Source of the DNA: Protoeuglena noctilucae | Taxonomy: Eukaryota | Direction of reading: 5' to 3' | Length of the DNA: 64,000 nt | Assembly (NCBI GenBank): GCA_958009085.1 | Contig: OY253690.1 | Span: forward strand, 62,001-126,000 | Translations under genes and position numbers: made by a program | Notes under the pieces: model-generated | Told to the model about the DNA's origin: nothing | The model's input: only the letters and a program-made list of their open reading frames with translations | Database searches by the model: none | In this document: positions 1-64,000 of the stretch, one piece after another | How the letters are laid out: every line of letters begins with the position of its first letter | Position numbering within the stretch: the first letter of the stretch is position 1

Positions 1-2206
1 GGTACACGGTGTCGTTGCTCGACCCGCCCTTCACCGCCGTCAGGGCCGTGGCGGAGCCGAACGGGACGAGCACATTGGTCGACGCCACGCTCTTGATGGC
101 GCCCGACTGGGCCGTGACGATGAAGCCCAGTGGCTGGGCCACTAGGTTGAAGCTGAAGCCGTCGCTGGTCGAAAGGTGGTTGGCGGCAGTATTGACAGTG
201 CAAGTGACCGTCACCGTGGCCGCCGTATCGATGTCTGCAACCGTCTTGAGATCCACGGCAACCTGTGTCGTATCCGTCACAGCAGCCACAGTGGGGACCG
301 TGCTGCTCACGAACTTGGTAGCATCCGAAGCCTTGCACGTAAGGTTGTTGCTGCCGCCCGAGGGAGCGTTCAGCGCCACCTTGAGAGTGCTGCCAGGCGT
401 GTCGGCGCTTCCCTCGAGCACAATGACGGTGCCGTTGGATGTTCCGCCAATGGCGGCGGGAACGGCGGTCGCCGACCCGTACGTAGTGAGGACGTTGGTC
501 GAGGCGATCGACTTGTTAGCGGCCGCCTGGGCGTACAGCACGAACTTGAGGGGGTCGGCGAGGACCGTGAAGGTCACGCTGTCGGTGGTGCTGAGGCCGC
601 CGGAGGCCGAGCTGGGGGCGCACGTGACCGTGACGGACTTCTGCGCGCTAATGTCCGCGACCGTGCCGATAGTAAGGTTGACTGCGGTGGCAGTAGAGAT
701 GGTGCTGGCGACCGTCACGCCCGTGATGACCGTCATGTCATTGGGGGTGCAGGTGATGGTCACTGCAGCGGTCGGGGCCGAGTTGGCCTTGATCGTGACT
801 GTGCCGCCTGCTGAGTCCGCCTGCCCCTCGATGCGGACCACCTGGTTGTTGGTGGACGTGAGGTCCGTGTCAGCAGTGAAGGTAGTGTAGGTGCCGTCGG
901 TGTTGATGGACTTGTTCACGCCGTTTTTAGCGGTGACGACCAGCTTCAGCGGCGTGGCAGCCACGTAAGTAGACGCAGTGCTGTAGACGCGCCCAGCCGC
1001 GTTGGCGGCCGTGCAGGTGAGCAGGACGTTGGTGGCGGTGCTGATGGACTGCACGGCCGGCAGGGTGATGGTCGAGGCCGAGGTGCCCGAGCCGCTGGCG
1101 ATCGAGACCGTGTAGTCGGTCCTGGTCGTGCTGTTGGCGAGGATGCCGCTCATGGTGCTGTCGACCAGGCACGTCACCGTCAGGGCCTCTGGGGCGCCCT
1201 GGTCCAGGACCACCATGAAGAGGCCGCCGGCGCCGTAGGCGCTGCCCTCGATGGCCAGCACGCTGTCGTTGGTGGTCAGCTTCTGGTTGGTGAGGAAGCT
1301 GGCGCCGGTGTCGCCGCGAACGGCGCTCGTGCCGGGGATGATGGAGAGGACCAGCGGGATCGCCGTGACGGTGGCCGTCGCCACGTCAGTGGGCGTCGTC
1401 TTGGCGGAAGACAGGTAGGCGCCCGTGACGTCCGCAGCGGCGGCACACGTCAGGGTGGCGTCCACACCGGCCGGGATGGGGTCCACCACGTCGACAGCGA
1501 AGGCGTACGTGCCGGCCGTCAGGGCGCTCGGGAGGGTGGTGCCCGAGGTCGCGCTGACAGCGCACGTTATGGTGACGGCCGTGGTCCCCGCCCCACACAC
1601 GAGCCCGGAGGCACAGGCCGAGCCGGCCGTGAGGGAGGGGAAGGAGATGGTGACCGGGTTCGTGGAGCTCGCCGAGGCCAGCGTGTATTGGTTGCTGGTG
1701 GCCACGGGCGAGGTCGTCTTGGAGGTGACGGTGACCCTGGAGGCGCTGCCGATGCTCCCGGTCGTGCCGGACGTGCAGGCGAGGTCGAACGAGCCGCCAT
1801 CTGCGACAGGCGAGATGACCTGGAGGACGATCTGGGCGCTGAGGAGCGAGACCTTCGAGCCGCTCGTGACGACGACGGCGGGGCCGCTGACAAGGGCCGT
1901 GGAAGCGTCCGTGGTGGTGCTCCCCGTGCTCAGGAGCGTCGACTTGGCGGCGTAGAAGGCGAGGTCGCTTGCCGCGTGCGCGACGCCCGCGAGGCCGAGC
2001 GCAAGCGCACTGGCGAGGCAGAGAGGTCTGCGCAATGCAGAAAGGTGAAAATACCTCGGTGGTATTTTCGGTGAGGGCGTGCGACTACATGGGCGAGTCA
2101 TGAAACGCAGATTGACGCGCGGAGGTCGCCAAGAGCGTTAGCTGGCAACGCGAGAGCGAGGATGAGCTAATAAGATACCGCCATGCGCGGCAGCTCACCG
2201 GAACAT
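1..2206 (-). CDS. Large secreted Thr/Ser/Ala/Val-rich repeat protein (probable beta-sandwich/Ig-like surface protein); 3' end runs off the window
   Basis: Micro-exon ATG TTC CG (2206-2199), GT-AG intron 2198-2028, then a frame that reads open toward position 1 in the segments checked. N-terminus MFRPLCLASALALGLAGVAHA-ASD is signal-peptide-like, and xTC motifs recur. Missed by the ORF track because exon 2 has no start codon. Confidence 0.75.
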
Positions 2207-2783
2207 CGCATGAAGTCGCTGGAGCGCCTCTTGTTCTCAAGGCCGCCACTTAGCGCTTGGGTTCGTTCGGCAGCGTAACGACTATTGACATTCCTTGCCC
2301 TGCGAAGATGCGAAAAAAAGCATTTCGACGGCTGTTATCGACGGCGCAGGGCAAGGAATCGCCGGGGCCGTGCCAGGCTCGCGCGCGGAAAGGGGCTGCG
2401 CGGATCGGATGCCGCTCAGAGAGTACAAGAGAGTAGATCGCCGAGCGCACCTGGGCGGAGCCGAGGCAGCGGTCCCAGGAGCCTAGTGTCCCGGACAAAG
2501 GCGGCGCGCGGGGCCATGAGGGGGCGTGCAAGACTGGGACTTGCACTTGGCGTCGGATGGCTGAAGATAAGAGCACTCGTGACCTCTGTCAGCCGGGCAA
2601 TACGATGGTATTGCCCCGATGGGGCCCTGAGTAGTCAGAAACAGCAAGTTCCTACTTGCTGGACAAGACAGGGGGAGAAGAGGGGGGATTGTTAGTTTAC
2701 AAGGGTGGTAACAAACTCCTACGGCGCTGCTCCTTTGGTTTGGCGCTACCCACGCCAGTTCCGCCCTTCTCAGGTCCCCCGCT

Positions 2784-5700
2784 TGGCGTCTACACTGGTG
2801 GGAGATTCACCGTGTACCGCGCGGTACACTTTTTTTCCCCTTGAGAAGGGAACGCCGGCGGAACGCCGGCGGTGCCGTGGTCTGCTACGCAGGCGGAACA
2901 ACACGGGGGAACTCCAGGGGAACACGATCGGAACAACGCAGGTACGCGCTGATCAGAACAACGCAGGTACGCTGCTGGAACGCTGCCGGAGCGCTTTGGG
3001 TGCGGGTCACGGGTACGCTGTAGGTACGCTGTGGGTACGTTCTTCAATGATTTCGGTACGCGACCGGGGTTAGAACTGGCTCGCGTGGGCAAAGCAAGCG
3101 GGGTCCGGGTGCACGCTAGCGGCTGCAGCGCCTGCTGCGGCCAGTGAAATGCTCTAATGAAACCTCTGAGGTGCGCTCGCTCGCTCGGTGCTACACGAGT
3201 CCGCAGCAGCAGCACAAGCGATGGCAATGGCAGGCGCGGGCTGGCTGCCCCGCCTCGAATGGCTCACGTGTTGAATGGAGGAGGAAACAGCATGGGCGCG
3301 CCCGGCGGCGCTTGCCTGATGGCACGGGCAGGACAGGGACATGCCTCACCGAGCGGCCCTAACGGCCGCATCGCCTGGCATGCGTCGACGACCCGCCGCC
3401 TCGGGTGCCGAAACATGTGACTGCGGGGGACGAGGACGCAGAGGGCTTGGCGTCTGGAAAGGATGCGCATGTGCCGCGCGCGCCGTGTGCTGCGCCCGAC
3501 CCTCCGCTCGGCGACGCGCCTTGAAGGGGGCGTGGACGCTGCCTGCGGCACCCGACTCGCGCCCCTCCCAAGCCCTCTTCGCCGACACCCGCGTGCTCAG
3601 TCCTCCACCTCGCGGGGAGCCCTCGTCCAACCGCCCACGCGTAAGCTCGGATCACTCTACTGCACGTCCGCCACCCGCTGACAGCCTGGGCTCCCCGTTG
3701 CTGTGCGCAAGACATGGGGTCATGCATCAAACTGTGTAGGGACGTTGTACGTGCTGTGCAGTAGCCCTGCTGGCGACAACACACTCAACATCCCCACCGG
3801 CCCATATCTAATACCAAGTCCAGCTCAGCCCACAAACGCCCACCCATCAGCACACCTCGCACACGTCAGGCAGCATCAGCGCCAGGCGAACGCCTACTGC
3901 AGCCAGCACCAAGCACGCAGCCCTAACTCCTGCGAGGCACAAGGTGTCGTGCAAAGCAGCGCAGTGATGGCGGGAAACCGAGCGCTCTCCCCTGCAGCTA
4001 CAACACCACCGACGCACCGCTCATGACCCCCGCTCACCTCGCAGCCACTACCAAGCGCGCGCCTGTCCCATTGCTCTGCGGGCATCAAGGTAGAGCACCT
4101 TGGCTGAGGGCCATGCCGGCAGCGGGTCTGTCGGTACATCTCAGTGGCGTCAGGTTCCCAAGCCTCCGATAATGCATGGCAAGGCATGGCCAGGCAGACG
4201 GATGCGTGCTGAAGGCAGCTACTCTGAAAGAGCACGGCGGACCACGCTTGCCAACCGCCGCAGCTTGGCCGCTGCCACACACCACTGGGGCAGCCTCCTT
4301 ACGTCGCATACGATGGCGCAGGTGAGCGATACGCTAGCGCAGGTGCGTGGGCCGCGCTCACCGAGTAAGCATGGTGTGGAAGGGTGCGGAATGAAGACAG
4401 CCGAGATGACACGCAGCCAAGGCTCGGCCTCCGGCAACTGCCGGCCTGCACACGCACCGAGCACGAGGAGCGGTCACACCACCACGGCCGCTTGCCTCGT
4501 GAAAAGACCAGGAGCATGTGAAAGGCAGCCGCTATCCATGTACCGGGAAGCAAAGGGCGCGCCGTCGAGCAACATGTCAGGGTCTCCCTTCCGCCACCTG
4601 CCATGGCGCAGCTGCACAGGCGCATGACAGCAGGTGTGCCCCACACGTCAAGCGCAAAGGGCAGCGTCTGGTCTCGACATTCGCTGTAGAAAGAGGGACG
4701 AAGGCGTCCTATGCGACCAATTGCAGGCCCCAGACTCACCTCTCGCACGCTTCACAGAAGCGGGGAGCGCCGTCTCTGAGGCCCGCACACAGCAGGTCGG
4801 CAACACATGTGCCGCCACCTCTGCTCAGCCCTGAATGCAACGAGCAACGAGACGGTCTCTGACAAAGGAGCTCACAGCATGACAGGTGTCCTGCGCCAAG
4901 CGCAGAGCGCGTGACCGACACTGGACCGGCACAGTGCTGGGCTGATCCTGAGCCGGCCGGCTGACGGAGGGCCATGACGCAAGGCCCATTGCGTGCCACC
5001 AGAGCACACACAGCATGCGCCACGACGGCACAAAAGTGCCACCACAGCAACTGCGTCCTGGCATCGGCCATAGGCCAACACAGGCGCCCTCACGTCAGGC
5101 TCTCGACCGGCGACACAGCATTGAGTGGACATAAGACCTCGTCTCCTGCGGGTATGGCGCGGGGCCTGAGCGCATCGTGGCCGCAATCGGCAGGGTATGC
5201 TGCGAGCCAGGCCAGCTCAACCAGCAGCTGCGAGATAGCGGCGGAATCTACAGGGTTCCAGCGCACAGCATCGAGACAAGGCAGTTGAGGTTCGCGTTGG
5301 GGGACAAGAGCGGCCATCGCGGCCCCGGCAGGCCGATGTCCAGAGCCTAACGTCCCTCGCGGCGATGTGGCGCACCGTCAGCTCCGGGACCTCGCGGATG
5401 GCGCAGCTTGCAAAGGATGGAACTCATCCGTAGCTTGGGGCGGCGACATACCTTGCGGACGCCGAGAACGGCTTCCGTGAGCGTCCAGAAGGGCACCCTG
5501 CCCAAGCAGCCCGACGCGACCACCCCGAGGTGGGTTGGCGCCCGCTACGCGACGCGTAAAGAAGCATATTGCACTGGGAGCCGTCGGATCCCCTCGTCTC
5601 GCAGGCCCGGGGCCGGGAGACTCGAGCTGCGTTTGAACAGCGCCTGCCCAAGAGGGCGGGAAACGCGTTGTAAACTACATGGTGCTCGAGCCACACCTGC

Positions 5701-7029
5701 AGAAGCAGATTGCTCGACGTCTGGAGGGTGCGGGCGGGACTTTGCGCGCCGCAAACGGCGCGCGCTGGCGCCCCGACACGGGCGTCAGGGAACGCCAGCC
5801 TGTTCCCAGGTTTCGGAATGCACTAGTGGCTCAGCCCTTCGCCCAACAAGTCGCTTGCACGTCACGTTGCACTCCGCGTCCTTCAGGATCTCCATCGCCG
5901 CACCGTCGGTGCCTGGAATTGCAGGCGCGTCCCCGCGCCTCTCGGGGACACGATGGGGAAAGCTACGGTGTCTGTGCAACTCTTGAGTCCTTCAGTAACA
6001 CCCCGGGATCACTGGCTTGCGCCGGCGCGCCTCGAGCGCCGCGTTGCGTCTCGCATGAGCTTGCCCCCAGACGAGCGGTTCCGCAGCGCTCAATAGCCCC
6101 CCATGCCTGTATTTCTTCATCTCGATGCGTCCTTCAAGCTACTTTCGATCGTCAGTTGCTGGATTCGCCCGTCGGGGCGCCCCTCGGGCCCGCCTGCGAT
6201 CCACGTCTCGGTGCAGCCGCCCCCCTCCGAGCGCGCGGCTGGGTCGGCCCGAGTCATGGGTGTTTGTATGCAAAGCAGTACTCTTTCAGCTGCCATCGCG
6301 CTCACAGGATGGGCGCGCAACCCGCGCAAGACGCGCCTGTCGGATGCCACCCGCCATGCACCGCCACCGCCGTCGATGCGGCCTCGACCGGGCCCATGGG
6401 CTCGGGGTTCACGCCGCGTTCCGTCGATGACCGACATGACTCGCAGTGCGATGTACCGAATCGGTCCCCTCGCGCCCCTCGCCAGCGCGGTGCCTCCGAG
6501 AGCACTGGAAACCCGTGGCGTCGCCTGAAAGGCGCTGCCGCGAGGACGCCGGGACCACCGGTGCTACCTCTTCATATTCAGGAACCTCCCTCAGTCCCTG
6601 CGGATGGCGGCGTCGCGGTCGGGAGCGCGCACGTCCCCGCAACCACTCTCCCCATCTCCCGAGCCGCCCTGCGACCGCCCCGCTCCACGCGCCGACAGCT
6701 ACATTCATCAAGCCCCAAGCGGGCCCCGCCGGGGTCGTGCAAGGGCTCGCTGCTGTCGAACGGGGGCTCGCTGTTGCCGGACAAGGGCCGGAATGACGGT
6801 ATTTCCCGTGGTTTCGGCGTGCAGAAGTCGCGCAGAAGTCGTGCAGAAGTCGCGCGGGGGTCGCGCGGAGATCGCGCGGGGATCGCGCCGGGATATTTCG
6901 ACGGTTTTCGCGTGGTTTCGGGGGTTGTTTCTTACAGGGTTTTTGACGGGAAAATCTGTCGCGCGCGGTTGGACGTAGTTTTTCGGGAAATTTTTTGTAA
7001 AAAAAACAGAAAAGCCCGTGTAAACGCCA
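2784..7029. mobile_element. Possible non-autonomous DNA transposon relic with imperfect terminal inverted repeats
   Basis: TGGCGTCTACACTGG (2784-2798) matches the reverse complement of 7015-7029 (TGGCGTTTACACGGG) at 13/15 positions. Arrays of degenerate short repeats lie just inside both ends (about 2850-3065 and 6800-7000). No transposase or target-site duplication recognised. Confidence 0.3.
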
Positions 7030-7231
7030 GGTCGGGACGGTGCGGTGCGGGTCGGACGGGCCCCGAGCGTGCGCACTCCTCCTACTGCTCTATAGCGGCG
7101 TCGGCAGAGCCTGTCGGGCCCGCGACACCCGACCAACGCGCCGCCGAAAGCTGCAGCGTCTTGCATGAGCCGCGCGAGGGGGGTGTGCATCGATTTTCTA
7201 CCGTCCCGCGACCCCCCGCAGCACTGCAGTG

Positions 7232-10200
7232 ATGGCAAGCCAAACGGGCGGGCTGGTGAGCCCGGTCCTGAGGAACATGGTGATTGACGAGAGCGATTTG
7301 GAGTTTAAAGAGTCTCTGGGGACGGGCGGGCAGGGCGAGGTGTTCCGGGGGCGTTGGGTGTCGCGCGGGCGCGAGGTGGCGATCAAGCGGCTGGACGCGG
7401 ACATGAGCGGGGTGGCGAGGGGCTCGATCGCAGCGGTGCTGGATCGGGGGGTCAAGGAGCTGCAGCGGATGGCGGCAGCAGCGACGGGCAGCAACCGCGT
7501 GTGCCCGTGAGCAGCGGAACAGCTGCGAGCACTGGCAGGGCTTGCAAGCATGGCCATCTACCCTGCGCCTCGATGCCAGCGGGCGAAGGCCACTGCGGAC
7601 ACGTGACGACCCCGTGCTCAAACGCTGCTCCTCCTCCCTCGCATCCAGGCTGTTGGGCTTTATGATCAAGGACGCGCGGCTGCACATCGTGATGCCGTTA
7701 TACGAGCGGGGGTCGCTGGCGCAGCGCATCGCTGAGCAGGGGCCATTCCCGCCAAGCAAAGTGGTGGACGTGGCGATCCAGCTGCTGGAGGGTCTGCGGG
7801 ATCTGCATGACCTGGGCATCGTTCACCGGGACATTAAGCCAGCCAACGTGCTGGTCGATGACCGCGGCAACCTGCTGCTGGCCGACTTCGGCCTGGCGAC
7901 GGTGGCGGAGGGCACCATGGGGGTGTCGGTGAGGATGGGGCCGGCGTGCGTCACCATAGCATAGTAGTAGGGGACGCGAGGTGCTGCAGTGGCTGGTGAT
8001 GCCTGGTGCGGCTACCACTTGTGACATCCTGAGCTTGTTACCGGCTCCGCCATGACCCCGCAGCTCAGGTCTCGCGCTACGGAGAGGCAGGCTGCAATGG
8101 GCACGGCGCAGTACATGGCCCCCGAGCAGTGGAACACGGAGCTGGGCCCGCACACCGCGGCATCGGACGCGTACGCGCTGGCAGCAACGTTGTGCCACGT
8201 CGCGTCGGGTAAGCAGCCTTATGGCAACAAGCAGATGATGCAGATCATGTTTGACGTGGCGCATGAGCGCTTCCCCGTGGTGCCCGCGTCGGTGCCGGAG
8301 CCGCTGCAGTCGGCGCTGAAGGGGGCGCTGAGGAAGGAACAGAGAGCCCGGACGACCGTTGCGGAGATGCTGAGAGCGGCCAAGGAATCCACGTGAGAGG
8401 CCGACATTCGCCGCTCGCGACTGCTTCACAGACGCCGCTGCTGTGCTGGCAGTCCATCGCATCCTTTGCGGTGCCCATCTGCCAGAGCGACGAACGAATT
8501 AGACGCCGTTTACTCGCCTCGCCCAGGAGCGTGGACTGCCACGTTTGCACGGAGAGAGTCCCGGTCCAGCTGACGGTGGCGTGCAACCAGGGTACGCACC
8601 CGGTGTGCGCCGACTGCCTGGGGCTCATGGTCAGCACGCTGGCCCAGAGCTGCATGTTGCTGGATGCGAGTGGGGACGTGAAGTGCCGGGGCTGCACGGG
8701 CCAGGCGTGCGAGGGGGTGCTGAAGGCTGGAGAGGTGGCGACGGCGCTGCAGGAGAACCGAGCGCAGCAGCAGCACTTCTTAAATGCGAGCCGGCGGCAC
8801 GCAGCGGAGGCGGAGCGAGCGTTGAGGGCGAGAGAGGTCGAGGAGCTGCGGGGGCGCATCCTGGAGCTGGATGCGCGGGGCGGGGCAGAGGCGGTGGATG
8901 CGCACCGCAAGCTGGTGGAGGAGGAGCTGAACGTGATGCGGTGCCCCAGGTGCCGGCGGGCGGCGGAGATGGTGGACTTCACGGCGTGCATGGCGCTGCT
9001 GTGGCCGAAGAGGGAGGGCGGGTGCGGGGCGGCCATCTGCGCGTGGTGCCTGGCGGACTGCGGGGAGGACGCGCACCGCCACGTGGCCAACTGCGCCTGC
9101 AACCCGCGCAAGCCGAGCGTAGGGGGCACGGAGGCCGACTTCCGCAAGCACGAGGCGGCGGAGCAGCGGAGGCGGGCGCTGGCGTACCTGGCACACAAGG
9201 TCCCGGCTGGGCTGCGGAGGGCGGTGTGGGACGCAGTGAAGGGGCTGCCGGCGATCCGAGAGGTGGGGCTGCAGTGGGCGGACGTGGATGGGGAGTCGGC
9301 GAGCACTGGGAATGGGGAGGCCGGCGGCGCTGGGAATGGGGAGGCAGCGAGTTCTGGTGCCTTGGAGCCGCGCCCTGGCAGTGTGGAGGTTTCGACAGAG
9401 GCGCAGCTAGTGGCGGCGATGGGGAGGGGCGGGGCGGTGGAGCTGGGCGGGAGGACTGTGTGGCTGACGGCGGAGGCGGCGGTGACGAGGGCAGACGGCG
9501 CAGTGACGATCCGCGAGGGGACGCTGCGTGTGGCGAGTGCGGGTCTGGCGGAGGGGTACGCGCTTGGAGTTCGGAACGGGGGAGAGCTGCGGCTGGAGGG
9601 GGTGCGGGTGGTGGGGACCGGAGTGCAGTGCGAGGGCGGCGGGAAGGTCGTGCTCACAAACGTGCACGTGATAGACGCGCCGCTCTCGGGGGTGCGGGTG
9701 GAGGGCATCGGAAGCAAGGTGGAGTTGGAAGGGGGCCGCATTGAGGGGCCCCAGGGCGGCTGCGGCGTGATGTGCGTGGAGGGAGGCAGGGCCAAGTCGT
9801 CGGGGGTGGAGATCGTCGACTGCAGGGACAGTGGGGTCTGCGTCAGTGGCAAGGGCAGCGCGGCCATCGTGCGCGGCGGGCGGATCAAGGGTGCCAAAGA
9901 GCAGCACGGGGTGGCCTGCTACAGCAGCGGGTGCGCAAAGGTGCGGGACGTCGACATCGCCGGCTGCAAAGGGTACGGCACCTACTGCGATGGCGGCAAC
10001 CTGTCCCACCGGAGATGCAACGTGTCTGGGTGTGAGGCCGGGTCCCACGACTCAAGGAACACAGCGAAGCCAGAGCCAGTGGCCCGGGCAGGCACAGGCA
10101 CGGAGACGGGTGCGGGCGCAGCCCCTTCTGCAAGGCCAGAGCTCGCCCCGGCTACACAGCCCAAGCCAGCCCCCGCTGCGCAGCCCAAGCCGACGTCCGC

Positions 10201-10822
10201 GGCACAGCCTAAGCCAAGGTCCGCTGCACCGCCCCAGCCTGTGCCTGTCACACCGCCAAAGCCGGCGCCTGTCGCAGCTCCGGCAGACCTGGCATCCAGG
10301 CTGGGCATGGGCTCAAATGCCAACCCCGCGCCTGAGTTGAATCCGCTGGCGCGCTTAACTGAATTGGCACAGGAGCTGTCGAGGGGCGCCGGCTCCACTC
10401 CAGACCGGCAGCGAGGGCGGGGCGCGGTTGTGGGCGATCACGTGACAGAGACGGAAGAGTCGATAGCCGTGGCGGGGATGGGGGTAATAGCAAGAGCAAC
10501 AGCATTTGCAGGAGTGGGAGGGATGACTGGGATGGGGGGGGGAATGCAGGGCGCCTTCGCTTTCAGCTCGACTGTGGTCGGGCAGCATGGGGCGGGGTCA
10601 GCCGTGAGCATGGAGGTCAGGCATGTGTCAGGCGTGGCAGGTCAGACGGCGGCGGGTGCGCGCATGATTCACATGAGCAGCTCCAGCTCTAGCGGTGGTA
10701 GCCAAGGGATGTCGGTCAGGGTGACCACAACGGTGACCAACCGGGTCAACGGGTCTTCGCGGGTGCAAGTGTCGAGCGGCACGGGCACGCCGGGAGGGGG
10801 CGTGCGCATCGAGGAGATGTGA
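7232..10822 (+). CDS. Ser/Thr protein kinase fused to a RING finger, an RBR RING2(Rcat)-like domain, a right-handed beta-helix and a low-complexity tail
   Basis: Exons 7232-7506, 7649-7928, 8064-8392 and 8527-10822 join in frame with GT-AG introns. Kinase motifs GTGGQG, VAIK, HRDIKPAN, DFG, YMAPE. Zinc motifs CHVC..C..HPVCADC..C..C and CPRC..DFTACMAL..CGAAICAWCL..DAHRHVANC. G-V-x-C/V beta-helix coils follow. Confidence 0.85.
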
Positions 10823-11690
10823 GTGAGGGCAGGTCGGCGGGAGGATGGGCAATCAAGACGCTAGTGGGCGGGCCAGTGCAGTAGGTCGGGCTCCTGGGTG
10901 GTGCTGGTGTGCGGTGGGCAGGCTGTGTGTGTGGGGGTGGCCCGGTCTGCAAGGTCCGGAGGGTCTAGTGCAGTGAGCATAGATTGATGCTTTCAGCGAC
11001 ATGCCATGAGCAACGCATGCCGCCTTTTAAGAAATCGGCGCAGCTAGCTATAGGTGCGGGTCAGGACATGCACTGTGACGGGACAGACGCCGGGAGTGCG
11101 CAACATCACACGTCTAGCCCCGCTGCGACGCTGCCAGGCGCGGGGTGTCCCTCTGTTCCCTCTGCAGCGCGGTTGACGGGGAGAGCATGCGTGCTGGAGA
11201 AGCTGGCTCCGCCTGACGTGTGAAACGCTCCATCACGATCGCGAAGTCGCATGTAAAGTGCACGTGCGACGTGGCCGACTTGCGGGCCGGCCCGCGCGAC
11301 CATCGGTGCAAGCGCCAGCGCAGGCAGGCACAGCACGCAAGCAGGGTCGCCCCCACGCCGGCGATCGCGGCTTTCGAAGGAGGAGCCCGGGACCAGAGCG
11401 GGCCACTTCGCGCCGACAGCCGAGCAAGTGCGAGCGCGAGCTTTGCACCGCGAGCGTGCGATCGGAGAGCGAGGGGCTGACTAGAACTCGCGAGGCGGTC
11501 ACATCAGGTCCAGTGGGCTTCTGCGCCGCGTGCGAGGCCGGTCTCTGCAGCAGGTGAGCAGAGAGATGGTTGAGGGAAAGGGCACTGCGGGCGTTGGGGC
11601 TTCAGGCGCGGCGCCTGCGGCTGCTAAAGGGAACGCGCCCTTGGGCAGGGTGGACGGCGCGCGGGGATCGTGTCCGCAGGTCGGCGCGCG

Positions 11691-13364
11691 ATGGCGGGCG
11701 GACATAAGGTCAAGCGGTCGTCGGCGACCAAGAGCACGGCTCCGCAAGTCGGTGAGGCGCGAGGGAAGGCTTTTTGTTGCTCATGCAGCAACTGCCCCGT
11801 TGCCGACGTTCAGCGCGGTCCGGTGGCGCGCGCAGGGTGGGACGACTTGACCGGGGAGCTGCATCGCGAGATCCTGCGGCTGGTGCCCCTGCGCGACGCG
11901 TCGGCGGCGCGGCGGGTGTCGCGGGAGATGCACAACGAGGTGGACGAGGTGTGGAGGCCGTGGGGCATCCGGGCCACGGCGGAGGACAGGCGGGACGACA
12001 TTCCCAAACGCCTCGTTTCTTTGCTGCTCAATTGCGAGCTTAACTGGGGTCCGCTGGCGGTGTGGGCGTTCGTGGGGTCGCACGCACACCACCTGGCGAG
12101 CCTGGGGCTGTGGTGGCTGGCAGGGCTGGCGGCGGATGCGCGGGACCTCCATGGCATGTCGTGGCATGCCGCAAGCTACTGGTTTCCGGACCAGTCCCCG
12201 CTGATGGTGGCAGTGCAAGCGCGGCGGCCGGTGGGGCGCGGGCAAGACGGGGAGGTGGAGTGGGCGTATGCGCTGGGGGACGAGGAGGTGGCGCGGGCGG
12301 TGCGGGTGGCGGTGGCGATGAGGGCGGACGTCAACCGGCGGCTGCGTGGAGCATGGCCGCTGATGACGTACTGCGCCGTGCGGGGTTGCTTGGGGGCGGT
12401 CAAGGCGCGCATATCAGCGGGGGCGGAGGTGGACGTACCTGATTTTAATTCGGGCTGGAAGACGGCGCTGGTGCATGCAGCAAGTGAGGGTCACGAGGCG
12501 GTGGTGGATGCACTGCTGGAGGCGGGGGCGTCTGCTAAGGTCGGGCCTGGTGGCGTGGATCACACCCTAGCAGCGGTGTGCCAGGGTCATCCGACGCCGG
12601 GCATCGTGAGACGGCTGGCAGAGGCGGGGGCGGATGTCAACTTTTGTGAATGGCCAGGGGGGACGCCCCTCATCACTGCCGCGTGTGGTGGCAATGTGGC
12701 GGTGATGGCGGTGCTGGTGGAGCTGGGGGCCGATGTGGCTAGTACTGACGGACACGGAGTAGTGAACCCGTCCGGTAGACCGCCGCCGCCGCTGCCGTCG
12801 CGGACTGCGATGCATGTGGCGGAGACCGGGGAGGTGGTGCGGTGGCTGGCGGCGCGTGGGGTGAGCGTGCAGGGCGACGGTCGCGGGGATTCCCCGCTTT
12901 GCTGGGCTTGTGATCAACGTCGGGTAGATGCCATCCGCGCCCTGATCGAGTTGGGTGCGGATGTGAGTTACAGGGACGCTCAATATGGTAGGACGCCTCT
13001 CTATCGTGCGGTAGGCTTCTGTGGCGAGCAAGAGGCCGCGGTGGAGATGACGCAGCTGCTGCTGGAGGCGGGGGCGGACGCCAACGCTGCTAACGAGATA
13101 GGCACGACGCCCCTGCACTGGGTCATGCACGCCGCGTGCGTGGACCTGCTTGTAGACGCTGGGGCGGACCTGGAGGCGCGGGACAGGGAGGGCATGACGC
13201 TAATCTACGCAGCTGCAGCAGAGGCTATCGACGTTAGAGCCGGGGTCGTGCTGCGGATGGCCCACCGCGGCGCCGATCTGGTGAACACGGGCGGGGAGCC
13301 GGGGCGGGTGATGCGCAAGGTGGAGGAGCTGCGGGCCAAGCGCAGCCGTAGCCAGGCCGGCTGA
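11691..13364 (+). CDS. F-box-like domain plus ankyrin-repeat protein
   Basis: WDDLTGELHREILRLVPLRDASAARRVSREM resembles an F-box. Multiple ankyrin repeats (TALVHAASEGHEAVVDALLEAGA, GTPLITAACGGNVAVMAVLVELGADV, TTPLH..CVDLLVDAGADLEARD). Exact 5' structure is uncertain. Confidence 0.8.
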   Translation: MAGGHKVKRSSATKSTAPQVGEARGKAFCCSCSNCPVADVQRGPVARAGWDDLTGELHREILRLVPLRDASAARRVSREMHNEVDEVWRPWGIRATAEDRRDDIPKRLVSLLLNCELNWGPLAVWAFVGSHAHHLASLGLWWLAGLAADARDLHGMSWHAASYWFPDQSPLMVAVQARRPVGRGQDGEVEWAYALGDEEVARAVRVAVAMRADVNRRLRGAWPLMTYCAVRGCLGAVKARISAGAEVDVPDFNSGWKTALVHAASEGHEAVVDALLEAGASAKVGPGGVDHTLAAVCQGHPTPGIVRRLAEAGADVNFCEWPGGTPLITAACGGNVAVMAVLVELGADVASTDGHGVVNPSGRPPPPLPSRTAMHVAETGEVVRWLAARGVSVQGDGRGDSPLCWACDQRRVDAIRALIELGADVSYRDAQYGRTPLYRAVGFCGEQEAAVEMTQLLLEAGADANAANEIGTTPLHWVMHAACVDLLVDAGADLEARDREGMTLIYAAAAEAIDVRAGVVLRMAHRGADLVNTGGEPGRVMRKVEELRAKRSRSQAG

Positions 13365-13979
13365 GCTGGCTAGGTGCGGCGGCTGCGACTTTGGGTGTCC
13401 CAGGTGGTGGCAGCGGGTCGCACAATGGCTGGGGTGGGTAGCGGCTCATGTGGGATGGGTGCGATGGGCGGGTTTGGGGTATGGAGCTTTGGTAGGGTAG
13501 CGAGGAGGGAGAGGAGGCAGTAGGGCTGCAGCAGTCGCATGGCTGGACAGAGCTTTGGCTGTCGCTAAGCACCGTGTTTCTTATTCGTATCTAAATGCTT
13601 TGGTGAGCCAGGATCCCAAGTGTGCCGATTGGCGAGGCTCAGCAGTGCAGCAGCGCTCGCTGGCTTGTGCTCCCCGTCCCTTTCAAAAATCACCAGCAAA
13701 CTGATCGCGGTCTATAATCACCAGATATCATCACGGGTCACACACGTCACGTCAGAGAGAACGCGTCGAGCGTCCACGGCCTCACACACATATCCCGCCA
13801 TCCATCTTCACCCATAGTAGTACTATGTACAGCACCCAGCCCACCTCTCTCTACGCACGCTGAACCCTTGCTCTCCTTCACAAGCGCGCCCCGTCCACTT
13901 CCACCTCCACCGCCACCGTCTGCACCCCCCTATCACCCATTCCACCTCTCCCTACCCACGCTTAACCCCCCTTTTCATT

Positions 13980-16900
13980 TCATACGTGCACCGCATCCAC
14001 TTCCACCTCCACTGCCACCGTCTGCACCCCCCCGGTCCGTCCCGCCCCCGCCCCCGCCCCACCGCTCCCCGCACCCCTCAGCGCCAGAGTGTCAATTTCG
14101 ATCGCGTCCCATCGCATATCTAACGTGATCACCCCCCTTGGCACTTTCTGCAGGGGGAAGTCCCCCTGCAGCCTCCCCGACCGCGCCACCTGTGACACTG
14201 GGACCGACATTTCCCCGATGCTCTGCTGTAAAGGAGAGGTGAGCCGTATGATCTTGGTGAGTTTGGCCGTGATGCCGAGGTTCTTGTTCACCACCTCCAG
14301 GTGAAGCACGGCGCCCTCGGAGACGTGGGCGAAGGAGAAGCTCTCGTGGAACTGCGGGGATGGAGTGGGTCGATGTATTGCAACGATTGATTATTGCTAA
14401 ATAATTATCAATGGATAGTGTGTTGGAGACGTTTGCGAAGGAGAAGCTCTCACGGAACTGCGGGGGCAGGTGCCATGATGGGGCAAGGGTGGATCATTTC
14501 TATGGTGTATCTATTACAGTATCCATTCTAGCACAGTCACTTCATAAAACCAATCATTATTAGTACTATACTATACACGATAAAGCAATATCAACTAAAC
14601 ATAATCTCACCACCGGGTTGGCCGTGTCGACTTCCACCCGCGTCCTCTCCTCGAGGGGTCCCCTCTCCGGGTCCACCAATCGCAAACGCACCATGGGGTC
14701 CACGGAACGATTCAGGAGACCGGAACAACGTGTGACCTGGGGAGATCATGGGATATACATACATGTTGATAGCATGTAATAGTATATTACTATGATGACT
14801 GGGACAGACATCACACTGTCAGTTAGGCGCAGTCCGCCATGGTGCTTACACCAGCAGCTTCTGTCAGTACCACGAAATTACGCATTGTTCACAATTACAC
14901 CAAAACCACCACCCCATCCCCTAGTCTCTCTCCCTCACCTCCACATGCAGAATGCCCCGCCCCCTCAGCTCCGCAAACCCCGCATCGTCGCCTGACCCCA
15001 CGCCGTTCAACCGCGCACCCCCATGCACGCTCCCGGCTGCCTGCGCCTTTACATTCACCACTCCCTCTCGAGATGCCACCCCGCCCGCACCCGCACTGCC
15101 ACCTGCATCCCCACTGCTACCCACATTGCCACCCGCACTACCACCCGCACCCAAGCCCGCCGTGCCTCTGAGCCCCCCGGCCTTTTTCAGAGGCAGGTAC
15201 CGGACTTGGAAAAACTGCACAAGAGGAGCATGTCAAAAATTATTATAGTCAATATATGATATAATAGCATGCTGCATCTATATCTGCATGGTACACCACA
15301 TCTCCACACCACATCTCACGCAACACCTACCCTACCACCCCGTCTCACCAGCTGCGTCTGGTTGGCCAGAATATTCGGCAGGAAGCTCCTGCTCTTCTCG
15401 GGAGGACCATGCTTCCCATCCCCACTAACTACGCCCTCATCCCCCGGTCGCAACGGCGGTGGTGGTTGTTGTTGTTGCTGTGGTGGTGGTTGTGATGGTG
15501 CGTGAGGGTGGGGCGGGGTGTGCTTGGCTGTGGATGTCGCCGCACCCCCGCGCCACCGACGAGAGCCGCTGGGAGACAGGGCAAGGGTGAGCGACAGTGG
15601 AGAGGAATGACAATCAATGTATATACAGTTACTACCATTCGGTATACATAGTGGATGGTAATGTGGCACAGATGCACATCGTCACTTAATACGACATGAC
15701 TTAATATCATTCTCCCAACCCATCCCTCTCCCACTCCCCCCCTCACCCCACTGCCCATCACCCACCCCTCACTCATTTACACCAACCCTCTCCCATCCCC
15801 CCCCTCACCCCATCGCCGTTTCGTCGACCCACCGCCCCGGCTGCAAGATGGCGGGGTGGCTCTTGAGCGGCAGCGAGCACCGCGTGATGAGGCCGTCGCG
15901 AATCACACCGAAGTTGTCGTCCATCAGTTCCACCTGAAGGGAGAAAGGGATAGCGGTACATAGATGTTTATTATTATCATAATTATATTATTACATAATC
16001 ACAATAAAGATAATATTATAATAATAATGAATCAATTTTCATTTAAATACCATAATCATTATTTCCAATGCATAACACACGCTTGCCTCGAGCACGTCGT
16101 TGGTCAGGTCGTGCACGATGAGGTAGAAGTCCTCGTCCCAGGCCGGCGCAGTGGTCTTCGCCTTTGTAGACGACCTGCCCCTTGTGGCCCCGCTCACCGA
16201 CATCCGCACATATGGGTCGGGGATGTCGAGCCATCCCAGCGGATTGTACACGTGGGAGGCGCGGAGCACGCGGACCTGCACGAGGCCTGCGAGATATTAG
16301 AAGAGAGGGTTATATTATATTATATTATATTATATTATATTATATTATATTATATTATATTATATTATATTACCACCTCGTCGACCGTACCATACTCGTA
16401 CCTGCCACTATAAACACCAAACTCCCCCTGTTCTACCATTAAACCACCATTGTCTCAACTCACCCACGGGCGGCTGGTAGCTCCGGTCAAAGAGGGGCAC
16501 GTGCAGCGTCTGGGGGTAGAGGAGCATGCGAGACAGCACGGCGTCGACGATGCGTTTGATGGCATCTCCGATGAACGGAGTGGATATTAAATCAAAAGGC
16601 ACCCCCGGGATGCGGAGGGCGAAGTCGAGGGACGGGGGGGCGGGGAGTGTAAGGTCGACGGAGGCCACGCAGGGGAACTTGGGGGACCAACTGAGGGGGT
16701 GGGGTAAGGGATAGGGACACTGGGAATGTGTTATGATCACGCATTAACTAATACAGACCAGAGAGCTCAGTTGCACCTCACCGCACAAGCGCCCTCACAG
16801 TGCCCAGGAACACCACGTCTTGCACCTCGCACGGCACCCGCACCACGACCGCCCCCGCCACCGGGAAGCACAGCGCGGCGCGGAGTCGCGCGTTCGATCC

Positions 16901-18315
16901 CCACGCGACGGACATCTCCAAAGGCGTCACGTCCGCGTAAGGGCTCAGGACGCGGGCGCCCTGGACCCTGGGTGGTGCGGTGCCGAGGTCGGCGGCCTCG
17001 ATGACCAAAAGCGGGGCGGGGAGGCCCAGGGAGGCGAAGCGGGCGGCCAGGACGCGGTTCTGGGGGTGGATGAAGAGGGGTTGGGTGGGTAATGAGAAGG
17101 GGGGCAGAGGTACGGTGACTGCATACAGTCTATCAATCATTGTAATTAATCACTACTAGCACACCAAGCACACCATATTGATTTATATTGATACATCAAT
17201 GTCTCGCCAAGTAACAATGCCCCTCACGATGGTTGTCTCGACGTTTCGGTCTACGATGAGGTCGGCGGCGCGGTTGATGTGGGGCCATAGGATGTCGAGG
17301 GTCGTGGAGAGCCACTGGGAGCGCTCAAAATCGGGGGTGCGCAGGAAGGCGGGGACTGCATGGGGGGCGGGGCAGGGGGTGCTAGATAAGAAATGACGAC
17401 TGCAGGCAGGAGGATCGTTTGTCGCAATCACTGGGAGTGGTCAGATGTTATAGGGGGTGCGCAGGAAGGCGGGGACTGGAGAGGAGATGGGGAGGTGTGG
17501 CAGATTACAGGCAGGTTACAGATGCAATGGACAGGGTTGCTTGGTAGCACCATGGCAATCGAGATGGGTTGTGATGGCGACCCCTATACACCTGTACACC
17601 ATCCCCATTGCCCCTGTCGCATCCCCCGTCTCCTCCCCCGCTCACCCAGCTCGGGCCTCCTGGCCAGGTAGGTCCTCCCCACCCAGTTGAGCGCCGGCCT
17701 CCGCCAGAAACGCCGGGCGTCGTCGTTGGCGTCCAAACCGTCGAAGGAGGGCTCCAAAGCGAGCAGGAATCGCCACAGAAGATTCCCGATGAGGAATCCG
17801 ACGACGACGGCGGCGAGGGAGGCGACAAAGACACCGGACCCGGTACCACGCAACAGGCGGTACACGCGCGCTCCTTGCTCGGCCCACCCTGACGCCGCCT
17901 CCGTCCACGCGCGCTGCACCTCACGGCGCGCCACGGATAGCGCCTGCGTGATAGCGATTAAGGAGTGGGTATGGACGTCATTGGGACCTCAGAAAGCCTG
18001 TGTATTGTGTGATGCATCGCTGGCACTCCTCCACTAGCTATGGATAGCCAAAGTCGCAGGAAAGCAACGGCCCCTGCGCCACCGCAGCTCATCACTCGCC
18101 CGGTGGAAGAGGCGGAGGGCGACTCCGAGCCCCGGCGGGGCGTGGGCTTCGATCCACGCCAGCGCCGGGCGACCCACGGCATCGTAAAGCAACGACGCCC
18201 ATCGGGCCGCGACGCTGGCGATCGGGGCCAGGACGAGGTAAAGGAATCGAAATATCAATCGCGGGACGGTTAGGAGGAGGGAAATCGCGGCCCCGATGAG
18301 CCGCGCGAGGGCCAT
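13980..18315 (-). CDS. Synaptotagmin-like membrane tether (N-terminal hydrophobic segments, SMP domain, two C2 domains), multi-exon
   Basis: SMP start PDFERSQWLSTTLDILWPHI; C2 motifs PDPYVRMSV..TTAPAWDEDFYLIVHD and VDPMVRLRL..FHESFSF..LHLEVVNK. The exon junctions checked splice in frame, two via GC donors. Confidence 0.8.
16311..16372. repeat. (TATAT)12 microsatellite in an intron
   Basis: Read directly. Confidence 0.95.
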
Positions 18316-18963
18316 GGCGCAACGAGGGCGTTTCGTGCAAATTGATTGCAGCGCCGGGACGCCATCCGGGGGACGGAGTCTCGCATCAAAAGCGAGACGA
18401 TGTCAGCTACGTCAATACGGGGAGGGAAAGCAGAGGGACGAAGGAGGAGCAAGCGGGGCAAGCAAGACGGTGACTTGCACCACTGGGGTGCAAAACCACG
18501 GCTCCCTGGGGCCGCTACGCGGGAGAAACAGGGTCACGGTAGAGTGCGCAAAGCTGGCGATGATGGGGGAACCTCAACCGAGGCGAGGAAATTAAGGAAA
18601 GCAAGCCAGCGTTGCGCGCGCCAGACGCAGAGCGCCCGTTCGTGTCCGCGCCGTGGATGGGCCGACGCACGCTATACAGCGCATCCAGGAAGCTAACATA
18701 CTACGTCTGCCTAGTGTAAACTTTAGCTAGCTGCGCCTGCCCCCTCCTGCCGACGCTCGCTTTCACACGAAAAGCTTGCTGCGAGCCTTTAGCCGTGAAT
18801 CCCGGCTCGCCAGCTGTTTGCTCGATTTCTCCTGGTCAACGCATCCGCGCACCCACGTGCGTCACCGCGGGAACCTTCGGGCTGCCGTGTTCAGGGGTGG
18901 CGAATCGAGCGGGCGGCCTCGCCGGGGGTCCTTGCGGACCGGAGCGAGGGTCGCGGTGCAGCG

Positions 18964-20544
18964 ATGGACGAGGAGGCGCTTCCTGACCCCGGCTACGCGC
19001 TAACGCACTCGCTGGAGGACCATCAGGGCCCAGTATCGGCGGGTGCGCACCGCGGCGTGCGAAACCGCGCGGCGCCTGCCAGGCTCGTCTGGCGTCGCGC
19101 AAGTGACGCCTGTCCATTCTATATACATCGCAGTACGCTTTACGGCGTCCGGGGATCGCGTGGCAACGTCCAGCGCGGACAAGACGGCTAAGGTATGGGG
19201 CGGGCACGCGCTGCAACTCACGGCCGCCGCGATCCTGCGTCTGCATCGTTTCGATGCATCCCCGCGCATGAGTTGCGCCCCGAAAAATGTCACGCGAGCC
19301 TCTTGCGCGTCCTCCGTCACAGGTGTGGGACGCTTCGACGGGTACGTGCGTGTTGACCCTCGAGGGTCACTCGCGCGGCATCTCCGACCTCTGCTGGGAC
19401 CATACATTGCACGGTCGCTACCTCATCACCGCGTCCGACGACACGACCGTCGGCGTGTGGGACGGTGAGGCACAGAGAGCTGCGTTTGGGCGCGCTCGCG
19501 ATTGCGTGGGCGCAAATCCGCGTCTCTGTCATTGCCGATTGCCAATTCATGCAGCCGAATGTGTGACTTGCACATCGAAGAAGGCATACATGGCAAAGTC
19601 TCTGCTGGTTACTTCCCACCCAATCGAGTATTAAGCAAGTCTCAATCCCAGCCCCTCTCTACTCTTCAACCCCCGCAGTGGAGCGCGGCATCCCCCTCCG
19701 CTTCCTCCGCGGCCACACGCACTACGTCATGTGCGTGCGCCTGGGCCCCCGGGACAACCTCGTCGCATCAGGGTCGTTTGATGAGCGCGTCGCCATGTGG
19801 GACGTGCGTTGTGGGGGCCAGCCCATACGCACCATCCCCGCGCACTCGGATCCCGTCACTGCCGTGGATTTCTCTCCGGACGGCAGGTACCTCGCCACGT
19901 CCTCTTACGACGGCCTCGTGCGTGTGTGGCAAGTGGCCACCGGGCGTTGCGTGCAGACATTGGCAGAGGCGGGCAGCAACGCGCCCGTCGGGTGCGTGCG
20001 GTTCGCGCCGGCGGGGCAGCTGCTCGCGGCGGCGCAGGGCGGGGGGCTGCGGCTGTGGGATGGGATGGCGGGGGCGGGCGATGCGACACGGCCGCGACTG
20101 GCGTTCGAGGGTTCTGGCAGCGATTCGTTCTGTGCGGTGGCGGAGTTCTGCCTGCAGCACAGAGGCGGGGGGGAGGGGCGGGCGGGGCACTTGGTGGCGG
20201 CGGGGGGGGACGACGGGAGGGTGCGGTTCTGGCCGCTGTCCCAAAGGCACGCGCTGCTGCGGGGGGCGGGGAAGGGGGCGGAGAAGGGCGCAGCGCGGCG
20301 GCCGGTGTACGCGCTCTCGACGCGGGGAGAAGGCGCGGAGGGCAGCCCGGTGCTGGGGCTGGAGGTAAGTGGACCTGTAACGGCGGGCGGGTGACACCGA
20401 GCAATGCGGCAGGCATGGCTTTGCTGATGAGCCCGCTCGTTTGCCTCGCTGCAGTTCCATGGGAGCGGACGGATGGCCACGTGCTCCAAGGACGGGACTG
20501 CCAAGCTGTGGGCGCTGCGGGAGGAGCTGCGCCAGCCCCTCTAA
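18964..20544 (+). CDS. WD40-repeat protein, WDR5/Swd3-like
   Basis: Repeats ATSSADKTAKVWD, GHSRGISDLCW..TASDDTTVGVWD, GHTHYVMCV..SGSFDERVAMWDV, AHSDPVTAVDFSPDG..SSYDGLVRVW. Five exons; ends LRQPL-TAA. Confidence 0.85.
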
Positions 20545-20774
20545 CGGAGCGAGCGTGATTCTGGCGCCAGGCCCGCACGCTGGAAGTCTATATAGCGACT
20601 CCACTCACTGCAAATGCTAGTACGTACCCCGAGCGAGGTTGTGACGGGTTCATCGCGCCGCGGCGCGCCCATCTGCGCCGTAGCAAAGTTGCAATGCCCG
20701 TGCGCGGAATCGACGGACCTTCTTGACCTTAGCATCCTGTCGAGCTGTGAAACAGTTGCGTGTCGTTCGCGCCC

Positions 20775-22937
20775 ATGGTTGGCGCCTCCGCCTGGGCGCT
20801 GCTGTCGCTGCTGGGGCTGGCGTCCCGGGCAGCGCCTCGCCTTTCCGTGCCCGGAGTCGCCTCTTGGCTTGCCGGCTGTCCCGTGGTCGTGCCGCCTGCA
20901 TTCTCCAACGATCGTCTCGCGGAGGCCGTCTTCCTGCGCCGATCGGGCCTGAGCGCCTTCGCGACGGATACGTACCTGGGCAGCCCGCTGGTGGCCCCCG
21001 CGGCGTCCCTCCTGGCCCGCGTCGCCGATGCCGCGTTCCCAGCGTCCGTTTTCGGTTCATGGATCCCCGTCGTGCTCGCCGTGTGCCTCGACGCGGCGTC
21101 CGCGGCGTGCCTGGGGGACCTGTGGGCGAGGCATGCGGGCTTTGGGGGATCGCGGGGCGCGGCGCGGTGGGCGGGGGCGGCTTCCTGGCTGCTAAACCTC
21201 TTCGCCATCGTGCCGGCGTCGACGGGTGCGCGCGGAGCCTCTGTGAATGCGGATCGCGGGGGCTGATGGGTGCAGTGTGGAATTGAGAAGGCAATTGCTA
21301 ACCTCGCGACGCCGCACCCGCAGGCACGGCAGCGGGACTTGTACCCTTACTCGTCCTCTTTGCAGCTGTGCTCGCCGATCGAGGTGAGAGCTTACGGGTC
21401 CCATGATATTGCTGGCAAGCCGGTCGGTCTGAGGGGCGGGCACTCTATTCTATTCTATGACTGCGTTCTCTTCGCAGGTCTTGTGCTTCCTTTCGTCGCG
21501 GCTCTGCTTGCGCTCTTTCTGATTGACATGGAGAGCGCCCTGTACTTTGCTCTGCCCCTCGCATCGGGGGCGTTGTTCGGGTGGCGAGGAAAGCGACAGG
21601 GGAAGGAGTGGCAGGGGGCGATGTTGGGACACGAGAATGTAGAGAAGAAGGGCGGTGAAGGGCAAGTGGCGAGAGAGAGGGGCGGCGGGGGTGCGAGCGT
21701 CAGCGGAGAGGTGGGGACAGATGGAGCGGGCGGAGGGGCGCAGGAGGGAGGGAGAGAGGGGGCCGCTGGGACTAGAGAGGATTCCAGTCCCAGGGGACTC
21801 GCGGGGTGCTTCAAAGCATTGGGCCGGGAGGTGTCTGGAGCCCTGCGGTGGCGCCCCGGGTCGTGGCGAGTGGCGGCGGTGGTGACGGCATTGGCGGGGG
21901 TAACAGGCGAGGGCTGGCCGCAGTGAGGACTGTTATGAAATGCACCCTGTTGGCTCCTTCGCCTTTCCATTGCTTGACACAGACATGCCGACCCGCCCAG
22001 TCTCTACCCCCGCAGCCCTGTCAGCTGCCCGGGTGGCGCTCTGGGTGTCCTGCCGCCACGCATCTGGCGAAAGCCACATTGTTACACAGCCCTGGCCCTG
22101 GATGCATGTGCTGCACGATCGCGTGTGCGAGTGGGCGCCGGCCCGGGCACTGTCTCCCTACGAGTCCTCCCCGGCCCTCGGATTGTCGTGGTACGTCCGG
22201 GCACTAATCTTCCCCGAAGCACGTGCCCTGGTGAGGCGAGACGGGCGAATGCTTGGTCACACCTACCTGTTGCGCGCGTCGCTGCATTCAGCCATCAATT
22301 CTGTTTACACCGGCGGTGGCGATGTCTATCGTGACATGACCATCTACCCAGCACTCGACTAAGTCAACTAGTTTACTAAAACCACTGGAACCACCACGCG
22401 CGCAGTTCCACGCCGTCTTTTCCGTTATCGGCCCCGCACTGGCCGCCTGCGCTTCCATCCACTTGGCCCTCGACCCGACCCTGGCCCTGGCTTCCGCGGC
22501 GGTGGCGGCCGCGACACGGGCGCACCCCACCTGGCACGACGTGGCGCTGGCAGTGGGGATTGTGACCTGGGCGGCGGGGCAGGCGAGTGTCGCGCGTGGT
22601 TGCGAGTCTCGGAGCATCAGACATGGCTGGGGCACCTGCATAGCACTGGCTTACACTCGCACGCACTCGACCCTCGCAGGGCCGCCTGTCCCGGTGCCGC
22701 CACTGGCAGCTGTGGGCGGGCCTGTGCCTGTGGCCCCCGCTCGTGGCCCCCTTTGTGCACTATGCGTGGGCAGAGCGCAAGGCGGCCAACGCCAACTTCC
22801 TCTTCGGCGCCAACCTGGCGTATGTTGCGGGGGCGGCCGGGTTGCTGTGGGAGATGATCAGTGCAGATGGCGAGGGACGTGCGGGTGGCTCTGGTGACTC
22901 ACAGCGAGTTGCATCTGAGCGCACAGAGCGCCGGTAG
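20775..22937 (+). CDS. PIGU: GPI transamidase subunit PIG-U/Gab1
   Basis: Hydrophobic multi-exon ORF with RLAEAVFLRRSGLSAF, PALGLSWYVRALIFPE (PNIGLWWYFF-type motif) and AANANFLFGANLAY (GNANF motif). Confidence 0.75.
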
Positions 22938-23141
22938 GACTGCGCTGCGTTGCGGTGACGAGGGGGCGGGAGCGGCGATCGCAGCGTTTGAACGGTAGTG
23001 AGGAACAGGGAGTGCGGTTACGTGAGCCCGTCGAGGGGCATATAACTCGCGCACCTGATTGGCAGTGCACCAGTGGGGACTGACTCTGCCCGTACGGAAG
23101 GCTGTGTCCTGCTGGCACGGTCTCAGCGCATGGCTCTAGCA

Positions 23142-23146
23142 TTACA
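23142..23146 (-). promoter_or_regulatory. Candidate TGTAA polyadenylation signal of PUS10
   Basis: TGTAA on the minus strand about 105 nt past the stop. The same motif occurs downstream of the Arc1-like (33873), LRR (54515) and anoctamin (55699-55695) genes. Confidence 0.4.
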
Positions 23147-23251
23147 GATGAAGAACGGGTCACGCTCATTTCTCAATTCACCTCACAGCCACTCCGTGAC
23201 TAATATCCCCAGCCACGTCACAGCCACCCCATGACTACTTGTCGACCCCCT

Positions 23252-26200
23252 TCACAGCCACTCCATGACTATTTCCAGCACGTCCAGCGTCTCGATGTCC
23301 GCCTGGCACCCCAGCAGTGTCCCTACGCTGGGCTCGGTGCGGCCCCCGTCCCCGTGCACAAACTCCTTCACATAAGTGCCCGCGCTGGTCAGCAGGGCCA
23401 AAGCGATCGCATCGTCGCTGCCGGGCACGCGCTGGGGGAGGGGTGTGGGGGTACAGGGTGAGTAACAATGCGGGGTGGGCTGGGGCTGGTGGGCGGGTGT
23501 GAGGGATGGCATCGTTAGTGCTGGGGGTCGCGCATGGATCGCAAAGCAATGACCATCATGCGCTTTGTTAATGGACTGCTCACGGCACGGTCCACATCAA
23601 CCAACCCACCCATCTCATGCACTCTTCTCACCTCAACTGCCCCTCACCTCTGCCGCCATCTCACGCACTGCTTTCTCATCTAAACTGTCCCTCACCTCTG
23701 CCGCCATCTCGTGCACCGTCTTGTCCCTCACGAGGTCGGCGCGGCGGTGGCTGACGCGGACGGGCGTGCGCTGGTGCAGCGTCAGGTCCCGCAGACCCGA
23801 CAACAGCGCCAGGTCGGCATCCGTCTGTGTAGCAGGTGTGTGCGTGGAGGCAGGTCAGATTGTAAATAACGTCATCTCTTGCCAAGAGATGTGTGGTGAG
23901 AACGTGAGGTACAGAAATAGGGACCGTGGAAGCTAGCATCGTTATCGATATCGCCACCACCTCCCTGGCCTGCTTGCCACCCTTGCTGACACTCAGCCGC
24001 ACCGTCACATATCACCACATCCCCACTACCACCCCCATCCCCTTCCCTCCTCACCACAGCCCGGCTCAGTCGCACGGTCGCCAAGTACCGCTTCTGTTTG
24101 TCCTCCTCCCCCTCTTTCAGCATCCTCAGCTCCCCCGGCCCCACCAGCCGCAACCCCCGAGCCTCCACGCCCCCATATGTGTCGGGATCCGCCCTCAACG
24201 CTGCCTCTATCGCAGCCAGGTCGACGCGGTCCGGCCTGGCGACATGCGGGTTGGGCAGCTCGAGCACGAACGGGCGCCCCTTGCCCAGCATGCGAACATC
24301 CACGTCCTCGCGGCCCGCCGAGATCATCTTGTGGCCCTGGGGGGGGGTGAGAATACTAGAATTGAGTTGTAGTTGCTGGTACGAATCATGTGACATATGG
24401 GTCCGCGGTGATCATCTTGTGGCCCTGGGGAGGGTGAGGGTGACGGTGGGGAGTCGTTGTTGTCAGTACGATTCATGTGACGCATGGGGCCAATCAGTTG
24501 GTGCGCCTTGGTTGGCGAGCGATGGTACCGGTTGGTCGCTGTCTAACCCCTTCCCATGCAATGCATTGCCCCTCTTCCACTTACCTCCGCCTTCATTGCC
24601 GCCTGCACCAGGTCCCCGATCGCATCCCATGCATCCACCAAGCCTACTTATTACACAACACATAACACCCCTCTCTCACACACCTCTGCCTTCATCGCCG
24701 CCTGCACCAGGTCCCCGATCGCCTCCTGCACCGATGTGGTGCCCTGCCGCTCTCCGTCCACAAAGAAAGGCGAGTTGCTCACCCCACGCCGCGTCTTCAA
24801 ATAGTACCCGCCAATGAGGACAGGGTCACGCCAGGGACACGTGAGCACCTGGGAGGTGACAGGGAGGGTGGCAGAGGGGGTGGCAGGGAAGGTGGCAGGG
24901 AAGGTGGGGGTGGCAGTGAGGGGTCGAGATGAGCGTCCCCGAGCCCCAAAGATCATCAGCCATTCCCTGACACACACCTGAACAGGAGTGTCGGGTCTAT
25001 ACAAGGGCATGCCCATCTTGGCGTCCCTCAGCGCCCCCTCCCCCATCGTCGCCGCGTGGCTCAGTGCCTTGTTCGACAGAGGCAGGCTCAATTCCTCTGG
25101 CTGAGACAGCTCACGGAAGGTGCCGTCGCGGCGGCGCTTGCGGCTGCAAGGAGAGACGTGGGCGAAGTGTGCAAGTGGGGGGGGTCGAGGGTGGGTGACG
25201 GTGGCGGTGGCAGTGGCGGTGCCTGTGGCGCTGTCAAGATAGAGGGTGGGCGCATGTATAATGAAGATAAGCTAGTCATGCTGACTGAGCCAGTAAGGAT
25301 GCCTGCCTGATATCGGTGCCAATGGCGGGTCAGCGTATTGGCGTTCCCATGCCCCGCCACCCGCATCAATCAACCAGGCAGTCGCCTGACCCTCTCACCC
25401 GACGGTGGGCTTGATGGGCAGGTGCCGGGCCTCCCTGGCGGTCCCCCGGTGGGCGCAGTAGACGGACAGTCGGAGGGAGCTGGACGCCACGATGGGCTTG
25501 CCCACACGCTCCTGCAGGGGAGCCTCCATGGCCGCCCGCCACGCATCGCGCACGTCTGCGGCCATGCATGCGGCTTGAGGGTGGACGAGGCGATACGCGA
25601 TGATCGCGGCGTGGGGAGCGCAGTGCTCATGTAGGCCAACAGCTTATCGACGTATCATGACTATATCATGAGTATATCGTGAGCATATCATGAGTATAGC
25701 ATGAGTATATCATGGCTCGTGGCACGCGCTGCCGTGTGACGCCAAACCCCACATCTACTTTCGCCCAGCACAGCCATCGTGACGCTCACTGGCCATGGTC
25801 TCCCTTGCTGTGCAGGCCCTCACCTGTGATGCCCGCCATGGCGACGCGGTATCGCGAGAAGGTGGACCGCAGGTGCGACAGGACGCCTGCCTGACGCAGC
25901 GCCACTTGGGCAGGAACGTTCAGGTCCAGGCTGTGGGGGCGGGAGTTACGAGGGGGAGTGTGAGCATGCGGTCGCAGTGGTGCTGCTACTTGTGTCGAGT
26001 GACGCAAAGCTATCAGGTCACGCTCAGTCGCGCTGAGCAAACGCTGTGTTCTAATACAGCAAACACCATACACTCCGTGCACCACACCTGAAGACCTCCA
26101 CCTCGTGCCACTCAGCAACCACTGTGTTATCTCATGTTAATATAGCAATGTGCGCCACACCTGAAGTCCTCCACCTCGTGCCCCGATGCCGCCAGCTGTG

Positions 26201-27230
26201 TTATAGCAGAGCAGTGCCCTACTTTAGCAGTGTTTTGATAAAGCAGTGTTGTAGTAACGCAAAGCACATCGCGTCACCTGAAGTCCTCCACCTCGTGCCC
26301 CGACGCCGCCAGCGCCGCTGCGATGTCCGAGGGGGCGCCCCCGGCCGCCAGCCGCCACCGACGCTTCTCCATCCCCGGGGACTCGGCCACGTCCTCCCCT
26401 ATCACATCTGCGGGTGTGCTACTATTTGCAGATATACAAAGACCTTGACATGAATAACTGAAGAATGTCTTATGTAACCTAACCTTCCCATCCAATGGTC
26501 GACCAGCACTGAACAGACAAATGCCTTATGCGAGCAATTGGTCGACAGCTGCCATCGCTCGCTCACCCTTCCCCTTGCCGTTGTACCTCAGCCCCTCCGC
26601 CGTCCCCTCCTCCACCAGCTGCAACACGCCCAGGCAGACCACGCACACGCCTCCGGGTGTGTGGGGGGGGCTTGGGGCTGTGGCGGGTGCTGGTGTTGTG
26701 TCATTCGCTGGTGCTGTGTCAGGTGCTGCAGCGGTGTCCGGTGCTGGTGACTTGTCGATTGCTGGTCCTGTATCGGTTGCTCGTGACTTGTCCATCGCTG
26801 GCATCGCATCGGGTGCTGGTGCTGTATCAGTCGCAGGTGTTTTGTCGATCGCTGGTGTTGCCTCGGTTGCTGGCAGTGGCGGTGCAGGCAGGGCGTCCAG
26901 CGCACTGACGGCGGTGGGTGGAGGGGCGCGGTACGCGGCCGCATCCGACACGCCCACGAGGCGCAGGGCGCAGCGAGGACAGCAGCCCTGCGGGTGAACA
27001 TGGATAACATGGATTTCTTAGCGACATCCCCGGGCCTGCAATGCTGGCCCAAGCGTTGGCACGGACGGTCGTTCCATTACCATCGAACGCCTCTTTGCGT
27101 GCACCATTGTACAACCGTTCACCTGCGCGATCGCCTCCCTGGCCACGGGCAGCAGGTCCGCGGCGCGGTCCCCGAGCGGGCGAGAGAAGTACGCCAACGC
27201 GGGAGGAGGGTCGTCGCCCACCGTGCCCAT
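23252..27230 (-). CDS. PUS10: tRNA pseudouridine synthase Pus10
   Basis: CCPRC..CVVCLG zinc site, GGYYLKTRRGVSNSPF, catalytic-region SAGREDVDVRMLGKGRPFVLE, QRTPVRVSHRR, AGTYVKEFVHGDGGRTEPS..LDVLEI. Confidence 0.93.
25654..25713. repeat. Intronic about 12-bp tandem repeat (TATCATGAGTAT-like, about 5 copies)
   Basis: Read directly. Confidence 0.8.
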
Positions 27231-27692
27231 CTTGTCGCGCGGGGGAGGCCGAGAGGGTTTCCCTGCGCAGTTATGACGTCATCTTATAAAACTGAATCTT
27301 TAAAATAAATTACAAGTATATCGACCGGGAGGCCCGCGGGCGAGCGAAGAAGCAGTCGGCTAGGGCACGCACCCTTCCTTTGCGCGGAGCCGACGGTCTC
27401 GGTCGCCAGGCACGAGCTCGCTTTCGACACCTGCGGAGACTCCCGCCGCTGCCGCGTCCAGCGCGCGGGTGGCGGGCTGGGCCTGCGGGGAAGCGCGCCG
27501 GCGCATTCGCAGCCCTTCCGCGGGGCCTAGTGCAGCCTCATGGCATCGCATTCCGCGCAGCGAGCACTCTGCGTCTAGTTGCTACCATCGCAGTGTGTAT
27601 CCACCGCTGCCGCTGCGCCCTGGGCCAGCTAAGGCCCCGCGTTGCATCCATTCATCACCTGGTCGGCGGCGGACGGGGGGACGCACCCCGCC

Positions 27693-27949
27693 CGCTACTG
27701 CGATCGATGGAGTTGGAAGCGAGGGATCGGAGGATGCGGGCGTAGGCCTGGCAGGTGCAGCGGGCGATGGCGCGGCCGGGTGCGGCCAGCGTCTGGCTGA
27801 GCATCCAGGCGCTTGCCTCGCTCGAGTGCCCCAGCAGATGCAGGAGCGGGCAAAAAGATCCACGCAGCAAGTGCTGGCCGTAGCGCTGCACGGACCCAGC
27901 TGCGTGCCGTCACCACGTCGTTGCGTCGACGCGTCAGTCAGCCCACCAG
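27693..27949 (+). repeat. Dispersed direct repeat, copy 1 (copy 2 at 30275-30496)
   Basis: Both copies start CGCTACTGCGATCGATGGAGTTGGAAGCGAGGGAT and end CGACGCGTCAGTCRGCCCACCAGA. Confidence 0.9.
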
Positions 27950-28472
27950 AAGGACTGACATGCAATGTTCCCACCCCAAACTTTGGCGAGCGATGCCGTA
28001 CGTGCACGTGCAGGCGTGGGCGGCGGACGTGTGGGAAGCCGAGTCCAAGGCCGACATCCAGTGCATGGGCAGCGAGCACCTTGGGGCGGCTTGCGGCACT
28101 AGCGCCCCCACAACTGACTGACTCTCCTTCAACAAGGCCCACAGCTAAGGTCGCAGACCTATCTCTTGCCACTCTTGCCCCCTCCCTTTCCCTAAACCCT
28201 CGCCGGCAGCGGTGGGGGGAGAAGGTGGAAAGGCGCGGCAGCCTCCCCACAATGCAGCCAGGCAAGTCAAGCGAGCTACAAGTCAGGCGGGCTGAAGGTC
28301 CCACGGCGCAGTTCAGCAAAGGGTTATGACGACCCCGTCGCGGCGTGGATGGCACGCATGACCGCGTCATCCCTGTCGCGAGCAGCGAGCACGGCAGTCA
28401 CGCCCGCCCTAGCCCCCGCCGCCAGCGCAGCCTCAAGCTCCCCCTCGGTGGTCGGCGGGGCGTCGGGCCAGC

Positions 28473-29036
28473 TCACCAGTAGCAGGGACGGGTGGGGCGC
28501 CCTTCCTTCTCGAGAAGGGGCGCGCTGGCAAGGGGCGGGCAGTTATGTCCCTGTTGGGGAGTGTGGTGGCGGAGGTTCCACTGCGCCGCTAGCGCAGAAA
28601 CCTCCGCCACCACATCCTTGAACATGGACAAAAACACCGCCCGCCCCTTGCCTGTGCGCCCCTTCTCGAGTAAAACGGCCCACCCGCCCTTGCTGCTGGC
28701 GAGCTGGACCGATGCGTCGCCTTCCTCGCTTTCAGGGACTTCAATTGCTGACGCCAGGTTTGAGCCATGCTTTTCATCGTCGAGAGCAAAACGGGGAGCA
28801 TTAGACGGCCAGTGGTGGGCAAGTTCATCGTTGGCGTATGTGCCCGCCGCCGGCCTGCTGACGCTCCCCTCCTCGCACTCCACCACGAAAGGCATGGCTC
28901 GAACCACGCACTTGCCCCCCTCCACCTCCACCTCCATCACCACCACCACCCCCGCTCCATCCACCTCCCTAGGGAACTCCCCGCCACCCTTCACCTCGCA
29001 GAAAAACACCTGCCCTCCCAGCACGACATACCGCAC
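28473..29036 (-). other. Orphan ORF or gene fragment of unknown function
   Basis: 187-aa ORF with globular, beta-strand-like composition and G-ending codons; no recognised motif. Confidence 0.3.
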
Positions 29037-30274
29037 GCCAACTCGACCCTTACCCGAGTCCCTCCGAGCCGCCGGGAGGGCTCCTCCCGTGCCGCGAGCT
29101 GCATGGCTGCGGCCTCAACCGCCGCCTGCTCTGCAGCAGACGCGGCGACAGCGCCCCGTCGAGGCCGCCCGCACACGCTTGTCAGTGGAATACAAGACAG
29201 CTGCCGCGGTCTCCGCGCCGCACTGGAGCGAATGCAGGTCTCCCGGGGCATCTGGCCGTTGCCTGCCGCAGCATCTATGCGGCTCGCGCACGCATGAGTC
29301 GGCTTCGGGCAGTCCTCGGGACTGCTCAGAAATGCATTGCTCAGGCGGTCACTGAGGGCGGTCGGAAGGCGCGCGGGCATCGCCTGCGCGCGGGAGAGAC
29401 TGACACAGTGTTGCCAGTCCCGAGATCGGCGACCAAGAGCTGAGCCGACCCGGAGCAAACACCACAGCGTTCAATGTACACAAATAGGAAGATGAGGTGC
29501 ATCGGAGACAACGGAGAGCTCGGCGTCGCGCCCAGAGGCGGCAGTCCCTGCGTGGCCCAGGCCCCTGCAGCCCTGCCTTGGGTTGTGGATGGCCCGTGGT
29601 GGCGCGGAACGTCTCAAATGCGGCTCGTGATGGTGCCTGGCACGGAGCAGAACGCTGCCGGATCCCCGAGGGCGCGCACGGGCCATGCTCAGTGTCCCGT
29701 TGCAGTTCGGGATTGGGGCGCCGGCGCAGCAAATGTTCCCCGGAGAGCAGGTAATGTTTTGGTCCAGACTTGTTCACTTGGACATAAGTAAGTGCATAAT
29801 GCCAAGAAACAATGGGTCTTTGTGGAAAATATTGCCGCTCCGGGTCATCCAGCCTGCGCCGCTGGGCAGCCAACGACCAGCTCGGTTCCGAGCAACTGCC
29901 GCAGAAACACAGCTCCTTGGGTCCCACGATGGAATGCGGTCGGACAGCCAGTAGCACGTGTTCCAGCACCTGTACACAGGCCGCCCTGGCAAAAGATGCC
30001 GCATCGCGGCGCCCACTCTCGACCCAGCACGTGGGCGGCTGCCACCCTCCGAACTGCCCTTGCGCACGCAGACACCATACCCCCATACGGCAGCCACGCC
30101 TTGCCGAACACGTGAGCTTGCTGCGCGCGGGGTTCCTGCGTCGTGGGTGCCCGCCCGGGGTCTCTGCAGATCACCCACTCTCGCCCCCGCACCGCATGCG
30201 GTCCCCACCCTCCGCGACGCGTTGCGCCCGCAGACGAGGGTATCCCAGACGCTTTGTTTAGATTATGGGTTGAT

Positions 30275-30496
30275 CGCTACTGCGATCGATGGAGTTGGAA
30301 GCGAGGGATTGGATGCGAGTGGCTTGGCAGGTGCAGCGGGCGATGGCGTGGCTGAGCATCCAGGCGCTCGAGCGCCCCAGCAGATGCAGGGGCAGGCAAA
30401 GGGATCCACGCAGCAAGTGCTCCCAATGGCGCTGCACGGACCCAGCAGCGTGCCGTGATCGCAACGTTGCATCGACGCGTCAGTCGGCCCACCAGA
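30275..30496 (+). repeat. Dispersed direct repeat, copy 2
   Basis: Aligns to 27693-27949 with four short deletions. Confidence 0.9.
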
Positions 30497-30819
30497 TCTG
30501 GCTGGCAGCTCCAGGGCCAGCATTCGACATCCCGGACGTTTGCTGAGTAATTCTTCGTAGCGCAAGGTTGACGGAGAAGCTACAAATCTTTCCACCCGAC
30601 CCGGGCTGCGTGCGCATCAGAGGGGATGGCCAAGCCCACCCTGATAGGTGCGCCAGCACACGGAGCGCGCCGCGGCTAGCTTTAGATATGTGCTCCTGCT
30701 GCCTCGCGGCCTGCAGAGTTCCGGCGGCGCCACGCGGTAGTCCCTCGGGGCCTTCGCCAGCCGCGCTGCGTCCCTGCCCCCGCGCGGCGCATCAACCGCG
30801 CTCTCTTTTCGCTCGCCGC

Positions 30820-33479
30820 AGTCCCCGACAGCCATGTCGCGCAGGGCGCGATCCTGCTGGCCCATTACGCGGAGGTCCCCGTCCAGACAGGCGAGCCGCG
30901 CGAGCCGCCGTTCTGCGCGTGGTCGCGAGCCGTCCCGCGCCCGCGATCCGTGTACTGCGCTGCTCGCCACGTCGCTTGCGTCTCTTTGTGCCGATTGCGA
31001 TGACCATCGCGATCGCCCCGCGCCCGCAGACATCACGATGGCGCCGTCCGGCTCGGTCGCGCTGGCCTGGGACGGGCAGCGCGTCGAGGGCGTGACGGCC
31101 GTGTACTGCCAGATCGCGCGCATGTCGAAGAAGGCCGACGCGCTGCTGGGGAGCACGGACGCGGTGCGCGCGGAGGTCCAGCAGATGCTCAGCTACAGGC
31201 GAGCAAATGCAGTTGCGAGATGTCGCAATCGTTTCTCATTTACAGTAGAATTGTTATTTACTAACCATCCATGCTCATACTCGTCCCGTCTATCGCAGGA
31301 ACACGGTCCTGGACCCCCTGCTGGACGACGCCCTGTTGGCGGTGAACGACATCCTTCTGCCCCGCACCTGGCTCTGCGGCAGCGGCCCCACCGTCGCCGA
31401 TTTCGCCCTCTACGCCACCGTCCTCCCGGCCGTCAAGGGACTTACCGCGCCCCAGGTGCAACGGGAAGGGGCAGAGAGCACGTCACAACGTGCTGCAACG
31501 TGCTTTTGCAGGAGAGCCAATAATTAGGGGTACATTGCAGCGCCTCCGCGCACCCTGCGGTCTAGTAAGGGTACATTATAAGGCACAATCACACTTCCCA
31601 TCATTCCAACGCCCGCAGAAGGTGGCCGTGCCCTGCGTCCTGCGCTGGTTCGACCTTTGCCAGCACCGCCTCAACGCCACGCGCGTGTTTGAGACAATCA
31701 ACGTCGGCGTGCCGGCCCTGTCCCTGCCATCGCCCGCCGAGGCGAGTGGTGGTGGAGCAATGCATGGGACGTGGGAGTGCTTGCAGCATGGGTGGCTGGG
31801 CGTGGGTGTGTCGCAGGTCCCATGCGGTGTTTGAGCCTTGCAGATACAGTAACCCACATATGTCTATCCCAGTGGTTAACCGTAATCTCTTCGTTTGCGC
31901 TATGCTTGCAGCTGGCGGCCATGGCCGGCGCGGCTGCCAAGAGGGCACCGTCGGGGAAGGAGGCCGCTGCAAGCGCCAACAGCGCGACCGATGCGAATGG
32001 TAAAGCGAGCGCGTCTGCTGCGAGTGGCAAGGGTGGTGCTGCGAACGGCAAGGGTGGTGCTGCGGAGGGCAAGTCGGGTGCAGCTGCTGCGGAGGGGAAG
32101 GGTGCCAAGGCGGATGGCAAGGGTGCACCGAAGGGGGAGGACGCGAACGGCGGTGGCAAGTGGGGGAAGGGCGAGGGGGCGGGGGACAAGGGGAAGAAGG
32201 GGAAGGTGAGAGGGTGGCGAGATATATGGTTGACTGTTCATGATTCGAAACATATAAGAAAGGTTATATGCCATCAATGGAGCTATCTATGCGAGTGATT
32301 TGCGCGACGTGTACCACCAGCTTCACTCGACACGTCCCTCGTCACAGGCCGCCGACGGTGCCACGACTGCCAAGGGTCCTTCCGATGCCAAATCCGCCTC
32401 TGCCGCCAAGGCCCCTGCATCCGATGCGAAATCCGGTGCCTCGTCGGGCCCCTCCGTCTCTCAGCTGGACATCCGCGTGGGGACCATCGTGGAGTGCAAG
32501 CCGCACCCGGACGCAGGCGAGGGAGGGATTGGGGCGTATGACATTGTGATACGGGAACAAGTCGGTGGTTTGCAACATCACCTCCATGTTTTAACGTCCA
32601 CCCCTCAACTACACCCTCACACACCTCTCCCCGCCTCCCCCCAGACGCCCTGTATGTCGAGCAGATCGACTTTGGCCCCGATCTGGGCACGCGCCAGGTC
32701 ATCTCGGGACTGCGCAAGTTCGTGCCGCTGGAGCAGATGCAGGGACGCAGGGTGTGCGCGGTGGTCAACCTCAAGGCTGCCAAGATGCGGTGAGTGTGGT
32801 TGGGGGGGGGGAGGGATGCATAGAGGGATGGCATGTGTGCATGGGGGGGCATGTCTGCGTGGACTCTTCCGGCCTAATGATGTGCGCTCTCTCACTAACT
32901 CTATCATTCATATACCCACTCTTATGTTCAACTACGCCTCAGTAATTTTCATATCCAAATACCCATTCTGTCATAGACACCCCCCACCCCCCCTTCGTGC
33001 AGTGGCGTGGACTCCCACGGCCTGGTGCTGTGCGCGAGTGACGCGTCCCACGAGCGCGTCGACCCGGTCGCCCCCCCGCCCGGGGCCGCGAACGGCGACC
33101 GCGTGACCTTCGCGGGGTTCGAGGGGGAGCCGGACAAGGAGATCAACGAGTCGGTGAGGGACGGGGTGTTGATATGCAGAAGATGTGGCGGGGTTGGAAT
33201 AGCGCTGCAGTCGCTTAATCGCACCCGCCCCGTCCGTCGCCCTTTGCTTTGACCGAACTGAGTAACTTGATAGCACTGCGACAAAATGCATTTATATACT
33301 GATTACTCATTCCATTCTCATCACTCCCCTCTCCTCCCTCTCAGAAGAAGAAGGTGTTTGGCACGGTATCGGACGAGTTCGTCACCGACGCCACTGGCGC
33401 CCCCACGTACCGCGGCGTGCCCTTCATGACGCCCAAGGGGGCCGTGACCAGCAGCATCCCCAACGGGAACGTCAAATAA
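30820..33479 (+). CDS. Arc1p/AIMP1-like aminoacyl-tRNA synthetase cofactor (GST-C-like domain, Lys/Ala/Gly linker, EMAP-II tRNA-binding domain); start not located
   Basis: PTVADFALY..VLRWFDLCQ; LDIRVGTIVECKPHPDADALYVEQID..RQVISGL..VVNLKAAKMRGVDSHGLVLCAS; ends PNGNVK-TAA. Four GC-AG introns. Confidence 0.88.
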
Positions 33480-33879
33480 GAAAGTTAGGTACTTGCATGG
33501 AATCACGAGTGATACTCAGCCAGCACATGCCGAGAGAGTGTGGCGGGGGGGGGGGCGGCATATGGTGGTGGTGCCGTGGCGGTGCGATGCGACCGCAGTT
33601 GGCTTTGCAATCAATAGCTGACTGTCGTGAGCTATCTGAGCGAAGTTTGAAATCGCCGCGACGAGAGCGTCTAGGGCAGCGCAGCTCACGGCTGCGTGTG
33701 GTGGGGGGTAAGGGAGTCCAAACAACGCTTGGCGAGGTCTCTAGAGCCAAGGAAGTGGGCTTAGGGGTGAGATGTGCACATGTCACCGGTGTGGCTGCTG
33801 AGGGTCAAGACAAAGAGACGAGGCAAGGATGTGTGGTGGTGTGCTTGGTGGCGGAGTGGTGCACCCGTGCTTTGTAACA

Positions 33880-34525
33880 TCAGAACAGGTGCACCAGGTT
33901 GTGGCACACGGTCCAGAAGAAGGTGTAGGTCATGAGTCCGGACAGCACCATGCTGCGAGCGACAGGAGACACTCACATGGGCGCAAACACCCTCACAGCA
34001 TGGGACTGAGTGTGCATCATCCGCAAGCGTCCGCTGCTCGCGCTCAGCTGCACGTGCAGTTAGCAATATGCACTCCAATATCATTTCCGCACCTGAGAGC
34101 CGCTTCCCTGGTCGATTCGAAAAACTCGGCGAGCTTCCCCTGGGTGCGGACGTAGAGCAGCAGGAACAGCGCGGCCTGCGAGAGGGGGTAGCCCGCGAGG
34201 CCGATCCATCCCTCGACGCCCAGGACACCGCACGCCGCACCGAAGACGAGCGAAGCCCACGTGCGCCTGCGGGGAGCGGAGAGACGCGCGGTTTTTTCGC
34301 GCGAAAGCCGGGGCAGGCCACTCCCGGTCGATCCGCGCGACGCGGGCCTCCGGAAGCGAGCCTGACGATTCATCATAACAACAATAGCAGTGCAGTGACT
34401 CACATGTTTTGCAGCTGCATCAGATTTGTCTGCTTGGCCTTCAGGTCCACCCGCGGCGCGTCCACGGCCCCCGCCTCGCCCCCCTTCGGCCCCGGCGCGG
34501 CCGTGGACGCGCTGGTCGACGCCAT
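33880..34525 (-). CDS. EMC6: ER membrane protein complex subunit 6
   Basis: Three exons: MASTS..TNLMQLQNM / RTWASLVFGAACGVLGVEGWIGLAGY.. / MVLSGLMTYTFFWTVCHNLVHLF-TGA, matching the EMC6 C-terminal signature. Confidence 0.85.
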
Positions 34526-35098
34526 CGTAGGCCTAGATCCAGGAACCAGGGCCAAGGAGCTGATACCCGCGGGGCTGTCTGCTGTGTTCCCTCAGTTGTG
34601 CCTGATCTCGAGGCAAGGTGCTTCTAAGGCCCAGCGATGCAACGGTGATGGAGCTGGTTGACCTTCAAGCGACTGCCCTGGCGCTGCGGGAGTCGGGTCG
34701 CTACAAACCTCACCACAGGCGCGTCGCGCACAGACGTCTGACGCCAGAGGCCGCGCTCTTTGCGCAAAAAGCGTCCGGAAACACCTTTAACTTGTCATGT
34801 GACACGGCCAGTACAGCAGATAGGGCGAGCGCGAACGAAGGAGCTAAAGAAACGCGCGAGACCTGCTGGCAAGGTGGGACGCGGTTGCCGGCGCTCGCGT
34901 GCCGTATAGCCCCACGCAGATGCATATATGTCTTTGTATCGTACTCACCAACCCTTGCTCGGCTCCCCGACCGCTTGTCAGGGCTTGCTTTCCGGACAAC
35001 TGTGGCACGCGGACCACAGGCCTTTGTCCTCGCCCCTCCGTGCCGCGCAGGGTACGCTTTGGTTTGCTTCTCGCTTCTCTCGGACTGACGTCGGAGCC

Positions 35099-38000
35099 AT
35101 GGCGTCGATGAGCGCGCTCAGGCCTCCATTCTCGGCGGCGACGAGGGCCGCGGCGTCCGGACCAGTCGCTGCGCGCTACGGGGCCCTCGCGCCCGGCGCC
35201 GCGCGTCGGCCCCGCGCATGCGTCGCCAGGTGATACTTCATAGCCGATATATCACGACGCGCCGCTTTGTTTAAGCTCCGCCCCGCCGCTAGCCGCGCGG
35301 GCGACCGCGTCGGGTCCCTCGCCTTGTTTGGCTTTGGCATCGCGCCCGACCGTGTTCTGTCCCTCGACCCCTCGCAGGTACGTCAAGGAGGACATGGACC
35401 GCATGCTTCCCGAGAAATCGAGTCAGAGCGAGCAGCGCCGCGTGCTGGAGCGCATGCGGGACTTTCTGGAGAAGGACATGAGGCACGTGCTCGACGACCG
35501 CGGCATCGACGCGAGCAAGTACGCGGACACGATCGAGTTCACCGATCCGATCACGAACATCCAGGGCAAGACCCAGTACCTGCTCGCCATCCAGGCCATC
35601 CGCCTCGCCATGAGGCCAAAGGTGGGGAGAGAGCGAATGCCGATGCTGCTGTGGGAACGCGATGACGTTACTCTTTCCCTTGTATATATTATTGCTGCCA
35701 AGCTTGCTGTGTGGTATTGATCCCCTTTCTACATACCCGCCAACTGCCCTTGTCGTCGGGTCCAGCAGACACCATATCGCATCAAGATGTGCACTCGCCC
35801 AACTCACCCTACCCCTCTCCCCTCCCCCCCCAGTTCTGGGTGCACAGCGTGAAGGTGGCCGAGCCCGACCAGATCAAGCTCCGCTGGACCGCCCGGTGCT
35901 TCCTGCCCGTCCCCGTCCCTTTCAACCTTCGCGACGCCCTGGCTTACGAGCTCACTGGGGAGTCGACATACACCGTAGACACGAGATTGGGGCTTATCAC
36001 GAGGCATGTGGATACCTGGGACGCGCTCAAGCCCAACCAGCAGGCGTTCTTCTCCAATGAGGGGCTGAGGGACGTGGTGGCCACGTCGACACAGGCGATC
36101 TTGCAGGCGGCGCCGGCGCTCGAAACGCCAGAGTACGTGGTGCTCAAGCGGACGGCCAAGTACGAGATTCGCAGGTGAGGGTGGGGCGTAGTGGGGTGGG
36201 TGGGGTGAGGGTGGTAAGGGTGGGTGAGGGTGAGGGTGGTAAGGGTGGGTGAGGGTGAGGGCAAGTACGAGATTTGCAGGTGAGGGTGGGAGTGGGGTTG
36301 AGAGTGGCGGTGGGGGTGTGTGTGAGGGTGAGCCAGAGTGCAGAAATGACATAACTCCACCTTCCCTCCCCTCCCCATCACCTCACTCCACACCCCCTCC
36401 CCTCCCCTCACTCCACTCCACCTCACCTCACATTGTCCCAACCCCCTCACCTCAGTCCACATCACATTGCCTTAACCCCCTCACTGCACACCCGCTCACC
36501 CCCCCCACCCCCCCTCACCCCACACCCCCTCCCCTCCCCTCACCCCAACCCCATGACTCATCTCCCTGACTCAGGTACGACGAATTCCTGGTGGCAGAGA
36601 CGTCGATGGGGTCCCGTGCCTCGCCCACGGGAGGTTCCGGGTTCAATACCCTGGCGGACTACATTTTCGGCCGCAACGAGGGGGGCGTGAAGATGGAGAT
36701 GACCACGCCCGTGTTCACCAGGGCGGGGGACGAGGGGGGGAGGATGAGGTGAGGGGTGGGGGTGGGGTGGGGCTAGGGGGAATGTGAAGGGGAGGGGTGG
36801 ATGAGGTGAGGGGGGGTGGGGGTGGAGATGGTGCGTGGGATTTGCAGATAAGAGTTGGGAGGATGAAGTGAGGTGAGGGGATGGGAGTGGCGTGTGGGAG
36901 CATCACGGCTTGGGAAGTTGGCTCACCTCCCCTGTCCCCCGTAGCCCCCACAGCTTTATATGTTAAGTTCCCTCACCCCACCCACCCCTTCACCCACCCC
37001 CCTTTGTTATCAGCTTCACTTCCCTGTCCCCCGTAGCCCCCACAGCTTTGTGTACGTCCAGCCCTCCCTGCTCCCCGCAGCTTTGCTTTGTCAAAGCAAA
37101 GCTGCCAACAGCAGGGGAGGCTAGACGGGGACAAAGCTGTGGGGGCTTAAGCTCCGCTTTCTGTTTCCCCATATCCCCAGAGCTTTGCAGATTAGCTCAC
37201 CTACCTTGTGCCCCCCTTACCCTGCAGCTGTGTTACTACCAATGCACCTTCCCTTCTCCCCACACCTTCAGCTCCCCTGCCCTGTTCCCCATAGCCCTAC
37301 AGGTCTGTATGTTACATCCCCTCACCCCCCTTCCCCCCCCCCTTGTTATCAGCTCTCCTCCCCTGTTCCCATAGCCCTGCAGCTTTGTGCTTTGTATCTA
37401 TCGACTCCCCTCCCCTTACCCCCCCCCCGCAGCTTCGTGATTGAGCGCAAGATGGGGGCCGACCCCTCCCAGCTCCCCACCAGCACCGGGGCGGGCGTGG
37501 AGAGGCGTAAGGAGACTCTGGGGGTGGTGGCGGCGTATCGGTTCGGGGGGTGGCCCACGGACAGGGACGTGAGGTGAGAGAGTGAGGGAATGGTTGATCG
37601 TGAATGGGAATGGATGATTGAATATGGGAATGGTTATTTCGTACATTGTAATTGTTCACGCCTCCTATCAACCAGTGCCTTCACCCAGCCTGACCCTCAC
37701 CGTTCACCCAGGATGGCCGAGGATGAGCTGAGGGAGCAGCTGAGCGCGGACGGCTTCGTGGCATCGAAGGATTCCTTCCTTGCCCGATACAACGACCCCT
37801 TCACGCCTCCCATCGTGAGGAGGAACGAGGTGCTCGTGAGGTGAGTGGCATGCATGTGGACGGGTATCTGAGACCATATCGACCACATTTGCTTGTTGCG
37901 ATCGAGGGATACGATGAAGAGCCGCGTGAATTTGCGGTGAATGCGGCTGGCTGCGCAATGCACAGCTTGAGCTTTCGCAAAACGCCCGTTTCCCTCTCAA

Positions 38001-38167
38001 GCCGCTCGTTCTTTAGAAATGCGCATTGGCGTCCCGATAGCTGTTGCCAGTCAATTCATCGCATCCTAATTAACGCCAAGTCATCGCGCGGCCGCTGCAG
38101 GGTGGAGAACTGGGACGAGGAGACGTTCGGGCCTCGCAAGGAGGGCGGCACCAGTCTCGCGATGTAA
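35099..38167 (+). CDS. Plastid-targeted SOUL haem-binding protein with an N-terminal SnoaL/DUF2358-like domain
   Basis: Transit-peptide-like N-terminus; IEFTDPIT, HVDTWD; LETPEYVVLKRTAKYEIRRY, GFNTLADYIFGRN..MEMTTPV, LARYNDPFTPPIVRRNEVLV. Confidence 0.9.
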
Positions 38168-38962
38168 CAACGACGACGCGGGCGCCGGATTCGAAACGCC
38201 GACCGACTCGCGACAATGACGTAAATGTTAACGTCACTCGCGAGCCCCGAGACCGAGTCTCGGATCAGCCAGCACTGGCGAGGCCGACTGTCGACGTCAA
38301 TCGCCGGAAGCAACGAGCGATGGCCTTTCTAACGCCCACGATGACTGTTGCGTCCCCGCATGCTCTGCTCTCGGCCATCCCCTCGTCTGCGTATTCGCTC
38401 GGACGCCCTTTTCTGTTTGACGCCGGCCTTTGCTGCGAGGCTGGCCATAGCACGAACCACTATAACCCACTGTGTTGTTCAGGCCGACTGGCACTCGTAC
38501 TGCGACGCTGCCTAGCCTCCTCTGGCACATCGGAAGCGGGGTATGGTATGGATCTAGAAAGGGGCTTTCCAGATGTGCTGCAAGCACATGGAATGATAGG
38601 GGCCCAGGCTGCAGCTGGCTCGATCTACACCCCCTGCAGCGTACTTATGGAGTGGGGCTCGTCGCCTTTCAAGCAAAATCTGTCTTTTGAACATCGGCGT
38701 CGAGGTGCCAGTGATATTAACCTTAGCATCCTAGGGTGGCCAAAAAGCCATGCTGCATCTTACACCCCCGGATTGCTTAAGGCATCAAACAGCACACACC
38801 ACGACACGCACTCTCATCGCACCATCACCCACATGCACATCTGTTACCGTGCATGCTTCGTAGATATAACCAAGACTCGTCTCCCACCGGTCACCTACCC
38901 CACATGCCCATATACCCATACCGCCCACCGCACCCCCCCATCCCTCATCCCCACGTCCCCCT

Positions 38963-40169
38963 TCATCCCGCACCCCCCTCCACCATCCCCTCCCCCTTCC
39001 CCTCCACCCCCGCCTCCTCCACCTCCAGCACCCCCACAAACGCACGCCCCAGCAACGCATCCACATTCACCCACGCGTGGTATCGATTGAAGGCCATAGT
39101 AGCATCCTTGCCAGCGTGGGCCATAAGAATCTTCGCCCCGCCGGGGTGGTAGGGCAGATAGGAGGTCAGGTTGTATACCCTGCCCCTAACGGCGATCCAT
39201 GCGTCGTCCGGCGACCGGTGCTGCGGGGGGTTCGAGATTTGAAATTGGAAAGACGAGTTAGTAACGTTGTTACTGAGTGACTTGAAATGAACGAGGGGGG
39301 TGTGCGTGTTACACGACGGAGGTGGCCTGGGTAGTAGTACTGGTAAGTGGCAGAAGAGAGAGCAAGTGATGACTCGCAAATCATGATACTGACACCCCAC
39401 CCATGCCCACCCTCACCTTATCATCTTCTTGTAATGACAACATGACCAATGCCAATAACACCCACAACCACACCCTCACCTTGGCCAGCTCCGCCATTGT
39501 GACGGGACCCACCCGTGCCCCTCCCGTCCCCGACAAGTCCTGGCCACTCCGGCTCAGCCGCATCCAATCCATGGGACTGCGACAATACAAACAGAACATG
39601 GAGTGAATAAGTGTTCTGCTCACTCATTCACTTTGTGTGACCCCTCAAATGGCAACGACAGCACCGGCCACGACCGCCACGCACAGCGGCCACCGCGCAT
39701 CGCCATGATGACGCACGCGCGGGCCCACACGAGGCATAATCACGCTTTGGTTCGTGCCGCATGCGTTTACTAGCCTAACTCCTATCATCGACGCAGGAAT
39801 AGTCACCTGTACCCTTTCTCATACGGCACCTTCTGCCGTCCCGACGTGGCAGGCGCGTTGCCCGACCGCTCCTGCGCGGCGCGTTCTCCGAGAGGCATAC
39901 TCGCGCCTCCCGGCGGCCGCACCGTCGACTTCGCGGTCAGCGGCGGTGGGAGCCTGCGAGAATGGCCACGGGTGCGCACGTCACCGCGAAGCTCGTTTCT
40001 GAGCCAAAACGGCGCTCGCCGAGGCGGGAGGCAACGCGGAAGCGATGCGTGTGCTAGGCGAGAAAGCAAGCGCGCACTTGAAGGCTCGGGGGCTCCCGGG
40101 ATTGTCGACGGGGTCGGGCGGGACAGGAAAGCTAAAGCCCCCCTCCTCCTCCGCCTGCCTCGACTCCAT
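38963..40169 (-). CDS. Cytochrome b5-like haem-binding domain protein (RLF/Irc21 type)
   Basis: KVPYEKGYSPMDWMRL; HRSPDDAWIAVRGRVYNLTSYLPYHPGG..AGKDATMAFNRYHAWVN; four exons. Confidence 0.9.
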
Positions 40170-40625
40170 GGCGTGGTGTACACCGAGACGTGGTGATTAT
40201 ATCAACGCGCGGGGTCCGGCGGGCTCGGCAGCGCGGGGAGCTGGGAAAAAACGCGGCTGGCTGTAGCGGAGAGTTTCTGCGCAGCTGGCACGACGATGTC
40301 GTCGAAAGAGCTCGTCCCTTCGCATGAGCAACCGCGAGACTCCGGTAACCAGCATGCCAGCCACGGAGACGACCTGCCGCTTTCCCGGGACTGGCGGGCA
40401 CGTCAGACGCAGAAACCACACCTCAAGCGGCCCCGGAGAAGCCATTACGAGTTCAGTCCCATCGTGCACGATGGCAAGGGACGAAAGAGGGCTCTGAGGG
40501 ATTCCATACCTTCATCGGGCCGGCAAGGCCGCTGCCGTGACCTCCGCGACGCGCAAATGCCGGGCCGCGTCGTTCATGCGCACCGCGCGTGCCTCTCGCG
40601 ACCGTGGTAGTTGCTTCATGGGAAA

Positions 40626-43080
40626 ATGAATCCTGCAGCGCGTGCTCTGTGGTCTGCCGTCGCGGCTTTCGCCTTCGCGTCCCTCGCACAAGGGTAGGAC
40701 GCTGCACAGGGCAGCAATTCACATACAGATACCGTGCTGCGCTGTACTGCGCCTCTCTAATGTACTCCGGATGCCTTAGAGTGAGTGCCACATATGTTGG
40801 AGTGACTGCCGCACACGCAGAGAGTACGCGCCATGCGGCAGGGGAGAGACCTTCGTCACTGTGACAATCTTCCTCCCCAGCGGCGATGCCGTCGACTACG
40901 TCGTCAACGTGGGCCCCATGCCCGATGTGTCGTTCAAATCCTTCCTGCGAACGGCAGGGATCGATCCCAAGGACGCGGCGGCCGTCTCCCACGTCCGCTC
41001 GCAGGTCGTGCAGGTGAGTCCCATCTCGCGTCATGTGAACGTGTGATACACATTCATGACAACAACACTCCTCGATATGCCTTGCCTCTTTCAATTTACC
41101 CCCGGATTTGTCATTAAGGATTTCTATAAGGTGGAGACGGGCCAGCCTACCGCTCCCGGTCCTCCCCAGGCGTTCCAGGACCGCCTCCTCCCCGAAACGT
41201 CGCTCTGGCACGCCACGCCAGAGGGGCCCCTGTACGTCATGACCACGCACGGGGACGACGTGAGGGGCGTCATACGGCACTGCGTGTCCACCCAGGTGAC
41301 TTGGGTGCCCATGTGCATGACCAGCCTGCTCCCTCGCGACACCACACTCACCCACAAGCCCCCTCGCACCTTCCGCCACCCTCCTTACACCTCTTTCACC
41401 CACGAACCCCTCGCGCCATACGCCACCCTCCTTACACGACTTTCACCCATGCACACTCGCACCATCCGCCACCCTCCTTGCACCACCTTCACCCATCACC
41501 CCTCGTGCTATTACGCCAGCCCCGCCCCTCGCTCCATGCCACTCCCAGGCGAGGGAGGGCGAGGACTTGACTGGAGCTGCGGTGGCGCTGGAGGGTTTGG
41601 CGGGGAAGCTGGGCCTCCTGCCCTTTTGGAGCGAAGTGGACGTGCCTGGGGAGGGCTGGACGTGGGTGGAGGCGTTCCCGTGGGAAAGCCAGCAAGCCGC
41701 CCTGCGCCGTCACATGGGCGATGACGAAACAGGCGAGGTTGCAAGCGGCGATGTGGTGGCACGGAGTGTGGCTCTTTGGCGTGAAGGGCCCTGCCTCGTC
41801 ATTCATATGCATACATAGGGTTCTTACCACTGAATCAAGTGGAACCATAGCTGCTTTCTGGTCATGGACAGTTGTCATTTGTCGTACCCACGCTGCCATC
41901 CGCAGAGCCCCTGGCGTCGGCATCCGCCCCCGCCTCACCCCCGCAAGCGCCCCCGAGCGGGTTCGAGGCCACGCCCGTATTCGCCGTGTCGCGCGGCGTG
42001 ACCATCTACGGCGGCCCATCTACACCAGCTACGCCACCCCCGGCGCCCACCACCCCCGATGATCATGAGTCGGGAACCAATAACAGCGACGACGGCACTG
42101 ACAGCAGTTCCCCGCAAAACGCATCGGGCGCGGCCCCCCCGGTCCCCACAAGCACCGCACCCGCCGCCCCTGCCGTGCCACGCTACAGCTTGGGCCTCGT
42201 CCTCACGGTAGCGGGAGAGGAGTTCTGGTTCTGCGGGTCCCATTACTACCACGTCGTCGAGTGCCTCCTGTCCTCCCTCGCATGGCTGCACGAGTACCAC
42301 TTAGGCCCCTTGGCCCTAGAGGCCGTCGTGATATCCACCGACAAGTACCAGCCACGGCTACACGACCCCCTCGTCCAAGCCCTCTTCCCCAGCGCCGCCA
42401 TTCTCACGTCCGGGCCCGTCGCGTTTGATGTCGCGCTCGTGGCGCGGTGGAGCGCCCGGGGGGCCCCCCGAACCCCGCACGGGACCCCGCCGGGGTCGTG
42501 CGACGTCGTCCACAACGCCCTGCACCAGTCCCTCCTCCCGGCCACCAAATGGTGCCCGCGGTTCCGTGAGCTCATCTTTGCGTCCGTGGGCGCCTCGCTC
42601 CGGCCCCGGCCCTCCCGCCGCGCCGACGTGGTAGTCGCTTACGCCACCCGCACCGACAGCCTCCGGGAGCTAAGCGCAGAGGCGATTGTGGCCCTCTCCG
42701 CCCGCCTCCGCGAGATCCACGGCGTCCAGTTTGCCCTCGTGGACTTCGGCGGCATGACGCTGGCCGAGCAGGTCCGGCTGGCGTCGGCCGTAGACGTGCT
42801 CATGGGCGTGCACGGCAACGCCATGACCAACCTTGTGTGGCTGCCCGACCACGGGGCTGCGATCGAGTTCTTCGGTCATTGGCATCACTACTACTTCCAG
42901 ACGCTCGCGGAGGCCTGCGGGAGGAGCTACGTGGGGCTGCAAGAGGGCGACCCTCGGCCGTACCGACGGGGCACGCGACGTGCTCCGGACCACGGCACGC
43001 CCTTCTTCGGGCCGTCCTACGTCGACTGGGAGGCACTCGACCGCGAGATGAGCTTTCTGCTCGACGCCATGCTCACGTGA
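40626..43080 (+). CDS. Glycosyltransferase family 61-like protein with signal peptide (paralog A)
   Basis: MNPAARALWSAVAAFAFASLAQG; HYYHVVEC; DFGGMTLAEQVRLASAVDVLMGVHGNAMTNLVWLP..AIEFF. Confidence 0.85.
41370..41495. repeat. Three intronic copies of CGCCACCCTCCTT..TTCACCCA, period about 45-50 bp
   Basis: Read directly. Confidence 0.75.
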
Positions 43081-43375
43081 TGCTAGAGTGGCACGTGGCT
43101 GGCGAGGGCGCTGCGATCGTGCTGAGCCTACAGCGAACGTGCTCCGGCACGCATCGCCGGGGAGGACCATCTTAAGGTTTTAGCTTTGTCGATGCTGATC
43201 GATTCCACTCCACTGTATCTGCTAGGTAAGAGGGCCGACTAGATATGGTGTGCTTTAAATCTCCCGCTCCCTTTGCTGCTGGCCGTGCTGCAGATCTAGC
43301 AGAGCATGTGTAGCCGCGACACCCAGCAAAAGCGAACCGACAAGGCTGCTGGGGTGCTCGCATAATGCTCGTCCC

Positions 43376-46300
43376 TCAGCAGTTGTGTTGCAATCCCATG
43401 CCGCACTCTATCTCGGTGCACCTGCTGTGCGAGAGTGTGCTGTCCGCGTCAGAGGCGCGAAGACCAAAATAGTGGCAGTTTTCAATGGCCACGTCCAACA
43501 CCGTTGCGTGTCCACCCCCTTGGCAGTACACGCCATCGCCTTTGCACCCCGTAATGCGGCCCCCCTTCACGACCACCTTAGTGTTCGGGCCAAAGCATGC
43601 CACGCCACACGCCTCGCAGTTGGCAATCTCCACGCCCCGCAACTCCGCCTGGCCACCGTCCTTGCGTCCCACCCCATGAAGGTCCTTAGTACCCGCAATG
43701 CGCCCCCCCTGCACAACCACCTTGCTGCCCTTTCCCGCGCTACCAATCCCAGCCACACAGCAGTCGGCTATTTCCATGTCCCGCACATCCACCTGCCCAC
43801 CATCTCCGCACCACACCCCAACGTTCTCCTTGCATCTCAAAATGCCCCCCCCTCGCACGACTACCTTGCTGCCCTTGCCGCGGCAGTGCACGCCAGACAC
43901 CTTGCAGTCGGCAATTGCCACACCCTGCACATTTGCCTGCCCACCATTTTCGCATCGCACCCCAACATGCTCCTTGGATCTCAAAATGCGCCCCCCCTGC
44001 ATGACTACCTTGCTACCCTTGCCGTTGCAGTGCACGCCAGACAGCTCGCAGTCGGCGATCTCCACATCCTGCACCTCCACCCGTGAGCCGTCTTCGCATC
44101 TGACTCCGTCATTCCCAGCACCCGTGATGCGCCCACCCTTTTCAAGCAATTTGGTGCTCTTTCCAAAGCTGTGCACGCCAGACTTGCAAGACTCAGTGAC
44201 GTCAGTGTCCCGCACCTCCACCTGTCCACCCAAATAGCACGCCACCCCATGCCCCGTTTGAGACCCACTAATGCGGCACCCCTGCAATGCCACTGTGCTG
44301 CCCGCTCTGCACGCGATAACGCCACACATACGGCAGTCGGCAATCCTGACGTTCTGCGCGTCAACCTGCCCACTATGACTGCAGTTCAGTCCATGGGCAG
44401 TCTTGGAACCCGTAATCCGGCCCCCCTGCATGACCACCTTGCCCTTCTTCCCGCACAGTACCCCCGACTCCGGGCTATCCACCACCTCTACGTCCACCAG
44501 ACTGACCCTCCCGCCATCAATGCAAAGGATCCCTGTTCCCACCACCCTCACTCCCTCCATCCGCAGCCGTCCCTTTCCCCGACAACACAGCGCGTACCCG
44601 TCACCCAGCACCGCAACCTCCACCCGCACCGTCCCGTTCCGCACCGTCGCCACCGTTTCCTCAAAGCCCACCTTTATCGCGCGCGTCAGCACCACCTCCT
44701 GGCCCCCCAGGTCCACCACGCCACCCCTCTCCACCGCCTGCGCCACCTCTTCCCCCGTCCACACATGTTGCGACTCGCTCTCCACAGATCGCCCCGCTGA
44801 CTCCGAGGCCCCTGCCGATTCCCCCGCATCCCCCGACCCCACCGCTGCAGGCCGCCTATCCCCCCTCGCCGCCCCCTCCGCCGCCCGCACCCTCGCCTCG
44901 ACCTCCGCCCACTCCAGCCCCGCGCCCCGCACCTCCGCCACCGCCTCCCACGCCGCCCATCGTTGCAGCTCGCTCGGCTGCGCCAGCACGCACGTCAGCG
45001 CGACCCACCACTCCTCCGCCCCTCCTTGTGCCACGGTCACAGCCGCCAGGCCCCTCGCGACCCTCTCCACGCCTCCGCACCGCTCCCTGCGCACAGCGAC
45101 ACGGCTGCAGTGTGACCCACCAGCGCCTGACCGCACCCACACGTGCAGCCCGCCAGTACTTGCATCTCGGTTTACCCCCCCCATGCCCCCACCGGTACCC
45201 CCCTCCCCGCCCCTCACCTGCTCTCCCTCGCCGCCCGCAGCATCTGCGCCACGCTCGTGCGCTCCCCCGGCCGCCCCACCAGCGCCCCCCGCACCGCCGA
45301 CCGCAGCGGCTCCAGCATCGACTCCGGCACCTCCGGGAACCGCCCCAGCGCCACCACGTCCGCCATCACCTGCATCGCGCTCTTGCCCCCAAACAGCGCC
45401 CGCCCCGACGCTGCAAAGCACAGCGTTGCCGCCGCCGAGTATGCGTCCGACGCCGCCGTGGCCGGTCCCAGCTCCGAGTCCCACGCCTCCGGAGCCATGT
45501 ACGGCGCGCTGCCCGCCCCCGCTTGCCCCCTGCCGCCTCGGCTGACCTGCTGCGGTGTCAGCAGAGAGAACAGTCCGTCAGCCAAAGCCGCAATGCACAC
45601 CACCTCGCTGGCGCTTCCCCGCACCACTCGAACCCTGGTCTGCACCATAACACTGTGCCCGCGCCCCGCCCCCGCATGTGCTCACCGGCGCCCCCATCCT
45701 CTCCGCCACCGTCGCCAGCCCGTAGTCCGCCAGCACCACCCCGCCTCCCTCCTCCACCAGCACGTTCGCCGGCTTCACACCCCCGTGCACGATTCCCCGC
45801 TCATGCAGCGCCCGCAGCCCCTACAGCACCTGCACCGCCACCTCCGCCACCTCCTCCGCCCGCAGCCCCGCCCCCCGCTCCGCGATGCGCCGCGCCAGCG
45901 ACCCCCGCTCGTACAGCGGCATCACCACGTGCAGCTGAGCGCCCCGCACGGCGACGCCCAGCAGCCTGCGTCACGCCAAGGCAAGGACAGGTCAGCTGCC
46001 GCCCTGCCCACAGCTGCAGCGGGGCGGACGCACGCACGCCACACGCCGCCGGACGGCTGAGCGGCTCATACTGCACACTCAATCACACACTCAATCACCA
46101 CCACCACCACCGCCACTACCACCCACGGCAAGCAAGCCACCGGCAGCGCAGTCTCACGGGCACACGTGGTCGATGCCCTGGCACGCCGCCGCCATCCGCC
46201 GCAGCTCCTCCATCCCCCGCTCCAGCGGTGCCATCTCCGTCCCCCCCGCCGCCCCGCCCATGTCCGCGTCCAGCCGCTTGATTGCCACGGCACCGTCATG

Positions 46301-46447
46301 CCGCCGCCACCGGCCCCGGAACACCTCGCCCTGCGCGCCCTGCCCCAGCGACGCGCCCACCTCCAGCTCCTCCTCCGCGATCGTCCAGTCGCCCTCGCCC
46401 CGCCCCCGCGAGCCCGCCCCGGCGCCCGTCCCGCCAGCTGGGTCCAT
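43376..46447 (-). pseudogene. Disrupted paralog of the kinase-beta-helix gene (lacks RING/Rcat, longer beta-helix)
   Basis: Same three intron positions as 7232-10822. In-frame TAG at 45823-45821 where the paralog has GAG. Catalytic loop reads HGGVKPAN instead of HRDIKPAN. The beta-helix exon is still open. Confidence 0.75.
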
Positions 46448-47646
46448 CTCCGCTGCAGCCACAGCCACGGCAGCGCCCAGGATCACCCGCCGGGGCTCAT
46501 GCGCATTTCTAGACTTCTCACAATGTTCATATAAGCTGCACAATGCCCGGGCTCCGTCCGCAACCGCTGCGCCGGACAGGCACGCATGGAGATCCGGAGC
46601 GCCATGCTGCACGGCCCCGCCGCGCCTGTGGCTCGGCGCCGGCGCAGCGCTCGCGTCCGGCGCACGACATGCAATCTGTGCAGCCGTACGGCATGTCCTG
46701 GAAGCCCATATACGCCCCGGCGAGGGACCCTCGCCTCCGCAACACCTCTTAGCCAGTCCCAGGAGGGCGCGCGCGGACGCTCCGTGGCCCGCGCAGGTGC
46801 TTCAGACGCCGACAACCATCATGTATCGCAGCGCGACCCCCGCTCACCGCTCGCCCGCACCTGCGTCCGCTACTGCCGTCGCGCGCACTGGCCCTCTCTC
46901 CAGAGGCCTCGCCGCTGCCTCCGTGACGGAGTGCGCGATCGCCTGCCCAATCTTATGCGAGTTTGTCCGCGTCGATGATGCCGCTGCGGCCAACAGCGGC
47001 GCGGCTGGCCCTCTGTCACTTGTCAGACTGCTTTGCAGGCAGCCATGCCTGTCGAGGAGAGGCGAGCCCCTTGCGCGCCCCGCGGCACTGCGTTGGTCCT
47101 GACGCGAGCCAAGCGATGCGTATTCAAGTCCGCTGCGATGTTTCGGTGTGCCGAGCAGCACCTGATGCGTGCCTGTCGTGCTGTCGGTAACGTGCTGTGG
47201 CATGCGCGCTTGCAGTGCTTCAAGCGCTGGGGCGTACATACACACGGCTAGCTGTACAGGTTCACGGGTCCGAATCTTGTGACCCAACGCATACGAACAT
47301 GAAGGCCCATCGCTATCGCCCGGGTCCTGCTCAGCAGCGCCGCGCTGCTGCCCAGCTCTTGCGGCATGCATCTCCCACGCTTGCCCGTACTGCCTCCCGC
47401 CTAGCCCTGCACCCCCGCCTGCCCTACTCCTGCTAGCGCCCCTCCCCATGATCAGCCCCACCTATACGCGCTACCCCGCCAGCATGCGGTGCACTCCCAG
47501 CACCTAGGCCTGCCCCGCTGGGGGCTCTGCGTGTCTTATTGGAGCACAGGGCAGACGCGCCGGTTTTAGATACCCAGGGCCGGACGCCGCTGGTTGCTGC
47601 CTGGGACAACTACCAGCCTAGAGCACATATGTTTAGGTATGCCTGG

Positions 47647-49795
47647 TCAAGGATGGAGGATGCGTCCGACGAGGAATTCGATCTCCGCGTCCACGAGCTC
47701 CCAGTCGAGCGAGGTTGGTCCGAACGTGGGGAGCCCGTACACGGACTCTCGCCGGGAGGCGCGGCGGTAGGGGAACGGGTTGCCCTCCTGCACCCCGCTG
47801 TAGAGGTGCTTGCTGACCTCGCTGAGGATCTGGTAGTCGTAGAAGTGCCAGTCCGCGGCGAAGAGCTCCATCACGGCGCCGTGGCGCGGCATCCAGAGCA
47901 GGTTGGTGAGCCCGTTGCCGTGCACGCCCACCATGAGGTTGACGTGGGCCGACAGCCGTACCTGCTCGGCGACCGTCATGGCGTCGAACTGCATCACCTC
48001 CAGCGCCACGCCATGCCGCACGAGCATCAGCGTCTCGAGGCGAACGATGTCCTCGTCGCTCAGCTCCCGCAGGCTGTGCGGCCGACGCACGTACACGGCC
48101 CGGAGCTCCCCGGGGGAGCTGGGCCGGGCCTTGGGCGTGGCCCCCGCGGCCCGGCACACGGCGGCGTAGAACTCCGGGAACCAGGCCGTCGCGGGCAGCA
48201 CCGAGTGCTCCAGGGCCTTGTTGATGCGGACGGCCGTGCGGGGGAGGTTGAGGGCCATGCCGTGTTTGGACGCGACCACGGCGGCGTCGAGGCGGCCGTT
48301 GCCGCTGGTGACGACGCGGGCCCCCGGGAAGAGCGCGGAGACGAAGAAGTCGTGGATGGGGGGGTTGTAGGCAGCGGGGTCGACCACGGCCACCTCGACG
48401 CGACGCCAGCCGCGGTCGGGCCCGCCGTACTCGCGGGACCAGGTGAAGAGACCCAAGAGGCACTCGACGGCGTGGTAGTAGTGCCCGTTGCAGAACCAGT
48501 CCTGTGCCTGGAGCACCACGCCGTATTTCGCTGACCAGTCGAGGGCGTGGCGGGCGGGGCGGGTCGCGTCGGTGACGCGCATGTCGTCTCGGAGCATGAA
48601 GGTCTGGTCAGGCTCGAAGCCGGCTTGCGGGAAGTCGGGGGGCAGGACCCAAAGGGCCGGGGGGTCGATGAACAGGCCAGCCTCGAAGGTCTGTTGCTCT
48701 GCGGGGGGCGGAGAGGGGGGGGGTGGGGTGGTGAGAGAGGCTGCATAGCGTGGTGGTGGGCAGAGCAAGGCAAGCGGCGGAGACGAGGAGCGATGGGGTC
48801 GGTGTGAGAACGACCGAGTTGGACCGAGTTGCAGGGTAGATGTGGCGAGCAAGGGGGATGCAGGGAGCGTGCGCGAGAAGGGTGTCGAGGAGAGTGCCTT
48901 TGCTAGCGCGTGACGCAGCCCATCACACCCACGCCTCGCCTGCGTACTCCATCAGCGTCGGTTCGTGCGCTTCGACATCGACTCCCGCCTCTGCTAAAAA
49001 GGCAGGGACCACCTCTGCCAGCCGCTGGCCCTCCCACAGGCGAAAGACCAACGGATCACGGTGCCCCGGGACGGTCACGTCGAACGACAGAACGGGCATG
49101 AAGCGGTACTCCTTGACGAAATCCGCGACTTCGCCAACGATGTGCTCGGGCCCGCACTGCGCCCGCGAGTCGGGATGGCGTGTGTGATGGCGCGCCACGC
49201 TGGCCTGCCCACCCCCGCGACGCGAGGAGGCTCGATTGATTGGGGACGCCTATCCGCGCATCTTACCTCTTCCTTCCCGGCCGGCACGCGCGTGCTGACG
49301 TCCAGACCCTTGAACAGGGGCAGCGCACACGTCCCGCCATCGTCCTTGTTGACGATCACCGACCACTCCGCCAGGCGATGCTCCAGCACAGCCTGCGGAT
49401 TCAGCGAGAGGAGCATAACTGAACTGCAGAAGCGTCCTGGGCCCGCGAGTCGCCTCCGCGGCGCGGCACGCGTTTCGTCTCGCCTCTCGTACAGCCTCCC
49501 GCGCCAGGGACTCGAAGTGGGCCCCCTTGTCGCGATGCTCCTTGATGAACGGCTTGAAGGCCTCATCCAGCAGCTCCGTGCCGGACTGGCCGAAGGGATA
49601 GGTCCGGCCCGCGACCGCAATCGTGGTCTGCGGCGGTTGCCATGCCGACGCTCCCCTGGCGCCGAGCCTGGGGAGAGGCGGGTCGAGCGGACGTGAATAG
49701 GTACTGTTCGCTTTCGAGCGCCAGCACGCGCGTTCCGCGGATGCCGCCGCTCACCCCAGCAGCCCGAGCGCTGCGAGCAGGACGGACAGGAGCAT
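47647..49795 (-). CDS. Glycosyltransferase family 61-like protein with signal peptide (paralog B)
   Basis: MLLSVLLAALGLLGLGARGASA; WFCNGHYYHAVECLL; QFDAMTVAEQVRLSAHVNLMVGVHGNGLTNLLWMP..VMELF; about five exons. Confidence 0.85.
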
Positions 49796-50358
49796 CACCC
49801 CTGCTCAGTGGCTTCCTGACGCAAGATTATCACGCATCTCGACGTCGCGAAGTCACGGGCAGTGGCGCCCAGAAGATCGGGGCGCAGGGCTTTAAGCAGC
49901 CCCCGCCGGTCGGACCCGGTCCACTGCATTCCAGCGCCTGGCTGACGAGGATCGCGCCCGGTCGATAGACGGCGTCGCCACTCCGTGTGCGGATACATTA
50001 AAGTTAGACATATCGAGTGGATTGATCCTTTGGAAAACATACCGCTTGAGCCGCCCGGCAAGCCCGCAACAGTCGTTAAGAGAAAAGGTGGCCAACCGGT
50101 GGGTCGTCGCCCATCATCCCCTCTCATCGTCGCAATGAAAGCCGCGTCTGCCAGGCGCTGCGGGCCTCACGCCCTCGCTGCGGCGGGGACGGGCGGTTTG
50201 ACCGACCTGGGCTCGCTGGGGCGGCAGTCCCCTCCGGCAGAAGCCCCGACGTGCGCGTCAGTGACTTGTTATCATGCCGGCGAGCGTGCGTCTTCTGGGC
50301 CCCGCCCGCAGGACAGCGCGCAAGGCGTTGGGCACGTTGAGAGGGGCGTTGGGCAGAA

Positions 50359-53300
50359 ATGGCCAAGCTTGCGTTCAAACACGCGTCCTTTGAGGGGCGC
50401 CACATTGGCGACAATGAGCTCCGGGCCATCGAGGTGGGCGGCCGCGCAGCGCTGCGGCGCGGGCGGATGCACGGGCCGAACTGTCGGCCGAGCTAGTTGT
50501 CACGCTCGCCCGGCGCCCCCTGCCCGCCCGCAGGAGTGCGACCTGGTGCTCGCGGAAATAGGGCACACGGAGCCCATCTACGAGGCCGCTCGGAGGTGCG
50601 CGGCGTTCGCCGTCGCTGCGGCGCGCGGGTTGTTTGCAGAAACAGCTGGGAAGGAACTGCGGGCCCCCTTTGACGCCCTTCCCGCTTGTTTTCCGGACCC
50701 CGCAGGATCAAGACGCAGATCTTGGGCGAGGCCGGGTGGTTCCATCTGAACCTGGGCAACCTGGACCTCGGGGACAAGGGCGCGGTGCAGGTGGCGCGCA
50801 TCCTCACGCACTCCCCGCACATGGGTGAGCGAGAGCTTATGTGGGGCTTGAGGGTTGGGAGATGATGGGGACTTTGATTGCTTTCAGTAACCGCCAACAG
50901 CAACAGCACCCTTAACACCAGGGGCGGCCTTGCGCATCGCCTGTGAGAGTGTGACATGGTTTTGATGTCATCTGCTTTCCAATCGCCCGCAGTCAAGAAG
51001 GTCATGATGGAGGGCAACAAGATCGGTCCCGAGGGCGCCAAGGCCATGGCGCGGATGCTGGTGCACAACAAGGACATGATCGTGCTGGTCATGCAGTCCA
51101 ACGAGGTGAGTGAGTGAGTGATGGGTACCAGCAAGGGTGCTGGTGCACAACAAGGACGTGATTTACAACGTGCAATATGGCACCATCATCACCCGTCACC
51201 AACCAGGCCAAGCAAAGCACCTCTAGCCACCACCACCCCCTACCTCACCCCCCCTGCCCACTCACCCCTGCCCCTGCCCTCACGCCACCCCCACCGCCAC
51301 CCCCATCACCACCCCTACTGCCGCCCCCGCTGCCACCCCCACCGCCACCCCCACTGCCACCCCTATCACCACCCCCACTGCTACCCCCATCGCCACCCCC
51401 ACTTCCACCCCACTCACCCCCTTCACAGGTAATGGACGAGGGCGCGGCTGCCATCGCCGAATCCCTCCACGTCAACGCCTCCCTCGAGATCCTCGGCCTC
51501 CACACCAACTTCCTCACCGACAAGGCCGGGATCGCGTTGGGCGACATGCTGGCACACAACCGCAAGCTGCGCGTGCTGTCGATCAACCACAACGCGATCG
51601 GGGACGAGGGGGCGAAAGCACTGGGGGAGGGACTGAAGCATAATGCGAACCTGGAGGGTCTGTCGTTCAGTTTCAATTGCGTGACGGACGCGGGGGCGGT
51701 GGCGTTGGCTGAGGCGCTGCCACACAACAAGAAGCTGAGGCACCTGTGAGTGGGAGGGAGAGGGGGTGTTAGTAGTTGAGGCACCTGTGAGTGAAAATGA
51801 GGCTGGGGTGTTGAGAGCTGTGGCACCTGTGAGTGGGTGGTTTCGTAGTGGTGGAGGGCTAGGTGGCGGGGGAGAGCGGGGAGCAGTGGGCGTGTCAGAG
51901 GGCTGGTTTTGATGCCCACATCTTTCTCACTCCTTAACCCCCACCCCTCGCTCTCAGTTGGGTGAACGGCAACCCGGTGGGCCAGGAGGGCCTGGAGGCA
52001 CTGGACTGCCACGTGCGGTGCAACCGCACCATCCAGCAGATACGGCTCACGCTGCACGGTGAGTGGTGGATGGATACGGATAGATAGAGAGGGATAGAGA
52101 GAGAGTGTGTGTTTGGTAAGTACGGCAGTCGATTGTCACACTCACTCCCTCACCCACTCATCACTCCTCCCACTCACCATGACCACACTCACCCCCACCC
52201 CGTCACCCCACCCAGGCTACGACCAGTACCGAGAGATGGTCGACGACAGCACTCACCCAACGACACTAATTACACCATCTCACTCACTCTCCCCCATCCC
52301 CCATCCCCAGGCTACGACCAGTACCGAGAGATGGTGGACGAGAGCGCCGGCACGGGCTTCCAGGCGCTGGGCACCGGGCCCCACCGGACCAGCGTGGAGT
52401 ATCGCAAGGACGTCCCCTACGCCCCCAAACTGCCAGAGATGGCTGTTTCAAACGACTCGGTGCGGCCGAGCGTGGAGGCGGCGTCGGGGCTGTTCACGCC
52501 CAGCCGGGGGCTCAGCGGGGAGGGGCAGAGGGAGGGGCAGGCGGAGGCGGTGCGGTGAGTGGTGTTGCTTTTGTTGAGTAGAGGGATGGGGGTGGTAGTG
52601 ATAGATAGTGATAGATGGGGCAGAGGGAGGGGCAGTGCGGTGAGTGAGGGGTGGGGGGTGGGGTTGAGAGGTGGTGATGCGGCGTGGTGGTGGTGGTGGC
52701 GTGCTGTAGTGGTGACGTGTTGGTTCACCCTTATGTATCCTCACCAACCCCACCCCTTCTCACCCCCACCCCCAGTGCCCTCTTCAAGCCCGACAGCGCC
52801 CACCCAACCTACCGCTCTTGTCACCCCCAGTGCCCTCTTAAACTCACACCCACCCCTGTCCCTTACCCCTCCTCACCCCCAGTGCCCTCTTCAAGACCGA
52901 CAGCGCCATCTCCCAGGCATGGTCAGCTGTCCCCGGTAACACCCACAGCCACAGCACCGCCCACCCCAACCCCAACCCCTACTATGACGCATCCACTGCC
53001 GCCTCCGCCACCCTCACTAGCGGTGCTACCCGCACCAGTGGTGGTGCTGGCGCGAGCACGGGCGCTAGCATGAGCGCTGCAGGTGCGGGTGTGGGTGCGG
53101 GTGCGGGTGCAGGTGCGGGTGCGGGTGTGGGTGTGGCAGCCATGGGCAGCAGCGGTGGGGGTGGTAGCGGTGTGGGTGGCGTGGCGAAGGGTGCGGTGGG
53201 TGGTAAGGTGGAGGTGGTGGGCGAGGTGGATGAGGGGCGGGACGAGGATGGGTTTGCGGATGCGCGATCAGATGTGGGATTGGGGGAGTTGGAGGGAGAT

Positions 53301-54077
53301 GAGGAGGGGGAGGAGAGGGAGGGGACCGAGTCGGAGCGGTACACGCCCATGGTGAGAGACGATTGGTTATGAATGTATTGGGTTGTATATGAGTTGGATA
53401 TATATGAGTTATATATGGGATGTGAGGGAGGGGACGGAGTCAGAGCGGTACACGCCCATGGTGAGACATCGATGGGTTTGCTATAAGATATGAATTGGTT
53501 GTTGTAAATGAGTTATATATGAGTTGTATATGAGATGCATCGGATGTGGGGTGAGAGTCGGGGCTGTACACGCCCATTGTGAGATGATCATGAGACGGGA
53601 GATGATATGTGGATGGACAGGATAAATATATCGGTTAGCAATTCATACAGCCTCCATCCATGCTCACCACCTTAGCGACTCCCGCATCTGGCAGACCCAC
53701 ACCCACACTGTCACCCACTCACTAGCCATCACTATCACTCACTCACTCACTATCTCTTATTCATTTCTCTCCTTCATTCCCCTTATCCACAGGTCCCTAA
53801 CGACTCCCGCATCTGGCAGGCCCACACCGGGGCCTGGGGAGCGGGTGCCCAGCGGGCCATCCACACCGCAACCCGCGCCTCTGATGTCGGTGCCACACCC
53901 ACCCCCCTCCACCCCGCCCCGCACCCCCGCTTCAGCCCTAGGGGCCCTTTGGGAGGTTTCCGGGAGAGCTTGGATGCTCGCGCGAGGAGCAAGGGCGTGT
54001 CGCTGGATGTGGGGGGGCAGAGGGACAGGCGCATCACGGTGGACTTTGGGGGTCCGCCGCCCAGGGCGATCAAGTGA
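50359..54077 (+). CDS. Ribonuclease-inhibitor-type (28-aa) leucine-rich repeat protein with a low-complexity C-terminus
   Basis: Repeats NKIGPEGAKAMARML, LRVLSINHNAIGDEGAKALGEGL, FNCVTDAGAVALAEAL. Eight exons splice in frame; ends PPRAIK-TGA. Confidence 0.85.
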
Positions 54078-54902
54078 GGGAGATTGGGTGGGGGTGGTGG
54101 TGGTGGAGGTGGTGGTGGGGATGGGTGTTGATGGGCGGGGGGGGTGGGTTGCAACAAGGGAGGTGGAGGTGGGATGATGCGTTAATGGGAAGGGTGGGAC
54201 TGCATGGGAGGTCTGCGTTGTGAGCTGAGGGGGTGCGTTGGGGTGATGAGGAGGTTGGGATGGAGGGCGTGACTGGGGGCACACCGGCCACATTGTGCAA
54301 GTGTATATCTGTACAACGCGTGCGCATCTGTGCAGCACGCACGCGCACAGCTGTGCCGCACCCCACCCGTCCTGACCCTGCCGCCTCTCCGCGACCCCAC
54401 AGCGCGCGCCCCGTGCTTTCCCCTCTCCCCTTCACTTACTACTTCTCTGTCCCAAGCATGCGAGCTGCGACACGGGCAGAGCCACGCACTCTCATGTTAC
54501 CCGCCCACGCACACTGTAAACTCACAAGCTGTGGGCAATGGCAACTTGCTTACCCTTTCCGCGTGCCGAATAACTACTAGATACCTGCCAAGTCACTAGA
54601 TATAATAACTGCCGAGTAACTGCTGCCAAGAGTCGCTGCCTTGCGAAACACCCACGGATCTCGCAGCGCCTTTCAAAAGAGCGCCTACCCCAGACCTCTC
54701 GTCTTGAGGTCATCGCCTGCTGCGTTTTTCCCCATTCGCGTCCTTTTCTCGCGTCCTTTTCGCACGAAACATGTCGCATGTCGCGCTTGTGTCATGGCGA
54801 ACCCCCGCCACAGCTGCGCTCGCCAGCGCTCTCGGCCTTTCAAACCCTTGCCGCGCATTTCCGGACCCTATGAGGGTGCTCTATGAGGGTGGAGTGCATC
54901 AG

Positions 54903-54977
54903 TCAAAAGCACGTCTCGTTTCCTGCTCCTGTCAAAGCACGTCTCGTTCCTTGCTCCTTTCAGAGCACGTCACGTTG
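54903..54977. repeat. About 28-bp tandem repeat, roughly 2.6 copies (TCAAAGCACGTCTCGTT..TGCTCCT)
   Basis: Read directly; intergenic. Confidence 0.8.
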
Positions 54978-55893
54978 TGCAGACACGCGTGTGTCGGGCC
55001 ATCACAACTAACCAACAGGCTATGAGCCCGAGATAAAAGAGTGCTGACTGTTCTAACTGACTAGGCGGGCTTGTGTGTCGGAGATGGAAGAGAGATGGGC
55101 AGAAAGAGAGGGTGTTGAGACGTTGAGACTCAGACGGAGGGGGGAGATGAGATGGGAGATGAGCGTGGGGGCGGAGAGTGCGTGGGTGCGCGCAAAAGTG
55201 GGGTGGTCAAGTGGCTGTGAGCGGCATATTTAGTGAATGGTTTTCTTAAACATGTCATGTGCGAGCATGTTGCGGTTGGCAGGCAGCGTTGCCTGGGCCG
55301 CTCCGTGCGCCGTTGTCGCCTTTCCAGCTCCCAGCTGCTTTAACCCTTTGGTTGTTAGGGTCCCGTCCCTTCCCGTCCCTTTCCAGCGCCTTTGCGCCTT
55401 TCCGTGTTCGCATAACACTGCTCTCGCATACTCCTGCATGTTTGCAAGAGACTTTCCATGCAAAAGCGAAGATCACGGATCATCGGTTCACGGACCAAAC
55501 CCTGGGCAGGGACTGGCGCTTGAAACGAGGCTGGTAGACGCTGTCAGTGTTCTCGAGGCAATCAATGCGAGAGTGGGCGGAGATGAAAATTGAGACATCG
55601 GGACGACAACGATGGCGCAATGGTAAGGAACGATTGCAAGTAACGATGACCCCAAATGCCTTCAAGGCATGTCTCTAATCGCTCATCATCATCTTTACAA
55701 ATATCCGTAAAGCACTACCGCGCTGGCAGCAGCACAGGTACTATCGACAAATGTTACCGCCAATCGCGAGCAAGAGGCTAAAGGCTACCAACCAGCTACT
55801 CTGAAAAGAGAGACTTCTGCTTCTCGACAAGTCCTGAGCCGCTATAGATATATATATCGACTATCTATATATGCATCGCTGTATGAACTGCCA

Positions 55894-58800
55894 TCACGCG
55901 TCTTCCGTGAACGAGGGGGCCTGGTTGCTAAAGATCTGGGGGGGTGGGGAAGGGGGTGGGGTGAAGCGAGGGAGAGCGGTGATGGGGTGAGTTTACGAGT
56001 AATTTGAAACATCAATTTGAAGCATACTCACAATAATCCCATCTCCCATACCAGTCCCCAATCACTCGTCTCATCCGCCAAGCTCCCCTCGATTGCCAGC
56101 CACCGCGCGTGCTCCCTCACCCACACCCACAGCCACGCTCACTTCACGTGTTGCTAACAACAGCCCCTCTCAATCACTATAGACACGAGTAACCTATCAC
56201 TCGCCTCATCCGCCAAGCTCCCCTCGATTGCCAGCCACCGCGCGTGCTCCCTCACCCACACCCACAGCCACGCTCACTTCACGTGTTGCTAACAACAGCC
56301 CCTCTCAATCACTATAGACACGAGTAACCTATCACTCGCCTCATCCGCCAAGCTCCCCTCGATTGCCAGCCACCCTGCGTGCTCCCTTAACACCGCCTCC
56401 CTCGCCGCCCCCATCACCGCCGCCGCCCGCTCCAGCGACCCCCCCGCCCCCGGCAGCCGCGTATTCGATCCCTTTCTGTCCTTTTTGTCCCTTTCACCGG
56501 CGAGGATCGAAGCCCGCGCCTGGGCCAGGGCGGTGGCGGCGCGGCGCTCCAAGGCGGCAAAGGCGGACGACGCCTGAGATGGGGTGGCCTGGGGTGGAAA
56601 AGTGGTTTTCTCAGAAAAAAAGGTAAATGATAGGTAAATGGGAGGGTGAGGGGCATGGGAGTGAGTGCAAGTGAGAGGGCAGCGAGAGCGGGTGACGACT
56701 GCGACGGGGTGGCCTGGGGGTATGGAAAGGGAGAGGGGCATAATCGAAGTGACTGTAAGTTACAGTAACAGTAAGCACGGGAGTAAGAGAGAGGGGTTGG
56801 TGTGTGCGGGACAGTGCTGTCTCACCCCACCCCCCCATCGCATCTCACCCCCCTCACCCTCACTGCCCACCCCACCCCACCCCACCCCACCCCTCACCCT
56901 CTCCATCGCCCGTCGCAACTCCTCATCCATCTCCACGAAATCCCTCGCCACTTTTCTCGCCGTGATGGTCGCGCACGCCAGTTGCTTTGCCCTACGCCGT
57001 ATCTCGTGCGCCCGGTGCTTGGGGGGGAGCTTGGAGAGAGATGGCTGGGATGGGGGGGAGGAGTGGGGGAGATATAAAACGTTTTTGATTGGTTAATTAG
57101 GTCATGTAGTAGTTCATGTGTGACTATATTTATCGCATGTTGTTATTTATGGTAATAGATGGCATGGTATCGCCCTGACTGTGGCCCAATCACTACATGT
57201 AAGTATAATCATCATAATAATAAATCATTATCACTTAATCGCATTCCCCAATCCAATTCGCTCACCGCGATGCCTGGGTCGCTCATCACGGCGGCCTCGG
57301 ATGAGGCGTACAAGTCACGCAGCCACGCCACGACCTGTGGGGCAGGGTTAGAGAGGTGGTAAATGAGAGTCGAAGATACGTGGTAGGGACAGAGAGGTGG
57401 TGGATGTTAGTTGGCGATATGTGAGCGTAGTGAGTGTGGCATACACGTCACGCAGCCACGCCACCACCTGAATGGGGGGTGAGGGGGGGGGGGGTGGGGA
57501 GTAGAGAGTTAGCGATATGTGAGTGTAGTTATTACAAATTATATGAATAAGATCACAGTTGGTGATAAAGTCGCACCCTCTCCCACTCCCTCCCACTCTC
57601 ACTATCACCACCCCCCCCTCCCCCCACCCCCCTCCCCACCCAACTCACCCGCACCCTCGCCGCGCCCCTCTCCTCCCCGCTCCCCGCCTCCGCCCATTCT
57701 TTGACAGAGTCCGCATCCATGAGCATCGCCTCACACAGAGTCGCCTCGTCCTCCACAGCGATACGGGCGATGTGGTCGCGGAGACACAGGGCCTGGGGGG
57801 GGTTAAAGGGGAAGTTGTTCGTAGTAGTTAATGGAAGTGATTGCGGCACTGTTATGGTGCATCGGTAATACAGTTGAATATAGTAAGCAGCATCTTCCAC
57901 GGCAATGCGGGCGATGTGGTCGCGCAGGCACAGGGACTGGGGGGGAAGGGGAATGCGAGCAGTTATGCTGTTGATGTGGTGTGTGGACATGTATTGATAA
58001 AAGCGGCCTATATTAGTAGCATAATCACTACCAAAATCAGTATCCCCATTCCCACGCACCAGCGCTTCCCTGCGCATCTCCCTCTGTGTCTCTGACACCC
58101 ATCACCATCACCATGACAATTACCATTCATTCTCTCAGTAACTATCAATATCACTCTTCCAATTATTGCTAACCACTCACCAGTGCTTCCCTGTGCAATT
58201 CTCTCTGCGTCTCTGACGCCCATCACCATCACCACCCTCACCATCACCCCCACTCTCACTATCACCATCACCATCACTCTCTTACTCTCAGTCACTCTTT
58301 TAGTACTTATTAATACTAACCACTCACCAGCGCCTCCCTGTGCAATTCTCTCTGCGTCTCTGATACCCTCTCCTGCCCCCTGGCCGGGTCCCTCCGGAAC
58401 GCCACGCTGCCCTCCACCTCCCCCAATGCTCTGTTTAAATCCGATTCCGCCCTCGCCCACAGATCCGCGTGAAGCGACGCGCGGGTGGGGGGGTCGGACC
58501 AACTCAGGCGCAACTGCGGTGGGTGCGTGGGGGTGGGTGGCAATGGGTGAGTGAAGAGAGCAAGGTACGTTGACGTTGAATATGAATACAGCGACTGATG
58601 ATAACACCACATATACAAAATAGTTTATACACTACACATGCCATCTACATCTCTAAACCCCATCCCCACCCCACTCCTCTCGCCTGCGTGACGGGGTCGC
58701 TCGCCACGTACCGCCGCACCAGCCCCTCCACCATCAGAGCACGAACCGCCCCGGCCAGCGCCTCCGCATCCATCCTCGCCAAAGCACGTTCCCCGCACCC

Positions 58801-61800
58801 CTGGGCCACCAGCGACCGCACCCCCGCGCCCTGGGCCGCCCGCACCCTCGCCGCCTCCGCCACCGCCCCCGCCTCCGCCAAACGTGCTTTGCACCACTCC
58901 TCGCGAATGGCCGGATCGGGGGACGCGGCCGCCTCTCTCGCGCCACGTTCCCAGTCCGGATCGCGCTCCACGATCGCCACCAGCACCCGCACTGCCAGGG
59001 GCCGCTGCGATACTGGCACCGATACTAGCGCCGATATTGGCACCGATACTGGCGACGAGTCAGGCCGGGGGGAGTCGAACAGCCACAGGGCCAGGGCGCC
59101 CGCGGGGAGCGAAGACGGGTCGGTGATGTTACCGAGACCGTTGCCAGGAACGGTAGTGGTGATAATAGCTGGTGTAGTAGCAGTGTCCTCTACGATCGTG
59201 TTTGGGGATGCGAGGGTCATGGACGGACCCGCTTCACCATCGCTCGAATTAATACTGACATTGGCATTGGCATTGGCATGGGTATTGGCATTGGTGTTAC
59301 CATTCCCAGCTGTGTTGAAGACAGCGGGGGTGTCACCCACCCCGCTCGCACCCCCCGCATCGCCCACCCCACCGCCACCACCACCCCCACCCCCGCTCTC
59401 CCCACCACCCCCACCCCCACCACCCCCCCTTCTGTGCATTGTGCTTGTGGACAGGACAAAACGAGCCGCGATGTTGTTGGCGCGGGACGACGCCTGCGCG
59501 AACACCCTGGGCCTGCCGCCATTGTCGTCGGTGCCAGTTTTGGTGCCAGTGTTGGTGTCAGGTTGCGGTGCCAGTGTGGCTGTTTCACGGGGGGGTGCCT
59601 GGATGAAGCCCTTGCCGCCGATCTCCTCCCTGCGATTGCGATGGTGGAGTGGTGGAGATGGTATCACAATTTAGAGATGATCTGCTTTTCGCTTTGCAAT
59701 TGAGAGCGTGTACCACCACCACTCCACTCCCCCCTCTTTCGCCAACTCTCACCTCCTGCTCTCCTCTTGCTTGATCGCATAGTACATCGTCCGATACTGG
59801 TCGTCCTGCACATCCCCCGCCGCCCCCGACGCCCCCCTCGCCAGCACCGCCCCCAACGCAATCACCGCGTGCTCCGCTAACACCGCATATAACAGCATTT
59901 GCGTTTCCGACGACACCCCAAGGGATCGTAGCACGACGCGCGCGGCCATAGCACGATCGCCCGGACCGTACCCCTGGGTCGTTAAGGTGTAATTGGTGAC
60001 GGGGATATAAGTAAAGAACATAATGGCGAAGTTGGTGAGGACTGCCAACGCGCAGACGGCCCCGAAGCAGGCGTGCCAAAGACCGATGGTGCGGATGCCG
60101 CTGCGATTGGGGGGGTGGGGGGGGCTGATTGTGAAGGGGTGGGTGAGCATGGGGGAGAGTGGTTGTGAGTGAGTGAGTGAGGGCGATGGTGTGGATGCCG
60201 CTGCGATTGGGGGAGGGGGTGGTGGGAGGGTTGAGGTGGCATAGTGGGCGCCAGCTCGACTGCTGTGCATAGCATAGTGTGCAATCTGTTATTCGAGTTA
60301 CACTTATACAACCATCCCCCTTTCTATCAGCCTCACCTGGGTGCCGCCATGCGGCTGTACCGGACCAGCTTGGCGGCGTCGATCCGTATCTCCAGCACGT
60401 TATTCGCCAAACACAGAATAGGCGCCAGTGGGAACACGACCACGAACATCGCGAGCCACGAGAACTGGATGATGAGCTCCAGGTACTCAGTGCTGAGGTC
60501 TTGGGGCTCGGACCGCTTGCGCTGGGAGACCAGGCTGGGGGGGGGGGGGGTAAGTAGTGTTGATTTTTGTGTTGCAGTGGGTGGGAGTAGAGGGATGAGT
60601 GGGGTTAGTAGAGAAGTGGGGTGGTGGTGGGGTGGATCAACGCTCTTGCGCTGGGGGACAAGTCTGGGGGGGTTACAAGGGGGGGGCTGGTGTGTTCTTA
60701 GTAGTAGTGTAAGTGTGGAGTGGGGTGTGGGGTAGCGATGGGGTGGGGAGGGGCGAGGTTGGGGCATGCTTGCACTGAGAGACCAGGCTTGGGGTTGGGG
60801 GGGGGGAAGGGGCGAGTGGGATGAGGTGGAGTGGGAGTGGGGTGAGGGGCTGGGGTTCGATAGGTTAGAGGGGTGAGTGGGAGTGGGCGGTGGGGTTGGT
60901 AAAATACATGGAATGGCGGTTCTACATGAATATGCTTGATATACACTAATACTCCCTTGCCTGTACCAGTAGGTCCTGTTCCAGCACCAGTTGTACGAGG
61001 GGTGCATGAGTGTTATCAGATATAGGCAACACATCTAATTCACATCCAATCTATTAATATTCGAATCTCTCACCTGTACCAGTAGGTCCTGTTCCAGGAG
61101 TAGTTGTGCGCGGGGTGCAGGCACAGCAAATCCCTGTATGCCTGACTCTCATCCATATCGATCAGCGATCCCTCCGGATAAACGTTATCCAGAAATAAAG
61201 GCTGCTTGTGGTTGCTGGAGCGGGCGCGGGTGAGGGCGTGGGACAGGAGGCGGGAAAAGGTGGGGTAGGCAAGGGAGAGGGGGCTGCCGCGGTCGCCCCT
61301 GCGTTGCATATTAGAGGGGTGGGAATTTAAATTTTAAAATTTGAAATTGTAATCGAAAAGTATCATTGGCTGAGGCAAAGAGTATCGATTGTAATGTGGG
61401 GTAGGAGAGATGAGAGAGGGCGCTGTTACGGACGCCCCTCCATCACCTCAACACCCCTTCACCTCTCCACCACCACTCACATCACCCCCACCCCCCTCAC
61501 CTCGGCTCCATCATCACCCCCAACACCCCCTCCGCCCTCCTCTGCGTCATCTCCCTGACTGTCGGATTCCTGGCCCATTCCACCGCCATCCGAGCCGCCG
61601 CGTGAAACACACGGCCGCCCTCACGAGACGCGTGGTTGCCCAGGACCTGTGAGTGTGTGTGTGGGGGGGGAAATTTGAAAGTGAATGAGCAATGGATAGT
61701 AGCATGTGTACTATCCATTCCTAAACGCGGTAATTTAATCAGCACCCTTGCAAGAAGCGGGGTTGCCAAGGACCTGTGAGGGGGGGGGGGAGGAAGATTT

Positions 61801-64000
61801 GAATTATATAAGCGATCGATGTCAGTATGTGACAATGTTTGTCTACGTAGCACCTATCCCACACACCACCCCCCCACCACTTGCCACCCCACCACCCCCA
61901 TCACAGACTCCCCCCTGCCCTCATCCCAACTCACCACCTGCCACCCCAGCCTCCGGAACTCCGCCCGCGTGTCCCTCGCCGCCCTCTCAACCGCCGCATC
62001 GCGGGACGGCGACGACGATAGCACAGACGACCACGACCCTTCCCCACGCAACGCCGACGGCCGCAGCAGCTCCGGGGCCAGCAAAAGGTCCGCCGGGTCG
62101 CGGTACTCCGCCCCGGGATTCGATCCGCGACCGCTCGGGGTGCCGGGGGAAACGGGGGGAGGTGCACCAGCGGGTGCGCCGGAACGTGCTGTGGCTGCAC
62201 CGGAACGTGCTGTGAGCGAGTGGGGGCGCGTGGGGGTGACACGTGCTTCGGAGGATCTCAGAGAGAGACTTTGCAGATCTGTGCGATGACGATCGCGGTC
62301 GTTTGCGGTGGTCCGTCGCAGCTGCATGCGCGCTGCTTGCGCTTGGGCCGCGTAGGTGAGACGTCGGTACAGAGCCATTCCCCACGGCAGTCCGATCTCT
62401 TTCATCTGATTGAGGACTTGGCCGGTCAGGAGCAGGGAGATGATCTGGGTCTGTGGGGGAGGGGGAAGGGGGGGTGGGGGTTGAGTAGGTGGGGGGAGAG
62501 TAACTGTGTAGTGAGGAGCAGGGAGATGATCATTGGCACCAGTCGATTATACAGTACTATTTACAGTGACCTAGTGCGCTACGCTCCACCACCAACACAG
62601 CCACCCAACCCCCCGTCCCCACCCCCATCCCCCTCCCCCTCCCCAATGACCCTCTCTCGCCTGCAGCTGCGCCCAGTCCTTTCGTATGAACGCGATGTAG
62701 AAGAGCGATATATTGGCGTTGAAGGTGAAGAACACGAACAGCCGCGTGGCCATGGCGTTGGTGAGGGAAGTGTCAGTGCGGTGCATCTCCCAGTCAGCAA
62801 GGCGGGACGAGGCCCAGACGTACGCGGACTGCGATTGGAAATGGGTTACAAATCATGAATATATGTAATGTAATATATGATATTATAGTATTTATGATAT
62901 GTTGCATCTCCCAGTCGGCAAGGCGGGACGAGGCCCAGACGTACGCGGACTGCGAGTTGTATGAAAAGAGGGATATGTTTTCAGTAAACATGTAGATATA
63001 GATATGTTATACATACAGACATATGCGATGGGACGAGGCCCAGACGTACGCCGACTGAGACGCAACAAGGTGACGGTGGACGAGATGCACCTGTACTACT
63101 ATCAGATACGAATCACATTGTCGTTATGAGTATTCTGAATCCAAAGCACATGTTCACCTGCGATACCGGGATGATAAGCCCGTTCAGCACCCCCGTCACG
63201 GTGCATGCGATGCAGCTATGCTACTGTTTCACCGATACTAATATTAAAACTACTATTGCTCAATATAAATCATATTCACCTGCGACACGGGTATGATGAG
63301 CCCGTTCAGCACCCCCGTGACCGTGGATGCGATGCGGGCGGCAGTGGCGGTGGTGACGGACCCGGGGGACCACAGAGTGGCGCCGAACAGGGAGCCGTCT
63401 CGCAAGTTGCTCTCGATCGTCTGCGTTGATTAGGGAGAGATAATGGTTAAGTGTTTGTTACTTTATCTATAAAGTTGCTCTCGATGGTCTGCGAATAGTT
63501 AGCCACGGCTGTTACCGCCGCCACTCAATCATTAACTCTGATCAAAGTACTTTAACTCAGTGTAACCACTATTCCTCGCCTGCAGCAGTATCATGATCCC
63601 CAGCGACGCGAGGCAGGACACGGCCAGCAGCGCCACGGATGCACTGGCACGCAATGTGCGCTGGAATGATGGGATGTAGTAGACGTCGCCATATGCGGCG
63701 AGGTCGGCCCTGCATGTGATAGGGGTGTGGTTATTAGTATTAATAGTGTGTTTTGTTAATATTGGCAGTCGTATACTAGTAATTAAAACGATAAACCCCA
63801 CTCCCACCAACAACCCCCCCTTCACTGGGGACTCCCCATACACACCTGATCTGCCTCTCCCTCGCCACCGCGTCCCTCCCCTTCATGTTCAGATTCAAAG
63901 CCTCGAACATCCACGCCATCACGCGGCGCTGCTTTCTGGCGTCCGCGCTGCTCAGCTGATCATCAATGCGAGCCACGAACTCTGGCCGCACCGATTGGGA
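55894..64000 (-). CDS. Anoctamin/TMEM16-family channel or scramblase with a long C-terminal extension; 5' end is off the window
   Basis: LADWEMHRT..RLFVFFTFNANISLFYIAF, QVLNQMKEIGLPW, EYLELIIQFSWLAMFVVVFPLAPILCLANNVLEIRIDAAKL, IGLW..LAVLTN, EH motif. Downstream exons continue in frame to PSFTEDA-TGA. Confidence 0.88.
56061..56390. repeat. 135-bp near-perfect tandem repeat spanning an exon end and donor site
   Basis: Unit starts ATCACTCG at 56061, 56196 and 56331. Confidence 0.95.

What the first reader, a model, noticed from the sequence alone, without database searches (positions are those of the whole stretch)
7232..10822. Kinase + RING + Rcat-like + beta-helix fusion: candidate single-chain sensor/kinase/E3 ligase
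Seen: an intact kinase, a RING-like finger, a helical linker with no obvious IBR domain, a RING2-like domain, then a beta-helix; no signal peptide or TM segment. DFTACMAL aligns with the RBR catalytic Cys motif (Parkin GGCMHM, established), but the next expected Zn ligand is Trp (TGG). Inference: a cytosolic receptor coupling ligand binding to phosphorylation and ubiquitination, possibly defence-related.
Basis: partly seen in the sequence, partly recalled or inferred. Interest (0 to 1): 0.7.

Follow-up and report, generated by a model that had tools for sequence, protein, structure and literature searches.

The report
Kinase fused to IBR-less RBR ligase
This algal gene joins a protein kinase to a ubiquitin-ligase module of the parkin/RNF216 type that lacks the usual middle zinc domain, followed by a beta-helix, and this copy has lost one zinc-binding cysteine of the catalytic finger.

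Summary
Window 7232-10822 (+) is best read as one four-exon eukaryotic gene of 1059 codons. It encodes an intact Ser/Thr kinase, an RBR-type RING1, about 57 helical residues with no zinc ligands (no IBR), an Rcat-like zinc finger, a right-handed beta-helix and a low-complexity tail.

A profile of the RING1-helix-Rcat module hits parkin (E 1e-7). Its second finger aligns with the Rcat domains of parkin, CUL9, HHARI and HOIP, not with their IBRs. The AlphaFold model (pLDDT 91.6) matches RNF216 RING1 (Z 8.9).

The module is a large family: 1168 cluster representatives at E<=1e-3. The kinase sits directly N-terminal of it in 16 of 57 long members and in 21 of 80 metagenome loci. I found no description of it in print.

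The catalytic-position Cys is kept in 149 of 152 relatives. The canonical +2 His is Ala in 142 of 152.

This gene alone has Trp at a zinc-ligand position that is Cys in 148 and His in 3 of 152 relatives. RNA contigs show both the Trp allele and a Cys allele about 98% identical.

E3 activity, the kinase-RING splice junction and any receptor or defence role remain untested. I rate it a new variant of a known kind.

The parts
7232..7506 (+). Exon 1: start codon, kinase N-lobe (G-loop, VAIK)
   Evidence: ATG at 7232 and donor GTGAGC at 7507. Pkinase profile positions 1-41. The G-loop is at residue 30 and VAIK at residue 49.
7649..7928 (+). Exon 2: kinase catalytic core (HRD, DFG)
   Evidence: Acceptor CAG at 7646-7648 and donor GTGAGG at 7929. 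Pkinase E 7.4e-22 over profile positions 64-150. The following intron, 7929-8063, is spliced out in one RNA contig of run X2 (table 5).
8064..8392 (+). Exon 3: kinase C-lobe (APE to end of domain)
   Evidence: Pkinase E 6.6e-9 over profile positions 153-259. Donor GTGAGA at 8393. An in-frame TGA at 8394-8396 would end the kinase frame if the intron is retained.
8393..8526 (+). Proposed intron 3 (134 nt) joining the kinase to RING1
   Evidence: GT..AG ends, a pyrimidine-rich acceptor CGCCTCGCCCAG, and a fitting phase. No listed RNA contig bridges it. An alternative acceptor at 8486-8487 is also in frame and would add 13 residues (read).
8528..8806 (+). RBR-type RING1 (residues 1-93 of exon-4 protein P0001)
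   Evidence: Family profile against parkin RING1: 29.8 bits. VIA-align Z 8.9 to RNF216 residues 512-594; Z 7.1 to parkin 235-324; HOIL-1L, ARIH2 and HOIP RING1 score Z 6-6.6. The window ORF carries a precomputed PF26191 hit, which the Atlas names RING-HC_RBR_RNF216.
8759..8929 (+). Helical linker in place of the IBR (P0001 residues 78-134)
   Evidence: AlphaFold helices at 78-117 and 119-134, pLDDT about 90. No conserved Cys or His in this stretch in alignment A1.
8930..9112 (+). Rcat-like zinc finger (P0001 residues 135-195): CPRC-x11-C-x4-W-x6-C-x4-C-x2-C-x3-C-x4-H-x-H-x3-C
   Evidence: Profile stretch 146-194 aligns with the parkin Rcat at 18.2 bits, against 4.3 bits for the IBR. The Rcat-only profile hits the CUL9 Rcat (E 1.1e-3; its IBR scores -10.2 bits), HHARI RING2, parkin Rcat and HOIP Rcat. 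The two top Foldseek rows are the RNF216 Rcat, but weak (E 0.29 and 0.33).
8987..8989 (+). TGC: Cys at the Rcat catalytic position (P0001 C154; residue 449 of the spliced protein)
   Evidence: It aligns with the Cys of parkin GCMHMIC and CUL9 GCLHMTC. It is Cys in 149 of 152 relatives.
9002..9004 (+). TGG: Trp in place of a zinc-ligand Cys (P0001 position 159)
   Evidence: Relatives have Cys in 148, His in 3 and a gap in 1 of 152, and never Trp. An RNA contig of X2 covers the site without a difference. An X1 contig with 8 differences has G>C at 9004, giving TGC = Cys (tables 3 and 8).
9113..9307 (+). C-terminal helices of the module (P0001 residues 196-260)
   Evidence: Helices at 202-224, 227-237, 241-246 and 250-259. 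They are conserved across the family and retained in the window's paralog.
9617..10042 (+). Right-handed parallel beta-helix
   Evidence: PF13229 E 6.8e-8, 32.7 bits against a cut-off of 25.9, at P0001 residues 364-505. The closest relatives P0008, P0011 and P0012 carry the same domain after the module.
10088..10822 (+). Low-complexity tail (Pro-rich PKP repeats, then a Gly/Ser/Thr-rich end) and stop codon
   Evidence: Composition is A, G, S, P, V, T-rich. No Pfam family at E<=10 and no PDB relative. RNA contigs cover it.
43376..46801 (-). Paralog: kinase-like (HGG instead of HRD) + beta-helix, without RING1 or Rcat
   Evidence: tblastn: 58-61% identity over the kinase and 42-46% over the beta-helix, with no match to residues 296-520.

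Best explanation
One four-exon nuclear gene of a GC-rich marine alga encodes a soluble multidomain signalling protein. Its parts, in order, are an active-looking Ser/Thr kinase, a RING1-helix-Rcat module, a right-handed beta-helix and a disordered tail.

The RING1-helix-Rcat module is a divergent RBR-type ubiquitin ligase unit related to RNF216 and parkin, in which the IBR (BRcat) is replaced by a helical hairpin.

Inferred mechanism for the family:
- RING1 recruits a charged E2.
- Ubiquitin passes to the conserved Cys of the Rcat-like finger (P0001 C154).
- From there it passes to a target held by the accessory domain, here the beta-helix.
- The kinase fused directly upstream regulates the ligase or marks the target in cis.

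In this genome's allele a zinc-ligand Cys of the Rcat finger is Trp. The ligase step is therefore probably weakened or lost here, while the kinase and the beta-helix remain intact.

Shown: domain identities, homology to RBR RING1 and Rcat, absence of an IBR, family size and architectures, and that the Trp is real. Inferred: thioester catalysis, the kinase-ligase coupling, the role of the beta-helix, and the effect of the Trp.
For: Gene model: GT..AG introns with fitting phases and one terminal stop. Intron 2 is spliced in an RNA contig. Exon 4 has no in-frame ATG before RING1.

Kinase: Pfam pieces tile the profile and all catalytic motifs are present.

RBR homology:
- The A1 profile hits parkin at E 1e-7, with separate stretches on RING1 (29.8 bits) and Rcat (18.2 bits), against 4.3 bits on the IBR.
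- The A2 profile hits the Rcat domains of CUL9, HHARI, parkin, ARIH2 and HOIP.
- The model has pLDDT 91.6 and pTM 0.78.
- RING1 superposes on RNF216, RNF144A, parkin, HOIL-1L, ARIH2 and HOIP RING1 at Z 6-8.9.
- The window ORF carries PF26191, RING-HC_RBR_RNF216.

Family:
- 1168 representatives at E<=1e-3.
- The catalytic-position Cys is kept in 149 of 152.
- 135 of 153 keep all eleven Cys/His positions.

Fusion to kinases: 16 of the 57 long members scanned have Pkinase ending 10-120 residues before the module. 21 of 80 metagenome loci have a kinase upstream on the same strand. P0006 is Ank + kinase + module.

Beta-helix after the module: found in the three closest long relatives.

Trp: it is unique among the 153 sequences, is present in RNA of run X2, and is Cys in a variant contig of X1.
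Against: - No RNA contig bridges exon 3 to exon 4, so the fusion rests on splice logic and on relatives.
- Run X1 also holds unspliced contigs over introns 1 and 2.
- Structural matches of the isolated Rcat-like domain are weak: Foldseek E 0.29-0.33 to RNF216, and VIA-align wide best Z 5.0 to an unrelated polymerase, with parkin at 4.3 and RNF216 at 4.0. The same profile also hits the eS27 zinc ribbon at E 5.6e-4.
- The His two residues after the catalytic Cys of canonical RBRs is absent: Ala in 142 of 152, His in none.
- Eleven conserved Cys/His are three more than two zinc sites need. C154 could therefore be a structural ligand of a third site rather than a nucleophile.
- Close relatives show decay of the module. 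P0010 lacks the Rcat core and the window's own paralog lacks RING1 and Rcat.
- No activity of any kind was measured.
Confidence: 0.55

Rival explanations
1. Pseudo-ligase. The module in this gene is a decayed remnant that serves only as a scaffold or linker between the kinase and the beta-helix. The working parts of the protein would then be the kinase and the beta-helix.
For: Trp replaces a zinc ligand that is Cys or His in 151 of 152 relatives. The loop before the catalytic-position Cys is 11 residues instead of the usual 9 (84 of 101 members have 9). The variant RNA contig differs by 4 non-synonymous against 2 synonymous changes within 8947-9004 (read). The paralog in the same window has lost RING1 and Rcat altogether. 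P0010 lacks the Rcat core.
Against: All eight RING1 ligands and the other ten Rcat Cys/His positions are intact. The region still models with pLDDT 77-88. The gene is transcribed. A near-identical allele keeps the Cys.
Confidence: 0.35
2. The family is not a thioester-forming ligase. The conserved Cys at the Rcat position would be a structural ligand of a third zinc site, and the module would act as a plain RING-type E3 or as a zinc-stabilised interaction module.
For: There are eleven near-invariant Cys/His positions where two zinc sites need eight. There is no His at +2. Fold matches of the isolated domain are weak, and a generic zinc ribbon (eS27) scores as well as the Rcat domains.
Against: The G-C-x-x-[LM]-x-C core and all spacings (C-x2-C-x9-C-x4-C-x2-4-C-x4-C-x2-C) match Rcat domains and align to them in every RBR hit, never to the IBR. 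C178 is the least conserved of the eleven positions, with 6 of 152 non-ligand residues. H183 never swaps to Cys, whereas H185 and C159 show ligand-type His/Cys swaps. This fits two zinc sites plus a free Cys and His.
Confidence: 0.25
3. There are two genes: a kinase gene ending at the TGA at 8394-8396, and a separate RING/beta-helix gene.
For: No listed RNA contig bridges 8393-8526. The public protein collection holds only the single-exon ORF call of 809 aa.
Against: Only 134 nt separate the two parts. The ends are GT..AG with the right phase. There is no in-frame ATG before RING1 in exon 4. The kinase lies directly N-terminal of the module in 16 of 57 relatives and 21 of 80 loci.
Confidence: 0.1

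Closest known systems
RNF216 (TRIAD3) and other RBR E3 ligases (parkin, HHARI/ARIH1, ARIH2, CUL9, HOIP, HOIL-1)
   Same: The RING1 has the RBR sequence and fold: Z 8.9 to RNF216, a precomputed PF26191 hit, and 29.8 bits to parkin RING1. The second finger has Rcat spacing and a Cys at the catalytic position, and aligns to the Rcat domains of parkin, CUL9, HHARI and HOIP. One RNF216 entry matched is a phosphorylated form (title).
   Different: There is no IBR/BRcat; a helical hairpin of about 57 residues stands in its place. Ala replaces the His two residues after the catalytic Cys. There is an extra conserved D-C-G-x-D-A-H-x-H motif. The module is fused to a kinase in cis. This gene lacks one zinc ligand.
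Arabidopsis KEG (RING E3 + kinase + ankyrin + HERC2-like repeats) and MAP3K1 (kinase with a RING/PHD-like E3 domain). Both are recalled, not from a call.
   Same: They are single polypeptides that combine a protein kinase with a ubiquitin-ligase finger and a repeat domain for partner binding. P0006, a relative, also has ankyrin repeats.
   Different: As recalled, KEG and MAP3K1 carry simple RING-type fingers without an Rcat. Here the ligase part is RBR-derived and lies C-terminal of the kinase. No homology beyond the generic kinase and RING folds was tested.
FBXO11-type E3 substrate receptors with CASH/PbH1 beta-helix repeats (recalled, not from a call)
   Same: A right-handed beta-helix attached to ubiquitin-ligase machinery, where it is thought to bind the target.
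   Different: FBXO11 is an F-box adaptor of an SCF complex with no kinase or Rcat. A PDB sequence search with this beta-helix found no relative.

Membership tests
RBR (RING-between-RING) E3 ligases | RBR-type RING1 (C3HC4 cross-brace with a C-terminal helix) | tested here: met
   The profile aligns with parkin RING1 at 29.8 bits. VIA-align Z 8.9, rmsd 2.8 A and 82 residues to RNF216 RING1, and Z 6-7.5 to five other RBR RING1 domains. Precomputed PF26191, RING-HC_RBR_RNF216. All eight ligands are present.
RBR (RING-between-RING) E3 ligases | IBR/BRcat zinc domain between RING1 and Rcat | tested here: not met
   No conserved Cys or His between RING1 and CPRC in 31 sequences. The model shows helices at 78-117 and 119-134.
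RBR (RING-between-RING) E3 ligases | Rcat finger with a Cys at the catalytic position | tested here: met
   It aligns with the Rcat domains of parkin (18.2 bits), CUL9 (22.2 bits), HHARI, ARIH2 and HOIP, and the Cys aligns with their catalytic-motif Cys. It is Cys in 149 of 152 relatives and in this gene.
RBR (RING-between-RING) E3 ligases | Complete set of Rcat zinc ligands | tested here: not met
   This gene has Trp (TGG at 9002-9004) where 148 relatives have Cys and 3 have His, of 152. The family as a whole meets this feature.
RBR (RING-between-RING) E3 ligases | His two residues after the catalytic Cys (C-x-H; its role is recalled from parkin, HHARI and HOIP work) | tested here: not met
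   Ala in this gene and in 142 of 152 relatives; His in none.
RBR (RING-between-RING) E3 ligases | Ubiquitin thioester on the Rcat Cys and E2-dependent ligase activity | not testable with these tools
   This needs biochemistry.
Eukaryotic protein kinases (Pfam PF00069) | Full kinase domain with G-loop, VAIK Lys, HRD, DFG and APE | tested here: met
   Three exon pieces tile profile positions 1-41, 64-150 and 153-259; exon 2 alone scores 78.4 bits. The motifs lie at residues 30, 49, 151, 171 and 204.
Right-handed beta-helix (Pfam PF13229) | Score above the Pfam gathering cut-off | tested here: met
   32.7 bits against 25.9, E 6.8e-8, at P0001 residues 364-505.

The most novel reading that the evidence does not exclude
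The RING1-helix-Rcat module is a distinct, widespread class of minimal RBR ligase that works without an IBR. Its catalytic centre is rebuilt: the free Cys is paired with the invariant His and Asp of the D-A-H-x-H motif instead of the canonical +2 His. In a large share of its members it is hard-wired to an upstream kinase, making a kinase-gated transthiolating E3 on a single chain. The close relatives that carry a beta-helix would be sensors that read a ligand through that helix.
Probability: 0.3. Interest if true: 0.75.

Novelty: new variant of a known kind. Interest (0 to 1): 0.6.

Why it matters
RBR ligases are defined by three zinc domains, and the middle one (IBR/BRcat) is considered part of the mechanism. 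A natural family of more than a thousand sequence clusters that keeps RING1 and Rcat but replaces the IBR with helices would show what the minimal RBR machine needs.

The same family drops the canonical catalytic His. It is also fused again and again to kinases and SF1 helicases. This would give a system in which phosphorylation and ubiquitination are coupled on one chain, as PINK1 and parkin do in trans.

The family is abundant in haptophyte-like protists and appears in giant-virus-like clusters. It may therefore bear on signalling in ecologically important algae.

The Trp/Cys polymorphism offers a natural on/off pair for testing.

Tried and rejected
Searches and tools that led nowhere:
- Whole-genome search: no genome is held for this window.
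- Earlier findings of this scan: none for this place.
- Pfam on the 260-residue module alone gave nothing meaningful (DAO_C, E 0.11). Only family members give weak IBR_1, IBR_2 or IBR hits: 13, 8 and 5 of 31.
- A word-index protein search found only 3 proteins, one of them the window's own ORF.
- The first metagenome scan, with the single protein, found no relative. The second, with alignment A1, gave 80 loci. None has a beta-helix like this one: 0 of 80.

RNA evidence:
- No listed contig covers 8370-8546, and none bridges intron 1 or intron 3. I do not count this for or against splicing. Eleven pieces were not shown.

Structure searches:
- Foldseek on the whole module gave no hit at E<=0.001. 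The top rows were nevertheless nearly all RBR ligases.
- Foldseek and VIA-align wide on the Rcat part were inconclusive, with a best Z of 5.0 to an unrelated chain.

Other domains:
- The beta-helix and the tail have no PDB sequence relatives.
- The kinase has no specific subfamily. GCN2, MAP2K-like, CaMK1, RIPK1 and Chk1 all score alike.

Literature:
- Four searches found no description of an IBR-less RBR or of this kinase-RBR architecture: RBR/Rcat/IBR/kinase domain/algae; 'lacks the IBR' and variants; BRcat/RING1-Rcat; RING-between-RING/haptophyte/protist.
- A fifth search, on RBR evolution/RNF216, and a search for the string PF26191 also found nothing relevant.
- Only listings and abstract starts were seen. 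No paper was read.

Ideas dropped:
- The tail reminded me of a DnaJB6-type C-terminus. This is a recollection that no search supported.
Full report
**Observation**

The stretch 7232-10822 (+) lies in GC-rich DNA (63-69%) and reads as one gene with three short introns.

- Exon 1 (7232-7506) starts at an ATG and ends at a GTGAGC donor.
- Exon 2 (7649-7928) follows a CAG acceptor and ends at GTGAGG.
- Exon 3 (8064-8392) follows GCAG and ends at GTGAGA.
- Exon 4 (8527-10822) follows a pyrimidine-rich CCCAG and runs to a TGA.

The phases fit. The joined frame is 3180 nt with one terminal stop, giving 1059 codons.

**Kinase**

Pfam finds Pkinase in three pieces that tile the profile in order. Exon 1 covers positions 1-41. 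Exon 2 covers 64-150 (E 7.4e-22, 78.4 bits). Exon 3 covers 153-259 (E 6.6e-9).

The G-loop, VAIK, HRD, DFG and APE motifs are all present. The domain looks catalytically competent. PDB relatives span many Ser/Thr kinase groups without a clear subfamily.

**RNA evidence**

Four marine metatranscriptome runs from one study hold 24-53% of the sampled words of the gene. Their contigs cover all parts of it.

- One contig of X2 skips 7929-8063, confirming intron 2.
- X1 also has unspliced contigs over introns 1 and 2.
- No listed contig bridges intron 1 or intron 3.

The kinase-RING junction is therefore not shown directly. It is supported indirectly in four ways.

- Only 134 nt with GT..AG ends and the right phase lie between the two parts.
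- Exon 4 has no in-frame ATG before the first RING ligands.
- A second possible acceptor at 8486-8487 is also in frame.
- Relatives carry the same fusion, as described below.

**The zinc module**

The first 260 residues of exon 4 found 1168 cluster representatives at E<=1e-3 in a full HMMER scan of 1.84 billion proteins. Of these, 295 are at E<=1e-10 and 5 at E<=1e-30. The module mostly sits at the C-terminus of proteins of 119-4125 residues.

An alignment of 31 members (A1) gives this consensus:

- a RING-like C-x2-C...C-x4-8-H-x2-C-x2-C...C...C;
- about 60-75 residues without conserved Cys or His;
- then L-T-L-x-C-P-R-C-x2-A-F-x-D-F-x-G-C-F-A-L-T-C-x2-4-C-x4-C-A-W-C-L-x-D-C-G-x-D-A-H-x-H-V-x2-C.

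The A1 profile hits parkin at E 1e-7. Two separate stretches match: RING1 at 29.8 bits and the Rcat at 18.2 bits. The parkin IBR scores only 4.3 bits.

A profile of the second half alone (A2, 43 sequences) hits the following:

- the CUL9 Rcat (E 1.1e-3, 22.2 bits; its IBR scores -10.2 bits);
- HHARI RING2 (1wd2, 2m9y);
- the parkin Rcat (9c5e, 2lwr);
- ARIH2;
- the HOIP Rcat.

In all these alignments the Cys of G-C-F-A-L-T-C pairs with the Cys of G-C-[MLN]-H-M-x-C. From knowledge of parkin and HHARI (recalled), that is the ubiquitin-accepting Cys. The same profile also hits the eS27 zinc ribbon (E 5.6e-4), so some of the signal is generic zinc-ribbon.

**Structure**

AlphaFold2 on A1 gives pLDDT 91.6 and pTM 0.78. 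Helices at 78-117 and 119-134 stand where an IBR would be.

Foldseek finds no hit at E<=0.001, but the top rows are nearly all RBR ligases, led by RNF216. VIA-align places residues 1-93 on RNF216 RING1 (Z 8.9, rmsd 2.8 A, 82 residues). The same residues fit RNF144A, parkin, HOIL-1L, ARIH2 and HOIP RING1 at Z 6-7.5.

The window's own ORF carries a precomputed PF26191 hit. The Atlas names that family RING-HC_RBR_RNF216.

The Rcat part folded alone gives pLDDT 91.1. Its matches are only weak:

- RNF216 Rcat is first in Foldseek at E 0.29-0.33.
- HOIP and parkin Rcat superpose over 43-47 residues at rmsd 2.3-3.7 A.
- In the wide VIA search nothing stands out: Z 5.0 to an unrelated polymerase, parkin IBR region 4.3, RNF216 4.0.

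The fold evidence for the small finger is inconclusive. The Rcat assignment rests on the profile alignments and the spacing.

**Family statistics**

I aligned the 152 relatives in hand, plus this gene, to the A2 model.

- The catalytic-position Cys is Cys in 149 of 152.
- The position two residues after it is Ala in 142 and never His.
- Eleven Cys/His positions are kept together in 135 of 153 sequences.
- His/Cys swaps occur at C159 (3 His) and H185 (3 Cys), as expected of metal ligands.
- C178 is the most variable position.
- H183 is His in 150 of 152 and never Cys.

I read this as two zinc sites plus a free Cys and a free His that could replace the missing +2 His. This is an inference. A third zinc site using C154 is not excluded.

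**The Trp**

This gene has TGG (9002-9004) at the C159 position. It is the only Trp among the 153 sequences. Its closest relatives have C-M-A-L-[TWYH]-C.

The Trp is not an assembly error. An X2 RNA contig identical to the window covers it. A second contig in X1, with 8 differences in 352 nt, has G>C at 9004, which restores Cys.

Within 8947-9004 that variant differs by 2 synonymous and 4 non-synonymous changes. I read these.

The loss of a zinc ligand probably weakens the first zinc site of the finger. From recollection, parkin RING2 ligand mutations are destabilising. The region still models at pLDDT 77-88, but that does not test metal binding.

**Architectures**

Of the 150 listed hits, 80 are 380 residues or longer. 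I scanned 57 of these with Pfam at E<=1e-5. I left out the longest ones and part of those of 380-540 residues, to stay under the size limit.

| Domain found with the module | Members (of 57) |
|---|---|
| Pkinase directly N-terminal of the module | 16 |
| SF1 helicase domains (AAA_11/AAA_12) | 8 |
| Beta-helix after the module (the closest relatives P0008, P0011, P0012) | 3 |
| Ankyrin repeats | 2 |
| DEAD helicase, UBA, LRR, CCCH, ALK/LTK glycine-rich | 1 each |
| No other family | 23 |

P0006 is ankyrin + kinase + module.

In 80 metagenome loci fetched with A1, 21 have a kinase upstream on the same strand and none has a beta-helix like this one. Some of these loci are near-duplicates.

The nearest Atlas clusters are haptophyte hypothetical proteins (score 0.95). 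One cluster is from Nucleocytoviricota.

**The rest of the protein**

The beta-helix passes the Pfam cut-off. It has no PDB sequence relative.

The tail is Pro-rich and then Gly/Ser/Thr-rich, with no family match.

A hydropathy scan shows no clear membrane segment. The maximum is 1.59, at residue 941.

**A paralog in the window**

On the minus strand at about 43376-46801 lies a paralog. It is 58-61% identical over the kinase and 42-46% over the beta-helix.

Its kinase has HGG in place of HRD, and it has no RING1 or Rcat. It keeps only the last helices of the module.

P0010, a 59% relative, lacks the Rcat core. This beta-helix-bearing branch thus shows repeated decay of the ligase part.

**Explanation and comparison**

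The best reading is a kinase fused to an RBR-derived ligase module and a beta-helix that probably holds a target or ligand.

For the family I infer the RBR route: E2 on RING1, ubiquitin to the Rcat Cys, then to the target. The cis kinase would act as regulator. By its PDB title, one RNF216 entry is a phosphorylated form. From recollection, parkin is switched on by PINK1.

It is not a canonical RBR. The IBR feature is tested and not met, the +2 His is not met, and this allele lacks a zinc ligand. It works like an RBR at most by inference.

Six literature searches found no description of an IBR-less RBR or of this architecture. I saw only listings and abstract starts.

I rate it a new variant of a known kind. 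The family is more interesting than this particular, possibly crippled, copy.

Noticed in passing
window 43376-46801 (-): A paralog of the gene. Its kinase-like exons have HGG instead of HRD, so it is probably a pseudokinase. It has a longer beta-helix (PF13229, E 1.3e-24) and no RING1 or Rcat; only the last helices of the module are kept.
   Followed up: partly
window 9004 (and 8947, 8948, 8964, 8981, 8985): An RNA contig in run X1 differs from the window at these sites. G>C at 9004 turns the Trp codon into Cys. Four of the six listed changes are non-synonymous. Whether this is an allele, a different strain or a paralog is open.
   Followed up: partly
window 11670-13364 (+): A 564-residue ORF with ankyrin repeats (Ank_2, E 1.3e-33) lies directly downstream on the same strand. 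Ankyrin repeats also accompany the module in relatives P0006, P0042 and P0100.
   Followed up: no
window 41851-43080 (+): An ORF with a Glyco_transf_61 domain (E 2.5e-10) lies next to the paralog.
   Followed up: no
proteins P0016, P0017, P0115, P0116, P0128, P0138, P0148, P0153: The same RING1-helix-Rcat module sits at the C-terminus of SF1 (AAA_11/AAA_12, Upf1-like) helicases. This is a second recurrent architecture of the family.
   Followed up: no
protein P0013 (residues 171 and 327); protein P0010: P0013 carries two tandem Rcat-like fingers. P0010, a 59% relative, has the Rcat core deleted between CP and WCL.
   Followed up: no
loci L012, L039, L053, L064, L068, L080 and others: Family members also occur on low-GC (31-42%) metagenome contigs, some on contigs of 15-24 kb. 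The Atlas lists a Nucleocytoviricota cluster with Rcat_RNF216. Giant-virus copies are therefore possible.
   Followed up: no
window 10088-10822 (+): The tail has Pro-rich PKP-type repeats, then a Gly/Ser/Thr-rich end with a mildly hydrophobic stretch at residues 941-959 (hydropathy 1.59). It has no family or PDB relative.
   Followed up: partly

Follow-up and report, generated by a model that had tools for sequence, protein, structure and literature searches.

Exon-edge duplications and splice-site look-alikes in the introns of five genes within a 64-kb eukaryotic DNA window

Introduction

Tandem duplications of the flap or slippage type have short repeats at their flanks, and in yeasts microhomology-mediated tandem duplications arise that are reversible. 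The duplications described here resemble both in their size (from tens of bp up to about 150 bp), their direct orientation and the expansion and collapse of their arrays, but unit-end microhomology is not demonstrable in these old copies. We know of no prior description of the fixation of such duplications in introns at this density. Gao and Lynch (2009) are reportedly associated with internal gene duplication and with the gain of introns through tandem genomic duplication.

In human F7, intron 7 carries a minisatellite, a 37-bp VNTR that begins with a unit lying across the exon 7/intron 7 boundary, and the look-alike downstream donors are described as functional but silent, the most upstream site being chosen (PMC1557585). 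The likeness to the window (the whole 64-kb stretch of DNA that was analysed) lies in head-to-tail repeats running from exon into intron, with the authentic donor followed by look-alike donors. However, F7 is one locus, its 37-bp units are identical and only the donor side is involved (PMC1557585), whereas here, within a single 64-kb window, 24 of 142 exon edges are affected on both sides, and the units are 41-147 bp long and diverged, with only the exon-derived part recognisable.

A review treats internal gene duplication and also the gain of introns when an exon segment that carries AGGT undergoes tandem genomic duplication (PMC3443670). As in that process, short in-gene tandem duplications are tolerated, duplicated splice signals letting the spliceosome remove the extra copy. 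In the AGGT model, as outlined there, a new intron is born inside an exon and bounded by two AGGT copies (PMC3443670), whereas the introns studied here pre-existed, intron sequence forms part of the duplicate, and the introns are lengthened rather than born. Introners and other transposon-derived intron sequences (PMC9860276) are likewise a large-scale source of added gene sequence that leaves the message intact; unlike them, the echoes share no common element family, only three matches of 18-19 nt being found between introns when 71 introns were compared. The presence in introns of one to several extra exon-edge copies with their splice sites shows that introns grow by repeated short local duplications which leave splice-site look-alikes behind.

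Results

The host is a eukaryote with a GC-rich, intron-rich sequence, and the pattern is present in several of its genes. An earlier note on this DNA had listed exon edges that recur as "echoes" on the intron side. By local alignment, all 34 of its real/echo pairs (26 real positions) were re-found where it had placed them, with identities from 20/21, 21/22 and 21/23 in the weakest pairs to 106/108 in the strongest. A blind scan in which this list was not used (ungapped direct repeats, spacing 15-600, score at least 18) returned 79 segments, 69 of them with a spacing below 150, and essentially recovered the list. The second scan (spacing 30-400, score at least 15, simple sequence removed) detected 64 local direct repeats in the window, compared with none in each of five local dinucleotide-type shuffles, seven segments in unrelated metagenome loci totalling 589 kb and, under identical scoring, five local inverted repeats in the window. 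In 29 of these 64 segments one copy lay on an independently predicted splice edge and its partner in the adjoining intron; five were echo-to-echo pairs, and five further ones lay at edges missed by the gene models or just inside an exon edge.

The comparison of exon edges with the adjoining intron that the earlier note had proposed was run within the window. At a cut-off score of at least 16, echoes were found at 24 of 142 exon edges (13 acceptors and 11 donors, spread over five genes) from our own ad hoc gene models, in which Pfam coordinates back only the PUS10, anoctamin and SOUL junctions. The controls gave next to nothing: 0/1420 when identical probes were compared with other introns, 0/142 with reversed probes and 1/142 with reverse-complemented probes. 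The echo pattern is thus confirmed and greatly exceeds what chance would give. Each echo copies the exon next to it, and the scarcity of cross-intron matches argues against a mobile element. Differences between copies fell at codon positions 1, 2 and 3 in 14, 14 and 43 cases, respectively, a bias which implies that the copies are old enough for silent-site drift in the parent exons.

The features are given below by gene, with counts of identical over aligned bases. In the C2/synaptotagmin-like gene they are:

13833..14032, minus strand: coding end, a 102-nt stop-spanning unit duplicated into the 3' untranslated region (blocks 36/37 and 30/35 around a diverged patch)
14319..14465, minus strand: acceptor 14351 and intronic echo 106 bp upstream (37/41; edge independently predicted)
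17313..17478, minus strand: acceptor 17355 and echo 120 bp upstream (26/26 ungapped, 42/50 gapped)

Acceptor 14351 and its echo have the acceptor motif in common over 8 nt. No similarity was detected between the spacer (the intron part of the unit) of acceptor 17355 and that of its echo (z 0.4). In PUS10 we found:

23179..23276, minus strand: stop codon within a 34-nt array of 2.9 copies (TRF)
23625..23716, minus strand: true donor 23697 and in-frame, open echo donor 23648, 48 bp downstream (39/44)
24312..24438, minus strand: acceptor 24336 and echo 88 bp upstream (29/32; spacer also alike, z 12.9)
24569..24730, minus strand: donor 24684 and echo 99 bp downstream (52/59; spacer not alike, z 1.6)
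26085..26313, minus strand: donor 26278, read from the sequence, and, downstream of it, one echo at 117 bp and another at 190 bp (38/39 and 24/25)

The last approximately 20 coding bases and the TGA of PUS10 recur twice in the 3' untranslated region, in blocks of 19/20 each with unlike spacers. The gene finder chose the in-frame echo at 23648 as the donor, which is wrong by the sequence reading and by the Pus10_C coordinates; these favour the upstream donor, and the real/echo assignment 23696/23647 of the earlier note is therefore right. Our own model had also wrongly placed a gene end at donor 26278. Across the intron at acceptor 24336 the Pus10_C matches, 2-44 and 48-135, are contiguous. The DUF2358/SOUL gene contains:

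36154..36330, plus strand: donor 36174 and echo 105 bp downstream (28/29; G-rich spacer alike, z 12.1)
36734..36885, plus strand: donor 36748 and two equal-strength donors at +57 and +124 (position weight matrix, PWM, score 9.6 for all three; 30/35)
36925..37446, plus strand: five or more acceptor-like units arrayed before the real acceptor 37433 (sequence reading and PWM)

Each unit of the SOUL array consists of a pyrimidine tract, CAG and a CTTTG-like start, with acceptor PWM scores of 7.3-9.9 against 15.4 at the real site 37433; two units, 92 bp apart, are 28/28 identical. In the LRR gene the following were observed:

51056..51162, plus strand: a 25-nt exon piece, 25 nt short of the exon end at donor 51105, with an intron copy 82 bp downstream (24/25; edge-test score 22)
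51730..51840, plus strand: donor 51745 and echoes at +41 and +83 (21/23 and 23/25; TRF period 42, 2.5 copies)
52175..52345, plus strand: acceptor 52311 and echo 95 bp upstream (38/40)
52522..52666, plus strand: donor 52554 and echo about 85-95 bp downstream (19/19 ungapped, 40/50 gapped; edge-test score 19)
52749..52907, plus strand: acceptor 52883 and echoes at -52 and -107 (19/19 and 33/34; TRF period 52, 2.6 copies)
53308..53584, plus strand: donor 53351 and echoes at +109 and +227 (46/50 and 27/30)
53670..53828, plus strand: exon start 53793 copied 125 bp upstream (27/28)

The spacer at donor 53351 can be aligned, with numerous indels (50/55 over the aligned columns). At 53793 the echo has no AG, which was lost or never present, and its acceptor PWM score is 1.1 against 11.0 at the real site. 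The anoctamin gene carries:

56050..56387, minus strand: GC-type donor 56340, part of a 2.4-copy array with a 135-nt unit (copies 1 and 2 106/108, including the spacer)
57302..57477, minus strand: acceptor 57334 and echo 133 bp upstream (30/33)
57749..57953, minus strand: acceptor 57792 and echo 144 bp upstream (44/50; 5/6 exon differences at codon position 3)
58052..58368, minus strand: donor 58328 and echoes at -147 and -268 (51/55 and 41/49)
60084..60234, minus strand: acceptor 60100, read from the sequence, and echo 100 bp upstream (29/30)
60515..60809, minus strand: acceptor 60534, read from the sequence, and echoes at +129 and +253 (25/28 and 31/36)
60960..61119, minus strand: donor 61074 and echo 113 bp downstream, GT changed to GC in the echo (42/47; spacer not alike, z -0.5)
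61618..61803, minus strand: acceptor 61646 and echo 127 bp upstream (25/28 ungapped, 49/63 gapped)
62425..62531, minus strand: direct repeat, 86 bp apart, within a 1014-nt intron (20/21)
62782..63060, minus strand: acceptor 62828 and echoes at +121 and +226 (52/53 and 27/28)
63149..63335, minus strand: donor 63280 and echo 122 bp downstream (57/65; 6/7 exon differences at codon position 3)
63404..63493, minus strand: acceptor 63420 and echo 68 bp upstream (21/22)

The third copy of the 135-nt array ends at the donor and is 61/68 identical. Pfam Anoctamin matches 323-373 and 381-446 are contiguous across the intron at acceptor 60100. The pair 62430/62516, which the earlier note had counted among the exon edges, is a real repeat, but an exon edge is unlikely there: exons of 48 and 46 aa fill the Pfam gap from 229 to 323, leaving no room for another exon, and the repeat is thus probably intron-internal. 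At 62828 the exon part is 46/47 identical, and the AT-rich spacers are barely alignable and faintly alike.

Primary echoes lie 41-147 bp from the real site on both donor and acceptor sides, always on the intron side of whichever site preserves the reading frame, and contiguous Pfam coordinates back the frame at echo-bearing sites in PUS10, the anoctamin gene and SOUL. The ceiling of the primary spacing at 147 bp is sharp, and tolerance alone does not explain it.

That duplication lengthens introns, as had been proposed, was borne out: introns with echoes had a median length of 337.5 nt, which fell to 139.5 nt once the echo units were subtracted, against 171 nt for introns free of echoes, so that echoes account for the excess length. 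In the edge test, 0/34 edges bore an echo in introns shorter than 150 nt and 11/22 in introns of 400-700 nt. The expected decoy splice sites were also present, with motifs of nearly full strength (mean PWM score 7.4 at real and 6.1 at echo donors; 10.1 and 8.5 at acceptors). GT or GC was kept in 13/14 donor echoes and AG in 15/16 acceptor echoes.

Across 30 echo copies, similarity was highest at the junction and decayed away from it, in agreement with the earlier description. Over the first 15 exon bases identity was 0.91, declining to background by about base 45-50; over the first 5 intron bases it was 0.89, with background reached by about base 20-25. Pooled identity was 601/657 (91.5%) in exon parts and 1039/1485 in spacers, shuffled spacers already giving about 0.6. 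The copies are local direct duplications on the intron side, and the 135-nt array is a full-unit duplicate, but the term "tandem" is borne out only in part: spacers were significantly alike in only 10/22 pairs, the other 12/22 having no significant likeness despite exon parts 85-100% identical, and spacer likeness beat every unrelated-spacer control in only 9/20 pairs.

Discussion

We consider it probable that the echoes arose by serial short local tandem duplications of 41-147 bp across the border of coding and non-coding sequence. A duplication starting in an exon and ending in the adjoining intron or 3' untranslated region would place a second exon end, with its splice site, on the non-coding side. 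Provided that splicing takes the outermost site, which we infer for these genes, the message is unaltered and junction-spanning duplications are tolerated; the silent identical downstream donors of F7 are a precedent for the tolerance of echo donors (PMC1557585). Duplications lying wholly inside exons would be purged by selection. Ancestral introns of about 90-170 nt were no longer than the duplicated unit, and most tolerated intron-touching events must therefore span a junction. From the observed unit sizes and pre-echo intron lengths, placement alone is expected to make 59% of tolerated duplications junction-straddling; by hand count there were about 24 junction loci and 5-6 intron-internal ones, somewhat above this expectation. 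Simple geometry accounts for much of the junction bias, and little special targeting is needed. Replication slippage or flap-type tandem duplication could have generated the units, and repeated rounds, together with unequal exchange between copies, could have produced arrays of 2-6 look-alike sites and two- to threefold longer introns. The like duplications at the stop codons of the C2 gene and PUS10 indicate that the pattern is not splicing-specific.

After duplication, the intron-derived part would decay fast and the exon-derived part stay near its parent. Neutral decay of a plain tandem duplicate permits at most an approximately twofold difference, and the gap between exon parts and spacers thus makes the simple model incomplete. 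An exon part at 91.5% identity beside a barely alignable intron part points to one of three causes: exchange of sequence between echo and parent exon, constraint acting on the echo, or an origin by patch copying. The earlier note had proposed that an echo could be swapped in as the real exon edge; the better preservation of the exon part is compatible with, rather than proof of, exon-echo exchange. As the cause of uneven decay we would favour that parent-exon sequence is now and then copied into the echo.

If echoes had originated by patch copying, an intron repair or replication strand would have switched template at a short match (a splice-like motif or a C- or G-run), copied 17-57 nt of exon edge and returned, inserting just this edge and a few bases of intron 40-150 bp away between spacers that were never homologous. 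We regard this as rather unlikely, although several observations favour it: intron-side likeness extends over only 3-18 nt in most echoes, reaching background by about 20-25 nt; most of eleven hand-picked young echoes (exon part at least 95% identical) show no continuing spacer likeness (17355, 26278, 62828, 53793 and 63420); and echoes belonging to one edge share a junction end but differ in length and are thus nested, as with those of 31 and 53 nt at 62828. However, 9-11 of 20 spacer pairs, including 62828 and 63280, rank top or next to top against unrelated spacers. Template-switch repair usually leaves inverted copies too, and only five local inverted repeats accompany the 64 direct ones. 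In addition, a splice motif at which a switch could be anchored is missing from the stop-codon cases, and the youngest array, the 135-nt one, is a full-unit duplicate.

It is a good deal less credible that selection keeps the echoes as decoy sites or splicing-control elements, for example by delaying splicing, promoting intron retention or buffering site choice. The strength of the echo motifs and the retention of their dinucleotides could be read in this way, as could the concentration of echoes in few genes and the conservation of exon-derived blocks, changed at 5.8% of former codon positions 1-2 and 17.6% of silent sites, with spacers changed far more. However, dinucleotide retention is about what 90% block identity predicts, the spacing is a multiple of three in 11/32 cases by hand count (not above chance), one echo has no AG, others have weakened donors, and like blocks follow stop codons, where a splice function cannot apply. 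False side-by-side placement of allelic or erroneous read pieces during assembly is extremely improbable in spite of the one array 98-99% identical over 135 nt, given that the copies differ by 2-22%, mostly at codon position 3 (43/71), are short (17-65 nt), have unlike spacers, always preserve the frame in their placement and recur at 24 edges in five genes.

For serial tandem duplication, the anoctamin array provides the most recent example. The likeness of its copies 1 and 2, spacer included, shows whole-unit duplication directly, and this re-duplication of the 135-nt unit, 98-99% identical and added to an older copy of 90% identity, shows that arrays still expand.

Truncated copies of exon edges recur in the adjoining introns

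The earlier note had listed 34 pairs, in five long-intron genes, of a real exon edge and an extra intronic copy of it that usually carries the splice site (hereafter echo). All 34 were found again by local alignment at the places named, with identities ranging from 20/21 to 106/108. A scan blind to this list (ungapped direct repeats, spacing 15-600) returned 79 segments, 69 of which had a spacing below 150, and the loci were essentially the same. When the scan was restricted to a spacing of 30-400 and a score of at least 15, and simple sequence was removed, 64 direct segments were detected in the window, whereas each of five local shuffles gave 0. Local inverted repeats scored in the same way numbered 5, and the baseline was 7 segments in 589 kb of unrelated metagenome loci.

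The GC content was 0.56-0.69 in 2-kb bins, and the window was dense with intron-bearing eukaryotic genes. Their identities were assigned with Pfam on open frames and single predicted exons:

about 55.9-64 kb, minus strand: anoctamin gene
50.3-54.1 kb, plus strand: gene of an LRR_6 protein
23.2-26.4 kb, minus strand: PUS10 gene
14-18.3 kb, minus strand: C2-domain gene
35.2-37.8 kb, plus strand: DUF2358/SOUL gene
in the window: two GT61 genes and two beta-helix/kinase genes
in the window: ankyrin, WD40, PIG-U, EMC6 and cytochrome b5 genes

In 29 of the 64 filtered segments one copy coincided with a predicted splice edge and its partner lay in the adjoining intron. The rest comprised echo-to-echo pairs (5), segments at an edge missed by the gene model (26278 in PUS10) or just within an exon edge (5), segments at the ends of coding regions (5), coding repeats (10, four of these uncertain) and other intron-internal repeats (10, three of which belong to an acceptor-like array). 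The minus-strand beta-helix/kinase gene has tandem coding repeats of 144 nt (48 codons, 78-82% identical) in its beta-helix domain (43548-44081). They are about as long as the largest echo units; as coding beta-helix repeats they were excluded from the echoes.

The comparison of exon edges with adjacent intron that the earlier note had proposed was run within the window and revealed an echo (score at least 16) at 24 of the 142 exon edges, 13 acceptors and 11 donors. With the same probes on other introns the result was 0/1420, with reversed probes 0/142 and with reverse-complemented probes 1/142. The positive edges were concentrated in the anoctamin and LRR genes, and six introns, counted from the list of positive edges, carried echoes at both ends.

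Gene models and database relatives

Exons were predicted and chained by an ad hoc gene finder that combined codon log-odds with splice-site weight matrices and ignored repeats; screening of open frames by GC3 did not separate the exons. All counts refer to one 64-kb window and to these ad hoc gene models. Continuous Pfam coordinates backed the junctions of PUS10 (Pus10_C 2-44, 48-135, 138-182 and 182-231), SOUL (21-70, 85-126 and 131-171) and anoctamin (323-373 and 381-446), the anoctamin gap from 229 to 323 being taken up by exons of 48 and 46 residues. According to the Pfam coordinates, one of the listed pairs (62430/62516) is a true repeat that probably does not mark an exon edge. At 23696/23647 in PUS10, on the other hand, the earlier assignment was right and the model of our gene finder wrong.

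The best database relative of an anoctamin exon was a fragment with 72% identity. For a WD40 exon the best match was 58% identical and the best named matches about 40%, with the green alga Haematococcus at the top, followed by several blastocladian and chytrid fungi, and with the green algae Monoraphidium and Sanguina lower. The lineage is poorly sampled, and to place it near the green algae would be no more than a guess. A metagenome scan with the anoctamin exon yielded no relative, and one with a PUS10 exon yielded 80 loci, none of them close: they either matched the exon over its full length at 35-47% identity or were short fragments from AT-rich contigs, and were used only as a method baseline.

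Echoes carry splice motifs almost as strong as the real ones

Echoes always lay on the intron side of the frame-keeping site. Primary spacings ranged between 41 and 147 bp and were most frequent at 80-150; anything larger represents a second copy. Over 30 echo copies, identity on the exon side was 0.91 in the first 15 bases and reached background by about 45-50, and on the intron side it was 0.89 for 5 bases and reached background by about 20-25. The echo splice motifs were almost equal in strength to the real ones, the mean weight-matrix scores being 7.4 for real and 6.1 for echo donors, and 10.1 for real and 8.5 for echo acceptors. Among the echo donors one had changed from GT to GC and one from GC to AC, and one acceptor echo lacked the AG. 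The intron at 36749-37432 contained three equal-scoring donors and at least five acceptor-like units. In PUS10 the true donor at 23697 is followed downstream, after 48 bp (16 open codons), by an in-frame echo donor at 23648; use of the latter would result in an in-frame insertion, and it was this site that the ab initio gene finder chose. Reading frame and Pfam continuity favour the outer sites as those that would be in use.

The predicted real donors at 56340 and 62661 are of the GC type (GCGAGT and GCGAGA). GC donors made up 26 of 104 in the first model set, where many of these predictions were spurious.

Echoes account for much of the excess intron length

The occurrence of echoes depended on intron length: they were found at 0/34 edges of introns shorter than 150 nt, at 3/42 edges in the range 150-250 nt, at 9/30 in the range 250-400 nt and at 11/22 in the range 400-700 nt. 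Echo-bearing introns had a median length of 337.5 nt, which fell to a core median of 139.5 nt once echoes and spacers (the intron part of the unit between the real edge and the echo) were removed; the median of echo-free introns (up to 700 nt) was 171 nt. In the intron at 62829-63279 the sequence left between the innermost donor and acceptor copies is compact (103 nt) and has the usual pyrimidine-rich tail. One short-range duplication process appears to explain the greater part of the extra intron length of several genes.

The anoctamin intron at 61647-62660 is unusually long (1014 nt) and GC-rich (0.64), and each of its strands contains long open frames. The Pfam coordinates leave no anoctamin exon unaccounted for, so the intron may contain something other than an anoctamin exon.

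Duplication is not tied to splicing

Units can be duplicated in tandem in full, as seen in a 135-nt array at 56061-56387, in which two copies are 106/108 identical, spacer included, and an older third copy, 61/68 identical, ends at the donor. Such an arrangement would be expected from unequal exchange of an exon edge with an older echo. Moreover, the duplication process is not tied to splicing, since the ends of coding regions are echoed too. At the 3' end of PUS10 (23179-23276) the 3' untranslated region contains two further copies of the last ~20 coding bases and the stop codon, in 34-nt units whose blocks (the exon-derived parts) are 19/20 identical and whose spacers are unlike. At the 3' end of the C2 gene (13833-14032) the stop codon lies within a repeated unit of 102 nt. 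Here as in PUS10, the block of coding origin was well preserved and the spacer was not.

From the observed unit sizes and the intron lengths before echo formation we computed that 59% of message-sparing duplications would straddle one junction. The loci observed were ~24 at junctions and 5-6 unrelated intron-internal ones; as these were counted by hand, they give no more than a rough estimate of the excess over 59%. Geometry explains much of the bias towards junctions.

The exon-derived and intron-derived parts have decayed unevenly

If the units were plain tandem duplicates, divergence in the intron part would be expected to exceed that in the exon part by no more than a factor of about two. 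Identity was 601/657 in the exon parts and, over aligned columns, 1039/1485 in the spacers, for which shuffling alone gives ~0.6. Identity under lenient gap settings was dropped (shuffles reach ~0.73), and score z-values and empirical backgrounds were used instead. By z-values the spacers were significantly alike in 10/22 pairs; their likeness topped the empirical background of unrelated spacers in 9/20 pairs and was within one of the top in 11. The youngest-looking echoes were often the worst: at the real edge 62828 the exon part is 46/47 identical, and the AT-rich spacers are faintly alike. Spacers were also richer in AT than the other classes: their GC content was 0.454, compared with 0.568 for echo-free introns, 0.528 for intron cores and 0.619 for echo blocks. 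The uneven decay is beyond the simple tandem-duplicate model. The earlier interpretation holds as regards duplication, intron lengthening and decoy sites, and its strict tandem origin for part of the pairs only.

Differences between exon and echo fell on codon positions 1, 2 and 3 in the proportion 14/14/43, or 5.8% per site against 17.6% at position 3 (P = 2.4e-6 for departure from an even spread, P = 0.048 for departure from one half). This skew implies that a large share of the change arose in the parent exon, at its silent sites, and that the echo itself has changed no faster than those sites. It also speaks to the possibility that the near-identical copies are false duplications made in assembly, which is argued against by their divergence of 2-22% with a bias towards codon position 3.

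A competing explanation is that many echoes were patch copies from the outset, made by templated insertion or template switching, with spacers that were never related. The 12/22 pairs without spacer likeness fit such an origin, but residual likeness in 9-11 pairs and the scarcity of inverted copies do not. Since traces of homology persist in about half of the spacers and direct copies outnumber inverted ones 64:5, we favour serial short tandem duplication across the border of coding and non-coding sequence, after which the parent exon would occasionally overwrite its echoes and low-complexity intron sequence would turn over much faster than sequence of exon origin. A more far-reaching version of this origin by serial duplication, which we put forward tentatively and regard as rather doubtful, is that exon edges and echoes form families still exchanging sequence, in which the parent overwrites its echoes and may at times receive from them, while introns grow by a junction-seeded minisatellite process with a unit capped near 147 bp. 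Such exchange, if real, would keep the exon-derived islands 90-100% identical while the rest of the unit decays. About 147 bp is the size of a nucleosome core or of an Okazaki fragment.

Several further candidates were rejected. Whole-intron duplication predicts an acceptor echo with a donor echo directly after it, and the order found was the reverse. Coding use of the echoes was set aside with spacings not enriched for multiples of three (11/32 by hand count) and the 135-nt unit closed in all three frames. A mobile element or introner found no support among 71 introns, where only three cross-intron matches, of 18-19 nt, were detected, and tandem splice sites of the NAGNAG type lie a few bases apart, against spacings here of 41-147 bp.

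Comparison with described systems

The closest case described is the minisatellite in intron 7 of human F7, whose first 37-bp unit spans the exon boundary; the donors that follow it are identical and competent yet stay silent, since splicing selects the one lying furthest upstream (PMC1557585). The echoes resemble F7 in being direct, head-to-tail copies whose spacing is short and regular (64 direct vs 5 inverted) and in having a first unit that spans the exon-intron boundary, so that the splice site is repeated in the intron. Likeness of the intron parts, as repetition of whole units would give, was seen in 10/22 or 9/20 pairs; it is perfect in the 135-nt array and absent in the remainder. Unlike F7, the echoes affect 17% of all edges in the window, occur on both splice sides and in multi-copy arrays, and have units of 41-147 bp of which the exon-derived part selectively survives.

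Tandem-duplication intron gain was reportedly treated by Gao and Lynch in 2009. Related ideas are internal gene duplications and the gain of introns through tandem duplication of an exon segment that bears AGGT (PMC3443670). In that model the intron start matches the downstream exon start and the intron end the upstream exon end, which is not so here: donor echoes copy the upstream exon end and acceptor echoes the downstream exon start. Intron birth by this route was rejected because each echo stands on its own side of a pre-existing intron. The literature that we searched, largely at the level of abstracts, contained no account of intron copies of exon edges at this density.

The main interest lies in the density, the uneven decay and the sharp size ceiling. 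The lengthening of introns is usually ascribed to transposons and slow drift. The echoes fill lengthened introns with near-perfect splice-site look-alikes, and if this were genome-wide, it would offer a natural experiment on a spliceosome that ignores dozens of competent decoys, a dated duplication series for measuring intron decay and a test of sequence exchange between exon and echo. It would also be a warning for gene prediction, our own gene finder having been misled by the echo donor in PUS10. If the exchange reading were true, intron size evolution and splice decoys would be a direct read-out of one peculiarity of replication or repair.

Other features of the window

Two pairs of paralogous genes stand in opposite orientation, kinase-plus-beta-helix genes at 7232-10822 (plus strand) and 43376-45648 (minus strand), and GT61 glycosyltransferase genes at 41851-43077 (plus strand) and 47650-48951 (minus strand), which suggests an old inverted segmental duplication. 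A ~250-nt palindrome at 28463-28712 consists of two nested inverted repeats with arms at 28463-28496/28679-28712 and 28509-28540/28639-28670, which are among the only five local inverted repeats of the window. A perfect (TTATA) run of 12.6 copies occupies 16310-16372 in an intron of the C2 gene, and an intron-internal minisatellite (47 nt, 3.3 copies), unrelated to any exon edge, was observed at 41339-41496.

What the first reader, a model, noticed from the sequence alone, without database searches (positions are those of the whole stretch)
57745..57940. Acceptor echo that differs from its exon almost only at synonymous sites
Seen (minus strand). Exon: cag|GCC CTG TGT CTC CGC GAC CAC ATC GCC CGT ATC GCT GTG GAG GAC. 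Echo 144 bp upstream: cag|TCC CTG TGC CTG CGC GAC CAC ATC GCC CGC ATT GCC GTG GAA GAT. Over LCLRDHIARIAVED all 7 differences are synonymous; only the first codon changes amino acid. A neutrally decaying intronic copy should be hit at all codon positions. Inference: the echo is or was under protein-level selection, through alternative use, DNA-level exchange with the exon, or repeat-mediated deletion.
Basis: partly seen in the sequence, partly recalled or inferred. Interest (0 to 1): 0.88.

Follow-up and report, generated by a model that had tools for sequence, protein, structure and literature searches.

The report
Copied splice junctions left inside introns
The intron holds a leftover second copy of its own 3' splice site and exon start, made by a local tandem duplication that is common in this marine eukaryote, and its mostly silent differences need no selection on the copy.

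Summary
A 53-nt copy (57893-57945, minus strand) of the acceptor plus exon start (57749-57801) lies 144 nt upstream. It differs at 7 synonymous third positions and 1 first position.

It is one of many. In this anoctamin-like gene, 13 of 30 splice junctions have such an echo in their own intron, against 0 of 392 control comparisons. Three other genes carry junction echoes, and two genes carry echoes of their stop-codon region.

RNA contigs from two runs splice from the outermost donor (58328) to the outermost acceptor (57792), skipping all three echoes in this intron.

The best reading is serial tandem duplication of 41-148-nt units spanning a coding boundary, which is harmless because the outer site is used. 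The silent-site bias arises largely because the exon copy can change only synonymously.

- Pooled over 33 pairs, differences fall 29:19:62 by codon position.
- Pairs outside this gene (14:12:21, pN/pS 0.54) fit a free echo paired with a constrained exon.
- Changes assignable to one echo hit all positions (6:6:10).
- Echo spacing is in frame in only 10 of 32 cases.

The anoctamin gene alone (15:7:41, pN/pS 0.20) exceeds that null (P <= 0.01), and this is unexplained. Selection on the echo is not shown.

The parts
57893..57945 (-). Acceptor echo: 9 nt of pyrimidine tract plus AG, then 44 nt copied from the start of exon 12. The homologous codons run to 57892.
   Evidence: (family D15) and 14: 46 of 53 identical to 57749-57801, score 39. 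AG retained.
57749..57801 (-). The authentic acceptor and start of exon 12. The exon starts at 57792 in codon phase 0.
   Evidence: Exon model open in frame. RNA contigs of runs X9 and X10 join 58328 to 57792.
57793..58327 (-). The 535-nt intron between exons 11 and 12. It is built from three donor-side units and two acceptor-side units.
   Evidence: Joint that skips 535 nt with GT..AG on the minus strand, seen in 2 RNA runs. Echo map.
58171..58221 (-). Donor echo a: a copy of the end of exon 11 plus GTGAGT, 147 nt downstream of the real donor.
   Evidence: 47 of 51 identical. The spacer is also similar (55 of 73, z 5.1).
58052..58100 (-). Donor echo b: a second copy of the end of exon 11 plus its donor, 268 nt downstream of the real donor.
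   Evidence: 41 of 49 identical. Family D7.
57793..57892 (-). Spacer between echo and exon. This is the true intron tail, with branch-point-like motifs and a pyrimidine tract.
   Evidence: Aligns to the stretch upstream of the echo at 55 of 73, z 2.7. If the echo acceptor were used, echo plus spacer would insert 48 codons in frame with no stop.
57649..57792 (-). Exon 12 (144 nt) of the anoctamin-like gene.
58328..58513 (-). Exon 11 (186 nt).
   Evidence: the RNA joint ends at 58328.
55894..64000 (-). Anoctamin/TMEM16-like gene, cut by the window end: 16 exons and 15 introns. Ten of the introns carry 17 junction echoes.
   Evidence: Pfam Anoctamin hit on exon 8, E 3.2e-18. Model. Echoes.

Best explanation
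The echo is the inner copy of a local tandem duplication of about 130-144 nt. The duplicated unit spanned the intron 11 / exon 12 boundary and consisted of the intron tail plus the first 45 nt of the exon.

Such a duplication does no harm because the spliceosome joins the outermost donor to the outermost acceptor. The inner copy simply becomes part of a longer intron. The same process, in steps of 41-148 nt, has acted at both ends of many introns in this genome and also across stop codons. Copies survive only where one of them falls in non-coding RNA.

After duplication the echo decays freely, while the exon copy can fix only synonymous changes. Echo-exon differences are therefore enriched at third positions without any selection on the echo. 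The higher G+C and CpG content of third positions adds a little to this.

What is shown:
- the repeat structure;
- its excess over chance;
- splicing past the echoes;
- the codon-position counts;
- the fit of pairs outside the anoctamin gene to the null model.

What is inferred:
- tandem duplication as the origin;
- free decay of this particular echo;
- the outermost-site rule as a general rule.
For: 1. Echoes are common and lie at junctions. In the anoctamin gene 13 of 30 junctions have an own-intron echo scoring >= 19, against 0 of 392 controls. There are 17 copies in 10 of 15 introns. Further echoes occur in the LRR, Pus10-like, C2-like and two other genes.
2. Stop-codon echoes lie in the Pus10-like 3' UTR (23165-23274) and behind the C2-like stop (13877-14032).
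3. Tandem repeats are frequent across the window (67 TRF rows). Those I checked inside modelled exons have periods that are multiples of 3.
4. Tandem origin is supported by spacer similarity. The intronic spacer is significantly similar to the stretch one period further in 11 of 32 pairs (z > 3, 65-100% identity). The youngest array is 77 of 77 identical.
5. ANO introns have no dispersed copies elsewhere in the window (2 low-complexity hits only).
6. RNA contigs of 2 runs join 58328 to 57792.
7. Pairs outside the anoctamin gene fall 14:12:21, S16/N31, pN/pS 0.54, which fits the simulated null (P 0.58-0.95).
8. Changes specific to one echo fall 6:6:10, and exon-versus-both-echoes changes fall 1:0:3.
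9. Spacing is a multiple of 3 in 10 of 32 echoes, and only 3 of those 10 are free of stops.
10. For this pair alone, 7 of 8 differences at third positions has probability 0.02-0.05 under a third-position share of 0.45-0.53. That is my own binomial arithmetic, and the pair was picked out of 33.
Against: 1. The anoctamin gene exceeds the null. Its counts are 14:7:40 after dropping one duplicate row. The third-position share is 0.656 against a simulated 0.44-0.51, with P between 0.0000 and 0.010 in all 5 parameter sets. The non-synonymous fraction is 0.377 against 0.50-0.60, and pN/pS is 0.20.
2. CpG transitions do not account for this. They make up 19 of 61 differences, and the rest are still 27 of 42 at third positions.
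3. In 21 of 32 pairs the spacers are not significantly alike although the exon-derived part is. The clearest case is acceptor echo a of exon 4: 52 of 53 identical against a spacer at 34 of 50, z 0.8. Uniform neutral decay of a simple tandem duplicate does not predict this.
4. Echo splice dinucleotides are retained in 28 of 32 copies.
5. The 144-nt insertion that echo use would cause is in frame and open. Chance gives this in about 0.28 of shuffles.
6. No outgroup sequence could be found, so changes in this pair cannot be assigned to exon or echo.
Confidence: 0.6

Rival explanations
1. Echo and exon exchange sequence by short-tract gene conversion or unequal exchange within the array. This keeps the exon-derived part alike. 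Echo variants that would damage the protein are removed when they are copied into the exon, which mimics protein-level selection on the echo.
For: The exon-derived part is much more similar than the spacer in many pairs. Acceptor echo a of exon 4 is 52 of 53 identical against a spacer at 34 of 50. Echo b of the same exon keeps 29 of 31 and then loses similarity abruptly. The anoctamin gene shows an excess of synonymous differences.
Against: Conversion erases differences of every kind, so by my reasoning it does not shift the codon-position ratio beyond the one-sided-constraint null. Synonymous divergence of 0.29 in this gene implies that exchange is rare, which makes indirect selection weak. 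Pairs outside the gene show no excess. Low-complexity spacers may simply evolve faster through slippage.
Confidence: 0.14
2. The echo acceptor at 57936 is used in a minor transcript. This would add 48 in-frame residues to the protein, so the echo is coding and under direct purifying selection.
For: The 144-nt insertion is in frame and free of stops. The echo has an intact AG, a pyrimidine tract and branch-point-like motifs. pN/pS for this pair is 0.06.
Against: RNA contigs in 2 runs show only the distal acceptor, although contigs drop rare forms. An open frame is expected by chance in 0.28 of shuffles. Across the window only 10 of 32 spacings are in frame and 7 of those 10 have stops. A gene-wide bias cannot come from isoforms, because most anoctamin echoes would shift the frame.
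Confidence: 0.06
3. The echo was copied from a diverged but functional homologue, such as a paralogue or a distant allele, and not from the adjacent exon. It would then have carried synonymous differences from the start.
For: This would explain silent-only differences together with unrelated flanks. The echo beside the tRNA-binding-like exon (32857-32887) encodes conservative replacements.
Against: No second anoctamin gene is present in the window. The metagenome contig differs from the window at 1 position in 16 kb, so standing allelic divergence looks very small. Spacers are homologous in 11 of 32 pairs, which points to a local origin. No whole genome was available to search.
Confidence: 0.05

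Closest known systems
Human F7 intron 7 minisatellite (37-bp VNTR whose first unit spans the exon 7 / intron 7 boundary; PMC1557585, abstract read)
   Same: Head-to-tail copies of a unit that spans an exon-intron boundary. The authentic donor is followed by functional-looking pseudo-donors that stay silent, and the most upstream site is the one used. The donor echoes behind exons 3, 7, 11 and 15 have this layout, and RNA uses the first donor at 58328.
   Different: F7 is one locus in one gene, with short 37-bp near-identical units on the donor side only. Here the units are 41-148 nt and mostly diverged. They occur at acceptors (9 of 15 in this gene) as well as donors (4 of 15), in several genes, and also across stop codons.
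Intron creation by tandem genomic duplication of an exon segment containing AGGT (PMC3265369 and PMC4974935; titles and abstract starts seen in the listings only)
   Same: A local tandem duplication supplies duplicated splice signals. The gene survives because splicing removes the extra copy.
   Different: In that model both ends of a new intron derive from exon sequence. Here the duplications lengthen an existing intron and leave an extra junction copy inside it. No new intron position is created.
Introner elements of marine algae (PMC4540971, one passage read; PMC9860276, listing only)
   Same: A marine, G+C-rich eukaryote with many short introns that share a common architecture.
   Different: Introners are families with hundreds of similar copies. 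The 15 anoctamin introns have no dispersed copy in the 64-kb window. The repeated part here is the gene's own neighbouring exon, not an element.
Tandemly duplicated, mutually exclusive exons
   Same: A second copy of exon sequence with its own acceptor lies upstream of the exon, and the differences are synonymous-biased.
   Different: The echo covers only 45 of 144 exon nucleotides and has no donor of its own. It cannot replace the exon.

Membership tests
Boundary-spanning tandem duplication (F7 IVS7-type pseudo-site array) | The unit is repeated head to tail with the whole unit homologous, including the intronic part | tested here: inconclusive
   Spacers are significantly alike in 11 of 32 pairs. 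For this echo the spacer match is 55 of 73, z 2.7. For 21 of 32 pairs no significant spacer similarity was found.
Boundary-spanning tandem duplication (F7 IVS7-type pseudo-site array) | One unit spans the authentic exon-intron boundary | tested here: met
   The match includes 9 intronic nt with the AG and 44 exonic nt. The exon start at 57792 is confirmed by RNA joints.
Boundary-spanning tandem duplication (F7 IVS7-type pseudo-site array) | Inner copies keep splice-site consensus but the outermost site is the one used | tested here: met
   AG or GT/GC is retained in 28 of 32 echoes. RNA contigs of X9 and X10 join 58328 to 57792 past 3 echoes. Only contigs were available, so minor use of the echo is not excluded.
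Introner element | Many similar copies dispersed in other introns | tested here: not met
   blastn of the 15 anoctamin introns against the window found only 2 short low-complexity hits outside their own neighbourhood. Only 64 kb could be searched.
Alternative or mutually exclusive exon | A complete exon copy with both splice sites that preserves the frame when swapped | tested here: not met
   Homology ends after 45 nt and no donor follows. Use of the echo acceptor would add 144 nt rather than swap an exon.
Coding sequence under purifying selection (the echo itself) | dN/dS below 1 on the echo lineage | tested here: inconclusive
   Pairwise pN/pS is 0.06 for this pair, 0.20 for the gene and 0.54 for other genes. 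About 0.5-0.6 is expected for one free and one constrained copy. Echo-specific changes fall 6:6:10. No outgroup was found.
Anoctamin/TMEM16 (host gene) | Match to Pfam PF04547 above the curated cut-off | tested here: met
   Exon 8 scores 66.3 bits against a cut-off of 28, E 3.2e-18. Exon 9 scores 23.2 bits, which is below the cut-off.

The most novel reading that the evidence does not exclude
This organism's introns grow in steps of at most about one nucleosome length (148 nt). They do so by duplicating their own ends together with a piece of the neighbouring exon. That leaves fully competent decoy donors and acceptors which the spliceosome systematically passes over, in a 'first donor, last acceptor' rule. 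In at least some genes the exon-derived part of the decoys is held close to the exon, through exchange with it or through selection. The echoes would then be maintained parts of the intron and not debris.
Probability: 0.2. Interest if true: 0.72.

Novelty: new variant of a known kind. Interest (0 to 1): 0.45.

Why it matters
If the process is genome-wide, it is a natural experiment on two open questions.

The first is how introns lengthen. Here they appear to do so by repeated duplication of their ends, with no transposon involved.

The second is how a spliceosome chooses between several equally good sites in a row. Each echo brings its own branch-point-like motif, pyrimidine tract and AG, or its own GTGAG, yet the RNA contigs show only the outer sites.

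The result also carries a methodological point. A synonymous-biased difference between a functional sequence and its dead copy is expected from constraint on the functional copy alone. It is not by itself evidence that the copy is selected.

Tried and rejected
1. A whole genome for this window is not held, so no paralogue search or genome-wide pooling was possible.

2. Outgroups were sought three ways, without success:
- A metagenome scan with the exon 12 peptide found 597 pattern matches and no relative.
- A metagenome scan with the exon 9 peptide found 594 pattern matches and no relative.
- A search of 5.8 billion proteins with the 182-residue open frame covering echo plus exon found only 2 near-identical ORFs.

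3. The protein atlas search on exon 9 gave no usable hit.

4. Rfam found no RNA family in the window.

5. Earlier scan notes held nothing on this genome or on this kind of feature.

6. Introner-type mobile element was rejected, because there are no dispersed copies.

7. CpG hypermutation as the full cause of the bias was rejected. Intron CpG observed/expected is 0.50 but GpC is 0.68, and non-CpG differences keep the bias.

8. RNA structure as a general feature was rejected. The intron of the finding folds no better than shuffles (z 0.45), although the next intron does (z -4.3).

9. Random patch-copying of nearby exon sequence was rejected on reasoning. Such copies would mostly lack the junction, yet 28 of 32 echoes carry the splice dinucleotide.

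10. Echo-to-exon deletion variants: none appear in the DNA contigs of run X5, but contigs cannot show rare variants.

11. Four full-text literature searches found no description of genome-wide splice-junction echoes.

Full report
WHAT IS THERE

The window is G+C-rich (about 0.56-0.69 in 2-kb windows) and comes from a marine eukaryote. Near-identical sequence occurs in marine metagenomes and metatranscriptomes.

On the minus strand, 64000-55894 encodes an anoctamin/TMEM16-like protein. Exon 8 matches Pfam PF04547 with E 3.2e-18. I built a 16-exon model from the sequence. It is open in one frame over 1270 codons with a single terminal stop. Four of its 15 donors are GC rather than GT.

The echo (57945-57893) matches the acceptor and exon start (57801-57749) at 46 of 53 positions, 144 nt upstream. 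Inside the match there are six third-position synonymous differences and one first-position difference. The next base adds a seventh synonymous difference. Homology ends after 45 exon nucleotides, and no donor follows.

IS IT MORE THAN CHANCE, AND IS IT REAL DNA?

The first or last 70 nt of each exon, plus 10 intronic nt, was compared without gaps (+1/-1 scoring) with introns of the same gene.
- 0 of 392 comparisons with non-adjacent introns reach a score of 19 (maximum 18).
- 13 of 30 junctions reach 19 in their own intron: 9 acceptors and 4 donors. The echo of the finding scores 39.
- An earlier version of the control, which also included the other intron flanking each exon, gave a 99th percentile of 16 and a maximum of 25 over 420 comparisons.

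A DNA contig from an independent metagenome run (X5) covers 57650-59359 with no difference.

THE ECHO IS ONE OF MANY

Ten of the 15 anoctamin introns hold 17 echo copies. The intron of the finding (535 nt) holds two donor echoes (58221-58171 and 58100-58052) as well as the acceptor echo. Echo-free introns in this gene measure 123-221 nt, and echo-bearing ones 159-539 nt.

A window-wide scan for direct repeats at offsets of 30-300 nt found further boundary echoes:
- in a plus-strand leucine-rich-repeat gene, whose introns are supported by RNA joints;
- in a Pus10-like gene;
- in a C2-like gene and two others.

Two genes carry echoes of their stop-codon region in the 3' UTR. They are the Pus10-like gene (three 34-35-nt units, 23165-23274) and the C2-like gene (13877-14032, 102-nt spacing).

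Single-step spacings run from 41 to 148 nt with a median of 113. Every larger spacing seen up to 300 is a sum of two steps.

TRF lists 67 tandem-repeat rows in 64 kb. Those I checked inside modelled exons have periods of 6, 9, 12, 15, 18, 21 or 24, all multiples of 3.

ORIGIN

The layout is what a tandem duplication of a segment spanning a coding boundary produces. Each acceptor echo has its own pyrimidine tract and AG, and each donor echo has its own GTGAG. Splice dinucleotides are retained in 28 of 32 echoes.

The spacer between the copies is significantly similar to the stretch one period further in 11 of 32 pairs (z > 3, 65-100% identity). For this echo the figure is 55 of 73, z 2.7. The youngest array (135-nt units at 56050-56454) is 77 of 77 identical.

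The anoctamin introns have no dispersed copies in the window. These are therefore not copies of a mobile family, at least within 64 kb.

Duplications lying wholly inside exons would disrupt the frame unless the unit is a multiple of 3. Those wholly inside introns lose similarity quickly. Duplications spanning a boundary stay visible because one copy is held by selection on the protein.

SPLICING

RNA contigs in two metatranscriptome runs (X9, X10) join 58328 to 57792, that is, first donor to last acceptor, passing all three echoes. These are contigs, so minor isoforms cannot be excluded.

THE SYNONYMOUS BIAS

Counts by codon position were as follows.

| Set | Differences (pos 1:2:3) | Synonymous / non-synonymous | pN/pS |
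|---|---|---|---|
| Anoctamin gene, 17 pairs | 15:7:41 (sites 196:197:195) | 39 / 24 | 0.20 |
| Six genes, 33 pairs | 29:19:62 | 55 / 55 | 0.31 |
| Other genes, 16 pairs | 14:12:21 | 16 / 31 | 0.54 |
| This pair alone | 1:0:6 within the match | 6 / 1 | 0.06 |

The pN/pS values come from one search, which dropped one duplicate row. They therefore rest on 16 anoctamin pairs and 32 pairs in all.

The stop-region echoes add roughly 1:5:3. I read these directly, and they are not in the scripts.

Half of the divergence, however, arises on the exon copy, where only synonymous changes survive. I simulated that null: a neutral echo, with exon-side non-synonymous changes accepted at rate 0-0.3, transition bias 2-4, and G/C mutability 1-3. 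It gives a third-position share of 0.44-0.55.
- Pairs outside the anoctamin gene fit this null (P 0.58-0.95).
- All 32 pairs give P 0.01-0.25, depending on parameters.
- The anoctamin gene alone exceeds it in all five settings (share 0.656; P 0.0000-0.010).

In seven families with two echoes, changes private to one echo fall 6:6:10. Changes separating the exon from both echoes fall 1:0:3. Echoes therefore do take first- and second-position hits, and the exon-side class is the one concentrated at third positions.

For this pair alone, 7 of 8 differences at third positions has probability about 0.02-0.05 under a share of 0.45-0.53. That is my own arithmetic, and the pair was picked from 33.

(a) Alternative use. 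Spacing is a multiple of 3 in 10 of 32 echoes, which is the chance rate, and 7 of those 10 contain stops. The 144-nt insert here is in frame and open, but 28% of shuffles of the 99 non-echo nucleotides are also open.

(b) DNA-level exchange. In 21 of 32 pairs the exon-derived part is well preserved while the spacers are not significantly alike. The extreme case is acceptor echo a of exon 4, at 52 of 53 against a spacer at 34 of 50. That is more than one-sided constraint predicts. It points either to short-tract exchange with the exon or to fast slippage-driven change in the low-complexity spacers. By my reasoning, exchange does not raise the synonymous share above the null.

(c) Repeat-mediated deletion. 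No deletion variant appears in the DNA contigs, which cannot show rare forms.

WHAT REMAINS UNEXPLAINED

The anoctamin-specific excess of third-position differences is unexplained. CpG-type transitions make up only 19 of 61 differences, and the remainder are still 27 of 42 at third positions. No outgroup could be found to polarise the changes, and no whole genome was available.

COMPARISON WITH WHAT IS KNOWN

The nearest described case is the human F7 intron 7 minisatellite. Its first 37-bp unit spans the exon-intron boundary and its pseudo-donors stay silent behind the authentic, most upstream donor (PMC1557585, abstract).

Intron creation by tandem duplication (PMC3265369, PMC4974935; listings only) uses the same kind of mutation to make a new intron rather than to lengthen an existing one.

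Four full-text searches found no account of boundary echoes as a genome-wide feature.

VERDICT

- The phenomenon is a pervasive, local, boundary-spanning tandem duplication.
- The synonymous bias is largely the expected signature of constraint on the exon copy.
- Selection on the echo is not demonstrated. For this one gene it is also not excluded.

Noticed in passing
window 23165-23274 (minus strand): Three 34-35-nt tandem units repeat the last codons and the stop codon of a Pus10-like gene into its 3' UTR. Each echo differs from the gene end by one second-position change.
   Followed up: partly
window 13877-14032 (minus strand): A 102-nt tandem unit repeats the end of a C2-like open frame, including a stop at the same place. 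The coding-derived part (47 of 54) and the non-coding part (30 of 35) are about equally similar.
   Followed up: partly
window 56050-56454 (minus strand): Three 135-nt units span the donor of exon 15, and the spacers of the first two are 77 of 77 identical. One RNA contig (X9) is placed with its joint at 56205, the donor of the second unit. If that placement is right, a stop codon lies in frame before the last exon. Placement between the near-identical units is uncertain.
   Followed up: partly
window 57335-57648 (minus strand): The intron after exon 12 has a long G-run at its 5' end. This is predicted to pair with the C-run in front of its own acceptor echo (-132 kcal/mol, z -4.3), which could mask that echo. 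The intron of the finding shows no such fold (z 0.45).
   Followed up: partly
window 55894-64000 (minus strand): Four of 15 donors are GC (GCGAG). Introns share a G-rich head, an A+T-rich core and a C-rich tail. Intron CpG observed/expected is 0.50, against 0.92 in exons.
   Followed up: partly
whole window: Single-step echo spacings range from 41 to 148 nt. None lies between 149 and 300 except sums of two steps. The upper limit is close to the length of nucleosomal core DNA (that length is recalled, not looked up).
   Followed up: no
window 43542-44452 (minus strand): Coding tandem repeats of 144 nt (48 residues) lie in a right-handed beta-helix protein gene (Pfam PF13229). The period equals the echo spacing of the finding, but here it is a protein repeat.
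   Followed up: no
window 32857-32887 and 33005-33035 (plus strand): A weak acceptor echo (25 of 31, AG lost) lies beside a tRNA-binding-like exon. Its non-synonymous differences are conservative (Val to Met, Leu to Met).
   Followed up: no
window 36900-37400 (plus strand): An array of C-rich acceptor-like units ending in CAG plus 4-6 shared bases, at spacings of 80-120 nt, lies in the long intron after 36174. These look like acceptor echoes with a very short exon part.
   Followed up: no
window 61791: This is the only base difference between the window and the metagenome DNA contigs over 16 kb (A to G). It lies in a poly-C tract of an intron next to an acceptor echo.
   Followed up: no
protein P0002 versus window 57556-58101: An ORF from another public contig is identical through echo, spacer and most of exon 12. 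It then diverges completely six residues before the exon end. This could be a frameshift in a G-run, a chimeric contig or a variant.
   Followed up: no

Follow-up and report, generated by a model that had tools for sequence, protein, structure and literature searches.

Introns in the genome of a marine green alga contain diverged copies, which we call echoes, of the end or the start of the neighbouring exon, mostly with a splice site still attached. Echoes differ from the working exon chiefly at silent codon positions, and the intron sequence beside them has diverged far more than their exon-like part. From this pattern we consider it moderately probable that each echo is the once-coding exon end or exon start of a diverged allele or homeolog, joined to the resident gene by imprecise recombination and now decaying neutrally. 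The organism has light-harvesting genes of the green lineage and occurs in marine metagenomes, and is on these grounds taken as a marine green alga. Its genome comprises 26.3 Mb in 27 contigs; the stretch of DNA analysed here (the window) is 64,000 nucleotides long and corresponds to C23:62001-126000.

The focal intron belongs to an anoctamin-family gene, in which we read 14 introns by hand and saw at least one echo by eye in 10 (Table 1). The exon end at 58328, SETQRELHREAL followed by gtgagt, recurs in echoes that end at 58181 and 58060, 147 nt and 268 nt into the intron, with periods of 147 and 121. These three copies are real. As the first-pass annotation of this DNA had described, the nearer echo has two silent changes over the 12 exon-end codons, and the farther one has four silent and two replacement changes (SETQREMRREAL) as well as a silent change in the preceding Val; omitted from that description were two changes by which the codon just ahead reads Ala in the nearer echo instead of Val. 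When both echoes are counted over the same 41 nt, the order holds, with four changes in the nearer echo against seven (five silent, two replacement) in the farther. In alignment, segment I0 gives 64/79 columns against I1, with large indels, and 44/97 against I2. No acceptor tract lies ahead of the donor echoes, and the donor of echo 1, if used, would keep in-frame stops in the transcript. The acceptor echo stands 144 nt ahead of the real acceptor and differs from the next exon start mostly by silent changes; its use, at 57936, would add 48 residues in frame without a stop, and the single RNA contig skips it. In that contig the 535 nt are excised whole (CT..AC), with 109 letters on the short side of the joint.

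The left junction is common to both focal echoes; the third copy therefore came from an echo-bearing unit and was not newly made from the exon. Echo 1 equals the exon where echo 2 has silent variants, and both intron segments end in the same junction; to judge from these letters, the series would fit unequal exchange in which both alleles already bore echoes. Allele-like silent differences would also be expected if assembly had stitched two haplotypes together in tandem. However, contigs from independent wild short-read DNA cross all three copies with 0 differences (0 other letters over 57650-59359 in run X5 and over 57650-58336 in run X6; two samples from one study), and RNA splices across them, which refutes an assembly artefact at the focal locus and leaves it hardly credible as an explanation at all. 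Copy number at the locus is the same in the two wild DNA runs, in contigs that drop rare variants.

Table 1 Features of the focal intron and of other echo-bearing introns in the window
Feature	Position	Strand	Basis
Anoctamin-family gene	56500..64000, past window end	-	Pfam PF04547 on exons 60339-60533 (E 3e-18) and 62661-62828 (E 5e-11)
Functional exon, anoctamin-like gene, end ...SETQRELHREAL	58328..58513	-	RNA contigs join 58684-58513 and 58327-57791 (cut +1); open frame
GT-AG intron, 535 nt, two donor echoes and one acceptor echo	57793..58327	-	RNA joint
Intron segment I0, after the used donor; terminal junction motif common to I1	58220..58327	-	Alignment
Echo 1, exon-end copy with intact GTGAGT donor, skipped	58175..58219	-	Sequence and RNA
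Intron segment I1, diverged homolog of I0	58101..58180	-	Alignment
Echo 2, exon-end copy SETQREMRREAL with GTGCGT donor, skipped	58054..58100	-	Sequence and RNA
Acceptor echo: pyrimidine tract, AG, 44-nt copy of next exon start (SLCLRDHIARIAVED)	57893..57950	-	Sequence and RNA
Next functional exon, start ALCLRDHIARIAVED	57649..57792	-	RNA and open frame
Intron, 539 nt, one donor echo and two acceptor echoes	60535..61073	-	RNA joint
Intron, 451 nt, one donor echo and two acceptor echoes	62829..63279	-	Sequence; region without RNA cover
Donor-echo series at 109 and 227 nt, another gene	53308..53584	+	Sequence
Donor-echo series at 117 and 190 nt, another gene	26077..26313	-	Sequence
Donor echo; 135-nt unit (intron piece and echo) duplicated recently, almost exactly	56050..56387	-	Sequence

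Four echo-bearing introns, the focal one included, are covered by RNA joints from one run, and at each the outermost sites are joined and the echoes skipped; all sequence runs were in the form of contigs, in which expression levels are unreadable. Elsewhere, the exon ending at 56898 is joined in one RNA contig to the echo acceptor at 56713 and in another to the true acceptor at 56588; use of the echo acceptor (intron 56589-56898, minus strand) would shift the frame and alter the C-terminus. If used, 76 of the 83 echoes in our curated set would lead to a frameshift or stop, and 7/83 to an open in-frame insertion. Mutually exclusive or cassette exons would combine an acceptor with a donor and be included in frame, a combination that the echoes do not present. 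GC donors are frequent: among the curated donors, a genome-wide sample, 8/41 true donors read GCGAG, and RNA supports the GC-AG intron at 58514-58683. In the intron at 57335-57648 and in most others that we read, the 5' half is rich in G and T and the 3' half in C and A. The two halves look complementary; they could fold back and thereby draw the splice sites together. These genes offer a natural test of splice-site choice, in that near-identical donors and acceptors ~100 nt inside the intron are skipped. Echoes can also mislead gene prediction and mimic haplotype mis-assembly.

We scanned the window and 80 stretches of 10 kb for exon ends repeated in the adjacent intron (864 kb, ~3% of the genome; 25 of the 80 stretches were selected beside the window on C23). 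The detector returned 567 matches at 40-600 nt and 16 at the control distance of 1040-1600 nt, and a blind hold-out of 140 kb gave nine sites against none in the control; echoes are thus far beyond chance. A loose filter kept 207 sites (control, 7), and a strict filter with de-duplication kept 81, of which 12 were rejected by eye as mirror matches, a wrong site, low complexity, a stop-codon repeat or, in two cases, for lying at ~590 nt. The resulting curated set of 69 splice sites and 83 echoes comes from the window and 21 of the 80 stretches, on C5, C8, C13, C18 and C23; no sites were kept in 15 stretches of C1, C2 and C20, and echoes were present on five of the eight contigs sampled. They are common but patchy, within intron-rich patches: by eye, 22 of the 27 introns of the anoctamin and PRP28 genes hold at least one. 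Among nearest echoes, length ranges from 10 to 49 nt and the median distance is ~105 nt; no frame is clearly preferred (27/24/18). Two genes hinted at a chromosome-polarity bias of echoes, but inspection of their neighbours by eye did not bear it out. Insertion of whole introns together with both flanks was dropped as a general rule, most hand-read introns being one-sided.

The genome itself alternates between intron-poor regions of long open reading frames and intron-rich, lower-GC patches of tens of kilobases, as seen in window positions 1-13400 against 50500-64000 and in samples from C5, C8, C18 and C23, with at least two patches each on C23 and C8. Long reading frames of the window at 43379-45577 (-), 8267-10819 (+), 11628-13361 (+), 41851-43077 (+) and 47650-48951 (-) encode, by product type, two beta-helix proteins, an ankyrin protein and two glycosyltransferase-61 proteins; the frame of one beta-helix protein contains a 144-nt coding repeat. 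Local duplications with a period of 45-110 nt, apparently mostly or wholly non-coding, occur at 13833-14032, 37194-37427, 41331-41521 and 52767-52907, and a short duplication covers the stop codon of a gene at 23179-23276. By its motifs, this last gene may be that of the pseudouridine synthase Pus10.

The first-pass annotation had proposed that copies arise beside the exon and are pushed into the intron, so that intron length records successive duplications and nearer copies are the more similar. Its view of length is borne out: introns grow by junction-anchored units, with ~96 nt added per echo (Spearman 0.84) across the 27 introns that we annotated by hand in two genes, 22 of which hold an echo (lengths were read by hand, a few being off by 1-2 nt, and one of the 14 anoctamin introns was dropped for uncertain ends). 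A general gradient did not emerge. After one of 24 multi-copy series had been dropped for a spurious second match, the nearer echo was closer to the exon in 12 series and the farther in 7, with 4 tied (sign test p=0.36); outside the five series named as graded, the split was 8:6:4 with 38 mismatches against 38. Of those five, four do have the nearer echo closer, by a margin of a single base over the common length in the series at 26277 and 62828, and the series at 60534-60788 is reversed in its exon-like part (three mismatches near, two far, over 19 nt); in the intron 60535..61073, the farther acceptor echo is the closer match. Private replacement changes number 13 in farther and 6 in nearer echoes, which is not significant and gives a weak hint that farther echoes may be older on average. 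Several sister echoes share a junction or share differences from the exon, and were therefore not derived from the exon independently.

The nature of the differences argues against birth as identical copies. Over 698 codons, the 83 echoes show 92 silent and 58 replacement differences from their exons, distributed 31/27/92 over the codon positions; frames outside the two hand-annotated genes came from a self-trained codon model. The ratio pN/pS of echo against exon is 0.22 (CI 0.15-0.32), ranges from 0.19 to 0.30 across settings and is 0.25-0.30 with the 12 rejected sites kept. The silent excess persists for donors and for acceptors, outside the window and without curation. In a test that makes no use of frames, 90/153 mismatch pairs were a multiple of three apart, although such pairs are not independent. 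The blind hold-out points in the same direction, with six silent and two replacement differences in nine echoes (ratio 0.12, CI 0-0.83), and is not significant alone (p=0.07). Identity is 92% in the exon-like part and 59% in the intron flank, against 52% between unrelated introns; at donor positions 7-12, ungapped identity is already 57%. Donor flanks are still homologous (0.47 against a same-locus null of 0.31), and a GC donor is kept in 7/8 cases; acceptor-side flanks do not exceed the same-locus null (0.35 against 0.33, n=13).

These values bear most directly on plain local tandem duplication across the splice junction, by slippage, staggered nicks or sister-chromatid repair, the model of the first-pass annotation. 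Copies would be born identical, and the pattern would come from uneven rates, with simple-sequence introns and silent exon sites both evolving fast. Head-to-tail geometry, a narrow period with a median of ~105 nt, the near-exact recent unit duplication at 56050-56387, the presence of intron-only duplications and the tracking of intron length by echo number all speak for it, and tandem duplication surely accounts for some second copies. However, when a copy is born identical and the exon alone is under selection, silent changes accumulate on two branches and replacement changes on one, so that pN/pS should be at least 0.5. Copies simulated in this way under the same extension and trimming rules gave 0.58-0.60, and not one of 600 runs fell to 0.22 or lower; when 5-7% of coding-phase change per copy was added, the ratio was 0.24-0.27. 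G-C transversions alone, which are blind to GC bias and deamination, give a ratio of 0.095 (p 1e-5). Born-identical copies should have flanks ~93% identical, and only 1/66 flanks is at least 85% identical. A general rank gradient is absent, and three different rates would be needed within 100 nt. As the sole process, tandem duplication is thus largely rejected, and we regard it as an improbable account of the echoes, whose silent excess and near-saturated intron flanks do not agree with birth as exact copies.

A second alternative takes the echoes for old duplicates whose likeness to the exon has been maintained by selection or conversion, be they splice decoys, alternative sites or tracts exchanged with the exon, which would drift at silent sites while the echo is held. 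Saturated flanks beside a well-kept exon-like part would follow, the joint to the echo acceptor at 56713 shows that an echo can be used, and the seven open in-frame echoes have the lowest ratio, 0.09. Echo splice words are also kept, GT or GC in 37/41 and AG in 23/25, yet the loss of the dinucleotide in 6/66 is what neutral decay at ~4% per site would give. The 76 echoes that would cause a frameshift or stop still have a ratio of 0.24 by themselves (p 1e-5), the four introns with RNA joints skip their echoes, two-way conversion leads by our own derivation to a ratio of at least 0.5, and matching introns are absent from the PRP28 gene of a relative. We therefore consider this alternative unlikely.

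Echoes keep the GC3 of exons (0.895 against 0.898). We found no directional codon shift, the commoner codon being in the echo 48 times and in the exon 35 times. CpG deamination was rejected as a cause, since CpG-context transitions are symmetric (20 in exons and 19 in echoes, of 89) and G-C changes carry the strongest excess. An allele-like difference between copies, with a silent excess and diverged but homologous introns, is what homolog-templated insertion or imprecise allelic recombination would leave behind, and it is the difference found here.

Once in the intron, echoes appear to have lost coding constraint. Their replacement spectrum is no milder than random and includes two stops, and an outgroup agrees with the exon at 9 of 10 replacement differences. 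Differences common to sister echoes are nine silent and one replacement, and those of far echoes only are six silent and 13 replacement; later decay of echoes looks neutral on these counts. Against this single outgroup, silent-site polarity was uninformative (4 echo, 3 exon, 2 neither), two of the 18 polarity rows having been dropped as mis-picked.

Displaced alleles or homeologs, our preferred origin, could have become echoes as follows. There would have been two homologous versions of a gene, with exons that still matched and introns that had drifted far apart, both coding for most of their separate history, and imprecise recombination would have joined them head to tail in cis. The process would start in the exon, where a break or a switch of template 10-50 nt away from the splice site would let the exon side pair with the homolog. 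Copying would then run through the exon end of the homolog and on into its intron, typically for 40-120 nt. Pairing would fail within the unlike intron, and the end would be rejoined to the remaining exon end of the resident. One version would stay as the working exon end and the other would be left inside the intron. With splicing from the outermost sites, the protein would be unchanged; the event would therefore be nearly neutral, and like events deeper in exons would be purged. Only events near splice sites would survive, because outermost-site splicing removes the surplus. The echo would then decay at all sites, by ~4% so far, and further copies would come from new events or from unequal exchange of the echo-bearing unit, as may have happened in the focal series and at 56050-56387. 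Standing alleles, a partner in hybridisation and a homeolog since lost are all candidate donors; we infer not only the donor but also the route of repair and which of the copies is old.

Searches for a surviving donor gave the following. In the parts compared, wild contigs, themselves found by near-identity, differ from the window by one letter and show no diverged haplotype. In the genome, the focal exon has no close paralog, and the next match of comparable length to a PRP28 exon has 40% identity. A search for relatives with the focal exon gave 36 candidates, none significant, and one with the PRP28 exon gave none above 78% protein identity. The closest relative found (78% over the query exon) has PRP28 as one open frame, where this alga has 14 introns (PRP28/DDX23, L031:1911-8292 here against L093:2422-4614 in the relative). 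These introns were either gained in this alga or lost in the relative; the comparison suggests that large lineage-specific intron gain may have occurred in patches of the genome.

A broader reading, to which we give about even credence, is that the introns of this alga are an archive of displaced alleles, left where deeply diverged haplotypes recombined imprecisely, time and again, in many conserved genes of several chromosomes. Chimeric introns would then hold ex-coding exon ends of lineages that are no longer elsewhere in the genome. If true, introns would grow and turn over here by a route not yet described, and a single haploid genome would hold a readable record of past hybridisation or hyperdiversity. 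The growth and turnover of introns are not well understood, and most introns carry nothing that would reveal their source. In this alga, the exon copy that marks each added piece has two clocks: its silent divergence goes back to the time when it was coding, and its decay at all sites to the time since displacement. Origin from alleles, if true, would tie intron expansion to recombination between diverged genomes.

Several known processes bear comparison with the echoes. Insertion of an introner or transposon would give inserted parts that form one sequence family, with a short target-site duplication of fixed length; the repeats here are 10-49 nt long and variable, and a search that sets a lower bound found no non-simple copy of the focal intron elsewhere in the genome. 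Intron sequence can also be moved, with direct repeats left behind, by break repair or by recombination between gene homologs; here only part of an intron entered an existing intron together with a 10-50 nt exon copy, and no donor paralog is present in the genome. Internal gene duplications, discussed by Gao and Lynch in 2009, are said to be partial intragenic duplications that include splice sites, and to have been treated as same-chromosome copies. We know of no allele-like silent excess in them.

A review of intron gain by tandem genomic duplication describes an exonic AGGT segment that is duplicated (PMC3443670). Exon-like sequence in the intron, local duplication and an intact protein are common to that process, as it is set out there, and to the echoes. 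From that outline we deduce that such a new intron should begin with the downstream exon start and end with the upstream exon end. The order here is the reverse (donor, intron piece, exon-end copy ... exon-start copy, intron piece, acceptor), and an existing junction was copied.

The architecture as such is already known from human junction-spanning minisatellites. In intron 7 of human F7 (Borensztajn et al. 2006, PMC1557585), the exon end and donor recur in the intron as a 37-bp unit that is present 5-9 times and has identical pseudo-sites, and it was shown experimentally that the most upstream donor is used and the copies are silent. Here too, the first unit spans the exon-intron border, and the outermost site is used with silent copies at four RNA joints, although one contig uses an echo acceptor. 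In contrast to F7, near-identical units of fixed period are not seen (flanks 59% identical, 1/66 at or above 85%; periods 147 and 121). There are mostly one or two copies per side, ~50-170 nt apart, at donors and at acceptors, in most introns of two hand-annotated genes, with unlike intron tails and mostly silent differences. Our literature search, which most subscription journals lay outside, yielded F7-type repeats and general papers on intron gain, and no description of such copies as bearing an ex-coding or allele-like signature. For exon-favouring exchange between very divergent genomes, hypervariable Schizophyllum commune provides a precedent. The available part of that study (PMC4209137) concerns crossover positions and not leftover exon-end copies in introns, and it reports that crossing-over between genomes ~14% apart prefers conserved exons and avoids introns.
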